Below, one piece after another: positions 1 to 39,587 of a stretch of 39,587 nucleotides of DNA. Position 1 is the first letter of the stretch. Each line of letters begins with the position of its first letter. A program made the translations under genes and the position numbers. This stretch comes from Oscillospiraceae bacterium (GTDB lineage Bacteria > Bacillota > Clostridia > Oscillospirales > Ruminococcaceae), in the NCBI GenBank assembly GCA_029098085.1, contig JAQXNQ010000167.1, positions 1-39,587 of the forward strand, given 5' to 3'. Under the pieces are notes generated by a model. It was given only the letters and a program-made list of their open reading frames with translations. It was not told where the DNA came from and did no database searches.

Positions 1-2
1 AC

Positions 3-3000
3 GATTTTGGCTATTACAATTACAGCACTGAACGCGAGTGCGAAGATAGCAGCGTTCTTAAAAAGACAATGGATGGGCTATATAACGGAGCAGGTACAAC
101 ACTGTTTTCTGATTTGGAGCAGGGTGCAATCAAAAAAACGACTCTTACCGGAGAAAGCATGCATGACAGCAGTACGCCAAGCGTACAAGCCCATTTATTC
201 CCGTTGTCCCTCAGCGAAGCCTGGAGCATTGAAAAAAGCCAATGGAAAGCACAAGAAATAACCGATCCAGAAGGAAAGGGACAGGGCTGGTGGATCCGCA
301 CATCTAATGTTGATAATCTTGCCAATTTCATGTACTCAATGTACTATTCTAACACCTATATACACGTTTCTAAGGCTGTGCGTCCCGCATTTAATTTAAA
401 TCTGGACGCTGTCCTCTTCACCTCTGCCGCTGTAGGCGGCAAGAATGGGACCAACATTGGTCTTAAAAAGGTGGACGATAACAACGGCAACGAATGGAAA
501 CTGACGCTGAAGGACAGCAGCCGCCAGTTCGCAGTAACGGAAACGACCGCCAGCTGCAAGCCCGGCGACACCATTACGCTCAATTACACAGGAGCAACGA
601 TAAAGACAGATGACGCTCCAAACGAGTATATTTCCGCCATGATTGCGGACAGCAGCGGCGTGCAGTATTATGGGAAAATTGCACAGCCGACCAACGAAGC
701 CGGGGAGATCCGCATTACTATCCCGTTCAGCCTTACAGCGGGTACATATACCCTTTATGTGTTCAGCGAACAATGTAACGGTGATGAGCGAACCGACTAC
801 GCCAGTGATCTTAAGGGCATTCCCCTTACCGTGAACAATACTCCGAGGCCGTCCGATGGAGACACCCCTGCCATTATACTGGGCACGAGCAGTCTTGGGA
901 CGGGCGATATCGTGTATTTTGGAACATACGGAGCAACCGATGTGCCATGGTATATGCTTAACAATTATGGTTTTATGTTAAGCAAGTACACATTAGGTAC
1001 TTCGGATTTCCGAGGTAACTCCTCATATTACGGGCCCCAGGCTGCTAATGGCTATTACAATTACAGTACATCGTCGAATGAGGTAATTAGCAGCGTTCTT
1101 AAAAAAACGATGGACGGGTTATACAACGGAACAGATACAACGCTGTTTTCGGATTTGGAGCAGGGTGCAATCAAAGAAACGACCCTCACCAAGGAAAGTA
1201 TGTATGCGGATGACGACCGTGTAACGGACGTAAACGCCCATTTATTCCCGTTGTCCAAAGCCGAAGCGGAAGTCCTTGATTCGGAAGTGCGCCAAGCACG
1301 GAGCATAGCCGATCCGAAAGGGGAGGCTAGGTGGTGGCTCCGTTCCTCTTACAGCGAAGGAAGCGCCTATTTCGTGTCAGCTGGCGGCGGAATCGATCAC
1401 GTTCCTTTAGCTATTATTGCTCTCGGTGTGCGTCCCGCTTTTAATTTAGATATGAACTCTGTGCTCTTTGCCTCTGCCGCCGTAGACGGCAAGGCCGATA
1501 CAACGGTTGACGGCAACTTGACCGAAGTTTCTGCGTATAGCGACCCCGAATGGAAGCTGACGCTGAGGGACAGCAGTCGTAACGAATTTACGTCAAGCAC
1601 CACGGCGCGTAGCGGCAATACGCTGACGGTCAGGTACGAAAACGCAGCAACGGGCAATAACGAATATATTTCCGCCATTGTCAGGGATGCGAACGGCAAT
1701 GTTTCTTACTATGGGCGTATTGCACCGTTGGATGGCACGACGAACGGTGCAAACGGCACGGTAAGCATCACCCTGCCAGACAGCTTCGACAAGAACACGG
1801 ATACGCTTTACGTGTTCAACGAGCAGTACAACGGCGATAAAATGACCGACTACTCCAGCGATTTCTGCACGGTCGACAGCTCTGCGCCTGTGACAACGTG
1901 CGATGTCGAAATCAATTCAACAAACTTCCCGGATGCAGCATTCCGCGCCTATGTCAGCGAAAACTTTGATACGGATGAGGACGGCATACTCACCTCCGAA
2001 GAAATCGCGGCGGTAACAGAGATAGACTGCTCTGACGGCGGTATTGAGAGTCTCCAGGGCATTGAGCACTTCACGGCTCTGACCAAGCTGATCTGCAACG
2101 GAAACTATCTGACATCACTGGACATCAGCAGCAATACCGCACTGAAGCATCTGGAATGCGGCAAAACCTGGCTGACGAATCTGGACGTCAGCAGCAATAC
2201 AGCACTGGAGTATCTGGACTGTGGCTCCAACTATCTGACATCACTGGACGTCAGCAAGAATGACAAGTTGCAGCAGCTGGTCTGTAACACCAACAATCTG
2301 ACATCGTTGGACGTCAGCAAGAATAATGCGCTGCAGACGCTGCACTGCACCAGCAATACCTATGATATCACGCTGGGTGATAACAGAACCTTTAATCTCT
2401 CCTCCCTGCCCGGAAATTTTGATGTGAACAAGGCAAGTGACTGGAAGGGCGGCACGGTCAACGGAAATATCCTGACGTTTAATTCCGATGTAGTCACCTA
2501 TACCTACGATTGCGAAAACGAAAAAACCGCCACCTTCACGCTGGATGCCCGCACCAAATACGCTGTTACGGTAAACGGCGGCCTGTACGGAGAACTCGGA
2601 ATGTCGGGCTTACCCTGCGGCAAAGACGGTATTTGGGGGACTTATGCCGAAGGGGAAACAGTCATGCTGTTCATCGGTACGCGGGCCGACTCCGGCTACA
2701 CATTGGAAGGCTTGGAGTTTGACGGAATCGCGAAAGATGATTTTATATGGACTATTCCTCAAGATGTGGAGGACATCCAACGCTGTGGCTACTTCATCAT
2801 GCCTGCAAAAGATGTAGCTGTTACCGTTAAGTGGAAGAAAAACGACGACACGCCCGATACAACCTACACCATCACCTTCGACCCCAACGGCGGCGATCTG
2901 ACCGGCCAGACTACTACTGAAACCGAACCGGACGGCACGGTGGATTATTTACCCCGCGCAGCCCGCGACGGCTACACCTTTGACGGCTGGTTCACCGCGG

Positions 3001-4364
3001 CAGGCGAAAAGGTATACACCTACGTCAACGTATTCACTGCCGATACCACCGTTTACGCTCACTGGACTCCCGAAGCAGAGACAAAGCAGATCACGGAAGC
3101 CAGCTTTGCCCTGAAGGGCTATACCGTGGGAGCGAACGCAAAGGATATCGTTGTCACCTCCAATACCGAAGGCCTGAGCCTGACCGCAGGATATTTTGAG
3201 GGGCTGGGCAAACCGTATTCTTATCTCCTGTGCGAGGTTGTCGGTGAAGGCCCGGATGACGTGGTACCCGTTACCGGTTCGCTGGAAGCAGGCAAGGTAT
3301 ACTGCCTGATGCTGAGAGCAGATGTAGAAACAGGATATGATGTATCCGGGCTGACCAAGGATCATGTCACATTGAACGGCACCAACAAAGCAGCAGACTA
3401 CGGAGAGAATTTCGACTCCACTATCGGATGCATGTTTGAACTGCCCATCTTAACAGCAGATGACACCTCCCCCGCAAAGTACACCGTAACCGTCAACGGC
3501 AGCTATGCTTCGGCAGCAGGCACCGGAGAATATGAAGAAGGAGACCTTGTCACGCTGGCAGCCGGCAGCAGAAGCGGCTACACCTTCAGCGGCTGGACGT
3601 CTGACGATGTGATCATCCCCAACACCGGCAGCGCCGACACCAGCTTTGTCATGCCGGCCAAGGCCGTGACCGTAACGGCTAACTGGACCTATAACGGCGG
3701 AAATTCCTCCGGCGGCAGCGGTTCCGGCAGCGGCTCTTCCGGCTCCGGCAGCGGTTCCTCCTCCGGCAGCGGCTCCACGGGTACCGATGAGACCCCGGAC
3801 GGCTGGGTAGAGGAAGACGGCATCTGGCACTACTATGATCCGGAAGACGGCACCATGGCCGAAGACGGCGTGCAGGAAATCGACGGCGAAACCTACCTCT
3901 TCCGCGACGGAGGCGGCATGGCTTCCGATACCTGGTATCAGGATGAAGAAGGTCACTGGTACTACTTCGGCGGCAGCGGCGCCATGGTCAAAGACCAGTG
4001 GGTGCTCGCCAAAGGCGTCTGGTATTACCTCGGCTCCGACGGCGTCATGCTGACGAACCAGTGGGTGCTCAGCAAGGGCGTCTGGTACTTCCTCGGCTCT
4101 GACGGCGCCATGGTCAGCAATCAGTGGGTGCTCGCCAAAGGCGTCTGGTACTTCCTCGGCCCCGACGGCGCCATGCTGACTGATCAGTGGGTGAATTGGA
4201 ACGGCACCTGGTACTACCTCGACAAGAACGGTGCCATGCTGACCAGCAAGTGGCTGTACTGGAAGGGCGCGTGGTATTATCTCGGCGAGAGCGGCGCCAT
4301 GCTCACCGGTACCGTCACCCCCGATGGCTACCGTGTCGATGAAAACGGCGTCTGGATCGCGTAA
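3..4364 (+). CDS. Giant secreted/cell-wall-associated surface protein, 5'-truncated by the window edge. It has a duplicated N-terminal module, LRRs, Listeria-Bacteroides-type repeats, a Gly-Ser linker and C-terminal cell-wall-binding repeats.
   Basis: Frame 3 is open from nt 3 with no stop. Nt 9-90 encode GYYNYS..SSVLKKTMDGLYNG, the same motif that recurs at about nt 1050-1130, so the ATG at 69 is internal. LRR-like LTSLD(V/I)S(S/K)N occurs about 5 times (about 2100-2340). Other motifs: TITFDPNGG...DGYTFDGWF and YTFSGW repeat domains, a (GS)n linker (about 3700-3790), and 7 or more WYY(L/F)G..GAM cell-wall-binding repeats. The stop is TAA at 4362 and a strong terminator follows. Confidence 0.85.
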   Translation, partial: DFGYYNYSTERECEDSSVLKKTMDGLYNGAGTTLFSDLEQGAIKKTTLTGESMHDSSTPSVQAHLFPLSLSEAWSIEKSQWKAQEITDPEGKGQGWWIRTSNVDNLANFMYSMYYSNTYIHVSKAVRPAFNLNLDAVLFTSAAVGGKNGTNIGLKKVDDNNGNEWKLTLKDSSRQFAVTETTASCKPGDTITLNYTGATIKTDDAPNEYISAMIADSSGVQYYGKIAQPTNEAGEIRITIPFSLTAGTYTLYVFSEQCNGDERTDYASDLKGIPLTVNNTPRPSDGDTPAIILGTSSLGTGDIVYFGTYGATDVPWYMLNNYGFMLSKYTLGTSDFRGNSSYYGPQAANGYYNYSTSSNEVISSVLKKTMDGLYNGTDTTLFSDLEQGAIKETTLTKESMYADDDRVTDVNAHLFPLSKAEAEVLDSEVRQARSIADPKGEARWWLRSSYSEGSAYFVSAGGGIDHVPLAIIALGVRPAFNLDMNSVLFASAAVDGKADTTVDGNLTEVSAYSDPEWKLTLRDSSRNEFTSSTTARSGNTLTVRYENAATGNNEYISAIVRDANGNVSYYGRIAPLDGTTNGANGTVSITLPDSFDKNTDTLYVFNEQYNGDKMTDYSSDFCTVDSSAPVTTCDVEINSTNFPDAAFRAYVSENFDTDEDGILTSEEIAAVTEIDCSDGGIESLQGIEHFTALTKLICNGNYLTSLDISSNTALKHLECGKTWLTNLDVSSNTALEYLDCGSNYLTSLDVSKNDKLQQLVCNTNNLTSLDVSKNNALQTLHCTSNTYDITLGDNRTFNLSSLPGNFDVNKASDWKGGTVNGNILTFNSDVVTYTYDCENEKTATFTLDARTKYAVTVNGGLYGELGMSGLPCGKDGIWGTYAEGETVMLFIGTRADSGYTLEGLEFDGIAKDDFIWTIPQDVEDIQRCGYFIMPAKDVAVTVKWKKNDDTPDTTYTITFDPNGGDLTGQTTTETEPDGTVDYLPRAARDGYTFDGWFTAAGEKVYTYVNVFTADTTVYAHWTPEAETKQITEASFALKGYTVGANAKDIVVTSNTEGLSLTAGYFEGLGKPYSYLLCEVVGEGPDDVVPVTGSLEAGKVYCLMLRADVETGYDVSGLTKDHVTLNGTNKAADYGENFDSTIGCMFELPILTADDTSPAKYTVTVNGSYASAAGTGEYEEGDLVTLAAGSRSGYTFSGWTSDDVIIPNTGSADTSFVMPAKAVTVTANWTYNGGNSSGGSGSGSGSSGSGSGSSSGSGSTGTDETPDGWVEEDGIWHYYDPEDGTMAEDGVQEIDGETYLFRDGGGMASDTWYQDEEGHWYYFGGSGAMVKDQWVLAKGVWYYLGSDGVMLTNQWVLSKGVWYFLGSDGAMVSNQWVLAKGVWYFLGPDGAMLTDQWVNWNGTWYYLDKNGAMLTSKWLYWKGAWYYLGESGAMLTGTVTPDGYRVDENGVWIA

Positions 4365-4400
4365 TCGGCTTTCCCGCTGATTTCGCTCCCGGATGAAAGA

Positions 4401-4436
4401 AGTCCCCGGAATCCATAGGATTCCGGGGACTTTTGC
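4401..4436 (+). terminator. Rho-independent terminator of the surface-protein gene
   Basis: Perfect 14-bp stem AGTCCCCGGAATCC / GGATTCCGGGGACT with a 3-nt loop, followed by TTTT. It starts 37 nt after the TAA stop. Confidence 0.8.
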
Positions 4437-4572
4437 GTGCCGGGAAGGCGTTTTTCGACAACTTTCCGGGCGGCTTCTGCAAAATACCTAACCTTTGGTT
4501 AATGTTCATTTCATAAATTTCCCCGTACAATAGGAATACGGAAGAATTTTTTGCTTTAAGGAGGGAAGTGCA

Positions 4573-5697
4573 GTGAAGCGAATGCAAAAGGACAGCCACA
4601 GAGTCCTGAGCCTTCTTCTGGCTCTGATCCTGAGCGTGAGCCTTTCGGCTTGCGGCGGAAACGGTCATAAGGAGAGCTCCACAGTTTCGGAGAGCTCCAA
4701 GCCGCAGTCCGAAGCAAGCTCTGAAGCATCACGGATCGTTTCGCAGCCCGAATCGGACACTGAAAGCTCGCAGACCGTCACGCATCCCGAATCGGACACT
4801 TCCGGAACACAGACCGTCATTGAGGTGACGATGGAAGATCTCCCGGAGCTGATGCCGGATATCCTGAAGCTGCGGGAAAAGAAGTATGACGAGATGCCGC
4901 TTCTGGAAACGCAGGAGCAGCTGTCTGAATACGCGCTGTGGAACTTCGTCAGCGGCAGCCTTGAATTTGAGTGCCGGATCCCCTGGGAGCTGTCATACGG
5001 CCTGAGCGCGGAGGCACTGGATCAGGCATGCTCGGATGCCATGTGCTACTATCTGTTCAGCTCGTACAGACCCTGGGATATGCTCACGGAGGATGACGGT
5101 GATCCTGACAGCGTGTACGCGAAGGTTAAGATCGTGTATGATGTACCGGAGTATGATCAGGAGGCCAGACTGAAAGCGTACAGCTATGTCGTGAATAACC
5201 CCCCTCCCGAAGGCGGCTTTACGGACTATGAGGAAGAAAAGGAGTACGCGCGGAAGGTACACGACTATATAGCCCGCAGGATCGCCTACGACCCCATTGG
5301 CTATGAACCGGAGCTTCCGCTGACCCAGACAAGATACGATATTTACCAGGAAGCATATAATGTGCTTGGCGAGGGTCAGGAGACCGCGGTCTGCGCCGGG
5401 TATGCCCGGGCGTTTGGGCTGATCTGCCAGTATGCCGGCATCAACTGCGCATGGGTGTGGGGTAACGAAACGGAAGAAAGCAGCCACGCGTGGAATGTGC
5501 TTTTTCCCTGCGACGGCAGTGAGCCCGTGCTGGTGGATGTGACCTGGGATGATGGACAGAGCCCTGATCTGCCCGAACAGACCTATGTGGATGACACCTA
5601 TTTCTATATTCCGCTTTCCGCCGAGTATGAGCATGAAGCGGACGAGGAAATGTGGGCCTTCATCCAGTACCTCAACGAGGGGGCGCGCAGCCGGTGA
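4573..5697 (+). CDS. Lipoprotein with a transglutaminase-like (Cys-His-Asp core) domain
   Basis: GTG start lies 8 nt after GGAGGG. The signal peptide ends in lipobox LSAC. An S/E/T-rich linker carries a duplicated (Q/H)PESDT..QTV. Core-like motifs are CAGYARAFGLIC ... SHAWNVLF ... VDVTWDD. Stop is TGA. Confidence 0.75.
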   Translation: MKRMQKDSHRVLSLLLALILSVSLSACGGNGHKESSTVSESSKPQSEASSEASRIVSQPESDTESSQTVTHPESDTSGTQTVIEVTMEDLPELMPDILKLREKKYDEMPLLETQEQLSEYALWNFVSGSLEFECRIPWELSYGLSAEALDQACSDAMCYYLFSSYRPWDMLTEDDGDPDSVYAKVKIVYDVPEYDQEARLKAYSYVVNNPPPEGGFTDYEEEKEYARKVHDYIARRIAYDPIGYEPELPLTQTRYDIYQEAYNVLGEGQETAVCAGYARAFGLICQYAGINCAWVWGNETEESSHAWNVLFPCDGSEPVLVDVTWDDGQSPDLPEQTYVDDTYFYIPLSAEYEHEADEEMWAFIQYLNEGARSR

Positions 5698-5815
5698 GAC
5701 TTTCCGGATGCCGATTCCTGCCGGGAGCCTGTGAAAAGCCCGGGAATCTGCTGCGTGCATGAACAGGGTCGCTGTTAAAGTGCAATTCAGAAAGAATTCA
5801 GGAAGGAGGACTTTT

Positions 5816-6070
5816 ATGGAAAGGAAGTATATTTCAGCGGTCAAGGCAATGAACGACTATGTCCTGCAGGTTGATTTCGTGTCCGGCAGCCGTCTGCTGC
5901 TGGATATGAAGCCCTACCTTGACAAAATCCGGTTCCGGCCGCTGGCCGATCCGCAGGTGTGGAACAGCGTCGTAACCAATGGCATCTTTGTCCGCTTCGG
6001 CAATGTGGAGCTGAGCCACGACGAGCTGCTGTCCATGGCGGAGCGGGAGCATTGGACTGCATCCTATTAA
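5816..6070 (+). CDS. Small DUF2442-like protein (family assignment tentative)
   Basis: ATG at 5816 lies 6 nt after GGAAGGAGGA. The upstream part of ORF 5759.. has no RBS. The 84-aa product (YISAVKAMNDYVLQVDFVSGS...LLDMKPYL...F.PL.DP..W..V...G..V.F.N.ELSHDEL) fits the DUF2442 pattern from memory. Confidence 0.55.
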   Translation: MERKYISAVKAMNDYVLQVDFVSGSRLLLDMKPYLDKIRFRPLADPQVWNSVVTNGIFVRFGNVELSHDELLSMAEREHWTASY

Positions 6071-6088
6071 AAAGGGAGAATCGTGAAC

Positions 6089-7423
6089 ATGAAAAAATGG
6101 AAAAGGTATGGAAGCCTTTTGCTTGCATTGCTTATGTGCCTGAGCATGACGGCCTGCGGCGACGGGAAGAAAGACGGATCAGGGGACGTCATTCCTGCTG
6201 CTCCTGATGTCCTTGAAGATCTGGACCCGGATGATTCGGCCGAATATGATTACAGCGCTTATCTGGGCACATGGGAAGACGGGCAGGGCAACGTACTTAC
6301 CGTGGAGAAGCGCGACGACGGACAGGTGTATTACCAGCTGCTGGATGTCAATGGGGATTCGAATGCCCGCGGCACTCTTCAGTATGTGAAGGCATACGAC
6401 AGTGTTTACGTCCATAACGAATTTGACGGCGCTGCTTATCTGCTTAGGTTTGACGCGGATGAGCTGGTCTTCGAGTACTTTGGCACCTACACCAAAGCGG
6501 GCGGCGGCACAGCTCCGGTCGTGGTCGATGATGCCGATGCGCTGCCCGTTAAGGTCGAAGGCCGCTGGCGCTGCTCGACCGTCGATCCATACCAGTACAT
6601 CGAGTTCGACGCAGAAGGTAACTGGAAGCTTTATTTCGACGAGTACAACGTGGCGGACAGCGGGTATCTTCGTTATGAACCGGACGAGGATGTCATCTAT
6701 ATCTGCAGCGACGTGGGCGGCGCCATGGACGGCAGCTATTATATCGAAGTGGAGGGGGAGACGCTTACCATCTCCGCCGGCTACGTCTTCAGCTATGACT
6801 GGTTCGCTCCGTACGAGGGCGTCTGGTTGTGCGAATCAACCGACCGGTGCGATTACCTGGTGTTCGATGATGATGGCGACTGGCAGCTCCAGCTTGAGGG
6901 CAAGGTGATCGATGAAGGCTATCTCTGGTATGCAGGGGAACAGGAACAGACCCTCTATATCTGCAGCACACAGGGCAGCGACGTGGACGGCTTTGATATA
7001 GGCGCCCCGGAGGATGGCCGGCTGTTGTTCTCCGATTACGGCCGCTTTGCCTATATCGATGAAAGCGGCATTGAATGGATCGATGATGGCACCGGAAACG
7101 GGAATGAGTATTACAGCTGGAACGCCAAGCTGCACCAGCGGAATGTTTCGGAGTTCGAAGGTGTCTGGTATTACCAGGAAGACCTTTCGGCGGATACCTA
7201 CATCGTCATCGACGGTGAGGGAAACTGGAGCTACTACCAGCGTGCGCCCGGCGACGCTGAGGGCACGGAAATGGACCACGGCACATTCTCCTACTCCAAG
7301 GATGAAGGCAGTGTCTATTATGCGGATTCTTCTGTGTATGACGGTGTGAGTTACTGGGTCATGGAGTTTGAAGAAGATATTCTCATCTGGGACTATGACG
7401 ACACCTATTACCGGATGGAATGA
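6089..7423 (+). CDS. Lipoprotein, member of a local paralog family (repeated W...DGNW...GYLxY modules)
   Basis: ATG lies 9 nt after AGGGAGA (GTG 6083 is in frame as an alternative). Lipobox is MTAC. There are four approximately 40-aa modules, for example VEGRWRC..FDAEGNWKLY..SGYLRY, YEGVWLC..DDDGDWQLQ..EGYLWY and FEGVWYY..DGEGNWSYY. The C-terminal approximately 110 aa and the final YYRME are shared with the 8749 gene. Confidence 0.8.
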   Translation: MKKWKRYGSLLLALLMCLSMTACGDGKKDGSGDVIPAAPDVLEDLDPDDSAEYDYSAYLGTWEDGQGNVLTVEKRDDGQVYYQLLDVNGDSNARGTLQYVKAYDSVYVHNEFDGAAYLLRFDADELVFEYFGTYTKAGGGTAPVVVDDADALPVKVEGRWRCSTVDPYQYIEFDAEGNWKLYFDEYNVADSGYLRYEPDEDVIYICSDVGGAMDGSYYIEVEGETLTISAGYVFSYDWFAPYEGVWLCESTDRCDYLVFDDDGDWQLQLEGKVIDEGYLWYAGEQEQTLYICSTQGSDVDGFDIGAPEDGRLLFSDYGRFAYIDESGIEWIDDGTGNGNEYYSWNAKLHQRNVSEFEGVWYYQEDLSADTYIVIDGEGNWSYYQRAPGDAEGTEMDHGTFSYSKDEGSVYYADSSVYDGVSYWVMEFEEDILIWDYDDTYYRME

Positions 7424-7442
7424 TGACAGAGAGGAGACGGAA

Positions 7443-8729
7443 ATGACGGATCTGCTCAAAAAGAGTGTTGCTTTTCTGCTGGCGGCGGTTCTCTGCTTAT
7501 GCCTGGCGGCCTGCGGCAGCACGGGCGATAAAGCTCCGGGTACCCTCGAGGGTATCGTTCCCGACGAATCGATCAATTACGATTTCGAAGACATCTACGA
7601 CGAATATCTGGGCTTTTGGTATCCCACGGATGCCGACAGTCTCATGGTGACGGAAAACGATGGAAAGTACCTCTACGAACTGTATGATGCCCATGACGAG
7701 GTAATTTCCAGCGGCCAGCTTCAGTATATGAAGGAATACCGCTGCATGTATGCCTGCTGCGAGCAGGATGGCATTGCCTACAGGTGCCGGATACAGCGCG
7801 AGGTGCTTAACGGTGAGGACAACGATACATTGTGCATCGACTACGTTGGTGTGTTCACCAGAGGGGAAAGCAAGTTCGAGGTGACTGGAGACGACTGGCG
7901 CACATGGGGTATTGTGTGTGACTCCGGTACCGTCACCCGCGGCGGGGAGGACACTACTGTACTGGTGTGTGTTCATTCGTCGGACGCCAACTTCTATTAC
8001 GACGAGCCGACTCAGGTGATCTTTGGCTATGTGGAATACCCGATCACCCTTGAGAGCGACGCATGGGGCGCTTACCGGAGCATCGACTTCTCCGACCGAA
8101 GCGGCGACGGCAACAGCGATGTGGCCATGCAGTTCAATGACGGCGGCAAGGAGCTGCTGATGGTGTGGTTCTGGGATGCGGAGAGCGAAGAGTTTGTGTA
8201 CCAGGAGGCGGAATCTCAGCTCGGTGAGGAAAAAGGTCAGGGTGACCTGATTCAGGATGGCGGTCCTGCGGTTTTGGTACTGAAGAGCGACGAGCCGCCT
8301 TTTGCCGATATGAAACCCATTCAGTCCGAAGTCCGTGAGGACGGCACCTATTATTACGCAGATGCCACGGAGAACGGGCAGATCACGGTGGTCAACACGG
8401 TGCTGCAGAATCAGCGGGATGATGGCCAGACCCTGGAAGAGTATATAGGCGACTGCGCGCTTGCTCTGAGTGAAGCGGCCACTTACGATTCGCTGACCGT
8501 TGAAAAAAATGATGCGTACACCGCGAAGATGAGCTATCCGGTATATATTGTGACCTATACCGCAGGCAAGGATGCGGGCGCATGCGAATGGACCGTTTTT
8601 GTCATGGAAACAAATAGCTGCACATATCTCTGCGGTTTCCGTGCCGCGGTTGACGCGGCAGATGATGTGAAATCCGTTTATGAAGACTTTTTCGCAGGCT
8701 TGCAGCTGTCTGACGAAGAACCTGTCTGA
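7443..8729 (+). CDS. Lipoprotein, same local family (module YLGFWYP..ENDGKYLYEL..SSGQLQY plus a DxSGDGNSD Ca-binding-like motif)
   Basis: ATG 7443 lies 6 nt after GAGGAG. The longer ORF from 7368 overlaps the previous gene and has no RBS. Lipobox is LAAC. The motif IDFSDRSGDGNSDVAMQF...LLMVWFWDAESEEFVYQE parallels ISFDDVNRDGETDVSLSF...ISLVWTWDSKKGYVYRE in the 9751 gene. Confidence 0.8.
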   Translation: MTDLLKKSVAFLLAAVLCLCLAACGSTGDKAPGTLEGIVPDESINYDFEDIYDEYLGFWYPTDADSLMVTENDGKYLYELYDAHDEVISSGQLQYMKEYRCMYACCEQDGIAYRCRIQREVLNGEDNDTLCIDYVGVFTRGESKFEVTGDDWRTWGIVCDSGTVTRGGEDTTVLVCVHSSDANFYYDEPTQVIFGYVEYPITLESDAWGAYRSIDFSDRSGDGNSDVAMQFNDGGKELLMVWFWDAESEEFVYQEAESQLGEEKGQGDLIQDGGPAVLVLKSDEPPFADMKPIQSEVREDGTYYYADATENGQITVVNTVLQNQRDDGQTLEEYIGDCALALSEAATYDSLTVEKNDAYTAKMSYPVYIVTYTAGKDAGACEWTVFVMETNSCTYLCGFRAAVDAADDVKSVYEDFFAGLQLSDEEPV

Positions 8730-8748
8730 TAAAGAATAGGAGGCTATT

Positions 8749-9732
8749 ATGAAAAAACAGAAAACACTGAGATCCTTACTGGTGACGCTGCCGCTGCTGC
8801 TTTGTTTCCTTTGCGCGGCCTGCGGCGGAGGCTCCGGTACGGTAAACAATAATAACAATAACGTAAACGGCGGCGTAAGCAACAGCACGAACAACAACTA
8901 CAACGCGAATAACAACGTAAACAACAATAACAATGCGAACAACAACGTAAACAACAATAACAACAACACAAACAACGGCGGATCCTATACGGATAATAAC
9001 CCTAACGGAGGCTCCGGCGGCACATACTATGAGCGCGATGAAGACTTCGTAAATGAGATCGGTATGTACGAGGGTCTCTGGATAAGCGAAGTGACCGACC
9101 AGTACGATTACCTGGAAATCGATGCGGAGGGCAATCTGCAGCTCTATTCCGACGGCTATGTGCTGGACGAAGGTTATCTCTGGTATGACCCGGAGTGGTC
9201 CACCACCTATATCGACAGTACCCTGGACGGTTTCCTGGACGGCGCTCGTATCGAAATGGAGGGCGGTCAGATCTACATCGATGTATGCGGCTATTTCGAC
9301 TACCTCGATGGACGGGGCGGTCAATGGCAGGGTGCGGCCGGCGGCACCGGCGGCGCTTATATTGACAACGGCAACAACGGCAACTATGGCGGCAACGACA
9401 ACAACGGCGGCAACGACACCTTCTACAGCTGGGATTCCGAGTTGTGCCAGCGGAATGTTTCGGAGTTTGAAGGTACCTGGTATTACAACGGTGACTATTC
9501 GGCAATGAGCTACATCGTCATCGACCGCAACGGAAACTGGAGCTATTACGAGCGCGCGGTCGGCGAGGCCGAGGCTACGCGGATGGACTACGGCACATTC
9601 TCCTACTCCGCGTATGAGGTCAGCACCTATTATGCGGAATCTGCTCAGTACACCGGTCTTTCCACCCGTGTATATGAATACGATGAAGGCGTTATCTTCT
9701 GGGGCGACGAAACTTATTATCGGATGGAATGA
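8749..9732 (+). CDS. Lipoprotein with an Asn-rich low-complexity linker; close paralog of the 6089 gene
   Basis: ATG lies 7 nt after GGAGG. Lipobox is CAAC. An approximately 45-aa N-rich tract follows the lipobox. Modules include YEGLWISEV..DAEGNLQLY..EGYLWY and FEGTWYYNG..DRNGNWSYYERA..MDYGTFSY. The protein ends in YYRME, like the 6089 gene. Confidence 0.85.
   Translation: MKKQKTLRSLLVTLPLLLCFLCAACGGGSGTVNNNNNNVNGGVSNSTNNNYNANNNVNNNNNANNNVNNNNNNTNNGGSYTDNNPNGGSGGTYYERDEDFVNEIGMYEGLWISEVTDQYDYLEIDAEGNLQLYSDGYVLDEGYLWYDPEWSTTYIDSTLDGFLDGARIEMEGGQIYIDVCGYFDYLDGRGGQWQGAAGGTGGAYIDNGNNGNYGGNDNNGGNDTFYSWDSELCQRNVSEFEGTWYYNGDYSAMSYIVIDRNGNWSYYERAVGEAEATRMDYGTFSYSAYEVSTYYAESAQYTGLSTRVYEYDEGVIFWGDETYYRME
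8845..8975 (+). repeat. In-frame AAC/AAT-rich low-complexity tract (Asn linker) containing a 30-nt duplication
   Basis: The tract is almost pure AAY codons. AACAACGTAAACAACAATAACAA occurs at 8911-8933 and again at 8941-8963. The tract is far more AT-rich than the surrounding gene. Confidence 0.9.
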
Positions 9733-9750
9733 TGAAAGGCAGGAGACAAG

Positions 9751-11121
9751 ATGATCACTTCAAAGAGATTTGCGCTTCTGGCAGCCGCGATCTTTTGTCT
9801 GGGGCTGACCGCCTGCGGCGGTTCGGGCGGTTCAAGCAGTTCAAGTAATCCGGTCAGCTCGAGCAATCCGGTCAGTCCGGTCAGCTCGAACAGCGCGGTG
9901 GGTGATGACTGGCGCAAAAGCGGCGTGGTCGTCGGCAGCGGCACCATTGCCCATACGGGCGAAAACAGCGTGTATGTGCTGGCCTCGGTGGACGCAAACA
10001 GCGTGGCTTTTTACCGGGACGAACCGGAGCAGATTCTGGTTGACAGAGTTCCCTTTCCGGCGGCGGTCCCCGACGCGCAGGAGTCCTTCAGGGACATCTC
10101 CTTTGACGACGTGAACAGGGACGGGGAAACGGACGTGAGCCTCAGCTTTGTTTCCGCTTCAGGTGAAGCCATCTCGCTGGTCTGGACCTGGGACTCGAAA
10201 AAGGGCTATGTCTACCGGGAGGATTTGTCCAGTCTCCCGTCCCGGACCGTCGACATCAGCGCATACGTCGGTCTGTGGGAGTATGTGGACGAAAATATCT
10301 GGCTCAGGATAAACAAGGACGGGACATGTGAGTTCCTCAACGACCAGGAGGATGTCATCGAGTCCGGCAAGGTGCTGGGGACCTCGACCGGCGTCAAGCT
10401 CCGCTTCGATGGTTCCGGCACAGAGATGCAGCTTGACCGTTCGTCGAGCGGTGACCTCCTTGACGGCGAAAATGGCGGAGTACTCATTCCCTCGGAACGG
10501 ATCGAGTCCCGCGTGCCCTATTTTGACCGCAATGGCTTCAAGTTCAACGCCTCGGTGGATACGGGTGCCTATCTGCTGAAGGGCGGAGCTTTCAGCTATT
10601 ACAACCTTGGCAAGAACTATACCATCGGAGATTGCTATTGGGAGGTCATCAAAAACTATGACTACACCCATGACGGCATGCGGGAGATTCAGTTCGACGC
10701 CATTTGCTATGTTCCGTCCTCCTCTCTGGGCACCTTCAATCAGGAGTTCATAATCGGTATGCACCAGACGATGTATGATTACTATACCGGCCTGTGGTTC
10801 AATACCGATGACGACCATACCGAGAAAAACCATACGGACCGCATCGACAATCATTATGTCAAAACCCTGGAATGGGCCGGACACAGCTACGAGATCGAGT
10901 ATTCCTTCTCGACGGAAGCCGAATTCTTTGTGGCGGACTGGTATCTGGTTTACACCGCGAGCTATCTGGTCTGTATGCCCGAAGAATATGACGGCCTCAT
11001 CCTGGTCGCGAAGCCGGTGGCCAGGACCTATAAGGAACATATGCAGTGGAGCGATCCCACGCTCGACTACTACCTTGAGGAATCAGACAAGGCAGATCTG
11101 TTTTTCCGCATTTGTGACTGA
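9751..11121 (+). CDS. Lipoprotein, same local family (N-terminal DGETD motif domain, YVGLWEY..NKDGTCEF module, unique C-terminal domain)
   Basis: ATG lies 4-5 nt after AGGAGA. Lipobox is LTAC, followed by an S/G/P/N-rich linker (SSSSSNPVSSSNPVSPVSS). The domain shared with the 7443 gene is described there. Stop is TGA. Confidence 0.8.
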   Translation: MITSKRFALLAAAIFCLGLTACGGSGGSSSSSNPVSSSNPVSPVSSNSAVGDDWRKSGVVVGSGTIAHTGENSVYVLASVDANSVAFYRDEPEQILVDRVPFPAAVPDAQESFRDISFDDVNRDGETDVSLSFVSASGEAISLVWTWDSKKGYVYREDLSSLPSRTVDISAYVGLWEYVDENIWLRINKDGTCEFLNDQEDVIESGKVLGTSTGVKLRFDGSGTEMQLDRSSSGDLLDGENGGVLIPSERIESRVPYFDRNGFKFNASVDTGAYLLKGGAFSYYNLGKNYTIGDCYWEVIKNYDYTHDGMREIQFDAICYVPSSSLGTFNQEFIIGMHQTMYDYYTGLWFNTDDDHTEKNHTDRIDNHYVKTLEWAGHSYEIEYSFSTEAEFFVADWYLVYTASYLVCMPEEYDGLILVAKPVARTYKEHMQWSDPTLDYYLEESDKADLFFRICD

Positions 11122-11208
11122 GTCGGATGACAGAGGCTCCGGCAGTCCGGCATATGGGGAGATCCCCGAAGCCGTCAGCTCATGAAATTCAGGAAAGGAG
11201 AAAACGAT

Positions 11209-11757
11209 ATGATTGTTATGGTTCTGATTGCTCTTGTTGTCCTGCTACTGATCTGGGGCATCGCCACCTACAACCGGTTGGTCACCGAGCGGTTAAAGGT
11301 ACATACCCAATGGAGCCAGATCGATGTGGTGCTCAAGCAGCGGTTTGATCTGATCCCCAATCTGGTGGAAACGGTCAAGGGCTATGCCGCCCACGAAAAA
11401 GAGGCGCTGCAGGCGGTTACCGACGCCCGAAGCCGCTATCTCGGTGCAGCAGATACCGAGGGGCAGATGCAGGCCAGCACCGAGCTGTCCGGCGCTATGA
11501 GCCGCCTCATGGCGGTGGCGGAGTCCTACCCTGAGCTGAAAGCGAATCAGAATTTCCTGCATCTGCAGCAGCAGCTTTCCGCGATGGAGGAAAAGCTGGC
11601 GAATTACCGCCAGTTCTACAATGACACGGTCCTGCGTTATGACAGACTGCTGGAAACGGTTCCCACCAACCTGATAGCGAAGATGTTCCATTTCCGGAAA
11701 GAGGAATTCTTCAAGGTGGAGGAAGCTGAGAAGGCTAAGGTCAGCGTCAGGTTCTGA
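11209..11757 (+). CDS. lemA: LemA family membrane protein
   Basis: ATG 11209 lies 8 nt after AAAGGAG (ATG 11182 is in frame as an alternative). It has an N-terminal TM helix. LemA-type motifs are YNRLV..R..V...WSQIDVVLKQRFDLIPNLVETVKGYAAHE ... ESYPELKANQNFLHLQQQL...E.KLA..RQFYND.V..Y. Confidence 0.85.
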   Translation: MIVMVLIALVVLLLIWGIATYNRLVTERLKVHTQWSQIDVVLKQRFDLIPNLVETVKGYAAHEKEALQAVTDARSRYLGAADTEGQMQASTELSGAMSRLMAVAESYPELKANQNFLHLQQQLSAMEEKLANYRQFYNDTVLRYDRLLETVPTNLIAKMFHFRKEEFFKVEEAEKAKVSVRF

Positions 11758-11769
11758 CAGAAATTTTCC

Positions 11770-13917
11770 ATGAAAGGAAGTTATGCTGTGAAGCATTCTT
11801 TACGCAGGATACTGTGCCTTTCTCTTTTCCTTGTTATGCTGGTCGTCTCCCTGCTTCCGCTGACCGCCGGGGCAGAGGATTACAGCGCGGAACTGAACTC
11901 TTTGGACTTTAATATCACGCTGCTGGAGGACGGAAGCGCATACATCCTCGAAACCAGAGAGGTCGTGTTCAGCGGTGATCATGAGTTTACCCGTCTGGGG
12001 GCAGGCCGTGCGTATACCGGTCCCCGGATGTGCACGGACTGGGAGGTCTTTATTGACGGGGTGTCCGTGCCGCAGCTTGACGCACCGGATCATGACAACC
12101 GCCCCGAGAACACCTTTGCGGTGGAGACGGGGGACGGAAAGAATACCGTCTATGTCTATTTCCGGCAGCAGGGCAGCGGCACCCGCGTCTTCCAGATCGG
12201 CTACAGGGTGGAAAACGCCGTGAAGCTCTATTCCGATGTGGGCGAATTCTCCTGGAATCTGACCGGAGACAGCGCCATTTCCGACATTGGCACCCTCACC
12301 GCCACGCTGACAGTGCCTGAGGGCATCCCGGCAGAAGATTTCTTCATCTGGGCACACGGGCCGCTCAATGGCAATTTTGACAAGGACTCTGACAACAGCG
12401 CGCTCCTGCGCGTGGAAAACGTCCCGTTGGGAACGATCGTTGATATCCGCACCGCCATGCCCGCGTATTACTTCTACGGCGGATGGGAGCAGGAGGGCGA
12501 GGCGCTTCCCAATATTCTGGCGGAGGAACAGGCGCTGAGCGACAGCGCGAACGCCAAGCGTGAGGAAGAGCAGCGTTGGCAAGCCGCGGCGGAGGCATCC
12601 CGGAACGCGCGGGATGCATGGCGGGAAAAGCATCCCATTCTGTCTGAAATCGAGTGGACCTGCTATGAAATTCGGGACGACGTTCAATATTTCCTGGAGG
12701 ATCATGGCATCACTCTGCTGCTCATCTTTTTCCTGGGCATTCCGGTCCTTCTTATATTCACCCTGGGAAAAATCGTGAGCATTGTGCGTGGGATCAATAC
12801 GAAAAGATTCAGGAGTCACCCCACCCAGTCCCCCCAGTATTACCGGGATCTGCCGGATGACTGCCCTGCTCCTGTTGTAGATAAGCTGATTCATTTCTAC
12901 GACAGCAAGTTCAGCACCTCCCGGCAGCTCTCCGCAGCGCTGCTGGAGCTGAATCTGAAAAAGCTGATCCAGTTCCGGACGACGGAAGGGGAGGCGGAGC
13001 TTCTGCTGAATGAGCAACTGGGCGAGGAGATGTTCCCGTCCGATGCGCCGCAGGAGGCTGCAGAGCCGGCCGGAGACCAGGAGCATACGACGGGCCATCA
13101 GGAGCTTTTGTGGAATTTCCTGCGGAAGGCAGCCGACGGAAGAGGGAGAATTTCCATAAAGGCCCTCCAGAGCTATATCAAGGACAATCGGGATACATCT
13201 GTGGATTTCCGCCACAGCTTCTGGGAGGCGGTGGACGGCGAATTCAAGGAATCGGTCAAAACAGTGGAACGGGGCATGAATCCCCACAAGGCGAGCAAGC
13301 TTCATCTGATCTTTCCCACGGCAGTGGGGATTGTTGCGATGCTGATCTGTATGTTCAGTACGCTGTATGACGGCATCCAGTATGTCTTTTCCATTCTGGT
13401 GGGCCTGGCCGCCTTTGCGGTGGTGGAGGTCATAGTGTGCTTGATCAGCTTTGTGGTCAACATCGTGATAAAAGGGAGCACCTGCCAGCTGCTGGATCAG
13501 CAGGCGGAGGACGCCCTGGCCCTCTGGGAAGCCTTCGGACGATTCCTGGATGATTTTACCACCTTTGAGGATAAGGAGCTTCCGGAATTCTCCGTATGGC
13601 GTGAGTATATGGTCTACGCCGTTGCGATGGGCAAGGGCCAGAAGGTAGCTCAGGCGCTGGCCCTGAAGTATCCGGAAGCCGTCTCCACGGACACAACCAA
13701 TACCATGGATGACGATATGTACCGCTGGCTGCAGGATATGAGCCTCTATGACGCGATGGATTCCATCAGCCGGGAGGTTGAGGAAGTCAGGATGCCCGTT
13801 TCTTCCGGCAGCAGCAGCGACAACGACAACTGGAGCGACGGCGGAGGCGGCGGAGGCGGCTTCTCCGATTCCGGCGGCGGCAGCGACAGCGGAAGCACCG
13901 GCGACTTCATCGATTAA
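11770..13917 (+). CDS. DUF2207-like membrane protein (usual LemA neighbour)
   Basis: It starts 13 nt after the lemA stop. GTG 11788, 7 nt after AAAGGAAG, is an alternative start. The product has a signal peptide, a large extracytoplasmic domain, several TM helices in the C-terminal half and a Gly/Ser/Asp tail (GGGGGGGFSDSGGGSDSGS). That organisation fits DUF2207 from memory. Stop is TAA. Confidence 0.7.
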   Translation: MKGSYAVKHSLRRILCLSLFLVMLVVSLLPLTAGAEDYSAELNSLDFNITLLEDGSAYILETREVVFSGDHEFTRLGAGRAYTGPRMCTDWEVFIDGVSVPQLDAPDHDNRPENTFAVETGDGKNTVYVYFRQQGSGTRVFQIGYRVENAVKLYSDVGEFSWNLTGDSAISDIGTLTATLTVPEGIPAEDFFIWAHGPLNGNFDKDSDNSALLRVENVPLGTIVDIRTAMPAYYFYGGWEQEGEALPNILAEEQALSDSANAKREEEQRWQAAAEASRNARDAWREKHPILSEIEWTCYEIRDDVQYFLEDHGITLLLIFFLGIPVLLIFTLGKIVSIVRGINTKRFRSHPTQSPQYYRDLPDDCPAPVVDKLIHFYDSKFSTSRQLSAALLELNLKKLIQFRTTEGEAELLLNEQLGEEMFPSDAPQEAAEPAGDQEHTTGHQELLWNFLRKAADGRGRISIKALQSYIKDNRDTSVDFRHSFWEAVDGEFKESVKTVERGMNPHKASKLHLIFPTAVGIVAMLICMFSTLYDGIQYVFSILVGLAAFAVVEVIVCLISFVVNIVIKGSTCQLLDQQAEDALALWEAFGRFLDDFTTFEDKELPEFSVWREYMVYAVAMGKGQKVAQALALKYPEAVSTDTTNTMDDDMYRWLQDMSLYDAMDSISREVEEVRMPVSSGSSSDNDNWSDGGGGGGGFSDSGGGSDSGSTGDFID

Positions 13918-13969
13918 AAGAAAGCAAAGCATCTCGATCAATCAACAAAGACAATTGGAGGAAAACAAA

Positions 13970-14311
13970 ATGAAAAAAAGAAATATTGCACTCTGCGTCA
14001 TTCTCACCATCGTCACCCTCGGCATCTATGGACTCTATTGGTTCGTACAGATCACCAACGATGTCAATAAGCTGGCCAATCCCGAAAAGAAAACGTCCGG
14101 CGGCGCGGCGCTTCTGCTGACGATCATTACCTGCAACATCTACGGATTCTACTGGGCCTATAAGATGGGCGGACTGCTGGACAAGGCGCAGACAGACAGA
14201 GGCCTGCCGGCACAGAACCGCGCCGTTGTGTATCTGATTCTGGAGCTGGTCATCGCTCCCGTGGCCTGGATCCTGATGCAGAACACGATCAACTCCATGG
14301 TTGAAGGATGA
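13970..14311 (+). CDS. DUF4234-like small membrane protein, copy 1
   Basis: ATG 13970 lies 9 nt after GGAGG. The N-terminal extension of ORF 13748.. overlaps the DUF2207 gene and is not credible. The product has two copies of a TxGIYGxYW-type motif (IVTLGIYGLYWF; IITCNIYGFYWAY). Confidence 0.75.
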   Translation: MKKRNIALCVILTIVTLGIYGLYWFVQITNDVNKLANPEKKTSGGAALLLTIITCNIYGFYWAYKMGGLLDKAQTDRGLPAQNRAVVYLILELVIAPVAWILMQNTINSMVEG

Positions 14312-14395
14312 CGGCGGAAGCGGCAGCGCCTTCCGACTTCATTGATTCAAAAAAGCGTCTCAATCAAACCACAAAGACAATTGGAGGAAACCAAA

Positions 14396-14737
14396 ATGAA
14401 AAAAAGAAATATTGCGCTCTGCGTCATTCTCACCATTGTCACCCTCGGCCTCTTCGGCCTCTATTGGTTCGTAAAGATCAACAATGACGTCAACGAGCTG
14501 GCCAATCCCGAAAAGAAAACATCCGGCGTAGCGGCGCTTCTGCTGACGATCATTACCTGCAACATCTACGGATTCTACTGGGCCTATAAGATGGGCGGAC
14601 TGCTGGACAAGGCACAGACGGACAGAGGCCTGCCGGCACAGAACCGCGCCGTTGTGTATCTGATTCTGGAGCTGGTCATCGCTCCCGTGGCCTGGATCCT
14701 GATGCAGAACACGATCAATTCCATGATTGCAGAATGA
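14396..14737 (+). CDS. DUF4234-like small membrane protein, copy 2 (tandem duplicate)
   Basis: ATG 14396 lies behind the same TTGGAGGAAA(A/C)CAAA leader as copy 1. The protein is nearly identical to copy 1 from residue 1 to about 108. The differences cluster at residues 17-35 and the last 5 residues. Confidence 0.75.
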   Translation: MKKRNIALCVILTIVTLGLFGLYWFVKINNDVNELANPEKKTSGVAALLLTIITCNIYGFYWAYKMGGLLDKAQTDRGLPAQNRAVVYLILELVIAPVAWILMQNTINSMIAE

Positions 14738-14771
14738 CAAAAGTGTCCATGATGGTTCCCGGAGGTGCAAT

Positions 14772-15938
14772 ATGAAAAAACTGAGTGCTTTTTTAACATT
14801 GGTGATGCTTGTTTGCCTGCTGGCAGCCTGCGGGAGTACACCTCCTCCCAGCGAGCCGTCCTCATCGTCTTCCAGTGAGTCCAGCTCATCGAAGGTGGTG
14901 GAATCGTCGCAGAGCACAGCAACCCAGACCGCTGTCCTTTATGCTGTTTTCAACGGCGGAGAGGTCAAAGAATACCCCGTTGCATATACCGGCGCCCAGA
15001 TAACTGCCGAGGAGCTGGCCGATGAGCTGACCGGGCTGACCGGACTGGACTTTACCATCACCGCCAGCAAGGGCACTGATGGCCTGACCGTGGACTGGGC
15101 CGCGGATTCTACACTGCTTGCGGGACTTGGCGGCCGTGAGCAGAAGACCGATTTCTTTTTCTTCGACAGTGATTCGCTGGGCTGGTTCATGATGGACAGT
15201 CTCTGGAAAACTCTGACCGAGAATCTCGGTGTCGAAGATATCTATTACACCATGGACGGCGGCCAGGAGCTGGTCGTCGGGACAATGTCTCCTCCTCTCA
15301 ACGAATTCCCCTCTGATACCCCCTATATGGGATCGGAATTCTACGAAGCCCACAGCGACGGACAGGGCGATATGAGCGATGTGGGAGATATTTATCTCCG
15401 CACCGAAGGCCTGTGGAGAATGGACGGAGAGGCAGATGCTGCCAGCATCGAAATGGACGGTATCGGCGGATTTACCATGTATTATGCCAGCGGAGCGGTG
15501 GAAGCTGCCGGCTATCTTGAATGTGTCGATGAATATGGCGACGGCAGCTATCGCTATGATTGCTATACCATGGACGGTACGCTGATCACCAGCTTCTACT
15601 TCGATTCGGAGACCCAGATTCATCTCGGAAACGACGAAACGGTTTACCGGCTGGACGAGGGAACATTCATGCAGAGGGCCTGCCTGGGCTTCTGGCAGTA
15701 CCCCGAAGGAATGATTCTTGAGCTCGGCGCCGAGAGATGGACTCTCTATGCCGATGACGGCGTGACGGTGCTTTCTGACGGACCGGTAAGATATGAAGAG
15801 GAAGCTGTCTACCTGATGAACGATGATGGTTCCTCCGGCGGCGGCAGGGCCAGCTTTGATGACGACGGCAACCTGGTTGAAAGCGGCTGCATTCTGACCT
15901 ATCTCGGACGGGATTACAGTGATGTCCCGAAGGGATGA
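14772..15938 (+). CDS. Lipoprotein, distant member of the local family
   Basis: ATG 14772 lies 6 nt after GGAGG. Lipobox is LAAC, followed by a poly-Ser linker. Family-type modules are TEGLWRMDGE..MDGIGGFTMYY..AAGYLECV and CLGFWQYPEG..GAERWTLY..DGPVRY. Stop is TGA. Confidence 0.8.
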   Translation: MKKLSAFLTLVMLVCLLAACGSTPPPSEPSSSSSSESSSSKVVESSQSTATQTAVLYAVFNGGEVKEYPVAYTGAQITAEELADELTGLTGLDFTITASKGTDGLTVDWAADSTLLAGLGGREQKTDFFFFDSDSLGWFMMDSLWKTLTENLGVEDIYYTMDGGQELVVGTMSPPLNEFPSDTPYMGSEFYEAHSDGQGDMSDVGDIYLRTEGLWRMDGEADAASIEMDGIGGFTMYYASGAVEAAGYLECVDEYGDGSYRYDCYTMDGTLITSFYFDSETQIHLGNDETVYRLDEGTFMQRACLGFWQYPEGMILELGAERWTLYADDGVTVLSDGPVRYEEEAVYLMNDDGSSGGGRASFDDDGNLVESGCILTYLGRDYSDVPKG

Positions 15939-16005
15939 TGATCCTGCTCCGGACATAGGCAAGGCCCTTGTCTGAACGACGACGGTGTGCCGACACTGAC
16001 GTATC

Positions 16006-16054
16006 CCACAGGTTATGCTTTTTCGTCCATTGCGGAAAAGCATAACCTGTGGGG
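16006..16054. repeat. Hairpin of about 21 bp (inverted repeat); possible operon-end terminator lacking a U-tract
   Basis: CCCACAGGTTATGCTTTTTCG - TCCATTG - CGGAAAAGCATAACCTGTGGG, with one T:G position. An outer 6-bp pairing, TGCCGA (about 15989) with TCGGCA (about 16062), may extend it. Confidence 0.6.
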
Positions 16055-16189
16055 CATATCGGCAAAATACGCAGGAGCTTCTCAGCCTCGCTGACCTCCA
16101 TGGGCAATCTGATTGACATCCTGCGGGATTTCTGCGGGGGAATATAACCCTTGTGCGGGACAGATTGAAAAAGAAAGGAAGAATCTGTT

Positions 16190-16723
16190 ATGGCTCCGGT
16201 AATTATAATTCTGATCGTAGTCCTGATCATTGTCTTCTGGTGCATCAGAACAGTCAATGGCTTCAAAAAGAAGGAAATTCGCGTGGGAGAGGGACTTTCC
16301 GGCGTGGAGGTGGCGCTGACCAAGCGCTATGATATGCTCACCAAAATGCTGGACACCGCCAAAGGCTACATGGCGCATGAAAGCGAGCTCTTTGAAAAGG
16401 TCATCGAGCTGCGCCGCGGTATGAGCATTGCGGAGATGAACGAGGCCCAGCAGCAGATGGACTCCCTGAGCGGCAAGCTCTTTGCTGTGGCGGAGGGCTA
16501 TCCGGAGCTGCGCTCCAGTGAGGTTTTTGTGGAGCTCCAGCGCGGTATCCGCGATGCGGAGGAGCATTTGTAGGCGGCACGGCGGCTGTATAACAGCAGC
16601 GTCACCGCTTACAACACGGCGATTGCCATGTTCCCGGCCAGTCTGCTGGCAGGCTCGCGTCAGCCGAAGGAATTCTTCGCTGCGGACGCAGGCAAGCGCG
16701 AAGATGTAAAAATGACGTTCTGA
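16190..16723 (+). pseudogene. lemA: LemA family gene interrupted by a single in-frame TAG (16571-16573); otherwise intact
   Basis: ORF 16190-16573 encodes the LemA N-terminal TM helix and core (KRYDMLTKMLDTAKGYMAHE...EGYPELRSSEVFVELQR). The same frame continues after the TAG as AARRLYNSSVTAYNTAIAMFPASLLAG...EFF to the TGA at 16721-16723. This aligns residue for residue with the intact paralog (EEKLANYRQFYND versus EEHL*AARRLYNS). Confidence 0.8.
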
Positions 16724-16740
16724 GAAGGGAGACAACGATC

Positions 16741-17670
16741 ATGGAAGAAAAGCAGACGACGACCGCGGCAGAACAGCAGGCGACCGCAGAACAGCAGCCG
16801 ATGACGAAAGAGCAGTTGGAGGCCGCGATCAATTCCGCCCGCGCCAAGGAAACGTTTGCCAATGTTCTGATCATCGGCGCCGGTGCGGCGATGATCCTGA
16901 TGTTCTACCTGAAAAAGATTCCTCTGGCTATTCTCTTTCTGCTGCTCCTGCTGGTGGGCGGGTATCTGTGGGGCAAGAGTGCCGGTGTGGCCAAAAAGCT
17001 CCTCAGCGAGAATGTCGTCAGCGGCGTGCTGAGGGAGGCACTGGGCGATGCGGTGGAATATAACCCGTGGGGCAAAATAAACCCTGGCAGCATGGTGTTT
17101 CCGTTCTCCTATAACAGCGCAAGCGGCAGCGACCATATCAAGGCCAACTACCATGGACTGAACATTGAACTGGGCGACATCGAGCTGATGGATGAGACAG
17201 AGGTCAGAGACGAAGACGGAAACACGTCTACGCGCAAAGATACGGTCTTTAAGGGGCAGTGGCTTATCTGCGACTTCGGCAAGGAACTGGTCGGTCAGGT
17301 GTATATCTCCGAGTGGACCAAAAAGGACCGCAGAAGTATGAAGAGCAATGTCACGATGGATAACGAGCAGTTCAGCAAGCGCTTCTGTGTCAGAGCGGAT
17401 AATCCGCAGGAAGCCTACTACATCCTCACACCGCACATGATGGAATACATTACCGCCATGGCGGACAGGAGCGGCGGCACGGTCTACATGTCTTTCCTGC
17501 GGGACGGCAAGATGCACGTTGCGGTTAAGACCGGGCGTGACTTCTTTGAGCTTGGAAATAAAAATGCCAATGTGGAAGAGCTGCACCAGAAATTTTTGGG
17601 TGAGCTGCGCTGGTTCACCGATATCGTCGACGCGCTGCGCGTGGAGGATACTCTCTATAAGAAGGAGTGA
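16741..17670 (+). CDS. Membrane protein, DUF3137-like (family assignment tentative; typical LemA neighbour)
   Basis: ATG lies 8 nt after GGGAGA and 18 nt after the LemA-frame TGA. The product has two N-terminal TM helices and then a soluble domain (..YNPWGKI...F.YNSASGSDHIKANYHGLNIELGDIEL...VFKGQWLICDF...FCVRADNPQEAYYILTPHMMEYI). Confidence 0.7.
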   Translation: MEEKQTTTAAEQQATAEQQPMTKEQLEAAINSARAKETFANVLIIGAGAAMILMFYLKKIPLAILFLLLLLVGGYLWGKSAGVAKKLLSENVVSGVLREALGDAVEYNPWGKINPGSMVFPFSYNSASGSDHIKANYHGLNIELGDIELMDETEVRDEDGNTSTRKDTVFKGQWLICDFGKELVGQVYISEWTKKDRRSMKSNVTMDNEQFSKRFCVRADNPQEAYYILTPHMMEYITAMADRSGGTVYMSFLRDGKMHVAVKTGRDFFELGNKNANVEELHQKFLGELRWFTDIVDALRVEDTLYKKE

Positions 17671-17675
17671 ACCAT

Positions 17676-17864
17676 ATGACGCTGTTGGAAGCCAGTCTGC
17701 TGCTTGTGGTCATGGTCATTGGCATCATTCTGGTCTGCAGATTTCTGCGTAAAAATCGGGCGCTGCGCATCACCTGTATTGTGGTGCTGTCGCTGATCGC
17801 GCTGGTTCTCGCCGGATATATCGGTCTGACTCTGATTTTTGTGTATGCAGTCAGTCATCATTGA
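17676..17864 (+). CDS. Small two-TM membrane protein (hypothetical)
   Basis: ATG 17676 lies about 8 nt after GGAG and near the upstream stop. The 62-aa product is strongly hydrophobic. A terminator follows. Confidence 0.45.
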   Translation: MTLLEASLLLVVMVIGIILVCRFLRKNRALRITCIVVLSLIALVLAGYIGLTLIFVYAVSHH

Positions 17865-17890
17865 ACCGCCATCTGTCAAGCGGACAGATG

Positions 17891-17937
17891 AAAAAACAAA
17901 ATGCCAGGATCTCAGAGAAGTCCTGGCTTTCTTTTAT
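17891..17937. terminator. Bidirectional rho-independent terminator between convergent gene blocks
   Basis: The stem GCCAGGA (17903-17909) / TCCTGGC (17921-17927) is preceded by AAAAAACAAAA and followed by TTTCTTTTAT, so each strand reads hairpin plus U-tract. A second hairpin, CATCTGTC/GACAGATG, sits at 17870-17890. Confidence 0.75.
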
Positions 17938-18049
17938 GCTGTATGCTGCTTTCAGCAAGCTGCGATCATCCATTGGCGCAAGGCAATTCAGCTGATGCTC
18001 GGGTATGTCCCGCCTCTCCTTTACTCCCGGCGGCACACCATCCGGTGCG

Positions 18050-18721
18050 TCAGTGCCGGAATAGAGAGCGGATCAGCCAGATGATGACCCAAATGATCAG
18101 AATGCCGGGAATCAGCGCTATGAACAGATTCAAAATGGCGTTTGCAATTACAAACCGCTGGCTCCACACATACATCAAAAACAGCACCACACCCACCACC
18201 ATCATGATCCGCCAGAACAGACCCCAGTTGAACGCCTGCGGCCAGCTGCTGCCCCGGAGTCGGCGTGCCGGCCGTACCGTCGCGCGCACCTGACGCGTGT
18301 ATTCATCCAGGGCTCTGTTCATATCGTCCTGTTCTGCCCGGGCAGAGGGGCCGGGAGCGACCTGTTCCGGTATGTGCGCCCGGGTGGAGGACTGCTCATA
18401 CTGTCCAAAAAAGCCTTCCTCTTCCAGCGGAGGGATGGTCGGCGTTGGAGGAAGATTGGTTTGAGGCTGCGGCCCGGACACGGGCGCCGGGTGGGTTTTG
18501 CCGGTTTCATCGGTGTGCTGGGCACGGAAGGCTTTGTCCAGTGCGCTGTAAAAGTCGTCCTGCGCATCGGCTTGCAGCTGCACGCCGGGGGCGGGACAGT
18601 AGCCCAGAGCCTGCAGGGCGGAATTCGGCCTGCTGTCGCTGTTTATGGGGCCACCGCACACGGGACAGTTTTTGTGGGGCCGGTCAAAGAGGTATTCACA
18701 GTAATTGCAGAAATGGGCCAT
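18050..18721 (-). CDS. Zinc-ribbon protein with a Pro/Gln-rich linker and two C-terminal TM helices
   Basis: The N-terminus is MAHFCNYC..x11..CPVCGG (CxxC...CxxC). It has a long low-complexity P/Q/A-rich middle. The C-terminus carries WGLFWRIMMVVGVVLFLMYVW and ILNLFIALIPGILIIWVIIWLI. It is the last gene of the minus-strand operon. The RBS is AAGGAG. Confidence 0.7.
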   Translation of the reverse strand: MAHFCNYCEYLFDRPHKNCPVCGGPINSDSRPNSALQALGYCPAPGVQLQADAQDDFYSALDKAFRAQHTDETGKTHPAPVSGPQPQTNLPPTPTIPPLEEEGFFGQYEQSSTRAHIPEQVAPGPSARAEQDDMNRALDEYTRQVRATVRPARRLRGSSWPQAFNWGLFWRIMMVVGVVLFLMYVWSQRFVIANAILNLFIALIPGILIIWVIIWLIRSLFRH

Positions 18722-18760
18722 ACAAAAATCTTCTCCTTCGTTCGACTGTTTGACAGGGAT

Positions 18761-20017
18761 TCAGGGCAGCACCTGTCCGATGAGAATGGGGATATCGTAC
18801 AGACCGCCGCACAGCACCGCGCCGTCCTGCAGCTGCACCAGCTCCTGAGCATTGATGTTGTGTTCCGTCACCTCGCGGATGCCCACGCCCCGGGCGCGGA
18901 CCGGGAAGATGTGGAACGGCTGCCAGTGGCGATCCCGGTGTTCCTCCCGCACCAGTCGCTGGTAGGTGCCCAATGCTTCCGAAAAAGGGCTGGCCTGCTG
19001 GGTGCTGGTGCAGCGGAACAGCAGCACCTCCTGATGTTCCGCAAGCAGGGGGGACAGCTCGTCTGTCCCGGCGATTACATAGGAAAGGTCACCGGCCAGA
19101 ATGCCGGTGGAATAGCTGGCGGTTTCGTGGGGGCCGGTGAACAGGCTGCGCAGCTCGGGGCTGGCGGTCAGCGGCACCTCGGCCGCCAGCAGCAGAAAAG
19201 GAATGCGGGCATCCTGCAGGGCTTTCAGCTCCTGATACAGATACCGCAGCACGGTCGGCCGGGCAGTGGGCACCGTGACACTGATGACGCACCGCTGCCG
19301 TACCGCCTCCACAATGCTGATGCAGGGATGGGCGGCAAAGCTCCGGGGTGTCCACAGGAATTCCTCCATCTCGTTGGCAAAGGAGCGGACTGCCGCATAC
19401 ACCTCTTTGGGCGCGTCATTCTGGGCCAGCAGCGTTGTGACCGACTCCCGGCCGGGACTGGGCAGATACTGCAGCACCTGCCGCTGCAGCCGGTCAGGGG
19501 GCATTTCCGCCAGTTGGAGCAGCAGATCCAGGTTGAAGGGGTAGCGCCCAAACGGAGCCGGGCTGCGTCTGAACTGCAGCTGCATGATGTCCAGATACGC
19601 CTGCAGCCAGCTGCGCAGGTTCAGCGCCGAGCTGGTACCGTAGCCTCTGCCGTCGATGGGCACGATGGCGTCCAGCACACCGGTGGCGTTCAGTCCGTAC
19701 AGCGGGTCGTAGTAGCGCTGGGGACTGCCGAAGGGATTGACGCTGTAGGTGCGGAAGCCCGGGCTTTGCCGGGCCAGTTCCGGCATGTCCTCCCGCAGAC
19801 GGCCCAGCGCGGCAGCCAGCAGCGGATCATTTTGCAGCACCACCACGCCCATCCGTCCGCAGCAGCGGCGTACGGCCTGGAGGCCGGCCATCCGGCGCTG
19901 GTGTGGATCACCGCAGAATGCTGCAAAGCTGGCACCCCAGTTTTCCGGGGGCAGAATCTCACCGATGCTGCGCCGACGCACATACTGCGCGCTGCGGGTA
20001 TAGTTGATATGGGCCAT
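18761..20017 (-). CDS. Hypothetical protein; apparent catalytically dead paralog of the upstream T4CP-like ATPase
   Basis: ATG lies 7 nt after GAGGTG. There is no GxxGxGK(T/S) motif and no hhhhDE motif. The C-terminal half still parallels the neighbour. Examples: PFLLLAAEVP versus HLFLDELKLLP, EVLLFRCTSTQQASPFSEALGTY versus SVFTFRLNDASSRRYVSELYGTN, and AQELVQLQDGAVLCG versus WDLMQLQPGHAVVG. Confidence 0.6.
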   Translation of the reverse strand: MAHINYTRSAQYVRRRSIGEILPPENWGASFAAFCGDPHQRRMAGLQAVRRCCGRMGVVVLQNDPLLAAALGRLREDMPELARQSPGFRTYSVNPFGSPQRYYDPLYGLNATGVLDAIVPIDGRGYGTSSALNLRSWLQAYLDIMQLQFRRSPAPFGRYPFNLDLLLQLAEMPPDRLQRQVLQYLPSPGRESVTTLLAQNDAPKEVYAAVRSFANEMEEFLWTPRSFAAHPCISIVEAVRQRCVISVTVPTARPTVLRYLYQELKALQDARIPFLLLAAEVPLTASPELRSLFTGPHETASYSTGILAGDLSYVIAGTDELSPLLAEHQEVLLFRCTSTQQASPFSEALGTYQRLVREEHRDRHWQPFHIFPVRARGVGIREVTEHNINAQELVQLQDGAVLCGGLYDIPILIGQVLP

Positions 20018-20031
20018 CAGATTTCACCTCA

Positions 20032-21378
20032 TTATGTGGATGCGGGGTCCCGCATGAAATAAAAGGGGAAGGGCAGCTCCTGGGAGGCCAGTCCCACCAC
20101 AGCGTGTCCCGGCTGCAGCTGCATCAGATCCCAGTCCTCCACCGTGTGTCCCTCCCGCTCCCGGTCCAGCTGCTGACCGCCCGCATTCTGATAGCGGTAG
20201 GCCGTCAGGTTGGTACCGTACAGCTCAGACACATAGCGGCGGGAGGAAGCGTCGTTCAAACGGAAGGTAAACACCGAACCAAATCCGGCCAGAATATCCT
20301 GTCCCACATCCTCGCCGTAGGCGGCGTGAATCTGACTCACACTCTGCAGTCCGGCCACGACGCTCACCCGCTTGCTGCGGCCAAAGTTCAGGGCGTCCTC
20401 CAGATGCTGCAGCCGGGGCAGCAGCTTCAGCTCATCCAGGAAAAGATGCACCCGGCCGTTGGGCTGACCGCCCAGCGCTTCTTTCAGCGCCAGGTCAATC
20501 AGCAGGCGGTAGACGGGAGCCAGGCTTTCGCCCACCGACAGGTCGTATAAGATAAAAACTGCGCGGCCTCCCTTTTTTCGCACCGCCTGCCGGATGGAAA
20601 ATTCCTGCTGCCCAGCCCGGGCCCGTCCGGCAAAGCTGCCCTGAAAACACTCGTACACCATGCTGCGAAGCTCCGCCATCACGCCCAGAGCCTGATGGCT
20701 GGTGCCGTCTCCCACATAGGAAGAAAGGCCCTGCAGGTCGGGATAAAGGCTGAAGAACTTCATCAGCTGCCGGGCGTCGTAGTGCAGCAGAAACCGGGTG
20801 AGAAATTCGTTGTTGAGGTTGTCCTTCCAGGCGGCGGGACTGTCGGTGCGGCGCCGGATGAAATAGATCAGGGTTGCGGCAAAGAGGTCGCGGGCTGCCT
20901 TGGCAAAGAAGGGCTGTGTCTGGGAGCCGCGGTCGCGAAAATACACAGCCGCGATTTCCCGGGCGTTGCTCTCATAGTCGCGGGGATCGGGGCCGTCGGC
21001 CAGCACCTCGAGGAACAGGTTCCACACGGCGCTGCGGCTGCGGTGGGCGCGGTCGTTGGCGATGACGATGTCGCCGGGGCGGAAAAAACCCGGATGACTG
21101 ATGTAGTCGGCCTTGGTATCGAAGATCAGCGAAATGCTGTCCTCGCCGCCCGCATCGGCCCACCGGCGCGCCTGTGCCACGATCTGATTCATGACATTGG
21201 TCTTGCCGCTGCCTGCGCCGCCCAGCAGCAGAATGTTTTTGAAGACGGTGGGTTCATCCACCGCAACGGTCAGGGCACTGGAAGCGTCCTTGAAGAAATA
21301 GCGCGGCGGCTCACCGGATGGCCGGTATCTGCACTGCTCCAGGAAATTGCCGTAAAGCGCCTGTTTGTGTGTGATCAT
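20032..21378 (-). CDS. VirD4/TraG-like (type IV coupling protein-like) P-loop ATPase without an N-terminal TM anchor
   Basis: ATG 21378 lies 9 nt after AAAGGAG, which overlaps the upstream stop. The longer ORF to 21486 overlaps the upstream gene. Walker A is GGAGSGKT (nt 21199-21222). Walker B is HLFLDE (nt 20431-20448). T4CP-like blocks are LIFDTKADY, FFAKAARDLFAATLIYF and GRSKRVSVVAGLQSVSQIHAAYGED. Confidence 0.8.
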   Translation of the reverse strand: MITHKQALYGNFLEQCRYRPSGEPPRYFFKDASSALTVAVDEPTVFKNILLLGGAGSGKTNVMNQIVAQARRWADAGGEDSISLIFDTKADYISHPGFFRPGDIVIANDRAHRSRSAVWNLFLEVLADGPDPRDYESNAREIAAVYFRDRGSQTQPFFAKAARDLFAATLIYFIRRRTDSPAAWKDNLNNEFLTRFLLHYDARQLMKFFSLYPDLQGLSSYVGDGTSHQALGVMAELRSMVYECFQGSFAGRARAGQQEFSIRQAVRKKGGRAVFILYDLSVGESLAPVYRLLIDLALKEALGGQPNGRVHLFLDELKLLPRLQHLEDALNFGRSKRVSVVAGLQSVSQIHAAYGEDVGQDILAGFGSVFTFRLNDASSRRYVSELYGTNLTAYRYQNAGGQQLDREREGHTVEDWDLMQLQPGHAVVGLASQELPFPFYFMRDPAST

Positions 21379-21391
21379 GCCGATCGCTCCT

Positions 21392-22717
21392 TTAGTCCAT
21401 GTCCCGACCACCGTCTGCGCCGTCCATGCCGCCGCCCAGGCCGGAGCCGTCATCCGACATTCCACTGCCCAGACTGGAGCCGTCATCCGACATTCCGGTG
21501 GTATTGCTGCTCAGTCCGGCACCGTCATCCGACATTCCGCCGGTGCCGCCGTCCAGGCCGGAGCCGTCATCCGATATTCCGATGCCGGTGATGCCGCCGC
21601 CCATCGTTTCGGTAGAACCTCCGTTCAGGTCAGCGCCGTCGTCCATCATTTCGGCGGTGTCGTTCAGGCCAGCGCTGTCATCTGCCAGTACGGCGCCGCC
21701 ATTCAGTCCGGAGCCGCCGTCCACCATTCCGGTACCGTCGATGTTCAGTCCGGTGGTACCGTTGTTCAGACTGGCACCGTCGTCCGATGGCACGCCGGTG
21801 GTGTTGTTCAGTCCGGCGCCGTCATTGGACAGCACGCCGGTGGAATTGTTCATACCGATGCCGGTCGTCTGCAGCCCGCTGGTGTCCTGACCGGTCGGGT
21901 TCTGACCTTCGGTATGCTGCTGTCCGGCGTCCGGCAAAGAAACGATGTCCGGAGTCTGGGCGGAACCGGTACGCGACTGGCCCAGGTTATAGCTGTCGCA
22001 CAGAGCGTTTATGGCAGTGTAGCTGGGGGAGGGGCTGCTGCGCTGGATGCCGTGATCCCGGTCATAGATTACCTGTGCCAGCGTTTTTTCAATGTCGGGG
22101 TCATTATAGTTGGTGGCCGCGCACTGCAGCGCAGCCTGGAAGGAATCGTTGCGCACCGTGGTCAGATAGTCGGCGGTCTGCGGATCGATCTGGCCGGACG
22201 CTTTCTGCACGGCGTCGATGGCCTGCAGCGTGTTGAACTGCCCGGCGGCGAAGGCCTCCTTCTCATCGTGCTGGATGCGGTAGAGATCCATGTCCTGTTC
22301 GGGAGAAATGTAGGTTGCTGCCGCCCGCCCCTGAGCCACCTGAATACCGTGGGTGCCTTCGTGGAACATGGTGTCCAGCACGTTCCAGTTGGCTGCGCTC
22401 ACCGGCGTTCGAACCAGAATGTCGTTGCCCTGCTGGTCTACATCCTCTGTCAGGAAGTAATTTCCCTGCATCAGATAAGCGTTCAGACAGATGGTACTGC
22501 CGGATTGTTCGCCATAACAGCCGCCGATCATCGGTCGGGCTGTCACCCGGCAGGGGCTCACGCCGTTGGCTGCCGCGTAGCGGTTCTCCACCTCCTGACA
22601 GGCGTCCATCTTATCCGAAAAAGACATCTGATTCCAGGAATCTGTGCGAAATAACCCGAACAGCTGAGTTTGATTCAGAGAAGCATAGCGGGTGGGATAT
22701 GCGTTGGCTGCCATCAT
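21392..22717 (-). CDS. Zincin-like metallopeptidase domain protein (HExxH) with a long C-terminal Asp/Gly-rich repeat tail
   Basis: AAGGAGG lies 2-5 nt before the tandem ATG ATG (22717/22714). HEGTH is at nt 22349-22363 (FHEGTHGIQ). The N-terminal approximately 230 aa look globular. The C-terminal approximately 190 aa are degenerate repeats of the type (M/V/I)SDDG(A/S)GL(N/D/S).. and end in GGMDGADGGRDMD. Stop is TAA. Confidence 0.75.
   Translation of the reverse strand: MMAANAYPTRYASLNQTQLFGLFRTDSWNQMSFSDKMDACQEVENRYAAANGVSPCRVTARPMIGGCYGEQSGSTICLNAYLMQGNYFLTEDVDQQGNDILVRTPVSAANWNVLDTMFHEGTHGIQVAQGRAAATYISPEQDMDLYRIQHDEKEAFAAGQFNTLQAIDAVQKASGQIDPQTADYLTTVRNDSFQAALQCAATNYNDPDIEKTLAQVIYDRDHGIQRSSPSPSYTAINALCDSYNLGQSRTGSAQTPDIVSLPDAGQQHTEGQNPTGQDTSGLQTTGIGMNNSTGVLSNDGAGLNNTTGVPSDDGASLNNGTTGLNIDGTGMVDGGSGLNGGAVLADDSAGLNDTAEMMDDGADLNGGSTETMGGGITGIGISDDGSGLDGGTGGMSDDGAGLSSNTTGMSDDGSSLGSGMSDDGSGLGGGMDGADGGRDMD
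21399..21960 (-). repeat. Degenerate in-frame tandem repeats (period about 33-42 nt) encoding the D/G-rich tail
   Basis: On the + strand, GGAGCCGTCATCCGACATTCC (or a variant with 1-2 mismatches) is found at 21443, 21476, 21518 and 21560. Weaker copies continue to about 21950. Confidence 0.8.
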
Positions 22718-22724
22718 AACCTCC

Positions 22725-23027
22725 TTATCTGCGCAGGATCAGAGCACGGCCGTTCACGGCGTCTTTCAGATATGCGTCCATCAGGGTCAGGGCAGTAAAG
22801 TAGCTGCGGCCCGGCCGCATTCGCTGGATCTGGATCACCGAGAACTCGCCCTGGCGGAAGTTCGCCGTCTCGCCGGTATCCAGATAGCTGCGCAGCAGGG
22901 CGTCCAGCCGCGCGTCCATCGTGTCATGATACTCCTGTGCCCGCTGCTGCACCGCCTGGGGAGCCCAGAACGGGTGCTCCCGGGTAAGCAGGGCCTCCAA
23001 TTCTTTCTGTGTCACCAATTGCAGCAT
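22725..23027 (-). CDS. Small (100 aa) cytoplasmic protein, first gene of the minus-strand operon (hypothetical; possible chaperone, immunity or adaptor role)
   Basis: ATG 23027 lies 8 nt after GGAGAG. The longer ORF to 23375 runs across the divergent promoter region and the XRE gene start, so it is not credible. Its stop TAA overlaps the AAGGAGG RBS of the zincin gene. Confidence 0.6.
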   Translation of the reverse strand: MLQLVTQKELEALLTREHPFWAPQAVQQRAQEYHDTMDARLDALLRSYLDTGETANFRQGEFSVIQIQRMRPGRSYFTALTLMDAYLKDAVNGRALILRR

Positions 23028-23157
23028 GGAATTCTCTCTCCTTTCTTTTGCTTCAATTATAACAGGGAAGAGTTTTGAATGGAATCGGCAAAAGCGACAA
23101 ACCGGATATGCAATTTCACACAACATCAATAAATTTGATAATTCTTCATAAAACATC

Positions 23158-23185
23158 TTGCTTCTTCGTGTAAAAGTGGTAGAAT
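23158..23185 (+). promoter_or_regulatory. Sigma-A-type promoter candidate for the 10-gene plus-strand operon
   Basis: TTGCTT (23158-23163), then a 16-nt spacer, then an extended -10 TGgTAGAAT (23177-23185). It lies about 45 nt upstream of the GTG start at 23230, within an AT-rich intergenic region. Confidence 0.5.
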
Positions 23186-23229
23186 GGAGGTATAAGAAAT
23201 GCAGTATGTACATGGGAGGAGATGGTACA

Positions 23230-23595
23230 GTGAGCGAAAAAGAGCTTGTCCAGGAAATCATCATCCTGCGCGGCCGACGCGGCTGGACCCAGCAGGAGCT
23301 GGCGAACCGCATCGGTACGACCCAGCGGACGGTGGCTGCCTGGGAATCGGGCAATTCGATTCCCCGCAAGGCCATGCGGGTGCGGATCGCACAGGCATTT
23401 GAGCTGCCGGATGATTATTTTCTTGGGAATCTATTGACAGATACAAAGAGTACAGCTGAAAAGAGTGCGGCAAAAGAACAACAGGATACCGCTCAGCTGC
23501 TGGATAAGTTCAGTTCAATGCTGGACAGCGAGGGCCTGTCGGACGAGAAAAAGACCATGCTGCTGGATTCGGTCAGCGAGATCCTGCAGAAATAA
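23230..23595 (+). CDS. XRE-family helix-turn-helix transcriptional regulator
   Basis: GTG 23230 lies 8 nt after GGAGGAG. The HTH is RGRRGWTQQELANRIGTTQRTVAAWESGNSIPR. It is followed by a short helical C-terminal region. Stop is TAA. Confidence 0.85.
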   Translation: MSEKELVQEIIILRGRRGWTQQELANRIGTTQRTVAAWESGNSIPRKAMRVRIAQAFELPDDYFLGNLLTDTKSTAEKSAAKEQQDTAQLLDKFSSMLDSEGLSDEKKTMLLDSVSEILQK

Positions 23596-23623
23596 CAGGA
23601 AAACAACAAGGAGGAACCTTACC

Positions 23624-25174
23624 ATGGAACCGATTATTGCGCTGGATTTTGGAAACTGTTATTCGTTTCCCTGCTATATTCCCGAGCTGGACATCTCTGT
23701 CAGCCGCCTGGGAGGCAAGCCGGTGGACCTGCTGCCCAGTGATATGCACTACGGCTATCCCAGCGTATTCTTCTATTCCCGGCGGGCAGCCGAGCGCTGC
23801 CGGAAGAATGGACAGCAGCTGCCGCCCTGGTGCGGTGCTGACGCGGTGAAGGCCAAGGCCTCTCCGGAGGGCAACCGGGTGCGCAACCTCAAGCGCCATC
23901 TGGGAGAGCCACTGGTGCTGGACGACTGGAAAGGCAGCTATGACGATGCCATCGTTCAGCTGATCCAGTATCTGATGCGCCGAGCCAACGAGGTGCTGCG
24001 CACCGAGGCGCTGGTCACCACCCACCGGCTGGCGCTGTCCCATCCGGCCACCTACACCCTTTCCCAGCGCATCCATCTGAAAAACCTGGCCGAGCAGGCC
24101 ACACTGGAGGACGGCACCCACATCCAGGTGGTGGGGATGATTGATGAGCCGGCCGCCGCCGCTCTGGATTATCTGGTGGAAAACGGCCGCGGCGACCAGG
24201 ACACCACCGTGCTGGCCTATGATCTGGGAGGCGGCACCTTTGATCTGGCCATTGTGTCGGCCTATCCCCAGGGGCGCACCAGCGCTTCCGGCAATCCCTA
24301 TTATTATCGCGTTGAGAAGACGGGCGGCATCTCCAGTCTGGGCGGCTCGGACTTTGATGAGGTCATGCTGCAGCTGCTGAAGGCCAGGATTCCCGCTTCA
24401 AAGCCGGTAGACGAGGATTCGCTGCGCCGGCTGGCTGAAACGGCCAAACTGGAGCTCAGCCGCGACCCCGACACGGAGCAGGAGATCTACACCAAGTCCG
24501 GCGAGGCACTGTTCGTTACCGTCACCCGGCAGGAATTTGAAAAGGCAGCGCTGCCGCTGGTACAGCGTACGGTGGAGGAAACCCGCCAGATGCTGAAGGA
24601 GTACAGCGGCAAGCAGCCCGAGCTGCTTGTGCTGACCGGCGGCGCCAGCCAGATGCCGATGGTGCAGCGAGAGCTGGAAAAGGCCTTTCCTCAGTTTAAG
24701 GGTCACATCTGCCTCTACCGTCCCAGCAGGGCCATCGCCTACGGCGCCGCCCGCTACAATACGCCTCTGGAAGAGAACTGTGTGCAGCGGTGCGTTCCCC
24801 GCGATATCGGGATCCGCTATTATCATGGCAACAGCGACAAGAAGTATGTCGAGACCTATATCCCGGCCGGTACAGAGCTGCCTTTTGCCAGTGCATACGA
24901 TACTTCCACGACCCGGGGACCGGATGTTCAGTTCTCCTACTTCGCGGTGATGGAAGCCAAAGTCAGCCACCCGGACCAGGAAGCCCCCGACCGTGACTAT
25001 ACCGAGATCCTGTCGGTGACGCTGGATCATGGCAGACCGGTGCCGCAGGGTACCCCGTCCGAGGCCCGGCTGGTGCTGGATCAGAACGGCCTGCTGAGCG
25101 TGGAGGCGCGCGATCCTTCCAAGCCGGATAAGCCCCCGGTCAAAAACAGCTGCACATTGAAGAATCTGAGCTGA
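23624..25174 (+). CDS. Hsp70-family ATPase A (actin-fold NBD plus beta-sandwich SBD-like region, no helical lid)
   Basis: ATG lies 8 nt after GGAGG. Motifs are IALDFGN (phosphate-1), EPAAAALDY, DLGGGTFD (nt 24221-24244), GGSDFDE and LVLTGGASQMPMVQREL (adenosine motif). The C-terminal approximately 130 aa resemble SBD-beta (RDIGIRY...IPAGTELP...LVLDQNGLLSVEA). Confidence 0.85.
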   Translation: MEPIIALDFGNCYSFPCYIPELDISVSRLGGKPVDLLPSDMHYGYPSVFFYSRRAAERCRKNGQQLPPWCGADAVKAKASPEGNRVRNLKRHLGEPLVLDDWKGSYDDAIVQLIQYLMRRANEVLRTEALVTTHRLALSHPATYTLSQRIHLKNLAEQATLEDGTHIQVVGMIDEPAAAALDYLVENGRGDQDTTVLAYDLGGGTFDLAIVSAYPQGRTSASGNPYYYRVEKTGGISSLGGSDFDEVMLQLLKARIPASKPVDEDSLRRLAETAKLELSRDPDTEQEIYTKSGEALFVTVTRQEFEKAALPLVQRTVEETRQMLKEYSGKQPELLVLTGGASQMPMVQRELEKAFPQFKGHICLYRPSRAIAYGAARYNTPLEENCVQRCVPRDIGIRYYHGNSDKKYVETYIPAGTELPFASAYDTSTTRGPDVQFSYFAVMEAKVSHPDQEAPDRDYTEILSVTLDHGRPVPQGTPSEARLVLDQNGLLSVEARDPSKPDKPPVKNSCTLKNLS

Positions 25175-25205
25175 CCACAGGCTGACAGGAAAGGTGGTTT
25201 TCCAA

Positions 25206-26792
25206 ATGTACGATATTTTTGGCTGCGACATCGGCAACGGGTTCGCTTTTGTGTCGCTGATCCCCGGGCCGGACAGCGATGCCCAGCCCATGCTGCCGGT
25301 TTCCCGCGACCTGAACCCCAACGAGGGGATGCCCACTGCCGCCTATGTCACCCCGCCCGGCGCCGACCCCATTCTGGTGTACGATGCCGACAGGGGAACG
25401 GCCGCCCGCAGCATCCGCCGGGATCCGGCCCACGGTGTGCGGGCGGTGAAGACTCACCTGCGCCGGGCCGCCCTGGAGATGGATGGGCTGGACAGCCCGC
25501 TGTCGCCCTACGCCGTCTACGGCGCGGCGGCCCGGGATCTGGTGCGGCTGGGCAACCTGCAGCGGGCTGCGGACGGCCTGCCTCCTATCTACCGGCTGGT
25601 GCTGACCTATCCGGCGGCCTTCTCCAATTACAGCGACGAGCTGGAGATTCTCAACCGGATGCAGGCGGCGGTGGAGGCGGTCAGGCTGGATGACCATCCG
25701 CTGCAGGTGGTCGGCCGTCTGCCCGAGCCGGCAGCGGTGGCCATCGATTATCTGTACTATATGCAGCATCAGCTGCCCGAGGACCAGAGATTGAAAGACG
25801 ACCAGTTTACCGTACTGGTGTTCGATCTGGGCCATGGTACCTTCGACGTGGCCGTTGTCACGGCCCGCAGCAAGGGCGAGCCCTATCAGGTATGGGCCAG
25901 CGATGGGCTGCCCGACGTGGGCGGAAAGGATTTTGACGCCCGCCTGATGGATGAGCTGCTGGAGATGATGCAGCAGGAGGGCTATCAGCTGCGGGATGCG
26001 CAGGAGCGGGAGGAGCTGCTGCGCGAAGCGGTGGCTGCCAAGCATGAGCTGTCCCGTGACGAGGAGGCCGTTGTCCGTCATCAGAATCGCCGGAACGGTT
26101 CGTATATGGAGCTGACCATTACCCGTGCGCGGTTTGAGGAGATCACCCGCGACCTGCTGCTGCAGGTGGTGGAAAAAACCCAGCAGATGCTGCAGGATCA
26201 GCTGGCCCGCGGCCGAACGGTGGACAGCATCGTCCTGTCGGGCGGCGCCAGCCAGATGCCGATGGTGCGCAGGGCACTGGAGGCCTATATCCAGCCGGCC
26301 GTGCCGGTGCAGCCCCCGTTCCGCCCCAGCAGAGCCGTGTCCTTCGGCGCTGCCCGCTATGGGCTGGGGCTGTCTGTACAGAAAAGCGAGGGCAGGAAGA
26401 AGGAAAAAGACCCCACACCCGCTCCGCCCAACCCGGTGGCTCAGCTGTACACCAGGCATTCCTACGGCGTGCTGGTGGAAACGGCCGACGTGATGGAAGG
26501 GAAGGTTCAGATCCTGCTTCCTGCCGAAACGCCGCTGCCCGCCACCGCCACTTTGGAGGAGTACTGGACCGGCAGAGGGCGGATGGACTGCCGCGTCTAC
26601 CGGCCCCGCACTCGCACCAAGGTCAGGGTTCTGGAGCCCGACAAATGTGTGAACCTGAGATGGCTGCACTTTGATCTGCCGCCGGACACCTATCGCCTGA
26701 CCCTTACAGTGGATCCCAACTATAACATCATTGCCAGGCTGGAGGGCAGAAACGGCACCGTCCACACCGCCAGCACGGCCGAAGAAACCTGA
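25206..26792 (+). CDS. Hsp70-family ATPase B (divergent paralog of A, also lidless)
   Basis: ATG 25206 lies about 9 nt after AGGAAAGGTGG (GTG 25194 is an alternative). Motifs are GCDIGNG, EPAAVAIDY, DLGHGTFD (nt 25824-25847), GGKDFDARL and IVLSGGASQMPMVRRAL. The SBD-beta-like C-terminus includes HSYGVLVE...LLPAETPLP...LTLTVDPNYNIIARLEG. Confidence 0.85.
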   Translation: MYDIFGCDIGNGFAFVSLIPGPDSDAQPMLPVSRDLNPNEGMPTAAYVTPPGADPILVYDADRGTAARSIRRDPAHGVRAVKTHLRRAALEMDGLDSPLSPYAVYGAAARDLVRLGNLQRAADGLPPIYRLVLTYPAAFSNYSDELEILNRMQAAVEAVRLDDHPLQVVGRLPEPAAVAIDYLYYMQHQLPEDQRLKDDQFTVLVFDLGHGTFDVAVVTARSKGEPYQVWASDGLPDVGGKDFDARLMDELLEMMQQEGYQLRDAQEREELLREAVAAKHELSRDEEAVVRHQNRRNGSYMELTITRARFEEITRDLLLQVVEKTQQMLQDQLARGRTVDSIVLSGGASQMPMVRRALEAYIQPAVPVQPPFRPSRAVSFGAARYGLGLSVQKSEGRKKEKDPTPAPPNPVAQLYTRHSYGVLVETADVMEGKVQILLPAETPLPATATLEEYWTGRGRMDCRVYRPRTRTKVRVLEPDKCVNLRWLHFDLPPDTYRLTLTVDPNYNIIARLEGRNGTVHTASTAEET

Positions 26793-26812
26793 GAAGGAGG
26801 CAATGTTGCGAT

Positions 26813-28201
26813 ATGTCAAACTATTCCCATGCTTTGGATGCCCACAGCCGTTTCTGGAAGGATCCCAACCGCCGCAATCCCGGCTGCTGCAGAAATTTTT
26901 ACCGCAAGCTGTGGCAGGGCATTCTGCAGGACTATGAAGAATTCGGCCGCTGTGAATACATCGAGCGGCTGCTGAGCAGGTCCATTGTCAGTATCACCCG
27001 AGTGGAATTCAGCATACTGACAGGGATGGCGAAGGAGGAACCGTTCCTTGATCCTGATAGCCTGGACCGCATCCCCCATATCATCTACAGAGATGGATGG
27101 GGTCAGCGCGACGTTTTCTGGGAAGAGGGCAGTCTCGTTCAGGCCGTTAAGGAAACAGACCTGCAGAACGCCGGTATCATCCGCACCCGGCTCCGCGCCC
27201 AGGCGGCCATCCGTGACAGCAGGATCGACATTCCCATCGGTGGAGATACCCCATCCGCACAGGTTCCTCCGGTGCAGAAGAAAGAGGAGCTTCAGACCCA
27301 ACAAATGATCCGGCAGGCCGAGGCCCAGGCTCAGCAGCTGCTGACTGAGGCCCGGCAGGAGGCCGAGCGCATCCGCGCCGAAGCCGAGGCTGAACGGGCA
27401 CGGCTGAATGCTGACCACGCCGCGCTGCTGGCTGAGGCCCGGCAGGAGGCTGACCGCATCCGCTCCGAAGCTGAGGCTGAACGGGTGCAGCTGAATGCTG
27501 ACCGCGCCGCATTGCTGGCCCAGGCCGACAGTCAGGCCAGACAGCAGGCCCGGAATCTCATCACGCAGCATCTGGCCGATTACCAGCGCCAGATGCGCCT
27601 TCAGTGGGATCGTGACACCGCCGAGGCTGAGCAGCAGGATACCCGGGCGACTCAGGAAATCGACAGCGCCCGCAAAGAAATGTGCGGTACCGTCAACGAC
27701 CTGAAGGTCAGTTGGCGCACCGATCTGGAAAAGGCCATTGAGGAGATGCGCGGACTGCAGACCCAGCTGGAAACCCGTCTGCGCGACTGGCAGCGGGCCC
27801 TGTATCCCCGCGAGTTTGAGCCGCTGGCCGATTGCTACGTTCAGCTGTACCGCATCGTCAATCAGGATCGCCTGCTGGCTGACGCATTGACCGCGGAACA
27901 GGGCGGCGGCAGCAACTATCAGCTGCTGGAACAGCTGAGCAGGTCGCTGTCTGTATTCCTGCGCAAATTTGCCAAAGCCATGGGCCGTCTGGGGCTGCAG
28001 GTGTATGTGCCTGCTGTGGGCGAGCCTTACGATGACGTGCTGCAGGCACCGGACGGCGATGAGCCTGACGATGCGTTTGACAGGACCGTGGCGGAATGTC
28101 TGGTGCCCGGTGTGGTGTACCAGCTGGAAGGCAAACAGGAAGAGGGCGATCCGATCATTCGCGCCGTTGTGCGCCTTGCGCCCGGATCCGGGGAGGAGTA
28201 A
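26813..28201 (+). CDS. Coiled-coil protein with a GrpE-like C-terminal domain (putative nucleotide-exchange factor for the Hsp70 pair)
   Basis: The central part is an E/A/R/Q-rich coiled coil. The C-terminus reads ..FLRKFAKAMGRLGLQVYVPAVGEPYDDVLQAP....VAECLVPGVVYQ....IIRAVVRLA. This parallels the E. coli GrpE pattern (..VVRKFGVEVI...PLDPNVHQAI....V..V.QKGY.LNGR.IRAAMV.V), recalled from memory. Confidence 0.6.
   Translation: MSNYSHALDAHSRFWKDPNRRNPGCCRNFYRKLWQGILQDYEEFGRCEYIERLLSRSIVSITRVEFSILTGMAKEEPFLDPDSLDRIPHIIYRDGWGQRDVFWEEGSLVQAVKETDLQNAGIIRTRLRAQAAIRDSRIDIPIGGDTPSAQVPPVQKKEELQTQQMIRQAEAQAQQLLTEARQEAERIRAEAEAERARLNADHAALLAEARQEADRIRSEAEAERVQLNADRAALLAQADSQARQQARNLITQHLADYQRQMRLQWDRDTAEAEQQDTRATQEIDSARKEMCGTVNDLKVSWRTDLEKAIEEMRGLQTQLETRLRDWQRALYPREFEPLADCYVQLYRIVNQDRLLADALTAEQGGGSNYQLLEQLSRSLSVFLRKFAKAMGRLGLQVYVPAVGEPYDDVLQAPDGDEPDDAFDRTVAECLVPGVVYQLEGKQEEGDPIIRAVVRLAPGSGEE
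27347..27520 (+). repeat. Tandem 87-nt (29-aa) duplication inside the GrpE-like coiled coil
   Basis: Nt 27347-27433 encode EARQEAERIRAEAEAERARLNADHAALLA. Nt 27434-27520 encode EARQEADRIRSEAEAERVQLNADRAALLA. Confidence 0.9.
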
Positions 28202-28204
28202 GTT

Positions 28205-29161
28205 ATGGCATATTCCGGTTATCAGGCTGCGGCCCTGTACGACTTTACCCATCATATGCGGCAGGACAACCTGTCCTTCCCGGTTACCGAGCTGGTGATC
28301 GATGCCGACCGGTGTGCCCTGGGAATCTGCCGCTGTGACGAGGGCGGCGGCATCGCTTTGCTGGAGCAGGCGGAATTGTCCCAGCCCGCGCCGCTGGATC
28401 AGCTCTGGCTGGAGCAGATTGCTGCCGGCTGCGGCGTTTCCGCCCGGGAGGCGGCCGGCCTGCCGGATGAGGCGCAGGCCCAGACCCGTTTGTGGAACTA
28501 CTACTGCGCCGGACGGCGCTCCGACGCTCCCGCCTTTTCGCTGCCGGACGGCCGCACCCTTTGCTGCAGCCAGCTGGATGCAGCTTTTGCTCCGGTGCAG
28601 GCACTGCTGGATCAGCTGTTGGAACAGGGGCTGCAGCTGCTGGAGCGGCTGCACATCCCCGAAGAGCAGCTGCGCATCCTGACTGTTGGCCGGATGGCCG
28701 ACTGCGCGCCTGTCCGGCTGACACTGCGCGGGCAGCTGTGCTTTGACCCCTTCCTGCCGGATGACCGCTTCGTGGCTCTGCGGGCAGACGAGGATCCCGG
28801 CCGCATCGTGGAGGAGGGAATGCGGCTGCACCAGCAGACCCAGATGATAGGGATCGAGCTGGATCTGCTCTGCACCGACGCTTCCGGTGCAGAGGAGGTT
28901 CTCTGTCTGGCCCGGAGCCAGCAGCTGGCCTCCGCCCTGTCCGATCCCCATTACTGTCCGCCGGTTTTTGTGTCGGCGTCCGAGCCGCTGCGCTTCCGTA
29001 CGGGCGGCCGGGTATGGGAGCAGCCGCTGCCCTACGCAATCGGCCCGCTGGACGGTGACCTGGTGGAGGCAGCCTGCGTTGTGCGGGCCGGCCGGCCGCT
29101 GATTCTGCTGCGCCGAACCCTCGCCCCCACCCGGGTTTATGAGGTGCAACCGCAACTGTGA
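28205..29161 (+). CDS. Hypothetical protein (possibly a degenerate actin-fold/ASKHA-like domain; weak)
   Basis: ATG lies 6 nt after GGAGGAG and 3 nt after the upstream TAA. LVIDADRCALGICRCDEGGG is reminiscent of a phosphate-1 hairpin. RILTVGRMADCAPVRLTL is reminiscent of the Hsp70 adenosine motif. No confident family assignment. Confidence 0.6.
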   Translation: MAYSGYQAAALYDFTHHMRQDNLSFPVTELVIDADRCALGICRCDEGGGIALLEQAELSQPAPLDQLWLEQIAAGCGVSAREAAGLPDEAQAQTRLWNYYCAGRRSDAPAFSLPDGRTLCCSQLDAAFAPVQALLDQLLEQGLQLLERLHIPEEQLRILTVGRMADCAPVRLTLRGQLCFDPFLPDDRFVALRADEDPGRIVEEGMRLHQQTQMIGIELDLLCTDASGAEEVLCLARSQQLASALSDPHYCPPVFVSASEPLRFRTGGRVWEQPLPYAIGPLDGDLVEAACVVRAGRPLILLRRTLAPTRVYEVQPQL

Positions 29162-29175
29162 AGGGAGAAACCAAC

Positions 29176-30390
29176 ATGAATAACCGTCAAAAAAAGCTCC
29201 TGAGCCAGCAGCTTCTGGCTCAGGCCAAGGCGCTGGAGCAGCAGGAGGGCCCCCAGCTGGCTGTTTCGGTGACCGCCGCCTGCAGCGCGCTCCTGAAGGC
29301 GGCGAGTGCTGACGTTGAAACGATGGATCCGGCGTCTTTTGAGAATCTCTACGCCAGTTTTTCCCGTCTTGCCCAGCAGACCGAGGCGTTCTTTGAGGGC
29401 GCTCAGGTCCGGCTGCAGGCCGGGGTGCAGACTCCCGGGCAGGAGCTGTCTGACAAACGGCAGCAGGTCGAACAGCTGCGCGCCCGGTTGGAGGCGGCTG
29501 ACCAGGCCGTTCAGGAGCTGGAACACCGACTGGCTGATGACCGGGCCCGGCTGGAAGAGGCTCAGAAACGGATGACCGACGCAGAGGAAGCCCACAGCGC
29601 CCTGTGCAGGCTGCTTGACGACTGCTCGGACGAAAAGATCGCAGCCCGGCTGGCCGGGAACGAACAGCTCAAAGAGCGCTTTGCCGAGGCCAACCTGCGT
29701 ATGCACACCCTGACTAACGAACATGACCGGCTGCTCCGGCAGCTCCATGAGATCGAAGCCGACATGGAAAAGATACCCCAGCAAAACCGCGAGCTGGTGG
29801 AGCGCTGCGGCGAACAGGAAAAGCTTCTGGAGCGCCTGCGCAATGCTTTTGAAATCTACAGTCCTGAAAAGCAGGCTGAACTCCAGAAGGAGATTGACAC
29901 GCTGAGCGCGTCGGTGGAGGAAAACCAGCAGGCGGCGCAGCTGCTGAAGAGCCGTCTGGATGATCTGCAGGCTCAGCACACGGAATATGATGCCGCCCGC
30001 CAGACCCTCAGCACCAACCTTCTGGATTTGCTGCAGCGCTCGATGGGCGATTTGCAGACCGCGCTGGATGACCACGAAGAAAAGCTGAGCACCATCCGCA
30101 CCCAGGCCGAGACCCTGACCGGCCGGCTTGCCGCCTGTCTGGAGACCCGCCGCCGCTGCAGCGACTGGCTGGATGCCGACATCACGCCGCTGGAGGCGAT
30201 GATCCGGGCGGTGGACCGGCCCGAGGCCGCCGAGCTGCGCCGGACGCTGGATCCCGGCAGCATCCATCAGGTTCAGCAGTTGTACACAGAGATCGAGCAG
30301 CGGCTGCAGCAGCTGGACGACATCCTGAGAAAATGCACCGATGCTGTGCGTTTGGATCAGGGTGCGCTGGATAAGCTGGCTCGCCGCTGA
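29176..30390 (+). CDS. Long coiled-coil protein (hypothetical)
   Basis: ATG 29176 lies 8 nt after GGGAGA. The approximately 400-aa product is Q/E/L/R/A-rich with heptad character throughout (for example QVEQLRARLEAADQAVQELEHRLADDRARLEEAQKRM). Stop is TGA. Confidence 0.7.
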   Translation: MNNRQKKLLSQQLLAQAKALEQQEGPQLAVSVTAACSALLKAASADVETMDPASFENLYASFSRLAQQTEAFFEGAQVRLQAGVQTPGQELSDKRQQVEQLRARLEAADQAVQELEHRLADDRARLEEAQKRMTDAEEAHSALCRLLDDCSDEKIAARLAGNEQLKERFAEANLRMHTLTNEHDRLLRQLHEIEADMEKIPQQNRELVERCGEQEKLLERLRNAFEIYSPEKQAELQKEIDTLSASVEENQQAAQLLKSRLDDLQAQHTEYDAARQTLSTNLLDLLQRSMGDLQTALDDHEEKLSTIRTQAETLTGRLAACLETRRRCSDWLDADITPLEAMIRAVDRPEAAELRRTLDPGSIHQVQQLYTEIEQRLQQLDDILRKCTDAVRLDQGALDKLARR

Positions 30391-30414
30391 CACGCCGGAA
30401 AGCAGGAGAAGGGC

Positions 30415-31011
30415 ATGAGCATCATCTACTATCACATGAAAGAGCCGGCTGTGGATGTTCTGGGCCCCGGCAGGCGGTTCGTGCTGTGGGTGCAGGGCTG
30501 TCACAAAAACTGCCCCGGCTGTGTGGCGGGCGGTACCCACCGCATGGAGGACGGCAAGCCGGTTCAGACCGACGCGCTGGCCTGGGAGATTGCTCTTTCG
30601 GGGGCGGAGGGGCTGACCATCAGCGGGGGCGAGCCGTTTTTGCAGGCTCCCGCGCTGGCCCAGCTGCTTCAGGCGGTGCACCGCATCCGCCCGATGGGGG
30701 TCATCGTCTACACCGGCTACCGGTATGAGGAATTGCTGGCCATGCCGCAGGCAGCCGGGCTGCTTGCGCAGACCGACCTTCTGATCGACGGCGAGTACAT
30801 CCAGTCCCTCGACGACCACCGGGGTCTGCGGGGCTCGTCCAACCAGCGGGTGATCCCGCTTTCTGATGTTTATCGTGAAATCGCCCGCCAGTATGCGGAT
30901 ATCCCGCGCAGACAGCAGGTCTTTTATCATGGGGCGGAGATCCATGAGGTGGGTCTGCCCGACGAACATGGAGCCTATCCCGAGCAGGAGAAAAGGAGCG
31001 TTACAAAATGA
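30415..31011 (+). CDS. Radical SAM protein of the anaerobic RNR-activase (NrdG-like, 4Fe-4S single-cluster) type
   Basis: VLWVQGCHKNCPGC gives a CxxxCxxC motif (nt 30499-30522). A LTISGGEPF SAM-binding motif is present. The size (198 aa) and the tail ..IDGEY......GLRGSSNQRV fit the small glycyl-radical activase family. Its stop overlaps the next start (ATGA). Confidence 0.8.
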   Translation: MSIIYYHMKEPAVDVLGPGRRFVLWVQGCHKNCPGCVAGGTHRMEDGKPVQTDALAWEIALSGAEGLTISGGEPFLQAPALAQLLQAVHRIRPMGVIVYTGYRYEELLAMPQAAGLLAQTDLLIDGEYIQSLDDHRGLRGSSNQRVIPLSDVYREIARQYADIPRRQQVFYHGAEIHEVGLPDEHGAYPEQEKRSVTK

Positions 31012-32543
31012 GTGGAAGAAAAACAACCTATACCAGCATCAGCGTGGATGAACTGATCCGCCTTCGCCGTCAGGCCTGCCAGGCCTCCAGCCTGTCCCAG
31101 TGTAATCAGGCGCTGCAGCAGCTCGCCGAGCGCAGCGAACAGCTGATGCGCCAGCAGCAGAGCCGCATCGACAGCCTGAACTCCACCATCAACGGCCTCA
31201 ACCGCACCATAGCCAGTCAGGACGCCGCCGCCAGCCGTGAACGCCAGCAGCTGCGCACCCAGCTTCAGACTACGATTCAAAACACCAATCAGGCGCTTCA
31301 GCAGATGGCTGCCCGCAGCCAGCAGCAGATGCAGGAGCTGAGCCAGCAGTTCCGGCAGGATCTGGCCGCCCATCGGACCGACACCGCCCGCGCCATCGAG
31401 GAGAGCAACCGGCGGATGGATCAGGCTCTCCAGTCGGCTGTTTCCTCGCTGGAAAGCCAGATCGGCACCGTCAGCAGCCGGATGGACCGGATGGAACAGG
31501 ATCTGGCCGACAGCGCCCGCCGGGTGGGCATCCTGTTCAATTCCAACGCTTCGCTGCTGGAGCTGGCCCGCGAATACGCCGATGTGGCCCGCACCATCGC
31601 CGATGATACCGCCCGCAATTTCCGCACCGAACTGCTGCTGCCCGGACGGCTGGAGCAGGTGCAGGAGCTGCTGCGCACGGCCGATCAGGACATCCGCGAC
31701 GCCGACGGAAAATTCCCCACCAACGCCCCGGTGGCCCGTCAGAGCGCCCGCACCGCCGCCACCGCCGCCATGCAGCTCCATGAGGATATGGTGCGTGCCG
31801 AACAGGCCTGGCAGGCCCGCTATCAGGCTGCCGTTCAGGCCCTGAACGCCGCCGAGGCTCAGATCGAGGCCTGTCGCCGTATCCGGTTCCCCGGTGAAAC
31901 CGCTGAGATCGACGTGGATCGCTGGAGCAACGGCGATCTGTCTGCGCTCAGCACCCGTCAGGCCGCTCTGCGGGGCCAGCTGAACAATGCCGACGGTCTG
32001 TCTGTCGAGGCGCTGGACGGCATCCGACAGGCCGGCGCCCAGCTGGCCAGCGAGGTGCTGGAAACCTCTGAATTTGCTGCCATCGCCTTTGGCGCCAGCC
32101 AGGACCGGGCCGATGTGGCACAGGATGTGGCCGACTCCATGCGGGAGTCTCTGGGTCTGATGATCGTGGATCACGGCTTCCAGAGCGGCGATCAGCGCGC
32201 CGCCCACCGCATCCACCTGAAAAATCCCCACACCGGCTTTGAAATGGTTGTTACCCAGTATCCCGAGACCGGCCCCGACGGCGTGGTGGGCAACCGGCTG
32301 GAATCCGACATTCTGGATTACGGCACCAACAACGAGCAGGAGGGCGACCGGATCGCCTACCAGGCACTGAGCGCTCTGTCCGGTCTGGGGCTGTGCCAGC
32401 AGACGGTGCAGACGGTGCCCGGCTATGAAAACTGTCCCTCCGACCGCCGCCAGCAGACCGATATGGCTGCCTGGCGCCATCAAGAGGCCGAGCTGCCCTG
32501 CCCGGTACACACCCAGCCCGCTGGTCAGACTGCCGTCAACTGA
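31008..32543 (+). CDS. Coiled-coil protein with a globular C-terminal domain (hypothetical)
   Basis: ATG lies 9 nt after AAAGGAG and overlaps the upstream TGA. The N-terminal approximately 290 aa are a Q/R/A/L-rich coiled coil. The C-terminal approximately 200 aa are non-repetitive (..MIVDHGFQSGDQRAAHRIHLKNPHTGFEMVVTQYPE..). Confidence 0.7.
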   Translation: MSGRKTTYTSISVDELIRLRRQACQASSLSQCNQALQQLAERSEQLMRQQQSRIDSLNSTINGLNRTIASQDAAASRERQQLRTQLQTTIQNTNQALQQMAARSQQQMQELSQQFRQDLAAHRTDTARAIEESNRRMDQALQSAVSSLESQIGTVSSRMDRMEQDLADSARRVGILFNSNASLLELAREYADVARTIADDTARNFRTELLLPGRLEQVQELLRTADQDIRDADGKFPTNAPVARQSARTAATAAMQLHEDMVRAEQAWQARYQAAVQALNAAEAQIEACRRIRFPGETAEIDVDRWSNGDLSALSTRQAALRGQLNNADGLSVEALDGIRQAGAQLASEVLETSEFAAIAFGASQDRADVAQDVADSMRESLGLMIVDHGFQSGDQRAAHRIHLKNPHTGFEMVVTQYPETGPDGVVGNRLESDILDYGTNNEQEGDRIAYQALSALSGLGLCQQTVQTVPGYENCPSDRRQQTDMAAWRHQEAELPCPVHTQPAGQTAVN

Positions 32544-32573
32544 CCTTTCACATTCTACCAATAAGGTGATCGC

Positions 32574-35500
32574 ATGCTTAGCAGAAATAATTCTTATTTT
32601 GATCCGCAGCTGTGCATCGACGGGCACTACATCATCACCGGGCGGACAAACGACCGCTTCTGCAGTGACACCCTGGAACTCACTGACATCCTGCCGGTTC
32701 TTCACCATTATCTGCTGTACGAGCAGGGATTCGACGCGGTGTTTTTTCTGGATAACGAGAATATGCTGTTCTGTCTGGATCGGCATTCCTTCGATGTACT
32801 GACCCTGCCGCCGGACGCCCCGGAGGCAGGTGCGGTACGGACCGGTGCGGTGAGTGCCGATGGCCCTTTGGGACGGCGCCGCCGCCGGAATGCCGCGCCG
32901 GAGGCTGCTGCCGGTCGGCAGCAGGACGCCGCCCGTCCGCTGAATATGGGCCGTATGTCGCTGCAGAGCGCCTGGCAGCAGGTGTCGGGTGTGATGAAGC
33001 ATACCGAAGCCCGCTGCGCGCTGGTGATCTCAAACGCCAATATGATGAAGGGCGGCGAGCAGCTGCTACTGGAACTGTCCTCCTTTTACAGCACCAACCA
33101 CAGCGTTGTGCTCTATCTGTTCCGCGAAACCACCCTGAACAACGTGGCTGAGTGGACCACCTTCGCCCGCAATGTGCTGCTGCCCCGCATCACCACCACC
33201 GACCCCATTGCCAACCGGGTGATTTCGCTGTCCTCGCCCAACAGCCGGGAGGTGCGCAATCTCCTGAATCGGCTGCGGTTTGACCCTGGCACCCCGGTGC
33301 CGGTGCAGGCCGGCGACATCCCGGAGCTTGGCAGCATTCTGGCTGCCAGCTGTGCGCGCAATAACTGGGGACTGGTGGATCTGCTCGGCCGGCTGTACGG
33401 TTACGCGTCTGCCCATCCCGACCGGACGCTGACGCTGGATAACTGGCGGGAATACACCGAGGAGACCTCCTACCGCTCGGCTATGGAAGAGCTGGAAGCG
33501 ATGGTGGGACAGGAAAAGGTCAAGCAGCAGCTGCGCGCCATGCGGGCCGACCAGGAGTGCCGGGGCGAGATGCGCATCGAGCCCCTGTCCTCCAGCCGCT
33601 TTGCCCCTCTGCCGGTGTACAACCGGCGGCTGGGCCACAGTCTGAATGTGCGCCTGAAGGGCAGCGCCGGCACCGGCAAGACCACCATCGCCCAGGTTAT
33701 CGGCCGGATCTATTATGATCTGGGGCTCCTGTCCCGGTCGTATGTGCGGGAGTGCAGCGCCGCCGACCTGGTGTCGGGTTATGTCAACCACACGGCTGAG
33801 CAGGTCCGCCAGCTGGTGCAGGAGGCCATGGGCGGCGTGCTGTTCATCGATGAAGCCTATGCACTGATGGACGGCCAGCACGGCCAGGAGGCCATCAACC
33901 AGCTCGTGCACGATATGTCCGCTTACGAAGGGCAGTTCGCCGTGATTCTGGCGGGCTATTCCCACCAGATCGACCAGCTGATGCGCACCAACGAAGGACT
34001 GTCCAGCCGGTTTCCCAACGAGTATGTGCTGGAGGACTACACTCCTGCTGAGATGCAGGCCATCTTTCGCCGGATGGCCGCCCGCGAGCTGCCGCCCGTC
34101 ACCTTCAGCCCGTCGCTGGAAGCGCGGATGGACGACTTTTTTGAGACCTGGGTGAGCGGCAGGGGGCCGAACTGGGGCAATGCCCGTGAATGCCAGAACC
34201 TGCTTCCCGAGATGAAAAAGCTGTGCAGCCTCCGCGAGGCGGCCCTGCAGGTGCGCGGCCGCAGCTACTGCCTTACGGAAGCGGATGTTCCCGAACGGCT
34301 GCGCCACTGTCTGGAGCCCCGCAGCAACGGCCCCAGTGAGACCATGGCCCGGATCGATGCAATGATCGGACTTGGCGGCATCAAGCGGTTTTTGCGCCAT
34401 CTCGTCCAGCGCATCCTGATGGGCGAACGGGAACAGGGCCCCGGCAACTTCATCTTCTTCGGCCCTCCGGGCACCGGCAAGACCACCGTGGCCCGCCAGA
34501 TGGGCGAGCTGCTGGGGCTGCTGAGGGTACTGCCCCGGCGCCATGTGGTCGAGTGCCGCGCTGCCGATCTGCTGAACGGCTCGGTGCAGCTCAGCGAAGC
34601 GGTGGAGTCTGCCCGCGGCGGCGTGTTCTTTCTGGACGAAGCCCATCAGCTGGCTGAAACAGACCATGGTCAGCAGATCATCCGGGCGCTGGTGCCGCTG
34701 GTGGAGGATCCGGATATCCGGGCGGACACCTGCTTCATCTGCGCGGGCTATGCGGACAGAATGCGTCATTTCCTGTCGGCAGACGCCGGCATGAACCGGC
34801 GTTTCCCGCTGCAGAACCGCATCCGGTTTTACGACTATACCGCCGAAGAGCTGGTGCAGATTCTGGAAAAGATGGCCCGTGACCGCGGCCAGGAGCCCGA
34901 TGAGGAATACCTGCAGCGGTCGCTGGCGGCGCTGGACGCGTATATGCCGCGCCGGCCTGCCGATTTCGGCAACGCCGGATTTATCCGGGACACCTTCCTG
35001 CCCGGATCCATCGATGCCCGTACCCGTCGGCTGAATATCCAGATAACCGGTTCACCCGACGCCATCGCCACCGACGAGCAGCTGGCATCGCTGACCGAAC
35101 AGGACCGCAGGCGGCTCACCGCCTTCGACCTGCCCGAAGACTTTGCCCGGATGGCCGGCCCGGTGGGACGCCGCCCGTCCGCCCGCCTGTCTGCCTGGCA
35201 GCGGGTGCAGGCTCTGCTGGGCAAGGACGAGATCATCAGCTTTGCCCGCGCCCGGGCGTTCGGCAGCGGTGAACGGCAGTTTTTTGACGCACAGACTCAG
35301 GGAGGCCTGCACTATGCCATCACCGGTCCGTCCGGCTGCGGCCGTCACACGGCGGTTCGGGCACTGGCCGCCCTGTGGAGGGAGGCCGGCCTGCTGGAGC
35401 GCGATGACGTGATCTTTGCCGGCAACGGCGACCTGGTGGCCGGCTATGTGGGCCAGACCGCCGGCAAGACGCAGCGGGTGATTGAGCAGGCGGTTGGCGG

Positions 35501-37646
35501 CACGCTGGTCATCGAGTATCCAAGCAGCCTGCTGCCCAAAAACAACGAGAACTCCTTTGGCCCCGAGGCGCTGGGCACCATTGCATCCGCCATGGCCGCT
35601 CACTTTGGGGACACCAGCTTCGTGCTGCTGGATACCCCCGAAGGTATGGAAGCTCTGTTCAAGGCCCAGCCCGCCCTGCGCGGTCAGATGGCCCGTATCT
35701 TTGAGCTGGAGGACCTGACCCCGGTTCAGATGGAATCGATTTTCAGGGAAAAGACCCGGGACAGCATGATGTTTGAGGACAGCGTGGAGGAGCTGTTGAG
35801 TGACTTTTTCCTGAACTGGGTCAGCAATCGCGGCGGACTCGGCGATGCCAGCCGCAGCTGGGCCAATGGCATGGAAGTGGATCGTCTGATTGAAGACCTG
35901 AAGATAAACTGGAAAAACTCCGGCGGCCAGGCCGATGAGCAGACGGTCACCGAAAACGGACGCAGCTACCAGCTTGTCCGCCGGCGCATTCTGGCTGCTC
36001 ACTTCCCCCGGAAGGTGCAGCGGTATCTCAAGCGCACTTCGGTGGTATCCGAAAGCGCCCTGCAGGAGTTGCAGGCACTGCCCGGCCTGCACCGGGTGAA
36101 ACGCTCCGTCCAGGGCATCCAGCGGCGCATCCGGCGGCTGGGCCGCACCAACAGCAAGCCGGGCTGTTATCTCTACCTGGGCAATCCCGGCGTTGGCAAG
36201 ACCACCGTGGCCCGTTTGATGGGCGGTGTGCTGCACGCCGCCGGCGTCCTGAGCCAGGGACACGTCATCGAGCGAACCGCCCGTCAGATCGGCGATCAGC
36301 TGAATGAGTTCGACTCCATCCTCAAACTGGCCCGCGGCGGTATCCTGTTTATTGATGAGGCTCACCAGCTGGCTGAGCCGCAGAATTACTGGGGCCGGGA
36401 AATTATCAAGCGCCTGCTGACCGTGCTGGAGGACGATGCGGTGACCAACGCCACCTGTATCATCCTGGCCGGCTATCCCCAGTCCATGATACGTCTGCTG
36501 GAGCAGGATGAAGGTCTGGCCAGCCGGTTCGGCTCCGAAGACAACATCATTGTGTTCGATGACTACACCGCTGACGAACTGATGCAGGTGATGGAGCATA
36601 TGGCGGCCCGGGCCGATCGCATTCCCAGCATCGGCGCGGTTCGTCCGCTGGTCACCAATGAAGAGTTCCGCCGGCATACCCGTGCAGTGTTCGAAGCCGT
36701 GCTGGCCCGCGGCGACCACGATTTCGGAAACGCCCGCTTTGTGCGCACCTATCTGCACGATGCCCTGAACGCTCAGCTGGAGCGGATGGATCGCGAGTAT
36801 GGCGAGATCGACGATCCGCCCGCCGATGTGGCCGATCTGCTGACCGAACAGGACATCCCGGAGCGGTACCGCCATCTGGCGGAGGAATCCCGGCGCCAGT
36901 ATGCGGCTCCGGATCCCGCCCGGATGGACACCCGGCGCGGTGCGGAGGTGGACGAGCTGAGCTACGACGCGGCCTGCGAACAGCTGTCCCGGAGCGTCGT
37001 GCTGCTGGAGATTACACGGGGCGGCCGGAAGACCGGTACGGCCACCGGCACCATTGTCACCTCCGATGGTCTGGTGCTCACCTGCGCCCATGTGATTCGG
37101 GGAGCGGAGCGCATTCGCGCCCGGGTATACTGTCCCGGCGCACCGGGCGGCGACACCCGCTGGTTTGACAGCCGGCTGCTGGAACCGGTGTGCAGCGACT
37201 GTGACATGGCCATGCTGCAGTTGGATGGCAATCATTTTGTGCCCGCGCCGCTGCGCCCGCTGGATCAGCCGCCGGCGGCCGGCGAGCGAACCCTGATTCT
37301 GGGCTACCCGCTGGGCGGCATGCTGGCCGGCGGTGACAGAGACGCTCTGCGCATCAGCAATTTCTCCGGCCGCGTGGCCTCCTGCCAGCTGGTAGGCTCG
37401 GTGGAGCGATGCTATGTGGACAGCACCGGCCTCCACGGCAACTCCGGCAGCCCGGTCTTTTCGATGACGGACCGGCGGGTGATCGGCGTTTTTTCCGGCT
37501 CGATCATCCCCCGTCAGGAAGGCTCGCTGGATGAGTTGAACTATTTCCATCCGCTGCACTATTTCTGGGAGCGGTTTGCCGCCCAGCAGCCGTCTGTACA
37601 ACCCGGTGCGGCAGAAGAGGAGGAGAACAATGGCAGTGAAAACTGA
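32574..37646 (+). CDS. 1690-aa multi-AAA+ (SpoVK/CbbX-type) ATPase fused to a C-terminal trypsin-like serine protease
   Basis: Intact modules: GSAGTGKT/VLFIDEA (Walker A nt 33660..), GPPGTGKT/VFFLDEA (nt 34461..) and GNPGVGKT/ILFIDEA (nt 36180..). One degenerate module has GPSGCGRH/TLVIEYP (nt 35325..). The CbbX-type signature DLV(S/A)GYV(N/G)(H/Q)TA is present. The protease triad is TCAH(1506)V, D(1544)MAMLQL and GNS(1624)GSP (Ser codon at nt 37443). Confidence 0.85.
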   Translation: MLSRNNSYFDPQLCIDGHYIITGRTNDRFCSDTLELTDILPVLHHYLLYEQGFDAVFFLDNENMLFCLDRHSFDVLTLPPDAPEAGAVRTGAVSADGPLGRRRRRNAAPEAAAGRQQDAARPLNMGRMSLQSAWQQVSGVMKHTEARCALVISNANMMKGGEQLLLELSSFYSTNHSVVLYLFRETTLNNVAEWTTFARNVLLPRITTTDPIANRVISLSSPNSREVRNLLNRLRFDPGTPVPVQAGDIPELGSILAASCARNNWGLVDLLGRLYGYASAHPDRTLTLDNWREYTEETSYRSAMEELEAMVGQEKVKQQLRAMRADQECRGEMRIEPLSSSRFAPLPVYNRRLGHSLNVRLKGSAGTGKTTIAQVIGRIYYDLGLLSRSYVRECSAADLVSGYVNHTAEQVRQLVQEAMGGVLFIDEAYALMDGQHGQEAINQLVHDMSAYEGQFAVILAGYSHQIDQLMRTNEGLSSRFPNEYVLEDYTPAEMQAIFRRMAARELPPVTFSPSLEARMDDFFETWVSGRGPNWGNARECQNLLPEMKKLCSLREAALQVRGRSYCLTEADVPERLRHCLEPRSNGPSETMARIDAMIGLGGIKRFLRHLVQRILMGEREQGPGNFIFFGPPGTGKTTVARQMGELLGLLRVLPRRHVVECRAADLLNGSVQLSEAVESARGGVFFLDEAHQLAETDHGQQIIRALVPLVEDPDIRADTCFICAGYADRMRHFLSADAGMNRRFPLQNRIRFYDYTAEELVQILEKMARDRGQEPDEEYLQRSLAALDAYMPRRPADFGNAGFIRDTFLPGSIDARTRRLNIQITGSPDAIATDEQLASLTEQDRRRLTAFDLPEDFARMAGPVGRRPSARLSAWQRVQALLGKDEIISFARARAFGSGERQFFDAQTQGGLHYAITGPSGCGRHTAVRALAALWREAGLLERDDVIFAGNGDLVAGYVGQTAGKTQRVIEQAVGGTLVIEYPSSLLPKNNENSFGPEALGTIASAMAAHFGDTSFVLLDTPEGMEALFKAQPALRGQMARIFELEDLTPVQMESIFREKTRDSMMFEDSVEELLSDFFLNWVSNRGGLGDASRSWANGMEVDRLIEDLKINWKNSGGQADEQTVTENGRSYQLVRRRILAAHFPRKVQRYLKRTSVVSESALQELQALPGLHRVKRSVQGIQRRIRRLGRTNSKPGCYLYLGNPGVGKTTVARLMGGVLHAAGVLSQGHVIERTARQIGDQLNEFDSILKLARGGILFIDEAHQLAEPQNYWGREIIKRLLTVLEDDAVTNATCIILAGYPQSMIRLLEQDEGLASRFGSEDNIIVFDDYTADELMQVMEHMAARADRIPSIGAVRPLVTNEEFRRHTRAVFEAVLARGDHDFGNARFVRTYLHDALNAQLERMDREYGEIDDPPADVADLLTEQDIPERYRHLAEESRRQYAAPDPARMDTRRGAEVDELSYDAACEQLSRSVVLLEITRGGRKTGTATGTIVTSDGLVLTCAHVIRGAERIRARVYCPGAPGGDTRWFDSRLLEPVCSDCDMAMLQLDGNHFVPAPLRPLDQPPAAGERTLILGYPLGGMLAGGDRDALRISNFSGRVASCQLVGSVERCYVDSTGLHGNSGSPVFSMTDRRVIGVFSGSIIPRQEGSLDELNYFHPLHYFWERFAAQQPSVQPGAAEEEENNGSEN

Positions 37647-38706
37647 TCTGTGTCCGGTGTGCGGCCGCCCTGCGGCCATGGAAGCATCCGACGTATGGGG
37701 CTGCCCGGAATGCGGGTTCGCTTATTCGCAGGTCAAGCGGTTTGCAGGCAGCGGCGCGCTGGCAGTATGGCGGCAGGCCGCTGCCAGGGAAAAACGCCGT
37801 CTTGCGGAACGGGTGATCGGGCTGTGTGCCCGGCAGCCGGTATTTGGCTTCAGCGGCGGGTCTTTGACCTTCACCTCGCCCCAGGATGGCCGGCTGTATC
37901 TGGTGGAAGCCGGCGGGGTTCGTCCCCAACGGCCTGAAGTGCGCCAGTACAGTGCGCCCGAAAATGCGCTGCGAAATAAGGTGTTTCTGCTCTCGGACGG
38001 CCGTCTGGAGGCAGAAGGGGACGACGAATACGGCCAGTGCAGAACCGGGAATCTCCATGACATCCGCCGGGTGCTGGCCACACCACGCTGCACCTACGCC
38101 GTCACCAATGAGGGGAATGTGCAGTGCTGCGGCGAGCCTTTTTCGCCCGCCGTGGCCGGTTGGAAAAACGTACAGGAACTGGCCGCCGGCGCCTACCATC
38201 TGGTGGGCCTGACCGGTGACGGGAGGGTGCTGGCGGCGGGCGATATGCTGAACAGCGCTGTCGCTGCCGAGATTGCAGGCTGGCGGGAGATCACCGCCAT
38301 TGCCTGTGCCGGAGATGCCACCATCGGTCTGTGCAGGGATGGCACCGTCCGTTTTGCGGGGCGCCCCGGCGATCCGCGCGAAGCGGTGCGCGACTGGAGC
38401 GGGATCGCGGCCATTGCCATCGAGAGCGTCTACGCGGCAGGTCTGACGGCTGACGGCCGGGTACTGCTGGCAGGCAGAAATTTCAATGATGACCTGGATC
38501 TGGGCCGCAGAGAGGCCGCCGGCTGGACTGACGTGGCGGCCATCACCTGCAGCCGTTCCGGTATTGCCGCGCTGGGCGTGGATGGCTCTGTCCGGCTGGC
38601 CGGCAATATCCGGGACATCGGCAGACTGAAAAGCGCATGGGACTCTTTTTCGGATACGGTGCGCAGCCAGCTGCTGCAGGCCGTTATGATCTTGCCTTTT
38701 GTTTGA
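37630..38706 (+). CDS. Zinc-ribbon plus RCC1-like repeat (beta-propeller) protein
   Basis: ATG 37630 follows GGAGGAG and overlaps the last 17 nt of the giant gene. The N-terminus has CPVCG..x13..CPECG. It then carries about 6 repeats of the type AAGAYHLVGLTGDGRVLAAG, CAGDATIGLCRDGTVRFAG, ESVYAAGLTADGRVLLAG and CSRSGIAALGVDGSVRLAG, plus GDDEYGQC. Confidence 0.75.
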   Translation: MAVKTDLCPVCGRPAAMEASDVWGCPECGFAYSQVKRFAGSGALAVWRQAAAREKRRLAERVIGLCARQPVFGFSGGSLTFTSPQDGRLYLVEAGGVRPQRPEVRQYSAPENALRNKVFLLSDGRLEAEGDDEYGQCRTGNLHDIRRVLATPRCTYAVTNEGNVQCCGEPFSPAVAGWKNVQELAAGAYHLVGLTGDGRVLAAGDMLNSAVAAEIAGWREITAIACAGDATIGLCRDGTVRFAGRPGDPREAVRDWSGIAAIAIESVYAAGLTADGRVLLAGRNFNDDLDLGRREAAGWTDVAAITCSRSGIAALGVDGSVRLAGNIRDIGRLKSAWDSFSDTVRSQLLQAVMILPFV

Positions 38707-38811
38707 GCGGAGCTTTGGTATTGGATAAACGAAAGCGTACACAGAACCAAATCATTATAATCACCCGTCAAACGGGTGATTTGCACAAAGGATAAAAGCC
38801 TTTTCATACCG

Positions 38812-38845
38812 GCCAGCGCCTCAAGGTGCTGGCTTTCACTTTGTT
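38812..38845 (+). terminator. Rho-independent terminator ending the 10-gene operon
   Basis: GCCAGC (38812-38817) pairs with GCTGGC (38828-38833) and is followed by TTTCACTTTGTT. An additional 9-bp hairpin, AATCACCCG/CGGGTGATT, lies at 38759-38781. Confidence 0.65.
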
Positions 38846-38878
38846 AAAGCCTATTGCCATTGTCGCTTTTGCGGCTCC

Positions 38879-39370
38879 TTAAAGAGCGGTGGTATTACTT
38901 TCCCCCTTAAGAGGGGCTTGGTATTGTGAAAGGAATACGGACATCATCTCCAACTGGCTGAGTACCACATCCCAATTCCAGCATCTGGTACGCCAAGGCC
39001 TGACGATTCGCTGGGAGGCCAGATGCAGCATCCGGCGTAGGAAATCGTCGTTTGTGAAGGACGGTTTGTTGCTGGCGATCTGCCGGAATTGCCGGTTCAG
39101 GCCTTCAATGATGTTTGTCGGGTGTATGATTCTTTGAATATCCGGCGGATATTTAAAAAAGGTATTCAGAACTTTCAAGTTGTTTTCTCAGCTCCTGACA
39201 CAGGAAGGATATGCTTTCTTCAGACGTTCCCAAAGATACGCAGGTTTTTTCACTTCATCCAGCGTGACAGCAGTGTAGACTTTCTTCAGGTCTGCCACTA
39301 CCTTTTTGATATCCTTATCGAACGGAATGATATGACTGTCAGCGAATTTCCAGCCGTTTATTAGCAGGTT
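38879..39370 (-). pseudogene. IS256-family transposase remnant (C-terminal approximately 160 codons only, with an in-frame TGA)
   Basis: The minus-strand frame reads ..SHIIPFDKDIKKVVADLKKVYTAVTLDEVKKPAYLWERLKKAYPSCVRS*ENNLKVLNTFFKYPPDIQRIIHPTNIIEGLNRQFRQ..NDDFLRRMLHLA. This matches the conserved IS256 transposase C-terminus from memory. The TGA at 39188-39190 sits where IS256 transposases have Trp. The DDE N-terminal two-thirds is absent, and TAA TAA at 39371-39376 closes the frame. Confidence 0.75.
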
Positions 39371-39403
39371 TTATTAGCAAATCCGCAAAGGTGAACGAAC
39401 CGG

Positions 39404-39449
39404 AAAAGTAAAAGAAAGCCGAAAACCCTGATAAATCAAGGCTTTCGGC
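39404..39449 (-). terminator. Hairpin plus U-tract immediately downstream (minus strand) of the tRNA-like 3' end
   Basis: The minus strand reads GCCGAAAGCCTTGAT-tt-ATCAGGGTTTTCGGC, then TTTCTTTTACTTTT. On the + strand the arms are 39418-39432 and 39435-49, with 13/15 bases pairing. Confidence 0.55.
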
Positions 39450-39457
39450 GTGATTCC

Positions 39458-39512
39458 TGGCGTCCCCGGCGCGATTCGAACGCGCGGCCTTCCGCTTAGG
39501 AGCGTAGGCGGA
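39458..39512 (-). other. tRNA-like 3' fragment (anticodon-arm-like element, T-arm, acceptor 3' strand, CCA); not an intact tRNA; possible att-site remnant
   Basis: The minus strand reads TCCGC-ctacg-CTCCTAA-GCGGA AGGCC GCGCG-TTCGAAT-CGCGC CGGGGAC G CCA. The T-arm with its TTCGAAT loop is perfect, and an encoded CCA is present. The anticodon-like loop has CCT (Arg) if the 5-nt insert is ignored. No complementary 5' acceptor strand (GTCCCCG) or D-arm exists in the 130 nt upstream. Confidence 0.5.
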
Positions 39513-39587
39513 GGGTAGCATTTTTCTGTCAATCCGAGTCACGAAAAGTACCGATGAATCAAGGCTTTTTTCGGTTTCCGAGTCAAG

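Follow-up and report, generated by a model that had tools for sequence, protein, structure and literature searches.

A soluble relative of type IV coupling ATPases that probably handles an acidic-tailed zincin effector, in a conserved five-gene module

Coupling proteins (TrwB of R388, VirD4, TraD, Cag-beta) recognise their substrates by unstructured C-terminal signals, and canonical coupling proteins depend on a VirB-type channel. Coupling proteins that lack the transmembrane domain (TMD) and pair with a distinct membrane protein form an established class, exemplified by TraJ/TraI of pIP501, in which the soluble ATPase is presumably recruited to the membrane by its partner (PMC7431656). TraJ/TraI belongs to a full conjugative type IV secretion system (T4SS). 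Type VIIb systems (EssC, LXG toxins) combine an FtsK/HerA-superfamily ATPase that includes degenerate modules with partner proteins of ~100 aa and swappable toxin domains that come with immunity proteins; FHA and kinase regulation is found nearby. These systems serve here as an analogy. The comparison draws on a study of CoCoNuT systems, in which anchor-less FtsK/HerA-type ATPases with inactive modules form semi-autonomous cassettes on conflict operons encoding Hsp70-like and SpoVK-type AAA+ proteins (PMC11090510). Finally, the PVC-metallopeptidase (DUF4157) of eCIS/PVC toxins is an N-terminal HExxH zincin on proteins with variable toxin domains, and its loci often have no downstream immunity gene (PMC3482391).

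The unit described here, g1-g5, lies in the window, by which we mean the whole stretch analysed: 39,587 nucleotides from an Oscillospiraceae bacterium (contig JAQXNQ010000167.1). All five ORFs were found on the minus strand, divergent from a neighbouring operon, at the coordinates reported by the first-pass annotation (Table 1). The region separating g1 from the XRE regulator gene carries one sigma-70-like site (+ strand, 23115-23142) and an inverted repeat, weak only, and is a putative regulatory region shared by the two genes. The neighbouring operon encodes the XRE HTH protein (its start is uncertain; GTG at 23230 gives 121 aa, as in homologues), two Hsp70-like proteins, a Fer4_12 radical-SAM protein, a coiled-coil protein, a 1690-aa triple-AAA+/trypsin protein, an RCC1-repeat protein and three proteins without a significant Pfam domain, one of them coiled-coil-like. 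No relaxase, VirB4, pilin or other conjugation gene is present among the window ORFs scanned with Pfam (all but those at 11182-11757, at 13748-14311 and to the right of 38706), as had been claimed. The edge of the island carries an IS256-like transposase fragment.

Table 1. Positions of the module genes and of neighbouring features in the window.
Feature	Position	Strand	Basis
g5, zinc ribbon, low-complexity linker and two C-terminal TM helices, 223 aa	18050..18721	-	ORF
g4, degenerate-motif protein with predicted coupling-protein fold, 418 aa	18761..20017	-	ORF and AlphaFold/Foldseek
g3, soluble TrwB/VirD4-type coupling ATPase, 448 aa	20032..21378	-	start at 21378 set by homologues
g2, HExxH zincin with acidic tail, 441 aa	21392-22717	-	ORF
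g2 head, zincin-like metallopeptidase domain, residues 1-245	21983..22717	-	H119ExxH123, E152
g2 tail, 196-aa acidic Gly/Asp-rich disordered repeats, ending ...GGRDMD	21392..21982	-	composition, repeats
g1, soluble protein, 100 aa	22725..23027	-	ORF
Divergent intergenic/regulatory region	23028..23229	.	sequence read
Linked divergent operon, context outside the five-gene unit	23230..38706	+	Pfam

The product of g3 aligns to the whole cytoplasmic part of TrwB: Pfam matches are to TrwB_AAD_bind (3.2e-38), TraG-D_C (1.5e-16) and T4SS-DNA_transf (5.4e-12), and TrwB is matched in the PDB at 1.3e-13. Walker A (GGAGSGKT at residue 53) and Walker B (LFLDE, residues 315-319, within the string RVHLFLDELKL that begins at residue 312) are intact, a GR arginine-finger region is retained, and the sequence contains no hydrophobic segment or TM domain; the earlier description of an ATPase with VirD4/TraG blocks and no TM anchor was accurate. 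By sequence, g3 represents the cytoplasmic portion of a coupling protein and lacks the TMD. Its start was moved to 21378, from that of the mechanical ORF (20032-21486), on the evidence of homologues; all family members measure 440-458 aa, and the family counts over 120 clusters sharing >=49% identity, with 1100 proteins passing E<=1e-10. PADLOC matches g3 to the mad8 model of the MADS system (6e-16), a likeness that consists of the shared P-loop domain, the other MADS genes being unmatched. Unlike known coupling proteins, g3 lacks an N-terminal TM domain, neither a relaxase nor a VirB-type channel accompanies it in any locus, its adjacent conserved partner is an acidic-tailed protein effector and, in the clade of the window, it is joined by an inactive paralogue. 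For a sister clade, at least 398 relatives of the ATPase were found in metagenomes.

The second coupling-type gene, g4, has no match in Pfam and resembles g3 weakly in BLASTP (E 0.001, 23% identity over 214 aa) and in local hhalign (E 0.29). Its AlphaFold model (pLDDT 89.9) gives full-length Foldseek matches to Cag-beta (8dol, E 2.8e-11) and TrwB (4.6e-9), with HerA and VirB4 ranking below; SIR2-HerA is also in the list. At the Walker A position stands a conserved yet non-canonical FCGxxxQR, and the Walker B strand, PFLLV, lacks any conserved acidic residue: as sequence and model indicate, g4 is a catalytically degenerate protein that shares the coupling-protein fold. The first-pass annotation had proposed an ATPase paralogue stripped of its NTPase motifs. 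Fold and motifs bear this out, but the sequence blocks cited in its favour do not; paralogy with g3 can be shown through the fold only. The clade-specific nature of g4 had been overlooked: it is restricted to the window clade, whether or not the Hsp70 operon is there, and is missing from 80 sister loci and from L018-L021, making it an add-on of this clade outside the widespread core.

The head of g2 carries the motif H119-E-G-T-H123, and H119, E120, H123 and E152 are invariant in an alignment of 27 sequences. AlphaFold predicts (pLDDT 91.7) a zincin topology – beta-sheet, HExxH helix, then a helix with Glu – and motif and predicted fold suggest a catalytically competent enzyme. No Pfam family matches the head at E<=1; weak SprT-like/zincin matches in Foldseek (BFVD, E 3e-3 to 5e-2; PDB, E 0.5) include no significant structural neighbour. 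A profile of the head finds 488 clusters among 1.84 billion representatives. The head resembles DUF4157 in position and motif; g2 has no Pfam match to that domain, and contractile-injection genes are absent. From residue 248 on, pLDDT falls below 50. The D/G-rich repeat tail that had been put at about 190 aa (residues 246-441) has 26% Gly, 14% Asp and, by charge, 30 acidic and two basic residues. It contains seven [DN]DGxxL units, and its DNA shows tandem repeats of 33-nt and 42-nt period. Across the family tails range from 63 to 200 aa and are net acidic in every member compared.

Upstream of the ATPase, 80 sister loci encode a variable effector. Heads include the zincin (21 loci), Endonuclea_NS_2 (9e-17), WHH/Colicin-DNase (2e-13) and Ntox15 (2e-28), and long zincin-head proteins add Tox-GHH, Endonuclease_NS or RelA_SpoT. 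That the zincin is one of several swappable heads had escaped the earlier reading; because other heads replace it, it behaves as an effector head and not as a trafficking tag. Across the family, the constant features of the protein encoded ahead of the ATPase are its acidic tail and a motif at its C-terminus. In the sister clade the motif is D-Y-Y-Y-G-[YIM]-[GS]-[YM], found in 23/42 effectors against 6/394 other proteins (p 1e-21; the sister loci are phylogenetically non-independent, so that this and the p-values below are indicative only; loci were gene-called by a crude ORF picker). The window-clade end, ...GGRDMD, is unlike this Tyr-rich motif, and the two may be equivalent signals. Other neighbours in sister loci encode Amidase_3, PrsW-FHA, FHA-TM, M48 and Ser/Thr kinases, an envelope and regulatory set resembling the surroundings of T6SS and T7SS.

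The small gene g1 has an ATG preceded by GGAGAG, and its TAA stop abuts the GGAGGTT that precedes the g2 ATG, so the claim that it overlaps the ribosome-binding site of g2 is essentially correct. No match was found in Pfam, NCBIfam, PHROG or PADLOC, and no similarity to any immunity family is detectable. It is kept in all window-clade loci. An extended HMM recovers it in 16 sister loci; in 12 of these it immediately precedes the effector gene, and 14 of the 16 have a zincin head (Fisher p 7e-9). In L085, a probable nuclease locus, a SUKH-1 immunity protein takes its place. From these sequence associations the gene at -2 of the ATPase appears to behave as an immunity gene, and g1 is likely to be the cognate immunity protein or inhibitor, or a chaperone, of the zincin head. 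Its position and co-variation with that head are absent from the first-pass annotation.

At the other end of the unit, g5 begins with C5xxC8...C19xxC22 and ends in 60 hydrophobic residues, room for the two TM helices earlier ascribed to this CxxC..CxxC protein, and the architecture is kept in window-clade loci. Proteins with an N-terminal zinc ribbon and TM segments occupy the position after the ATPase (+1) in 13/32 sister loci; among background genes the figure is 8/184 (p 1e-7). For the long zincin-head proteins that add a toxin domain, gene order could be read in two loci, L018/L019 and L020 (L021 stops inside the ATPase gene): g1-like gene, effector, soluble coupling ATPase, and zinc-ribbon protein with or without TM. 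We propose that g5 is a membrane anchor or conduit. The pair g3/g5 would then match TraJ/TraI, but outside a full conjugative T4SS; g5, a zinc ribbon with a C-terminal TM hairpin, is likened to TraI by role only.

Conservation of the unit elsewhere, put forward earlier as a test, is seen in 13 independent loci across Clostridia, Erysipelotrichia and Slackia, where g1-g5 are intact, in the same order and 35-77% identical. The Hsp70 operon adjoins them in 11 Clostridia-type loci, being syntenic in L001, L002, L007-L009, L011, L012, L014, L016 and L017 and collinear (a fusion) in L006. In Slackia g1-g5 stand alone, so the linkage is not obligatory, and the proximity behind the suggested co-regulation of the two units holds in the Clostridia-type loci but not in Slackia. 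Module and operon are co-inherited in Clostridia and may be functionally tied.

We give even chances to the reading that g1-g5 are an immunity/effector/coupling-ATPase/membrane-anchor module translocating tail-tagged effectors. In such a module g1, made just ahead of g2, would bind, neutralise or chaperone the zincin head; a recognition signal would be formed by the DDGxGL repeats of the g2 tail together with its C-terminal end; g3, in the window clade jointly with inactive g4, would form an ATP-driven ring tethered to the membrane by the cytoplasmic zinc ribbon and two TM helices of g5; and the ring, engaging the tail, would move the effector into or across the membrane. Physical contacts, the g3/g4 ring, the direction and destination of transport and the zincin target are what we infer. 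Against export, the window module has no obvious channel, g5 supplying two TM helices per copy; an immunity-like partner is equally compatible with intracellular toxin-antitoxin logic; and an export model gives no account of why the module is so tightly linked to the Hsp70/AAA+/radical-SAM operon.

That linkage would have a role in an intracellular conflict (abortive-infection) system, which we consider possible but rather unlikely: a membrane ATPase ring would respond to invading DNA or to a phage protein, the effector would be released or activated from a g1-type antitoxin inside the producing cell, and the Hsp70/AAA+-trypsin operon would be the regulatory or execution arm. FtsK/HerA-superfamily ATPases do occur in defence systems (compare the mad8 and SIR2-HerA matches), a constant ATPase with variable effector heads is the grammar of many such systems too, and EssC-like and VirB4-like soluble ATPase cassettes sit on Hsp70-containing CoCoNuT systems (PMC11090510). 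The window module lies in an acquired, GC-rich island that also has an XRE regulator, the unit in L014 adjoins Fic, ATPase_2/DUF234 and a type I methylase, and the ATPase lies directly 3' of the toxin gene, where a classical immunity gene would be. Compared with CoCoNuT, g1-g5 lack a McrBC/CoCoNuT core, vWA and WXG100, and have an ATPase of another clade and a zincin effector with a zinc-ribbon TM partner. However, PADLOC matches no unit gene except through mad8, and flanks are mostly ordinary metabolic genes. The effector domains are typical of secreted polymorphic toxins, with a SUKH partner in one locus; the conserved C-terminal signature on unrelated effectors resembles a transport signal; and a peptidoglycan amidase and membrane partners recur.

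Transport could also be borrowed: g3, with g4 and g5, might dock tail-tagged effectors on a T4SS encoded elsewhere, such as that of an ICE, for injection into recipients, in the manner of the coupling proteins of mobilisable plasmids and the toxins of Xanthomonas/Stenotrophomonas. Coupling proteins can use heterologous T4SSs, mobilisable CloDF13 encodes its own (PMC12857230, PMC7431656), antibacterial toxins delivered by a T4SS and recognised by VirD4 have been described (PMC6759196), and the cassette itself has no channel. We nevertheless hold this improbable: none of more than 90 related loci has a T4SS, relaxase, ICE or other conjugation gene within 10 kb, 72,556 plasmids contain no match (nor did phage and viral-contig searches give one), canonical coupling proteins stripped of their TMD are non-functional (PMC7431656), and the cassette has conserved membrane partners of its own. 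The same loci speak to the earlier suggestion of a decayed conjugative element whose leftover genes are drifting. NCBI labels g3 homologues as type IV secretion or conjugative transfer proteins, and the transposase fragment would suit such a history; yet five intact, syntenic genes that keep their catalytic motifs across phyla, a wider family of hundreds of members with the same logic, and no relaxase, VirB4 or VirB6 nearby leave it scarcely credible, and we reject it.

The translocation module parallels type VIIb in the traits listed above, but its ATPase falls in the coupling-protein clade and outside that of EssC, nothing in it was seen to match WXG100, EssA/B or EsaA, and its signal is C-terminal and acidic, with toxin heads N-terminal or central. 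We found no published description of such a module, and the family is apparently undescribed. Of the three hypotheses of the first-pass annotation, the one in which a coupling protein handles or exports the zincin by way of an unstructured C-terminal signal is the best supported, tail and C-terminal motif being family-wide. A membrane-tethered relative of coupling ATPases probably handles the zincin effector through its acidic tail, and most likely the module exports it by that route.

The third gene of the minus-strand five-gene unit (g3) encodes a soluble ATPase of the coupling-protein kind. Pfam returned TrwB_AAD_bind (3.2e-38, residues 80-426 of the 484-aa ORF), TraG-D_C (1.5e-16) and T4SS-DNA_transf (5.4e-12); the PDB gave TrwB (1.3e-13), and among NCBIfam models TraD and the CD1115-type VirD4 matched far under their cut-offs. 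The Walker A (GGAGSGKT) and Walker B (LFLDE) motifs are preserved, as is the GR finger region. Of the features that define a coupling protein, g3 has the RecA-like nucleotide-binding domain, the Walker A and B motifs, the arginine finger and the all-alpha domain; it lacks the N-terminal transmembrane (TM) domain – there is no hydrophobic window, and the whole family measures 440-458 aa – and in the ORFs and loci scanned it is not linked to a relaxase and a VirB4-type type IV secretion system (T4SS). The first-pass annotation, a VirD4/TraG-type ATPase with intact Walker motifs and no TM anchor, is thus borne out.

Features of the window and of related loci (L001-L017, loci of the window-clade unit; L018 onwards, sister loci)
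Feature	Location	Strand	Description
Left flank	window 69-17670		ordinary low-GC Firmicutes chromosome, surface and membrane proteins: 1431-aa choline-binding/LRR/Listeria-Bacteroides-repeat surface protein; transglutaminase-like; DUF2207; LemA-like; DUF3137
g5, zinc-ribbon TM protein	window 18050-18721	-	223 aa; CxxC...CxxC at residues 5-22; 60-residue hydrophobic C-terminus
g4, dead-motif putative paralogue	window 18761-20017	-	418 aa; no family match
g3, ATPase	window 20032-21378	-	448 aa; start is the Met at 21378, as in all homologues
g3, longest ORF	window 20032-21486	-	484 aa; extends 108 nt beyond the real start and overlaps g2
g2, zincin	window 21392-22717	-	441 aa, motif H119-E-G-T-H123; public gene call (P0032) is 411 aa, starting 30 codons late relative to homologues
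g1, small protein	window 22725-23027	-	100 aa
Divergent operon	window 23230-38706	+	by Pfam: XRE regulator; two Hsp70-like proteins; three proteins without significant Pfam domain, one coiled-coil-like; Fer4_12 radical-SAM; coiled-coil protein; 1690-aa triple-AAA+/trypsin; RCC1-repeat protein
XRE regulator	window 23158-23595	+	start ambiguous: ORF opens at TTG 23158; GTG 23230, with GGAGG upstream, gives 121 aa, in agreement with 113-122 aa homologues; RBS spacing is best at ATG 23199, yet this is out of frame
Radical-SAM protein	window 30415-31011	+	small, Fer4_12 1e-31, activase/QueE-like size; between two coiled-coil genes
AAA+/trypsin protein	window 32574-37646	+	1690 aa; three AAA+ modules (AAA, plus AAA_lid_6 of CbbX/SpoVK type), C-terminal trypsin-like protease; short acidic C-terminal end (…AAEEEENNGSEN)
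RCC1-repeat protein	window 37576-38706	+	N-terminal CxxC..CxxC zinc ribbon; ORF as called overlaps the AAA+/trypsin gene end by ~70 nt, true start uncertain
IS256-type transposase	window 38879-39178	-	C-terminal fragment, just past the right edge of the GC-rich block
g3-g4 into Hsp70 operon	L006 276-12935		same strand, no g5 before Hsp70a; then Hsp70b, three more genes, radical-SAM gene, coiled-coil gene, AAA+ gene
Two added genes	L008 6105-8567		between g2 and g3 in Flavonifractor sp. An92: 682-aa (no Pfam match) and 129-aa helical
Shortened g4	L010 10001-10792		263 aa, Slackia equolifaciens DSM 24851 (type strain)
Third Hsp70-like gene	L012/L013 5571-6737		upstream of Hsp70a, between it and the regulator
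Third Hsp70-like gene	L016 6616-8160		upstream of Hsp70a; no regulator identified
Large operon	L034 1774-17122		same-strand genes
Large operon	L072 4278-15443		same-strand genes
Effector	L072 7550-9979		no Pfam match
Effector	L096 1687-4590		no Pfam match

The next gene, g4, had been read as a paralogue of the ATPase that has lost both NTPase motifs. The fold and the motif loss hold; the sequence similarity is thin. BLASTP aligned g4 with g3 at E 0.001 (23% identity across 214 residues of the C-terminal halves), and a local hhalign comparison of the two families was not significant (E 0.29, probability 0.2), so that the paralogy rests on predicted fold. The AlphaFold model, built from 23 family members (pLDDT 89.9), matches Cag-beta (2.8e-11) and TrwB (4.6e-9) over ~450 columns in a Foldseek search of the PDB, followed by HerA and VirB4. 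At the Walker A site a conserved non-canonical F31..C35-G36-x3-Q40-R41 (FCGxxxQR) takes the place of GxxGxGK[ST], and in the model the loop joining strand to helix is shorter than a P-loop requires. No acidic residue is conserved at the Walker B strand (PFLLV), and the GR finger is replaced. The model thus predicts a coupling-protein fold that is catalytically dead, while conservation of the degenerate site suggests that this site has a continuing role. The family is small (31 clusters). PADLOC, PHROGs and NCBIfam gave no match to g4, and a PDB profile search with its alignment returned nothing.

The protein encoded immediately upstream of the ATPase, g2, is probably an active, divergent zincin. 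The family alignment shows no variation at H119, E120, H123 or E152, the HExxH motif is retained in nearly all of 143 distant representatives of the head, and the predicted structure of the head (AlphaFold, pLDDT 91.7) has the zincin layout, with a beta-sheet ahead of the HExxH helix and a Glu-bearing helix after it. No curated zincin family was matched in Pfam, NCBIfam or PHROG; PADLOC gave no match and a PDB profile search with the g2 alignment found nothing. Foldseek matches of the model were weak, in the PDB (best E ~0.5, SPRTN and jannalysin among them) as in BFVD (SprT-like phage proteins, E 3e-3 to 5e-2). The D/G-rich repeat tail of ~190 aa noticed at first pass corresponds to the last 196 residues (26% Gly, 14% Asp; 30 acidic residues against 2 basic), with seven [DN]DGxxL units and 33/42-nt tandem repeats in the underlying DNA. 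Also as first described, g1 stops on the ribosome-binding site of g2: its TAA is followed directly by GGAGGTT and then by the g2 ATG. The five genes are tightly packed, with intergenic gaps of 7, 13, 14 and 39 nt. Neither g1 nor g5 has a match in PADLOC, PHROGs or NCBIfam, and Pfam finds no immunity family in g1.

A profile of the zincin head recovered 488 clusters (E ≤ 1e-3) from 1.84 billion representatives, nearly all of them a head plus an acidic low-complexity tail (Asp+Glu 15-43%, few basic residues). In some long members head and tail are separated by a toxin domain: Tox-GHH (2e-19), Endonuclease_NS (4e-6) or RelA_SpoT (1e-5). The contigs of these toxin-domain proteins encode ATPases of 432-439 aa (HMM 1e-108), and in L018/L019 and L020 the order is a g1-like 100-aa gene (HMM 1e-12 to 1e-13), effector, soluble coupling ATPase and zinc-ribbon protein, the last with a C-terminal TM segment in L020. 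L021 ends within its ATPase gene, and the first g1 profile gave no match to the gene at its g1 position. None of L018-L021 contains g4.

A metagenome scan with this sister ATPase gave at least 398 relatives, of which 80 loci were fetched; genes were called with a simple ORF picker, and TM and zinc-ribbon calls are heuristic. In these 80 loci the effector encoded directly upstream of the ATPase varies. The zincin head occurs in 21 loci (in 19 of them at position -1, counted from the ATPase gene); other heads match Endonuclea_NS_2 (9e-17), WHH/Colicin-DNase (2e-13) or Ntox15 (2e-28), and the remainder have no Pfam match. The effectors share long acidic repeat tails, and their final residues approximate D-Y-Y-Y-G-[YIM]-[GS]-[YM]. 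Defined as a C-terminal 60-residue stretch that is acidic and whose final six residues include two or more of Y/F/W/M, this signature is present in 23 of 42 effectors compared to 6 of 394 other proteins of the same loci (p ~1e-21, indicative because the loci are not independent). Tails of the window clade end in variants of G-[MIL]-[DE]-x (GGRDMD in g2), and DDGxGL is repeated internally; we infer that this end is a diverged form of the Tyr-rich signal.

Position -2 appears to be that of an immunity gene. A g1-like gene is found in 16 sister loci, 14 of which are zincin-head loci (p 7e-9, ignoring relatedness of the loci), and in L085 the -2 gene encodes a SUKH-1 immunity protein (9e-11), next to an effector with no Pfam match and, by eye, a GHH-like motif. 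A protein with an N-terminal zinc ribbon and a TM segment lies at +1 in 13 of 32 sister loci, compared to 8 of 184 background genes. Recurrent neighbors are two Ser/Thr kinases, FHA-TM and PrsW-FHA proteins, a zinc-ribbon M48 protease, an Amidase_3 cell-wall hydrolase, TldD/PmbA and GRAM-like four-TM proteins. The large operons of L034 and L072 combine Ser/Thr kinases, FHA-TM, PrsW-FHA, the zinc-ribbon M48 protease and Amidase_3, which suggests phospho-regulated, envelope-associated machinery. Effectors of L072 and L096 have a common block, …YR(S/V)F(G/D)G…SDGS(Y/F)(W/F)TTEKP…GQELPGG…, that by eye resembles ADP-ribosyltransferase toxin motifs. Together the contents of the sister loci therefore define a widespread core – immunity-like gene, tail-tagged effector, soluble coupling ATPase and zinc-ribbon membrane protein. 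Both g4 and Hsp70 are absent from all 80 loci. The window clade is a derived branch that gained g4 and, outside Slackia, the Hsp70 operon.

Carriers of g4, sought with an 11-sequence subset of its alignment, are found in 7 of 185,579 species genomes: three Slackia, Flavonifractor sp. An92, an Acutalibacteraceae MAG, a Clostridia MAG and a MAG labelled Bacteroidaceae. The last (L006) would be the sole double-membrane host and may be a binning error. Conservation of the unit elsewhere, on which the first-pass reading depended, is evident from a comparison set of 13 independent loci (L001, L002, L004-L012, L014, L016 and L017): wherever the contig allows, the order g1-g2-g3-g4-g5 is kept at 35-77% identity. 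The suggested co-occurrence with the Hsp70 operon is true of most loci and not of all. In 10 of the 13 the XRE/Hsp70 operon lies next to the unit in divergent orientation, which is the arrangement of the window, and with the same-strand arrangement of L006 there are 11 linked loci; the operon is absent from the g1-side flank in Slackia L005 and L010, the latter flanked by an MFS transporter, MaoC, a metallo-beta-lactamase-fold protein and an acyl-CoA dehydrogenase. (In a third Slackia locus, L004, just ~1.1 kb lies upstream of g1, too short to show absence.) The five-gene unit is therefore semi-autonomous, and in Clostridia it forms one inherited block with the Hsp70 operon. The shortened g4 of S. 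equolifaciens compares with 415 aa in uncultured Slackia (L004, L005); the unit may be decaying there. The radical-SAM gene of the Hsp70 operon is kept in L001, L006, L011 and L017. L016, one of the loci with a third Hsp70-like gene, is that of P0132, from a Catenibacterium mitsuokai MAG according to NCBI.

In the window, GC content rises from ~52% to 60-65% near 18.0 kb and remains high until ~38.8 kb, and this island contains solely the five-gene unit and the divergent Hsp70 operon. The GC-rich block (18000-38800) coincides with both operons, with a transposase fragment past its right end; the two-operon system looks as if it was acquired as a single block. No tRNA was found at the island edge, and the g1/XRE intergenic region holds no convincing operator-like inverted repeat.

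The possibility that the unit is a decayed conjugative remnant, or a fragment of an ICE, was also raised at first pass. Flanks of window-type units contain no relaxase, VirB4, VirB6 or pilin genes. A relaxase/VirB4-type T4SS is likewise absent from the precomputed Pfam annotations of L001-L017, from the scanned neighbors of L010, L034, L065 and L072, and from the window ORFs scanned with Pfam, which were those up to 38706 other than 11182-11757 and 13748-14311. A tblastn search with the zincin head gave no match in 72,556 plasmids or 50,697 phages, and neither g4 nor the sister ATPase was found in IMG/VR. Given flanks devoid of conjugation genes and the lack of plasmid, phage and IMG/VR matches, the ICE-fragment reading is refuted. 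A decayed conjugative remnant is effectively excluded.

How might the module work? All statements on function are inferred from sequence, predicted structure and gene neighborhood. In the model that we consider best supported, g1 would neutralize or chaperone the zincin head; a ring of g3 at the membrane would grip the acidic tail of the effector; g4 would probably join this ring in the window clade, by analogy with EssC, where active ATPase modules are combined with inactive ones; and g5 would tether the ring to the membrane, perhaps also providing the passage, so that the effector would be moved into or across the membrane. We regard this scheme as having about an even chance of being correct. 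Conjugative systems provide a recognized precedent for a coupling protein that lacks the TM domain and works with a separate membrane protein (PMC7431656). Export is favored by the polymorphic-toxin repertoire, the immunity-type partner, the common C-terminal signature and the membrane and cell-wall neighbors. Extended to the wider family, we put forward tentatively, as possible rather than probable, a stand-alone secretion system of single-membrane bacteria in which a coupling-type ATPase without a VirB channel reads toxins by their acidic tail and C-terminal aromatic/glycine motif, a zinc-ribbon TM protein is the membrane component and immunity genes lie upstream; the window would be a derived version with a pseudo-ATPase, genetically coupled to an Hsp70/AAA+-protease/radical-SAM machine.

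Against export, however, there is no obvious channel, the linkage to Hsp70 is unexplained, and an intracellular role would be just as consistent with toxin/antitoxin logic. The main rival is an abortive-infection-type system inside the cell, whose ATPase would sense invasion and unleash the effector. In its favor, g3 matches mad8 – the sole PADLOC match of the unit, with no listed defence system's full gene set present – the island is probably under XRE protein regulation, and CoCoNuT systems that contain Hsp70 have soluble EssC-like and VirB4-like cassettes attached to them (PMC11090510). Set beside the common C-terminal signature and the envelope neighbors, we consider this rather unlikely, if a serious contender. 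Alternatively, the effectors could be recruited to a T4SS encoded elsewhere, which we judge improbable.

As to known systems, g3 is homologous to the catalytic part of coupling proteins and departs from the conjugative class in TM domain and T4SS/relaxase linkage. The wider family is like polymorphic toxin systems in pairing one tail and C-terminal motif with swapped heads (zincin, Endonuclease_NS, WHH, Ntox15, Tox-GHH and RelA_SpoT), although the window copy has the zincin alone. It differs in that heads are N-terminal or central and the acidic tail is at the C-terminus, and Pfam detected no known N-terminal trafficking domain (LXG, WXG, RHS, PVC and others) in g2 or the sister effectors. Type VIIb secretion is alike in logic but built from different protein families; PVC/eCIS toxins have an N-terminal zincin in common, but here there is no DUF4157 match and the zincin is replaceable. 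The module is also distinct from the GTPase/tubulin/Hsp70 systems (PMC7159879) and from the S8-PTS system (PMC9424270). No published description of it was found in the literature on Hsp70, VirD4/TraG/T4CP, polymorphic toxins, zinc ribbons or novel secretion systems. We file it with coupling-ATPase substrate recognition and polymorphic-toxin systems, as an extension of these known kinds; should it be shown to export autonomously, it would count as a new type of secretion system.

Coupling proteins are viewed as receptors that work only when plugged into a type IV secretion channel. The family contradicts this channel-bound picture: its ATPase has no membrane domain, lies outside conjugative elements and is tied instead to toxins that can replace one another, to immunity-like genes and to zinc-ribbon membrane proteins, in hundreds of members from gut and environmental metagenomes. 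If the ATPase exports the effectors, it would represent a new toxin-delivery route among gut Firmicutes and Actinobacteria, and the reading of C-terminal signals by coupling ATPases could be studied in a simple system. An intracellular function would make the module a conflict system of a new class, whose link to the Hsp70/AAA+ operon would then need explaining. On either reading, testable roles emerge for five proteins whose present annotation is hypothetical or 'conjugative transfer protein'.

Follow-up and report, generated by a model that had tools for sequence, protein, structure and literature searches.

One described defence system to which the locus analysed here bears a likeness, in a single ATPase, is MADS, which has been experimentally validated (bioRxiv 10.1101/2023.03.30.534895). 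The composition of our locus is covered by no PADLOC system, Pfam family or NCBIfam family and a literature search found no paper on it, in agreement with the original proposal of a candidate undescribed system; that PADLOC gave no model match beyond the P-loop or coiled-coil level counts against a role in conflict. The locus lies in a gut Clostridia genome, in a window of 39,587 nucleotides (the whole stretch of DNA that was analysed), where a horizontally acquired island of about 20 kb encodes a so far undescribed machine composed of three Hsp70-like proteins, a radical-SAM "activase", a five-module AAA+ protease and a DNA-pump-like ATPase. We suggest that it is a new chaperone- and unfoldase-based conflict system, acting against phages or mobile genetic elements, and would put the probability of this reading at roughly 0.55.

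The ten-gene operon originally predicted at 23158-38706 is confirmed, with ten ORFs on one strand (Table 1) behind a promoter-like element, the first of them encoding the XRE regulator. The promoter-like site, TTCACA-16-GATAAT at 23115-23142, is the strongest of four such sites in 22.5-39.6 kb and the only one of them upstream of g1, whose start, set by homologues, is an ATG after a GGAGG ribosome-binding site. A direct repeat, TTCAyAmAACATC, at 23115 and 23145 is a candidate operator for the XRE protein. The junctions are tight, although the homologue-supported starts give gaps of 3-31 nt (g3 has 30 nt, and the alternative g3 start likewise gives 31 nt) rather than 3-32 nt; the overlaps, ATGA at 31008-31011 and 17 nt at 37630-37646, are exactly as first described. 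Neither dnaJ, hrcA, nrdD nor a glycyl-radical enzyme is present among the larger ORFs of the window, again as predicted. Downstream, the terminator and the insertion-sequence debris were recovered, the latter as a C-terminal fragment of a Mutator transposase (38879-39178, minus strand), whereas the tRNA debris was not: ARAGORN and Rfam find no tRNA fragment there. A second hairpin is visible at 38761-38781 and, by eye alone, a T-arm-like string near 39461-39510. The boundaries first proposed proved too narrow, as the conserved unit reaches upstream to about 18761 and a second, divergent module (18761-23027) belongs with the operon. It comprises a soluble VirD4/TraG-like ATPase, u1, the HExxH protein u2 and the 100-aa protein u3.

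Table 1. Features of the two modules and their borders; the listed starts of g1 to g10 are supported by homologues.
Feature	Position	Strand	Basis
u0, 223-aa protein	18050..18721	-	N-terminal zinc ribbon, two C-terminal TM helices
u1, 418-aa protein, 3' of the TraG-like ATPase gene	18761..20017	-	conserved neighbour
Soluble VirD4/TraG/TraD-like P-loop ATPase (FtsK-HerA superfamily)	20032..21378	-	TrwB_AAD_bind 3e-38
u2, 441-aa protein	21392..22717	-	conserved HExxH (HEGTHGIQ) zincin-like domain
u3, 100-aa helical protein, first gene of the divergent module	22725..23027	-	positional homologues
Divergent intergenic control region	23028..23205		promoter-like site and direct repeat
g1, XRE-family HTH regulator, 129 aa	23206..23595	+	HTH_3 6.2e-11
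g2, Hsp70-like ATPase (NBD and SBD-beta)	23624..25174	+	HSP70 4e-32
g3, second Hsp70-like ATPase	25206..26792	+	HSP70 1.2e-31, residues 172-388
g4, N-terminal domain, long coiled coil, C-terminal GrpE-like domain	26813..28201	+	profile searches
g5, predicted third, degenerate Hsp70-fold protein	28205..29161	+	AF2 and Foldseek
g6, ~405-aa coiled-coil protein	29176..30390	+	SMC/Rad50/JetC coiled-coil-type matches
g7, small radical-SAM enzyme, GRE-activase type (NrdG/PflA-like)	30415..31011	+	Fer4_12 1.1e-31
g8, family-defining helical protein	31008..32543	+	AF2, family alignment
g9, 1690-aa AAA+/trypsin giant	32574..37646	+	profile matches, alignments
g10, N-terminal zinc ribbon and RCC1-type beta-propeller	37630..38706	+	RCC1_2 9e-11
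Terminator-like hairpin after g10	38811..38834	+	GC island ends here

The regulator g1 also has an RstR-like match (1.6e-11), under the cut-off. Both Hsp70-like ATPases of the original prediction, g2 and g3, stand and are about 30% identical to each other. g2 has no helical lid; its nucleotide-binding motifs are intact (DLGGGTFD, EPAAAA and GGASQMPMV, read directly from the sequence), its HSP70 match spans profile positions 117-488 of 599, and it aligns with DnaK in the PDB (2v7y, 1.9e-24) to residue 461. The nucleotide-binding domain of g3 is recognisable and its C-terminal ~140 aa are divergent. A third Hsp70-fold protein, g5, had been overlooked: it has no sequence-level match in Pfam or the PDB, but its AF2 model (pLDDT 92) predicts a reduced nucleotide-binding domain and a beta-sandwich, without ATP-binding motifs, and matches full-length DnaK and BiP in Foldseek (E 5e-9 to 1e-7). 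The assignment of g4 as GrpE-like is marginal, a point against the conflict reading. In the PDB its C-terminal profile hits M. tuberculosis GrpE first (E=0.0037, on the motif LGL.V.F..GE.FD.V.H), the whole-protein profile gives E 0.012 against GrpE, and hhalign with E. coli GrpE gives E=0.11 with the right register; g4, the least conserved gene (22-38%), is a putative nucleotide-exchange factor and scaffold. The matches of g6 are restricted to the coiled-coil type listed, and its position is conserved in all full loci.

The giant g9 consists of five AAA+ modules in the order inactive, active, active, inactive, active, followed by a trypsin-like protease; three intact modules and the protease had been named in the original prediction. 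Residues 1-300 form a degenerate N-domain, AAA-like from motifs alone and negative in a PDB profile search. AAA1 (K369), AAA2 (K636) and AAA4 (K1209) are active, with these Walker A lysines invariant across six lineages, and AAA3 is degenerate (GxGRHT, no DE). The C-terminal protease has the triad H1506/D1544/S1624, with S1624 within GNSGSP. Pfam reports three AAA stretches (1e-42), AAA_lid_6 and Trypsin_2 (2.5e-18). The predicted RCC1-repeat protein g10, whose zinc ribbon is CPVCG...CPECG and which also matches WD40_RLD (5.7e-9), is the conserved last gene in all full loci. The Hsp70s, the radical-SAM enzyme, the protease and three AAA+ modules all retain their catalytic motifs, which counts for the conflict reading; the lack of any classical toxic effector such as a nuclease, NADase or pore counts against it. 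In NCBIfam, g9 scores 455.8 bits for spore_V_K, 412 for EccA and 362 for CbbX, and the first value, summed over four stretches, exceeds the SpoVK cut-off of 422.95. On this evidence the locus could serve proteostasis or development in anaerobic, spore-forming Clostridia and have no part in conflict with invaders; SpoVK-like AAA+ modules and private Hsp70/GrpE chaperones might, for example, make up a disaggregase/protease reserved for spore maturation or stress. Hsp70, GrpE, AAA+ and protease together would work as bi-chaperone systems and AAA-proteases do in quality control. Against this, no sporulation genes adjoin the locus, and regulation is of XRE type, not an hrcA- or sigma-type signal.

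The distribution of the locus bears further on this question. Among 21 distinct lineages (clusters at 85% g8 identity), 15 show the order XRE, Hsp70, Hsp70, GrpE-like, g5, coiled coil, radical-SAM, g8, giant AAA+/trypsin, RCC1, with protein identities of 22-82%, and the nine core genes keep their order in every locus that shows that part intact; such conservation is far from chance and bears out the expected synteny. These lineages are mostly gut Clostridia, and the hosts with taxon names are mostly Clostridia, as a proteostatic role would have it. The family is patchy, as had been asked of a conflict system: within 1.84 billion representatives the g8 family amounts to 232 clusters (50% identity), and a motif scan of low sensitivity gave one match among 185,579 species genomes. 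Composition marks the island as foreign, GC being ~63% inside it and ~54% in the flanking DNA; the limits of the island, ~18.2 kb and ~38.6 kb, match those of the two modules, and the insertion-sequence fragment lies beyond. Neighbours at the insertion site vary (ribosomal-protein genes, OTCase, an integrase with HSDR_N and, at one locus, an RT-Cas1 fusion). Many flanks, however, are ordinary housekeeping genes, which counts against the conflict reading and, where the locus is stable, for a proteostatic role, and in a Fusicatenibacter-like lineage the flanks are the same in many samples, so that the locus there resembles a stable chromosomal trait. Modules are also shuffled. One lineage without the trypsin domain carries a sigma/anti-sigma/CHAT triad, one variant has a 1990-aa AAA giant, one has a DUF87/HerA ATPase in place of the TraG-like ATPase, and reduced variants have a single AAA-trypsin protein or Hsp70-DUF6273 fusions; such shuffling is typical of conflict systems. 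In one lineage the g9 gene has been disrupted three times independently, a pattern that fits an effector costly to its host. Patchiness, foreign composition, variable sites, shuffling and recurrent disruption of the giant all speak against a purely proteostatic machine, which we regard as unlikely.

The evolutionary core of the system is the NrdG/PflA-like radical-SAM enzyme g7 together with g8, with SpoVK-type AAA+ and Hsp70-like partners. The predicted activase g7 has its CxxxCxxC motif at C29/C33/C36, scores 102.3 bits for NrdG, under the 126.1 cut-off, and aligns with PFL-AE in the PDB (7e-6) at both GPGxR and CxxxCxxC. It keeps the GxGxR loop, which in the PFL-AE structure contacts the peptide substrate; from its sequence we take g7 to be a small, protein-directed enzyme of the GRE-activase type, and the loop counts for the conflict reading. 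No other gene of the system is as well conserved (full-type lineages share 45-82% identity). The g8 gene always adjoins that of g7, and its product carries the MSG(R/K)K motif at the N-terminus, then a long bundle of helices and, C-terminally, a small alpha/beta domain (AF2 pLDDT 81, with no significant fold match in the PDB or BFVD). Its family has 232 representatives at E<=1e-3, 97 at 1e-10 and 48 at 1e-30, with MSG N-terminal in 119/178 members. The invariable pairing, the activase type of g7 and the CbbX match of g9, CbbX-family AAA+ proteins being known enzyme remodellers, would also suit a novel radical-enzyme or protein-modification pathway, in which g8 or another operon protein bears a radical or is modified by g7 and the Hsp70s, AAA+ modules and protease merely assemble, repair and turn over that enzyme, by analogy with Rubisco/CbbX and GRE/GrcA. 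The named hosts, gut Clostridia and a Candidatus Hydrogenedens MAG, are presumably anaerobes, which would suit oxygen-labile radical chemistry. Yet g8 has no barrel, active-site-like fold or PDB match, no metabolic genes are linked, and the protease, XRE regulator, ATPase modules and CRISPR embedding are hard to square with metabolism; we find this pathway very improbable.

That embedding was seen in one species (two assemblies). In a Candidatus Hydrogenedens MAG, a g8-like gene and a radical-SAM gene (36% identity to g7) lie inside a type III CRISPR-Cas operon, flanked on one side by a TIGR02221 CARF-type cas gene (106 bits, cut-off 76) and on the other, 14 nt downstream, by a TIGR03986 type III RAMP gene (247 bits, cut-off 161). 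Hydrogenedentota are a different phylum, which is a further point against proteostasis in Clostridia, and are not known to form spores. Because the core pair also occurs inside a CRISPR operon, we consider an anti-invader system most likely. A defence setting, as raised in the original prediction, was thus seen for this pair. Several flanks of the locus are housekeeping, and searches of sequenced phages, plasmids and IMG/VR contigs turned up no copy, which counts against the conflict reading.

The divergent module accompanies the operon in 9 of ~13 informative lineages. Its ATPase (TraG-D_C 1.5e-16) is of the VirD4/TraG type in eight lineages, with a DUF87/HerA ATPase in one more, and is divergent from the operon in the window, L004, L017, L028, L031 and L042, on the same strand upstream of it in L016, and downstream of RCC1 in L014/15. 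u1 matches nothing in Pfam, NCBIfam or PADLOC and is conserved beside the TraG-like gene in L004 (51%), L016 (33%) and L017 (37%). u2 has no Pfam or PDB match and a repetitive, G/D/S-rich tail; its H119, T122 and H123 are invariant in seven lineages, and it is conserved together with u3 in L004, L009, L014, L028, L031 and L042 and with the DUF87 ATPase in L011. Homologues of u3 (99-100 aa) keep their position in these six u3-linked lineages and in L017. Membership of u0, which marks the left border of the high-GC island, is uncertain; a hydropathy scan gives it two TM segments, and in L016 a weak homologue (23% identity, E 4.5e-10) separates the u1-like gene from the first Hsp70. An ATPase of this type could instead mark a selfish or accessory module of an integrative mobile element, serving maintenance, addiction, exclusion or transfer-associated handling of protein or DNA, with Hsp70 and AAA+ proteins unfolding substrates. 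The insertion-sequence fragment after the island, a tRNA-3'-like string seen by eye and an integrase near the L021 variant would fit. But the ATPase has no TM segment in a hydropathy scan and no membrane anchor, and its NCBIfam TraD coupling-protein score of 85.9 bits is far under the cut-off of 521. The island in the window has no relaxase, VirB4, other T4SS gene or integrase and no att-like direct repeats at its flanks, at least three informative lineages with the full operon have no ATPase module, and the family is on no sequenced plasmid. We therefore doubt that the locus merely serves such an element and think it unlikely.

Synteny, patchiness, the foreign island and CRISPR linkage fit the original proposal of an undescribed conflict system. 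Taking gene content, conservation, mobility, linkage to an immune locus and domain chemistry as observed, we infer a substrate for the radical-SAM enzyme, a trigger, targets and a defence phenotype. Two divergent operons (~18.7-38.7 kb), horizontally mobile, would be controlled by the XRE regulator. g7 may act on g8, its obligate neighbour, to create a protein radical or a radical-derived modification, arming or switching the system. The modification could fall on Gly3, in the MSG(R/K)K N-terminus, and on the PG[YF]E loop around residue 472. In an alignment of 13 lineages, L017 lacks Gly3 and not all members have the PG[YF]E glycine, and no candidate glycyl-radical domain can be recognised, which counts against the conflict reading. 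The ATPase-competent g2 and g3 and the degenerate g5, cycled by the dedicated GrpE-like g4 without a J-protein and tethered by the coiled coils of g4, g6 and g8, would recognise a non-self or aberrant protein or assembly, and would recruit or activate the single-chain, five-module SpoVK-type unfoldase. Its trypsin-like protease may degrade invader or host proteins and so stop infection, with the zinc ribbon-RCC1 propeller as a possible adaptor. The soluble VirD4/HerA-like ATPase, u1, the HExxH protein u2 and u3 would form an accessory sensing or effector module. The ATPase resembles mad8 of MADS (PADLOC, 4.7e-16), a likeness that counts for the conflict reading.

Ten co-directional ORFs occupy 23158-38706 of the window, as was originally predicted from the DNA alone, and their junctions are as tight as claimed, with gaps of 3-31 nt; g7 and g8 overlap by an ATGA at 31008-31011, and g9 and g10 by 17 nt at 37630-37646. 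Pfam, NCBIfam and PDB searches uphold most of the earlier domain assignments (g1, g2, g3, g7, g9 and g10), and the promoter-like site, the terminator-like hairpin and the insertion-sequence debris past the operon were all located. The tRNA fragment proposed for the same end was not recovered: neither ARAGORN nor Rfam makes a call, even when the last 288 nt are searched at E<=1. Just past the Mutator-family transposase fragment lies a string resembling a tRNA T-arm and 3' end (GCGCGTTCGAATCGCGC...GCCA). Two direct copies of a TTCAyAmAACATC-type repeat (TTCACACAACATC and TTCATAAAACATC, 30 nt apart) surround the promoter-like -35/-10 in the divergent control region and are a candidate operator for g1, the XRE regulator.

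Features of the locus in the window. The starts of g1-g10 are backed by homologues; identities are to the window protein in full-type lineages.
Feature	Position	Strand	Description	Identity (%)
u0	18050-18721	-	zinc-ribbon/2-TM protein	
u1	18761-20017	-		
TraG-like ATPase	20032-21378	-	TraG/VirD4/TraD-like P-loop ATPase without membrane anchor	
u2	21392-22717	-	HExxH motif, G/D/S-rich tail	
u3	22725-23027	-	100 aa	
Direct repeat, first copy	23115-23127			
Promoter-like site	23115-23142			
Direct repeat, second copy	23145-23157			
g1	23206-23595	+	XRE HTH	
g2	23624-25174	+	Hsp70-like	35-67
g3	25206-26792	+	Hsp70-like	
g4	26813-28201	+	GrpE-like C-terminus, marginal	22-38
g5	28205-29161	+	Hsp70 fold by predicted structure	27-50
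g6	29176-30390	+		
g7	30415-31011	+	NrdG/PflA-type radical-SAM (rSAM), 198 aa	45-82
g8	31008-32543	+	helical bundle plus small alpha/beta domain	22-61
g9	32574-37646	+	AAA+/trypsin giant, 1690 aa	27-71
g10	37630-38706	+	zinc ribbon plus RCC1 propeller	
Terminator-like hairpin	38811-38834			
Mutator-transposase fragment	38879-39178			
tRNA-like string	39461-39510	-	T-arm and 3'-end-like	

The unit is larger than the original prediction had it. The ten-gene operon itself stands, and four more genes lie upstream on the minus strand (u1, u2, u3 and the TraG-like ATPase), to which u0 may be added. The ATPase has no TM segment and scores 85.9 against the TraD equivalog cut-off of 521; a PDB profile search with u2 gave no usable match. 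These upstream genes are kept beside the operon at 32-68% identity, in an arrangement that varies by lineage: divergent in the window and in five of the related loci (L004, L017, L028, L031 and L042), on the operon's strand and 5' of it in L016, and with the TraG-like gene relocated directly past the RCC1 gene in L014/15. Loci L011-13 have a DUF87/HerA ATPase and another HExxH protein, and in L009, u3 and u2 precede a protein that lacks a P-loop. DUF8224 was considered as a third ATPase type and rejected, having no P-loop in the 446 residues seen. When loci are clustered into lineages at 85% g8 identity, an FtsK/HerA-superfamily ATPase adjoins the operon in 9 of the ~13 lineages with enough flank.

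The GC content of the window rises from ~0.50 to ~0.65 at ~18.2 kb and drops again at ~38.6 kb, so that the compositional island equals the two modules. The flanks stand at about 0.48-0.56 and the island at 0.60-0.69 (window 1-18200 versus 18200-38650). The low-GC left flank encodes surface or envelope proteins (a 1431-aa choline-binding/LRR/DUF6273 protein, transglutaminase-like, LemA, DUF2207, DUF4234 and DUF3137). No direct repeats of >=11 nt occur between the two island edges, and no repeat matching the tRNA-like string is found at the left edge. An island of this kind, with a TraG-like ATPase in it, might point to an accessory for the maintenance or transfer of a mobile element. The window holds no relaxase, VirB4 or other T4SS domain, and no copy of g8 was found in plasmid, phage or IMG/VR collections; we consider this explanation unlikely.

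The two Hsp70-like proteins named at the outset, g2 and g3, have intact ATP-binding motifs (DxG, EPxAA, DLGxGTFD and GGxxxxP) and match Pfam HSP70 at 4e-32 and 1e-31, respectively. The match of g2 to DnaK in the PDB (1.9e-24) reaches DnaK residue 461, and the protein, at 516 aa, stops after the SBD-beta; it is an NBD plus SBD-beta without the helical lid. It does not qualify as a DnaK equivalog (TIGR02350 102 bits, under the 822.55 cut-off), and no DnaJ or HrcA domain is present in any window ORF or syntenic locus. The original count of two Hsp70 genes is too low. No sequence-level match exists for g5, and a PDB profile search was without usable result; its predicted structure (pLDDT 92), a reduced Hsp70 NBD with a beta-sandwich, matches full-length DnaK and BiP (E 5e-9). 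By this predicted fold, g5 is the third of three Hsp70-fold paralogues in the operon. Some relatives have four such genes. An extra Hsp70-A paralogue is seen in some lineages (L004:4004-5170, L014:1279-4580); in L004, a truncated copy of 388 aa precedes the full-length one, giving four Hsp70-fold genes per operon. As to the GrpE-like label given to g4, the best PDB match of its C-terminal profile is GrpE, but only at E 0.0037 (hhalign E 0.11), which leaves the support marginal, and Pfam GrpE gives no match.

In g7, C29, C33 and C36 of the CxxxCxxC [4Fe-4S] motif and the G17-P-G-R-R loop align with DGPGIR...CxxxCxxC of PFL-AE, and the top matches are NrdG and PFL-AE. The enzyme falls under the NCBIfam equivalog cut-offs (TIGR02491 NrdG: 102.3 versus 126.1, PFLA: 51.9 versus 231.75), and neither the window nor any of the 44 related loci has an NrdD, PFL or Gly_radical domain. 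The rSAM and g8 genes always occur together, as direct neighbours except in L021/22, where two small genes lie between; in L023/24, on contigs of 4 kb, no rSAM gene is visible. The predicted structure of g8 (pLDDT 81) is a long helical bundle with a small alpha/beta domain and finds no significant Foldseek match in the PDB or BFVD. A PDB profile match of g8 to GrpE 4ani (2.7e-4) falls within the coiled coil and was put down to composition. At its N-terminus, g8 keeps the motif MSG(R/K)K, with MSG present in 119 of 178 family members; no canonical glycyl-radical motif (RVxG[FWY]) was found, and the glycine of PG[YF]E is missing in 4 of 13 lineages. Given the obligate adjacency of the two genes and the protein-directed nature of small GRE activases, we infer that g7 modifies or radicalises g8. 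The same pairing could belong to a novel radical-enzyme pathway in which the remaining proteins serve as dedicated remodelling factors. An activase-type enzyme with a constant partner suits such a pathway, the placing of the pair in a CRISPR operon fits it poorly, and we regard it as very unlikely.

The giant g9 is an AAA+ protein of the SpoVK/CbbX/EccA type (AAA 1.2e-42, AAA_lid_6 7.9e-16, spore_V_K 455.8 bits over four stretches). K369, K636 and K1209 and the DEA(Y/H) motif are invariant in the cross-lineage alignment, the third recognisable AAA+ module has lost its Walker lysine and DE, and the C-terminus is a trypsin fold with H1506, D1544 and S1624. Residues 1-300 are conserved, and their motifs (hhhhD, a sensor-like N and 'PN..E..NLL') resemble those of a degenerate AAA+ module. 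The chain reads as inactive-active-active-inactive-active-protease, where the putative AAA identity of the N-domain comes from these motifs only. A PDB profile search with the N-domain was negative, and its match to FtbL, a monocin tail protein (E 0.18), was judged to be chance. Unlike the single-module SpoVK/CbbX proteins of ~300 aa or EccA with TPR plus a single module, g9 combines four recognisable modules, the degenerate N-domain and trypsin in one chain. Its neighbour g10 has a zinc ribbon, then an RCC1 propeller. In the Onthomonas-like lineage, the giant gene is broken three ways (L001:14421-19491, L003:10928-16006, L025:11597-16622 and L026:8049-12978): by a frameshift near aa 990 in L001 and L025, by a TAG at aa 781 in L003 and by a frameshift near aa 312-343 in L026. 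These breaks reflect either repeated loss of an effector that carries a cost or errors in the assembly of the MAGs.

Gene-neighbourhood analysis shows the unit to be syntenic across lineages, and in our table of 42 loci the order HspA-HspB-g4-g5-g6-rSAM-g8-giant-RCC1 holds without exception in the full type. The rSAM query retrieved 4,215 proteins at E<=1e-10 (the best 120 at 54-82% identity), and every context of an rSAM relative that was looked up contains the same operon; among the hosts are Candidatus Fusicatenibacter intestinigallinarum, Flavonifractor (GCA_002159175.1), Candidatus Onthomonas and other gut metagenome contigs. An exhaustive phmmer search with g8 against 1.84 billion 50%-identity representatives returned 232, 97 and 48 proteins at E<=1e-3, 1e-10 and 1e-30, respectively; the g8 family is modest and patchy. 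As a distribution marker, g5 was discarded: it yielded 12 clusters in a word-indexed search and one locus in a GTDB motif scan, an extreme rarity that is a sensitivity artefact since the rSAM and g8 queries found far more. In the Fusicatenibacter-like lineage, a zinc-ribbon protein and a radical-SAM/SPASM enzyme lie 5' of the operon (L007:564-2320, L029, L030), PHP and YbjN-like genes lie 3', and no TraG-like module is visible. Both flanks are common to L007, L008, L029 and L030 (the downstream one also to L036), and the locus is therefore stable in this lineage. Stability of this kind is what a proteostasis or developmental machine private to Clostridia might show; set against the foreign island and the patchy family, that reading also seems to us unlikely.

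The distant relatives of g8 (21-27% identity) belong to reduced or rearranged systems. L017 has one Hsp70 only; L021/22 (an Oscillospiraceae MAG) has Hsp70-DUF6273 fusions and an 833-aa single-AAA-trypsin protein beside an integrase and an HSDR_N gene; L023 has g8 and an Hsp70; and L043/44 has the rSAM-g8 pair, then a 1990-aa AAA giant, then an Hsp70-like gene. DUF6273 is found both in the unrelated 1431-aa surface protein of the window (69-4364) and fused to or beside the Hsp70-like genes of L021/22 (L021:3496-12309). In the L011 lineage (L011:12184-20570; also L012, L013, L035 and L041), the giant stops past the last AAA+ module, without a trypsin domain. Past the RCC1 gene come a sigma-like gene of 307 aa, an anti-sigma-like one (HxxxCxxC) and a CHAT protease of 1074 aa; an XRE gene is missing, and the DUF87/HerA ATPase takes the place of the TraG-like one. 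This lineage is very widespread, its rSAM cluster P0128 being indexed in 485 blocks of the assembly collection.

In Candidatus Hydrogenedens sp. (GCA_012522755.1; L019:9920-11909, with L020 a second assembly), the rSAM-g8-like pair is found by itself within a type III CRISPR-Cas operon. The g8-like protein has the MSGRK N-terminus and 23% identity, and the Fer4_12 rSAM is 36% identical to g7. Upstream is a TIGR02221 CARF-type cas gene (106 bits, cut-off 76), 14 nt downstream is a TIGR03986 type III RAMP gene (247 bits, cut-off 161), and Cas10/Cmr2-, Csx10- and Csx7-like genes come next. We found no published account of such an rSAM plus g8-like CRISPR ancillary pair, and its position suggests a new class of ancillary module. 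A second association is an RT-Cas1 fusion (L040:19292-20416; RVT_1 1.9e-32 plus the Cas1 N-terminus) 1.5 kb past the RCC1 gene of a full-type system; the flanks differ in its sister loci L028 and L037. No cas genes are present in the fetched flanks of the other 19 lineages or anywhere in the window.

We suggest, with a probability of about 0.55, that the locus is a new chaperone/unfoldase-based defence system. This estimate is based on the hallmarks of conflict systems, namely, an island of foreign composition, insertion sites that vary, shuffled modules, protease outputs and an XRE switch, together with the defence-related ATPase, the core pair in a CRISPR operon and a giant gene that was disrupted independently three times in one lineage. 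The conflict-system interpretation first put forward is supported in part: it gains from the island, the shuffling and the CRISPR embedding, but it has to contend with several lineages in which the locus is stable and has housekeeping flanks, with the lack of a classical toxic effector or a recognisable glycyl-radical domain and with a CRISPR link that is narrow (one species and one adjacency). In the three-step model that we infer, the GRE-activase-type rSAM would modify or radicalise g8, the Hsp70 trio and the GrpE-like factor would recognise a protein cue, and the AAA+ chain with its trypsin domain would act as the executor. A more specific version, which we hold only tentatively, makes g7-g8 a radical-chemistry immune switch, in which rSAM-modified g8 would gate type III CRISPR in Hydrogenedens or, in gut Clostridia, Hsp70-type detection of invader proteins and their destruction by the five-module AAA+ unfoldase-protease. 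If so, it would be the first example of immunity founded on chaperone-style recognition of proteins and on protein-radical chemistry, restricted to anaerobes.

An immune role would bring two principles unseen so far in prokaryotic defence, Hsp70/GrpE-type recognition of polypeptides and a GRE-activase-type rSAM acting on a dedicated protein partner, and would add a single-chain five-module AAA+ protease as executor. Both of these unusual biochemistries could now be tested directly for an immune function in anaerobic gut bacteria. The hosts in which the system is common, abundant Clostridia of the human and animal gut (Fusicatenibacter, Flavonifractor, Onthomonas and other Oscillospiraceae and Lachnospiraceae), have phage defences that E. 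coli- and Bacillus-based screens sample poorly, and oxygen-labile systems would escape aerobic screens. Even if it is not a defence system, g8 would represent a new fold family and g7 an orphan GRE-type activase of a large conserved protein machine.

PADLOC matched no full system-defining protein set; matches in PADLOC-DB v2 are at the HTH, coiled-coil and P-loop level, the sole specific one being that of the TraG-like ATPase to mad8 (4.7e-16), its closest relative in the defence database. The gene mad8 belongs to MADS, a validated 8-gene methylation-associated defence system (bioRxiv 10.1101/2023.03.30.534895) that resembles ours in its large multi-gene operon, HTH first gene and essential P-loop ATPase (mad8 in MADS). 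However, the locus has no methyltransferase, kinase or other mad genes (mad1 match only 0.0065), and MADS itself lacks Hsp70, rSAM or AAA-protease components. With IetAS (AAA+ IetA and subtilase IetS) and Lon-like BrxL, the locus shares the coupling of an AAA+ NTPase to a serine protease output. IetA models touch the P-loops of g9 (3.6e-10) but match only Walker A stretches of 20-70 residues, and here five tandem SpoVK-type modules are fused to a trypsin fold alongside at least nine partner genes without IetAS counterpart. Type VII secretion likewise brings together a CbbX/SpoVK-clade AAA+ protein (EccA model 412 bits), an FtsK/HerA-superfamily ATPase and a serine protease; in contrast to EccA, EccC and MycP, the protease here has a trypsin rather than a subtilisin fold. 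No Pfam or NCBIfam match was found here to the T7SS membrane core (EccB/C/D/E, EssA/B/C) or WXG100 substrates, and among the 14 proteins scanned, only u0 has a TM helix. SpoVK and Hsp70-like domains are also mentioned for the CoCoNuT extensions, but the context there is McrBC, which is not relevant to this locus; membership of CoCoNuT/McrBC, T7SS and T4SS was ruled out, as their defining components are missing.

The housekeeping counterparts differ as well. Like DnaK-DnaJ-GrpE/ClpB, the system has Hsp70 NBD and SBD-beta with intact ATPase motifs, a putative GrpE-like factor, coiled coils and an AAA+ unfoldase, but it lacks a J-protein and the Hsp70 lid, its AAA+ protein is of the SpoVK/CbbX/EccA clade rather than Clp, and it is accessory, horizontally moved and XRE-controlled. 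With NrdG/PflA, g7 shares a similar size, the CxxxCxxC motif and the GxGxR loop, whereas its constant partner is the helical protein g8 and not a glycyl-radical enzyme. A full-text literature search, with most subscription journals outside its coverage, found no description of this gene combination. The GTPase-centric GAP1-N2 systems (Kaur, Burroughs, Iyer & Aravind 2020, eLife, PMC7159879), predicted conflict systems of Firmicutes and Actinobacteria, have Hsp70, GrpE and sometimes a second, SBD-less Hsp70, some with trypsin effectors. They are, however, defined by TRAFAC GTPases with zinc ribbons, GAP1 and FNIII-repeat/DnaJ proteins, and none of the 15 proteins of the window locus has a GTPase, GAP1 or FN3 domain. 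The main text of that paper has no SpoVK or CbbX AAA+ giant, and its sole mention of 'radical SAM' concerns a vWA-MoxR (FtsH ternary) system, not an NrdG-like rSAM. We conclude that the system lies outside every named kind tested and that the closest idea in print is the HSP70 and GrpE theme of the GAP1-N2 systems.

Follow-up and report, generated by a model that had tools for sequence, protein, structure and literature searches.

A sister family of the NrdG activases is linked to AAA+ proteins in a phylum-spanning bacterial gene system

The window analysed here is a stretch of 39,587 nucleotides from an Oscillospiraceae bacterium, and it encodes a small radical-SAM enzyme (rSAM; positions 30415–31011, + strand). 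The evidence supports its assignment as an enzyme of the NrdG/PflA clade that lacks a cognate glycyl-radical enzyme, both in the window and in 91 related loci. rSAM is not a one-off orphan: NrdG has a large sister family that extends over many phyla, and rSAM belongs to it. The core partners of this family are an AAA+ protein with a characteristic N-terminal domain (N-domain) and the protein encoded downstream of rSAM (G7), while Hsp70 and protease components are variable accessories. The reading that we favour, with a probability of roughly 0.55, is that rSAM is a competent, non-RNR enzyme of the activase clade, forms a fixed subunit of a mobile multi-protein system, and generates a radical on a protein partner.

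The rSAM gene starts with ATG, ends with TGA and encodes 198 amino acids. The [4Fe-4S]/SAM cluster motif CX3CX2C, read off the sequence, is encoded at 30499–30522 (+ strand) and comprises C29, C33 and C36. An earlier note on this DNA, made from the sequence alone, had placed a CxxxCxxC motif at these nucleotides, and the cysteine codons are found exactly there. The same note had described a GGEP motif and an activase-like size of about 200 residues, in agreement with the length of the protein and with the SAM-binding GGEP at residues 71–74 (G71–P74; 30625–30636, + strand). Among 80 family members, GGEP is invariant (100%), the three cysteines are each conserved in 99%, and so are G17 and R21 of the GxGxR motif (G17, G19 and R21). 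In Pfam, the protein matches Fer4_12 (E 1e-31) as well as Radical_SAM. Position 16, directly preceding GxGxR, is occupied by Leu in 91% of the family (n=80), whereas all seven NrdGs compared and PflA carry Asn or Asp at this position. Substrate recognition therefore probably differs from that of the known activases. A second family-specific element is a C-terminal extension of about 45 amino acids (residues 152–198; 30868–31008, + strand), which does not align to NrdG or PflA and is missing from NrdD-linked NrdGs. Its conserved residues are R165, F170, H172, H177, G180 and P182, with G180 retained in 97% and P182 in 94% of the 80 members. In the AF2 model of rSAM (pLDDT 87.6), residues 167–180 of this region form a β-hairpin.

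Family models place rSAM closest to NrdG, followed by PflA. The top NCBIfam match is NrdG (TIGR02491) with 102.3 bits against a cut-off of 126.1, then a second NrdG model (PRK11121) with 69 bits against a cut-off of 199 bits, and then PflA at 52 bits; none of the QueE models matched at E≤0.01. The NrdG-like identity claimed earlier thus holds as a statement of nearest relatives, yet the score stays under the NrdG family cut-off. In hhalign, a profile built from 19 relatives aligns to E. coli NrdG with a probability of 99.2 and 37% identity, covering NrdG residues 7–153 of 154, and to PflA with a probability of 98.4 and 31% identity over PflA residues 7–154. Among PDB entries, PflA alone is significantly related to rSAM, at the level of sequence (E 2e-13) as well as of fold (3cb8, Foldseek E 2e-7). 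Viperin-like fold matches are marginal (Foldseek E ~1e-2, TM 0.35–0.40), and the PADLOC pVip models gave no match for rSAM.

A neighbour-joining tree rooted on E. coli QueE, calculated without bootstrap or other support values, unites rSAM and every relative fetched from AAA-type loci in one clade, which is sister to the NrdGs and leaves PflA outside. The earlier note had proposed to place the enzyme among NrdG, PflA, QueE and viperin-like subfamilies, and the outcome is a sister clade of NrdG, with the reservation that the branching carries no support values. The NrdG clade of this tree contains the enzymes of E. coli, a T4-like phage, C. difficile, L. plantarum, C. butyricum, B. cereus and E. 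eligens. Six of these seven genes directly adjoin a class III reductase gene, the exception being E. eligens, where nrdG lies beside dut. A comparable distinction is made by PGAP on plasmids: true NrdGs, which align only to about residues 15–150 of rSAM, are named nrdG, and the long form is called only "4Fe-4S single cluster domain-containing protein". Taken together, the intact motifs, the separate clade and the sub-cut-off NrdG score indicate that rSAM is a member of the activase clade, predicted from its motifs to be catalytically intact, and is not NrdG proper. Family members currently bear either such a generic label or the name of an RNR activase, and the latter is probably wrong.

rSAM shares with NrdG (TIGR02491) the minimal radical-SAM core and the CX3CX2C, GGEP, GxGxR and (R)GSSNQ motifs, but differs from it in the C-terminal extension, the Leu before GxGxR, the separate clade and the score. 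The difference extends to the gene context, as nrdD is adjacent in 0 of 91 loci, whereas an AAA+ neighbour is present in 39 of 41. PflA is the relative with solved structures (PDB 3cb8, 3c8f and 8fo0) and significant sequence and fold similarity; unlike PflA, rSAM is missing the C-terminal third of that protein, has no PFL-type neighbour and scores far under the PflA cut-offs. To our knowledge, the characterised members of the NrdG/PflA clade all abstract a hydrogen atom from a protein glycine, and all of them activate metabolic glycyl-radical enzymes.

The search for such an enzyme was carried out at two levels. In a six-frame search of the window, R[VIT]xG[YFW] is absent from real ORFs, with matches only in non-coding frames. 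Furthermore, when NrdD and PflB of E. coli and a T4-like NrdD are used as phmmer queries (E≤0.01), no homologue is recovered from the window or from the 91 related loci, each of which was covered for as much as 10 kb to either side of the family member. The motif search and phmmer together confirm the claim that no protein of the window carries an RVxGY signature. The description of the enzyme as an "orphan" activase, for which an nrdD gene nearby was the obvious challenge, likewise withstands the search, since none lies within 10 kb in the 91 homologous loci. In a positive control, the same pipeline recovers NrdD directly upstream of 36 of 51 phage NrdG-like genes from IMG/VR, so the negative result for NrdD and PflB is meaningful. 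RVxGY-type matches in the related loci were rejected as short spurious ORFs, save for one protein of 945 amino acids in locus L042, which matches no Pfam family.

Close homologues of rSAM, with 55–63% identity, come from Fusicatenibacter-like, Flavonifractor and a third lineage, and all are embedded in the same nine-gene order with different flanks; this order recurs with differing flanks in 13 loci (L001–L013). A scan of one genome per species yields 80 family loci, with sources including Clostridia, Bacteroidota, Brocadia, Desulfobacterales, Oscillatoria, Kordia, Chitinophagaceae, Sulfurovum and Coriobacteriaceae, among others. Overall, the family spreads over at least six phyla, including Planctomycetota, Desulfobacterota and cyanobacteria, and is also found on plasmids of aerobes and on a few viral contigs. 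Compact versions of the system are carried on Calothrix, B. cereus and Acinetobacter plasmids. A representative library clustered at 50% identity contains 5283 relatives at E≤1e-3, and 77 of them reach E≤1e-30. The best 150 of the 5283 are mostly 190–230 amino acids long and most of them align to about residue 183; near-full-length relatives among the 50%-identity representatives number no fewer than about 150.

Neighbouring genes were counted by local clustering on the same strand within 10 kb of the family rSAM, in 41 well-flanked genome loci. AAA+ genes were counted at 39 of the 41 loci and G7-type genes at 33, Hsp70-like genes at 17 and TerD genes at 7. The earlier note had suggested a search of homologous neighbourhoods for the same partners and had named unlinked homologues as the finding that would speak against it; the AAA+ and Hsp70-like counts run the other way. 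Its remark that the context is atypical for an activase is supported by both the AAA+ linkage and the lack of a glycyl-radical enzyme.

G7 (31008–32543, + strand) is a core partner of 511 amino acids that combines a coiled coil with a C-terminal α/β domain. Its start codon overlaps the stop codon of rSAM in an ATGA at 31008–31011, as stated in the earlier note, which had also described coiled-coil genes on both sides of rSAM; the flanking genes at 29158–30390 and 31008–32543 do encode helical, coiled-coil-like proteins. A G7 homologue lies directly downstream of rSAM in most loci, and in 31 of 35 G7 cases the rSAM stop and the G7 start are -14 to +19 nt apart. The G7 model (AF2, pLDDT 80.8) shows no significant fold match in the PDB, only weak Bet v1/START-like similarity, and the sequence profile matches only apolipoprotein-like helices. 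G7 evolves fast, its best-conserved part being the extreme N-terminus MS(G). Among close relatives, G472 is conserved in at least 90%. A TVPG[YF]E sequence about 37 amino acids before the C-terminus made G7 a candidate glycyl-radical protein, but it is lost in distant G7 proteins and this reading was therefore dropped. The c21 proteins of type-D loci were also considered as G7 homologues and rejected: they have the N-terminus MSG[RK]K in common with G7, though homology is not detectable by HMM.

The AAA+ protein of the window, AAA4 (32574–37646, + strand), is a core partner of 1690 amino acids consisting of the N-domain, AAA+ modules and a C-terminal trypsin-like protease domain. Three AAA+ modules are intact, with Walker A/B pairs at residues 363/422, 630/684 and 1203/1257, and a degenerate module is located at about residues 920–1090. 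The modules are of the CbbX/SpoVK/EccA type (NCBIfam TIGR02881, TIGR03922 and TIGR02880), and these remodellers are the families that AAA4 matches best. AAA4 differs from them in its tandem arrangement of three active modules and one degenerate module, its system-specific N-domain and its C-terminal protease. CbbX is known to remodel its target protein by pulling on a terminal tail.

The signature N-domain of AAA4 spans about 300 amino acids (32574–33473, + strand) and was delineated with iterated HMMs. As a database query it returned only three proteins owing to a word-index limit, and local iterated HMMs were used instead. With these, 56 distinct AAA+ proteins adjoining family rSAMs were found to carry the domain N-terminally. 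It is common to both clades of AAA+ motor, that is, the CbbX/SpoVK type and the ClpB-D2 type, the latter found in deep-branching relatives. Because the N-domain stays constant despite the change of motor clade, the specific partnership is between rSAM and an AAA+ protein with this domain, usually together with G7. A basic, Gly-containing loop of the N-domain (32862–32960, + strand), with GPLGRRRRR at residues 97–105 and PLNMGRMS at residues 122–129, is a speculative candidate for radical attack. Related loop motifs are present in many relatives, not in all: P[LFMV]G occurs in 18 of 56, and other variants are GL[RK][RK]G[RK] or SPF[GA]xRRR. A universally conserved Gly motif is found in neither G7 nor the N-domain, which we count against the favoured reading together with the missing canonical RVxGY signature and the Leu in front of GxGxR. 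At the other end of AAA4, the trypsin-like serine protease domain (36981–37523, + strand; Pfam Trypsin_2, E 2.5e-18), with GNSGSP around S1624, is a candidate effector; in a shorter AAA4 orthologue (locus L006), trypsin is not among the Pfam matches listed.

The accessory content of family loci varies with lineage, as judged from Pfam matches. Ruminococcus-type loci hold TerD and TelA, Bacteroidales loci hold PP2C and a protein kinase (TerY-P-like), and Kordia-type loci hold DO-GTPase2 with GAP1-N2/M. In Brocadia the operon includes a kinase-TPR protein and a WD40-TIR protein, and the cluster on an Acinetobacter plasmid includes a PIN protein. The candidate effectors differ accordingly from locus to locus, being a trypsin-like protease in the window and TIR or PIN elsewhere. 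Conflict systems of prokaryotes have been described as mobile DNA in which a constant core is joined by exchangeable sensors, regulators and effectors (Kaur et al. 2020, eLife, PMC7159879), and the combination of varying accessories and varying effectors is typical of such systems. The systems in that study are defined by MoxR-vWA or GTPase cores; a radical-SAM enzyme is mentioned once, in the context of an FtsH ternary system, and the rSAM-G7-AAA+ core is not described there (PMC7159879). Like those systems and the TerY-P triad, the rSAM loci pair an NTPase/chaperone core with variable effectors and accessory modules. They also recall them through the presence of DO-GTPase2/GAP1-N2, PP2C and kinase, Hsp70, TIR and trypsin-like domains. 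By this analogy, the loci look like a mobile stress or immunity system built around rSAM-G7-AAA+. PADLOC-DB v2 has no model for rSAM or for the gene set, which weighs against the favoured reading, and the other proteins of the operon show only weak, generic coiled-coil, P-loop or protease matches to this database. In the literature, an NrdG-like radical-SAM enzyme with AAA+/Hsp70 partners was not found described, while the 2012 paper on Ter systems might mention one.

In the proposed mechanism, the core would comprise three parts: rSAM, G7 and an AAA+ unfoldase or remodeller with the system-specific N-domain. The reduced [4Fe-4S] cluster of rSAM would cleave SAM to yield the 5'-deoxyadenosyl radical, which would then attack a flexible stretch of a partner protein, probably one containing Gly, and take a hydrogen from it. 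Both the N-domain, with its basic Gly loop, and G7 are candidate targets. The motor of the AAA+ protein may expose the target segment or else act on the modified product. The assembly as a whole might work as a switch in stress or against invaders, with the variable effector (the protease here and TIR or PIN elsewhere) as its output. We infer the protein substrate, the attack site and the immune or stress role alike. The protein substrate is proposed because of the placement in the activase clade and because a protein unfoldase or remodeller is a near-constant neighbour. The occurrence of the family in Acinetobacter, Kordia and cyanobacteria, which we take to be aerobes, is counted against this reading, as a glycyl radical would be short-lived there. 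Speculatively, oxygen-dependent cleavage at the radical site could itself be part of the switch in these organisms. rSAM might be the first activase to serve no metabolic glycyl-radical enzyme and to place a radical on part of an AAA+-driven immune or stress machine instead, with the radical or the O2-dependent backbone cleavage acting as an irreversible switch that frees or arms the effector, an extension of the mechanism that we put forward tentatively and regard as doubtful.

The fold of rSAM leaves room for a different kind of substrate. Fer4_12 also includes QueE, which is more distantly related but has the same fold, and whose substrate is a small molecule. rSAM could accordingly modify a nucleotide or other small molecule in the manner of QueE or viperin, providing a signal or a toxic metabolite for the system. 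The lack of a conserved Gly target in G7 or the N-domain and the weak viperin-like fold matches (E ~1e-2) are in line with this, as is the position of some relatives in TerD/TelA clusters, where TerD-type ligand-binding proteins would be possible sensors. In work cited in a passage of PMC7159879, Ter clusters are tied to nucleoside-like metabolites. We nevertheless hold a small-molecule substrate to be unlikely: QueE models are unmatched at E≤0.01, whereas NrdG aligns end to end at 37% identity, and rSAM is a minimal, activase-sized core with no evident nucleotide-binding extension. In addition, its constant partner is a protein unfoldase and not a nucleotide-handling enzyme, and no more than 7 of the 41 loci have TerD. 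The possibility that rSAM is an ordinary NrdG serving an nrdD elsewhere in the genome, with an incidental operon position, would explain why NrdG is its best family match, and stand-alone nrdG genes do exist, as in E. eligens beside dut. It is scarcely credible given the score under the equivalog cut-off, the clade apart from the NrdD-linked NrdGs, the family-specific C-terminal extension and the L16 substitution. The AAA+/G7 synteny moreover holds in no fewer than six phyla as well as on plasmids, and PGAP reserves the name nrdG for true NrdGs and withholds it from the rSAM family.

Two further explanations would do without modification of a partner within the system. rSAM might be a sensor or decoy that binds the glycyl-radical domain of a phage NrdD or PFL-type enzyme, or activates such an enzyme prematurely or poisons it, and thereby triggers the AAA+ protein and the effector. 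Phage NrdD-NrdG pairs are indeed very common, with 2101 phage records matching and NrdD beside 36 of 51 IMG/VR genes, and both the variable effectors and the mobility suit an immune system. A mere binder would not need full conservation of the catalytic motifs, however, and L16 in place of Asn or Asp makes the substrate-facing motif unlike that of true NrdGs. Many hosts are gut anaerobes, whose own NrdD would be recognised too, and altogether a decoy function seems quite improbable. Catalysis in the cell might instead have been lost, and rSAM would then gate the AAA+ machine as a structural subunit or by sensing redox state or oxygen through its Fe-S cluster. The presence of the family in aerobes and on their plasmids and the tight operon coupling with structural coiled-coil proteins would fit such a role. 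The invariance of GGEP and other activase core residues across phyla stands against it, as the conservation of GGEP is hard to explain without SAM chemistry, and we consider a non-catalytic rSAM very improbable.

The favoured reading, a radical placed on a protein partner, bears on more than the annotation of one gene. This sister family of NrdG retains the catalytic motifs while exchanging the glycyl-radical enzyme partner for protein-unfolding ATPases, and rSAM may be a known kind of enzyme within a system of a new kind. If rSAM acts on a protein of its own system, protein-radical biology would be widened beyond catalysis, and bacterial stress or immune systems would gain a new core module in rSAM-G7-AAA+. 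Were the radical to serve as a switch, radical-SAM protein chemistry would be a signalling step in a widespread and unrecognised conflict system. The family is easily testable because compact versions are present on Bacillus cereus and Acinetobacter plasmids.

Besides the core, the locus in the window encodes a pair of Hsp70-like proteins, three helical proteins and a protein with an RCC1-like propeller. The resulting operon comprises nine + strand genes (23465–38706) separated by a few bases or joined by short overlaps. The description of the locus as a chaperone/AAA+/protease operon is well founded, as it contains two Hsp70-like genes and the 1690-residue multi-AAA+ protein with its trypsin-like domain. 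The first two genes encode the accessory proteins Hsp70-like A (23465–25174, + strand; 569 amino acids; Pfam HSP70, E 5.5e-32) and Hsp70-like B (25194–26792, + strand; 532 amino acids; Pfam HSP70, E 1.2e-31). Orthologues of Hsp70-like A take the equivalent position in L001–L018 and L044, and Hsp70-like B is syntenic in the same loci. Three genes, each kept in 16 loci that have the window-type operon, lie between these and rSAM. The product of g3 (26813–28201, + strand; 462 amino acids) is helical, has no Pfam family and resembles PDB entries only weakly, through helices like those of V-ATPase subunit E. For g4 (28205–29161, + strand; 318 amino acids), Pfam, NCBIfam, PADLOC and the PDB gave no match. 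The coiled-coil protein g5 (29158–30390, + strand; 410 amino acids) has only weak SMC/Rad50/JetC coiled-coil matches. The last gene (37630–38706, + strand) encodes a protein of 358 amino acids with a Zn-ribbon and an RCC1-like β-propeller (RCC1_2, E 9e-11) and is syntenic in 17 loci. Its likely start is the ATG at 37630, which is preceded by the RBS-like sequence GAGGAGGAG, and the N-terminus contains CPVC...CPEC.

Upstream of the operon, a promoter-like site (23115–23142, + strand; TTCACA-16-GATAAT) matches the consensus at 10 of 12 positions, in a region where such sites are no more frequent than in shuffled sequence. Scans for Rfam families and tRNAs found nothing in the window. Past the last gene, a terminator-like hairpin (38811–38834, + strand) with a 10-bp stem, seven GC pairs and a weak T tail is proposed from a consensus match only. 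The first 18 kb or so of the window have a GC content of about 54% and the remainder 62–64%, a step that suggests an acquired island.

Immediately upstream of the operon, and divergent from it, lies a block of four genes on the minus strand (18761-23375), which encode a TrwB/VirD4-like coupling ATPase (20032-21486) together with proteins of 418, 441 and 216 aa. Homologues of this same block adjoin the operon in the related loci L010 and L044, while L016, L018, L041, L057 and L071 have homologues of some of its parts there. The GC content of the divergent block is raised, as it is in the operon: the window has about 54% GC over 1-18 kb, compared to 62-64% over 18-39.6 kb, and this step at about 18000 suggests that the TrwB-like block and the operon form one horizontally acquired island. 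The divergent block may belong to the operon's own system, or it may be a separate module that is mobilised together with it.

The low-GC part of the window starts with a 1431-aa surface protein (69-4364, plus strand) that combines LRR, Listeria-Bacteroides repeats and DUF6273 with choline-binding repeats at its C-terminus; the gene after it (4573-5697) encodes a transglutaminase-like protein. Both are typical of Gram-positive gut bacteria and bear no relation to the radical-SAM finding. Further along on the plus strand are a membrane-protein pair of LemA (11182-11757) and DUF2207 (11770-13917), a DUF4234 protein after it (the three genes span 11182-14311) and a DUF3137 protein (16741-17670), all of them outside the high-GC island.

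Three IMG/VR contigs classed as viral (L102, L104 and L106) carry a long-form member of the radical-SAM family, accompanied by an N-domain AAA+ gene and not by one for the glycyl-radical enzyme NrdD. It is thus possible that prophages or phage-like elements spread the system as well.

Gene content varies among the related loci. In Candidatus Brocadia (L045), the coiled-coil gene G7 is separated from the AAA+ gene by an inserted gene for a WD40-TIR protein (12061-15027), and a gene for a Ser/Thr kinase-TPR protein (7224-9821) is located 5' of the radical-SAM gene; TIR domains are a hallmark of immune effectors. A compact version is found on a Bacillus cereus plasmid (L090, 9965-13774), where the radical-SAM enzyme is accompanied, in this order, by proteins of 151 aa and of the helix-hairpin-helix type, an AAA+ protein with a single module (AAA plus AAA_lid_3) and a 75-aa DUF2997 protein; it would make a handy minimal system for experimental work. 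In L042, the gene directly upstream of the family member encodes a 945-aa protein (4231-7065, plus strand) that has no Pfam family and no similarity to NrdD or PflB. The sequence GRIAGY occurs 41 residues before its C-terminus, recalling a glycyl-radical loop in both position and sequence.

In G7-type proteins, both in the window (31008-31022) and at related loci, the extreme N-terminus is far better conserved than the remainder: it reads Met-Ser and in most cases continues with Gly, a basic or acidic residue and Lys (MSGRK, MSGEK, MSGES). The c21 proteins of type-D loci, for which HMMs detect no homology to G7, begin in the same way.

In the region 37576-37646, the mechanically called ORF of the RCC1-like gene starts with a TTG within the AAA+ gene AAA4. 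The ATG at 37630, which has GAGGAGGAG 5' of it, is more likely to be the true start. With this start the overlap with the end of AAA4 is 17 nt, and the resulting 358-aa protein carries an N-terminal CPVC...CPEC zinc ribbon.

What the first reader, a model, noticed from the sequence alone, without database searches (positions are those of the whole stretch)
32574..37646. Single polypeptide with 4-5 SpoVK/CbbX-type AAA+ modules in an active/degenerate pattern, ending in a trypsin-like protease
Three modules keep Walker A Lys and Walker B Asp-Glu: K369/D426-E427, K636/D688-E689 and K1209/D1261-E1262.

The module at aa 910-1150 has Lys replaced by Arg (GPSGCGRH) and Walker B replaced by IEY.

The N-terminal approximately 300 aa look like a still more eroded copy. 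Compare DGHYIITGRTN with GLHYAITGPSG, and AVFFLDNENML with GVFFLDEAHQL.

The order is therefore dead-live-live-dead-live, then a His1506/Asp1544/Ser1624 protease.

Chains carrying most of an AAA+ ring are well known in eukaryotes (dynein, midasin), but I know of few bacterial examples. Covalent fusion of such an array to a protease suggests ATP-gated proteolysis, which is an inference.
Basis: partly seen in the sequence, partly recalled or inferred. Interest (0 to 1): 0.8.

Follow-up and report, generated by a model that had tools for sequence, protein, structure and literature searches.

The report
Five-module AAA+ ATPase fused to protease
This gene really does encode one 1690-residue chain with a dead AAA-like head, four SpoVK/CbbX-type ATPase modules (the third inactivated) and a serine protease tail, and it belongs to a conserved, apparently undescribed 15-gene cassette of gut anaerobes that looks like a mobile conflict or defence system.

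Summary
ORF 32574-37646 (+) encodes 1690 aa. Every quoted motif is at the stated residue.

- **Live modules:** M1, M2 and M4 keep Walker A Lys and Walker B Asp-Glu across 54 homologues.
- **Dead module:** M3 has GxxGxG(R/K)H and no Asp-Glu, GY sensor-1, Arg finger or sensor-2 Arg, but keeps the P-loop glycines and the best-conserved pore loop.
- **Protease:** His1506/Asp1544/Ser1624 is invariant in 48/48 full-length homologues.
- **N-terminus:** the first 300 aa show no significant sequence similarity to the modules. They model confidently as an α/β-plus-lid domain whose top 50 PDB fold matches are all AAA+/STAND ATPases.

New findings:
- The four modules are a duplicated A-B pair.
- A ~30%-identity sister clade still has a canonical M3.
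- The N-terminal domain defines at least 620 protein clusters with one to four AAA modules, with or without the protease.
- A NrdG-like radical-SAM protein and a ~500-540-aa coiled-coil protein sit just upstream in all eight loci whose upstream region could be read.
- The long forms also carry two or three Hsp70s, a TraG-like ATPase and other genes, together filling the high-GC block at 18.0-38.7 kb.

Tandem SpoVK-type chains are common in bacteria. The protease fusion and the cassette appear undescribed. Function is inferred.

The parts
32574..37646 (+). Gene for the 1690-aa N0-M1-M2-M3-M4-protease polypeptide
   Evidence: ORF. The N-terminus MxxxNxSYFD is conserved in homologues, so the start codon is right. 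More than 100 full-length homologues at 29-70% identity.
32574..33473 (+). N0: nucleotide-site-less AAA+-like alpha/beta plus lid domain (aa 1-300). It carries a disordered Arg-rich insert (pLDDT <50 at aa 86-111; GPLGRRRRR at aa 97-105).
   Evidence: No Pfam hit. AF2 pLDDT 83, pTM 0.77. The top 50 Foldseek PDB hits are all AAA+/STAND. hhalign to the modules is not significant. The N0 profile finds 620 clusters, N-terminal in 149 of the 150 listed.
33474..34328 (+). M1 (type A, live): Walker A K369, Walker B D426/E427, AGY sensor-1, pore loop GYVNHTA
   Evidence: K369 is present in 54/54, D426 in 51/54 and E427 in 50/54.
34329..35213 (+). M2 (type B, live): K636, D688/E689, AGY, R743. The pore-loop-1 segment is deleted.
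   Evidence: K636, D688, E689 and R743 are invariant in 54/54.
35214..36023 (+). M3 (type A, catalytically dead): GPSGCGRH, IEYPS, LDT in place of AGY. It has no Arg finger or sensor-2 Arg but a highly conserved pore loop AGYVGQTAGK.
   Evidence: M1-M3 blastp 5e-29. G918/G921/G923 are invariant. Position 924 is Arg in 37 and Lys in 17 of 54. The sister clade P0116-P0120 has a canonical M3.
36024..36923 (+). M4 (type B, live): K1209/T1210, D1261/E1262, AGY, R1318
   Evidence: All listed residues are invariant in 54/54. M2-M4 blastp 2e-47.
36924..37646 (+). C-terminal chymotrypsin-fold Ser protease (Trypsin_2, aa 1490-1639), triad H1506/D1544/S1624, no PDZ domain
   Evidence: Pfam E 1.5e-19. Triad present in 48/48. 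Nearest solved relatives are Deg/HtrA and MarP at E about 1e-5. PADLOC hits to RT-Protease_XI at 2e-9 and LmuA at 3e-4.
31008..32543 (+). W: 511-aa coiled-coil protein, directly upstream of the AAA-protease gene in all eight loci whose upstream region was read
   Evidence: Homologous to the Muribaculaceae partner (blastp 4e-7).
30415..31011 (+). NrdG-like radical-SAM activase (198 aa; C29-x3-C33-x2-C36). It is the best conserved of the ten plus-strand genes compared.
   Evidence: Fer4_12 at 1e-31. TIGR02491 NrdG scores 102 bits against a cut-off of 126. Identity across loci is 48-61%. Present next to 2-, 3- and 4-module versions.
23624..26792 (+). Two Hsp70-like genes (23624-25174 and 25194-26792)
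   Evidence: Pfam HSP70 5e-32 and 1e-31. Conserved in L001, L002, L003, L086, L087, L089 and L090.
26813..30390 (+). Three poorly conserved genes X (462 aa, coiled coil), Y (318 aa) and Z (410 aa, coiled coil)
   Evidence: No family hits beyond coiled-coil noise. Homologous across loci at 21-32% identity.
23206..23595 (+). XRE-type HTH regulator at the head of the plus-strand operon
   Evidence: Sequence. HTH_3/HTH_19/HTH_31 in the same position in L001, L002, L086 and L090. PADLOC HTH hits.
37630..38706 (+). Zinc-ribbon plus RCC1-like beta-propeller protein. Its ATG overlaps the AAA-protease stop by 17 nt and is preceded by GAGGAG.
   Evidence: Conserved downstream in L001, L002, L003 and L086.
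18050..23027 (-). Divergent arm of the same cassette. It comprises a 100-aa protein (22725-23027), a ~400-aa HEGTH-motif protein (21392-22717), a soluble TraG/TrwB-like ATPase (20032-21378), a 418-aa protein (18761-20017) and a 223-aa zinc-ribbon/2-TM protein (18050-18721).
   Evidence: In L089 the first four are co-directional with the Hsp70 genes; in L090 all five are divergent, as here. The TraG-like protein hits PADLOC mad8 at 5e-16.

Best explanation
**What it is (shown).**
- The gene encodes the largest member of a graded family: N0-(SpoVK-clade AAA+)1-4-[HtrA-like Ser protease].
- The chain is N0 (AAA+-like fold, no nucleotide site), then M1(A)-M2(B)-M3(A')-M4(B'), then the protease.
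- The four modules are a duplicated A-B pair.
- The B modules (M2, M4) keep every catalytic element, including the trans-acting Arg, but lack pore loop 1.
- The A modules carry the clade's GYVGxTA pore loop.
- M3 lost all hydrolysis residues after the duplication. It was then fixed in that state with its P-loop glycines and pore loop intact.

**How it probably works (inferred).**
- Like CbbX, EccA and SpoVK, the modules assemble into hexameric tier(s). The complex would act as a dedicated protein-remodelling ATPase, not a bulk unfoldase.
- M2 and M4, and to a lesser degree M1, would supply the ATP turnover.
- M3 would act as a nucleotide-binding-only or structural, substrate-contacting position.
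- The tethered protease would cut the engaged client, or be switched on by assembly.
- One arrangement that fits the motif logic is a trimer. This is speculative.
  - HtrA-type protease domains are trimeric (recalled from the literature, not tested here).
  - A trimer would give 12 modules in two stacked rings: an all-competent B ring and an alternating live/dead A ring.

**System context (context shown, role inferred).**
- The protein is the output ATPase-protease of a conserved, horizontally mobile cassette of 15 genes at window 18050-38706.
- The conserved upstream pair is a NrdG-like radical-SAM enzyme plus coiled-coil protein W.
- The long form adds two or three Hsp70s, a TraG-like ATPase, an RCC1-like propeller, an XRE regulator and further genes.
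- The most likely role is a conflict (anti-phage or anti-mobile-element) system of strict anaerobes.
For: **Anatomy and conservation**
- Domain hits, motif positions, module alignment and triad conservation.
- M3 decay is derived: P0116-P0120 have GNPGTGKT, ILFIDEAY, AGYP and NxGLxSR in M3.
- N0 fold.
- N0 family breadth and the one-to-four module series.

**Clade placement**
- CbbX is the best single-domain structural match (TMt 0.70-0.72, 26-27% identity).
- EccA1 and CbbX are the best PDB sequence hits.
- p97, Rix7 and ClpB two-tier chains align over about 550 columns at TMt about 0.5.

**Cassette conservation**
- Conserved down to 31% identity of the AAA protein.
- rSAM and W are upstream in the 2-, 3- and 4-module loci examined.

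**Mobile or defence-type context**
- GC rises from about 0.54 to 0.63 at 18 kb.
- A transposase fragment lies at 38879-39178.
- An integrase, PP2C phosphatase and kinase sit beside the Muribaculaceae version.
- A two-module AAA-trypsin relative lies 3 nt after a BREX cassette. It was found through its AAA modules and N0 was not checked in it.
- GmrSD and RhuM lie beside L089.
- A transposase lies beside L085.
- The protease hits defence-associated trypsin models, and the TraG-like ATPase hits mad8.
Against: - There is no experimental datum for any family member.
- No PADLOC system-level match was found.
- Defence-island context is anecdotal, from a handful of loci, not a statistical enrichment.
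- Protease-less orthologues sit in an otherwise identical operon (L003; about ten clusters). Proteolysis is therefore not indispensable.
- The oligomeric state and tier arrangement could not be examined, because no coordinates or PAE were available. pTM 0.67 and TMt about 0.5 are only hints.
- The modules with the strictest ATPase motifs (B) lack pore loop 1. This is unusual for a threading motor.
- The role of the radical-SAM enzyme is unknown.
Confidence: 0.5

Rival explanations
1. It is a self-compartmentalised degradation machine of the Lon/FtsH type. The AAA tiers would unfold and thread substrates processively into a chamber of protease domains. It would work with the Hsp70s as a dedicated protein-quality-control or disaggregation system, analogous to Hsp70-ClpB, and not in immunity.
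For: - AAA+ modules and a protease with an invariant triad lie on one chain.
- Two Hsp70-like genes share the operon.
- Coiled-coil partners recall the ClpB M-domain/Hsp70 interplay; this point is an inference.
Against: - Characterised SpoVK/CbbX/EccA-clade members are narrow-target remodellers, not bulk unfoldases (PMC11513918).
- The strictly conserved ATPase modules lack pore loop 1.
- Protease-less orthologues exist in the same operon.
- The short forms lack Hsp70.
- Distribution is patchy and island-like, with an XRE regulator.
Confidence: 0.15
2. It is the chaperone-protease of a novel export or transfer apparatus, built on the type VII secretion logic. In T7SS, an EccA-type AAA+ chaperone, an FtsK/TraG-type coupling ATPase and a serine protease (mycosin) act together. 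Here the equivalents would be the SpoVK-type chain, the TraG/TrwB-like ATPase, the trypsin domain and the small 2-TM protein.
For: - EccA is among the closest relatives (TIGR03922 412 bits; EccA1 best PDB hit).
- A TraG/TrwB-like ATPase and a zinc-ribbon/2-TM protein are conserved parts of the cassette.
Against: - The TraG-like protein has no N-terminal TM segment when started at the conserved Met.
- No WXG100-like substrates, channel proteins or other T4SS/T7SS components were detected.
- The core form has no TraG-like gene in the region seen.
- The EccA model score is below its cut-off, and no TPR domain was detected in the Pfam scan.
Confidence: 0.12
3. It is a maturation machine for a radical-SAM-modified protein. 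The NrdG-like enzyme would install a glycyl radical or another modification on W or another cassette protein. The AAA-protease would then remodel and cleave that protein to release or activate a product.
For: - rSAM, W and the AAA-protease are adjacent in all eight loci whose upstream region was read, and rSAM is the best conserved of the ten plus-strand genes compared.
- All hosts seen are anaerobes, as NrdG-type chemistry requires.
Against: - No glycyl-radical domain or precursor-peptide-like gene was recognised.
- The NrdG model score is below its cut-off (102 vs 126 bits).
- This reading does not explain the Hsp70s, the TraG-like ATPase or the island-like distribution.
- It is compatible with, rather than exclusive of, a defence role.
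Confidence: 0.1
4. It is an artefact: an assembly chimera of repeated AAA genes, or a decaying pseudogene.
For: None found.
Against: - More than 100 collinear full-length homologues come from independent assemblies, including a 1-Mb contig.
- The gene has no long internal DNA repeats.
- The ORF is intact, with invariant catalytic residues.
Confidence: 0.01

Closest known systems
CbbX / SpoVK / EccA clade of classical AAA+ ATPases
   Same: - Each live module has the clade's AGY sensor-1 signature, GNAR-type sensor-2 and AAA_lid_6.
- The A modules have the GYxGxTA pore loop.
- CbbX is the best structural match (TMt 0.70-0.72), and EccA1 and CbbX are the best PDB sequence hits.
   Different: - The characterised members have one AAA module per chain. 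Here there are four plus a dead N-terminal AAA-like domain.
- The chain is fused to a peptidase. PMC11513918 explicitly reported finding no peptidase association in this clade.
- The protein has none of the SpoVK NTD, EccA TPR/beta-helix or RuBisCO context.
Type II (two-tier) AAA+ proteins with unequal tiers: p97/Cdc48, NSF, Pex1/Pex6, ClpB
   Same: - Tandem modules show division of labour, with an inactive or binding-only site conserved beside active ones.
- Pex1/Pex6 also alternates two kinds of protomer around a ring.
- Foldseek aligns module pairs to p97, Rix7 and ClpB at TMt about 0.5.
   Different: - There are four modules per chain, not two.
- The clade is different.
- A protease is attached.
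- The tier arrangement here is hypothesis only.
Fused AAA+ proteases Lon and FtsH, and BrxL / IetAS-type defence ATPase-protease pairs
   Same: An ATPase and a protease are coupled on one chain or in one operon. BrxL and IetAS act in anti-phage defence.
   Different: - The protease here has the chymotrypsin fold (S1, HtrA-like), not S16, M41 or S8.
- The ATPase belongs to another AAA+ clade and is multiplied.
- PADLOC IetA hits cover only the P-loop.
Single-chain AAA rings: dynein, midasin/Rea1, RNF213
   Same: Several AAA modules lie on one polypeptide in a fixed live/dead pattern.
   Different: - Those proteins have six modules closing a ring within one chain. Here there are 4+1.
- They belong to a different AAA clade.
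- Foldseek TM is 0.14 and rmsd 33 Å, so the geometry does not match.
Tandem SpoVK-like ATPases in Type III-A CoCoNuT extensions (PMC11090510)
   Same: They are SpoVK-family tandem ATPases in a defence context, with Walker motifs conserved in only some domains.
   Different: - Those have two domains, with the N-terminal one dead.
- They carry C-terminal LRR and beta-barrel domains.
- They are flanked by VWA genes.
- They have no N0 domain, protease, rSAM or W partner.

Membership tests
SpoVK-EccA-CbbX higher-order clade (as defined in PMC11513918) | GY signature with conserved Tyr in the sensor-1 region | tested here: met
   AGY in M1 (G461/Y462 at 90% or more), M2 (A724 and Y726 invariant) and M4 (A1299/G1300/Y1301 invariant). 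M3 has LDT instead.
SpoVK-EccA-CbbX higher-order clade (as defined in PMC11513918) | Conserved Asn upstream of the first Arg finger | tested here: inconclusive
   M1 has N473 (90% or more). M2 and M4 have Asp at that column (D737, D1312). The conserved Arg lies 6 residues downstream, not 4 (R479, R743, R1318).
SpoVK-EccA-CbbX higher-order clade (as defined in PMC11513918) | Sensor-2 Arg retained | tested here: met
   M2 has FGNAGFIRD (R805 at 90% or more). M4 has FGNARFVR (R1388 and R1391 at 90% or more). M1 has WGNARE, with the Arg variable. M3 has WANGME, with no Arg.
SpoVK-EccA-CbbX higher-order clade (as defined in PMC11513918) | Closest solved relatives belong to the clade | tested here: met
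   phmmer gives EccA1 at 9e-27 and CbbX at 2e-24. Foldseek gives CbbX at TMt 0.70-0.72.
SpoVK proper (TIGR02881 equivalog) | One module scoring above the curated cut-off, with the SpoVK N-terminal domain and a sporulation context | tested here: not met
   455.8 bits exceeds the 422.95 cut-off only as the sum of four stretches. The N-terminus is N0, not the SpoVK NTD. The operon is unrelated to sporulation.
CbbX (TIGR02880) and EccA (TIGR03922) equivalogs | Score above the curated cut-off | tested here: not met
   361.6 vs 459.25 and 412.4 vs 466.65, even when summed over four modules.
Chymotrypsin-fold serine peptidase (Pfam Trypsin_2; HtrA/MarP-like S1) | His-Asp-Ser triad in that order, with a domain score above the gathering cut-off | tested here: met
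   67.6 vs 27.6 bits. H1506/D1544/S1624 are invariant in 48/48. Deg, HtrA and MarP are the nearest PDB sequences.
HtrA/DegP family proper | C-terminal PDZ domain(s) and a secreted or periplasmic location | tested here: not met
   No PDZ hit appeared among the families shown (the best 25 of 47 in the full-length scan; all hits listed for the segments). The protein ends about 50 aa after the protease. No signal peptide is evident in the N-terminal sequence.
Single-chain hexameric AAA ring (dynein/midasin type) | Six AAA modules in one chain closing a ring | tested here: not met
   There are four AAA modules plus one AAA-like domain. Foldseek to dynein and RNF213 gives TM 0.13-0.15 and rmsd 28-35 Å.
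Known or candidate anti-phage systems in PADLOC-DB 2.0.0 | Component-level HMM matches that define a catalogued system | tested here: not met
   Only partial or domain-level hits were found: P-loop hits to IetA and mad8, the protease to RT-Protease_XI, and the TraG-like ATPase to mad8. There was no hit for rSAM, X, Y, Hsp70-A or four of the five divergent-arm proteins; the coiled-coil proteins Z and W gave only coiled-coil-type hits (JetC/LmuB/ZorA), and Hsp70-B one marginal hit (PDC-M61B, 9e-4).
Hexameric ring assembly typical of AAA+ | Oligomerisation into six-fold ring(s) | not testable with these tools
   Only single-chain AF2 without coordinates or PAE was available.

The most novel reading that the evidence does not exclude
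The 15-gene cassette at window 18050-38706 would be a previously unrecognised class of anaerobe-specific immune system.
- Its minimal core is a coiled-coil protein, a NrdG-like radical-SAM enzyme, W and N0-(AAA)n-protease.
- Radical-SAM chemistry and Hsp70- or TraG-type ATPases would sense or prime the system.
- A multi-module SpoVK-clade AAA+ chain would assemble, for example as a trimer forming two stacked hexameric tiers with a built-in alternating live/dead ring.
- That assembly would fire a tethered HtrA-like protease against invader or host proteins.
- This would be the first peptidase-coupled and the first immune member of the CbbX/SpoVK/EccA clade.
Probability: 0.3. Interest if true: 0.85.

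Novelty: new variant of a known kind. Interest (0 to 1): 0.66.

Why it matters
- **A counter-example for the clade.** The SpoVK/CbbX/EccA clade is viewed as single-module, narrow-target chaperones with no peptidase partners (PMC11513918). This family shows the same module multiplied up to four times, preceded by a fossil AAA-like domain and fused to a protease.
- **A natural series for ring logic.** The series runs from one to four modules per chain. One sister clade still has a live M3. This gives a test case for how covalent linkage and programmed inactivation shape AAA+ rings, a question otherwise studied in dynein, Pex1/6 or engineered ClpX.
- **An undescribed system.**
  - The cassette is large, conserved and mobile. 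It combines a radical-SAM enzyme, Hsp70s, a TraG-like ATPase and an ATPase-protease.
  - Its contigs come largely from faecal or gut-associated MAGs.
  - It is absent from the defence catalogue I could search.
  - If it is immune, it adds a new mechanism that probably requires anaerobiosis.
- **An annotation hazard.** Such proteins can pass the SpoVK equivalog cut-off simply by summing four modules.

Tried and rejected
**Sequence tests of N0 versus the AAA modules**
- blastp gave E 0.69 or worse.
- hhalign with 54-sequence alignments gave probability 15% or less.
- hhalign with 150-sequence alignments gave probability 12.8%.
- The match is never significant, so homology rests on the predicted fold only. 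I could not decide which N0 strand corresponds to Walker B, because no coordinates were available.

**Searches that added little**
- The search for homologous proteins with N0 alone returned only three fragments.
It gave mostly other tandem SpoVK-like proteins and only one true orthologue. It did show how common such tandems are.
- tblastn against plasmids and phages found no full-length relative.
- Six literature searches returned no paper describing the protein family or the cassette. The Ophion rSAM system is unrelated.

**Ideas rejected or unsupported**
- GrpE-like partner: no Pfam or NCBIfam support, and none in PDB sequence searches of the two proteins tested.
- Dynein-like ring geometry: long alignments, but TM 0.14.
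- Promoter and terminator scan: counts were no higher than in shuffled sequence. One plausible promoter lies at 23115-23142 and one hairpin at 38811-38834.
- No tRNA marks the island border.


Full report
**1. The observation**

The window has an ATG-to-stop ORF at 32574-37646 (+) of 1690 aa.

Pfam and NCBIfam each find four stretches of AAA / SpoVK / EccA / CbbX type. They also find a C-terminal Trypsin_2 domain at aa 1490-1639.

| Module | Walker A | Walker B |
|---|---|---|
| M1 | GSAGTGKT 363-370 | VLFIDE (D426/E427) |
| M2 | GPPGTGKT 630-637 | VFFLDE (D688/E689) |
| M3 | GPSGCGRH 918-925 | IEY at 980-982 |
| M4 | GNPGVGKT 1203-1210 | ILFIDE (D1261/E1262) |

The modules are unmistakable paralogues:
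- blastp gives M2-M4 2e-47 and M1-M3 5e-29.
- hhalign gives 1e-80 to 4e-27.

The gene is not an assembly artefact:
- More than 100 collinear ~1700-aa homologues at 29-70% identity come from independent assemblies. These include a 1-Mb contig and NCBI genomes.
- The longest internal DNA repeat is 62 nt at 76% identity.

**2. Conservation of the live/dead pattern**

I aligned 54 homologues as alignment A1.
- K636, D688, E689, K1209, T1210, D1261 and E1262 are invariant.
- K369 is invariant. D426 is present in 51/54 and E427 in 50/54.
- In M3 the three P-loop glycines are invariant. Position 924 is Arg in 37 and Lys in 17 sequences, and position 925 is His in 39.

Aligning the four modules with their conservation shows what M3 has lost in the window's clade:
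- the Walker B Asp-Glu (here IEYPS);
- the AGY sensor-1 signature (here LDT);
- the Arg finger;
- the sensor-2 Arg.

M3 nevertheless keeps the most conserved pore loop of the whole protein, AGYVGQTAxK.

The protease triad H1506/D1544/S1624 is invariant in all 48 full-length sequences.

**3. The modules are a duplicated A-B pair, and M3 decay is derived**

- M1 and M3 (type A) share the GYVGxTA pore loop and a WxN(A/G)xE lid motif.
- M2 and M4 (type B) share DEAHQL, TCxIxAGY and FGNARFVR. Both have a five-residue deletion where pore loop 1 should be.
- Five sequences of a ~30%-identity sister clade (P0116-P0120) have a fully canonical M3: GNPGTGKT, ILFIDEAY, AGYP, NxGLxSR.

The ancestor therefore had four competent modules. 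M3 was inactivated later and then held under selection in its new state.

**4. The N-terminal 300 residues (N0)**

Sequence methods give no significant link to the modules:
- blastp E 0.69 or worse;
- hhalign probability at most 15% with 54-sequence profiles;
- hhalign probability 12.8% with 150-sequence profiles. The only local match is N0 130-155 against M1 437-462, a helix-strand unit;
- Pfam finds nothing.

Structure prediction does support an AAA+-like fold:
- An AF2 model built on the family alignment is confident (pLDDT 83, pTM 0.77). It shows repeated beta-alpha units followed by a helical bundle, with a disordered Arg-rich insert; pLDDT is below 50 at aa 86-111.
- Its 50 best Foldseek matches in the PDB are all AAA+/STAND ATPases. 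They include Cdc6/Orc1, ATAD2, p97, TRIP13, Mpa, ClpX, FtsH and RFC.
- The scores are weak: E 1e-4 to 3e-2, TM 0.2-0.4.

N0 has no Lys/Thr P-loop. I accept 'AAA+-like, nucleotide-site-less'. I do not accept that it is shown to be a decayed SpoVK-type copy.

**5. N0 defines a family**

A profile of N0 (A4) searched against 1.84 billion representatives finds 620 clusters at E ≤ 1e-3. In 149 of the 150 best hits listed, N0 is at the N-terminus.

I classified the representatives of at least 700 aa with my own HMMs:

| Architecture | Approximate length |
|---|---|
| N0-AAA-protease | 820-840 aa |
| N0-2×AAA | about 860 aa |
| N0-2×AAA-protease | 1040-1170 aa |
| N0-3×AAA-protease | about 1400 aa |
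| N0-4×AAA, with or without protease | 1450-1770 aa |

Two rare variants also appeared: N0 fused to ClpB-type AAA_2 modules, and N0 preceded by an HD-CE domain (the one exception to the N-terminal position).

The window's protein is thus the top of a graded series.

Outside this family, chains with two to four SpoVK-type Walker A sites are common in Actinomycetota, Bacteroidota and Bacillota. 'Few bacterial examples' is true of the literature, not of genomes.

**6. Structure of the four-module core**

AF2 of aa 300-1450 gives pLDDT 86.4 and pTM 0.67. Foldseek results:
- CbbX is the best single-domain match (TMt 0.70-0.72, 26-27% identity).
- Dynein and RNF213 align over about 1400 columns, but at TM 0.13-0.15 and rmsd 28-35 Å. 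There is no ring-geometry match.
- Two-tier AAA+ chains (p97, Rix7, ClpB, ClpA, ClpC) align over about 550 columns, mostly at TMt 0.32-0.52.

No coordinates or PAE are returned, so the arrangement cannot be inspected.

The motif logic gives an indirect argument.
- If all modules sat in chain order in one ring, one strictly conserved site (M2 or M4) would depend on the fingerless M3.
- In a two-tier arrangement the B modules would form a fully competent ring, and the A ring would alternate live M1 with dead M3.
- The nearest solved relatives of the protease are Deg/HtrA and MarP. HtrA proteases are trimeric; this is recalled from the literature and was not tested here.
- Three chains would give 12 modules, which is two hexamers.

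This model is an inference to be tested, not a result.

**7. Genomic context**

The gene is the ninth of ten co-directional genes. I corrected some starts from homologues and sequence.

| Coordinates (+) | Product |
|---|---|
| 23206-23595 | XRE HTH regulator |
| 23624-25174 | Hsp70-like A |
| 25194-26792 | Hsp70-like B |
| 26813-28201 | X, 462 aa |
| 28205-29161 | Y, 318 aa |
| 29158-30390 | Z, 410 aa, coiled coil |
| 30415-31011 | NrdG-like radical-SAM protein, CxxxCxxC |
| 31008-32543 | W, 511 aa, coiled coil |
| 32574-37646 | AAA-protease |
| 37630-38706 | Zinc-ribbon/RCC1-like propeller; start overlaps the AAA stop by 17 nt |

All of these are homologous and syntenic in L001, L002, L003 and L086. 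This holds down to 31% identity of the AAA protein.

The divergent arm also belongs to the cassette:
- a 100-aa protein;
- a ~400-aa HEGTH-motif protein;
- a soluble TraG/TrwB-like ATPase;
- a 418-aa protein;
- a zinc-ribbon/2-TM protein.

Evidence for including the arm:
- The HEGTH family has only 55 clusters, and many of them lie on contigs of the same lengths as those carrying AAA homologues.
- In L089 the first four arm genes are fused co-directionally to the Hsp70 genes. In L090 all five are divergent, as here.

The cassette (18050-38706) fills the GC 0.62-0.64 block that begins at about 18 kb, after GC of about 0.54.

Shorter relatives define an invariant core:
- The Muribaculaceae locus L050 and L088 carry a 513-586-aa protein (coiled-coil hit in L088 only), then rSAM, W and N0-2×AAA-protease, with no Hsp70.
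- The three-module version keeps the Hsp70 pair.
- The short contig carrying the one-module version (L085) shows no rSAM in its 3 kb of upstream sequence.

**8. What it most likely is**

Several features point to a conflict system:
- The distribution is patchy and the flanks vary.
- The operon is headed by an XRE regulator.
- Mobile-element genes lie nearby. There is a Mutator transposase fragment at 38879-39178, an integrase at L050 and a transposase at L085.
- Known defence genes lie next door. A two-module AAA-trypsin relative (N0 not checked) lies 3 nt after PglX-PglZ-BrxL in L041. GmrSD and RhuM flank L089. PP2C and a kinase sit in L050.
- The protease is similar to defence-associated trypsin models.
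- The TraG-like ATPase is similar to mad8 of the MADS system (bioRxiv 10.1101/2023.03.30.534895).

No PADLOC system matches, and none of six literature searches returned a description. The function is therefore inferred. I put about 0.5 on the combined statement.

Protease-less orthologues in an otherwise identical operon (L003) show that the ATPase chain has a protease-independent role. This speaks against a pure Lon-like degradation machine.

Rivals are listed with their tests in the Rival explanations section:
- dedicated quality control with Hsp70;
- a T7SS-like export logic;
- maturation of a radical-SAM-modified protein.

**9. Comparison with the known**

Each live module meets the tested signatures of the SpoVK-EccA-CbbX clade (PMC11513918). 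The protein is nevertheless not SpoVK, CbbX or EccA.
- The SpoVK equivalog cut-off is passed only by summing four modules (455.8 vs 422.95 bits).
- The CbbX and EccA models fall below their cut-offs.

That paper states that no peptidase fusion or association was found in this clade. This family is a counter-example.

The nearest functional analogies are:
- two-tier AAA+ proteins with unequal tiers (p97, NSF, Pex1/6);
- fused or paired ATPase-proteases (Lon, FtsH, BrxL, IetAS);
- the tandem SpoVK-like ATPases noted beside CoCoNuT systems (PMC11090510).

**10. Verdict**

- The protein is a new variant of known kinds, namely tandem AAA+ chains and AAA+-protease fusions.
- The surrounding cassette appears undescribed and could be a new class of anaerobe-specific immune system (probability about 0.3).
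- Interest is 0.66.

Noticed in passing
window 18000-38800: GC content rises from about 0.54 to 0.62-0.64 at about 18 kb and stays high to the end of the cassette. The high-GC block coincides with the 15-gene system, which suggests horizontal acquisition. No tRNA gene marks the border.
   Followed up: partly
window 38879-39178 (-): A 99-aa ORF matches the C-terminal end of a Mutator-family transposase (Pfam 4.8e-5). It is probably a transposase remnant just downstream of the cassette.
   Followed up: no
window 69-4364 (+): A 1431-aa surface protein carries choline-binding repeats, LRR, Listeria-Bacteroides repeats and DUF6273. It points to a Gram-positive (Bacillota) host.
   Followed up: no
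window 32574-37646; NCBIfam TIGR02881: The whole-protein score against the SpoVK equivalog model (455.8 bits) exceeds the curated cut-off (422.95) only because four modules add up. Automated pipelines could misname such proteins 'stage V sporulation protein K'.
   Followed up: partly
L041 9095-12301 (Waltera intestinalis): A 1068-aa 2×AAA(SpoVK-type)-Trypsin_2 protein starts 3 nt after brxL of a BREX cassette (PglX, PglZ, BrxL), on the same strand.
   Followed up: partly
L090 16154-19363 (-): Beside another copy of the cassette lies a 1069-aa protein with two AAA modules and a Lon_C protease domain. It has PADLOC hits to DolB, PDC-M37B and BrxL. This is a second, unrelated ATPase-protease fusion in the same neighbourhood.
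   Followed up: no
P0234 and P0177 (representative library): The N0 domain also occurs in front of three ClpB-type AAA_2 modules (P0234, 1281 aa). It also occurs behind an HD-CE domain (P0177, 674 aa). N0 is therefore a mobile module, not tied to SpoVK-type ATPases.
   Followed up: no
window 32862-32888 (aa 97-105 of the AAA-protease): A disordered, Arg-rich insert (consensus GPLGxRRRR) inside N0 is conserved across the family despite low pLDDT. It may be a nucleic-acid or partner-binding tail.
   Followed up: no
window 21392-22717 (-) and 22725-23027 (-): A ~400-aa protein with an HEGTH motif and a Gly/Asp-rich repeat tail, and a 100-aa protein, have no Pfam family. They are more conserved between distant cassettes (51-57% identity) than the AAA-protease itself (31%).
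   Followed up: partly
window 33066-34769 (-), 35052-37679 (-), 30975-33002 (-): Long antisense ORFs of 567-875 aa overlap the AAA-protease gene. They lie opposite a conserved coding frame in 63% GC DNA and are best read as mechanical ORFs, not genes.
   Followed up: no
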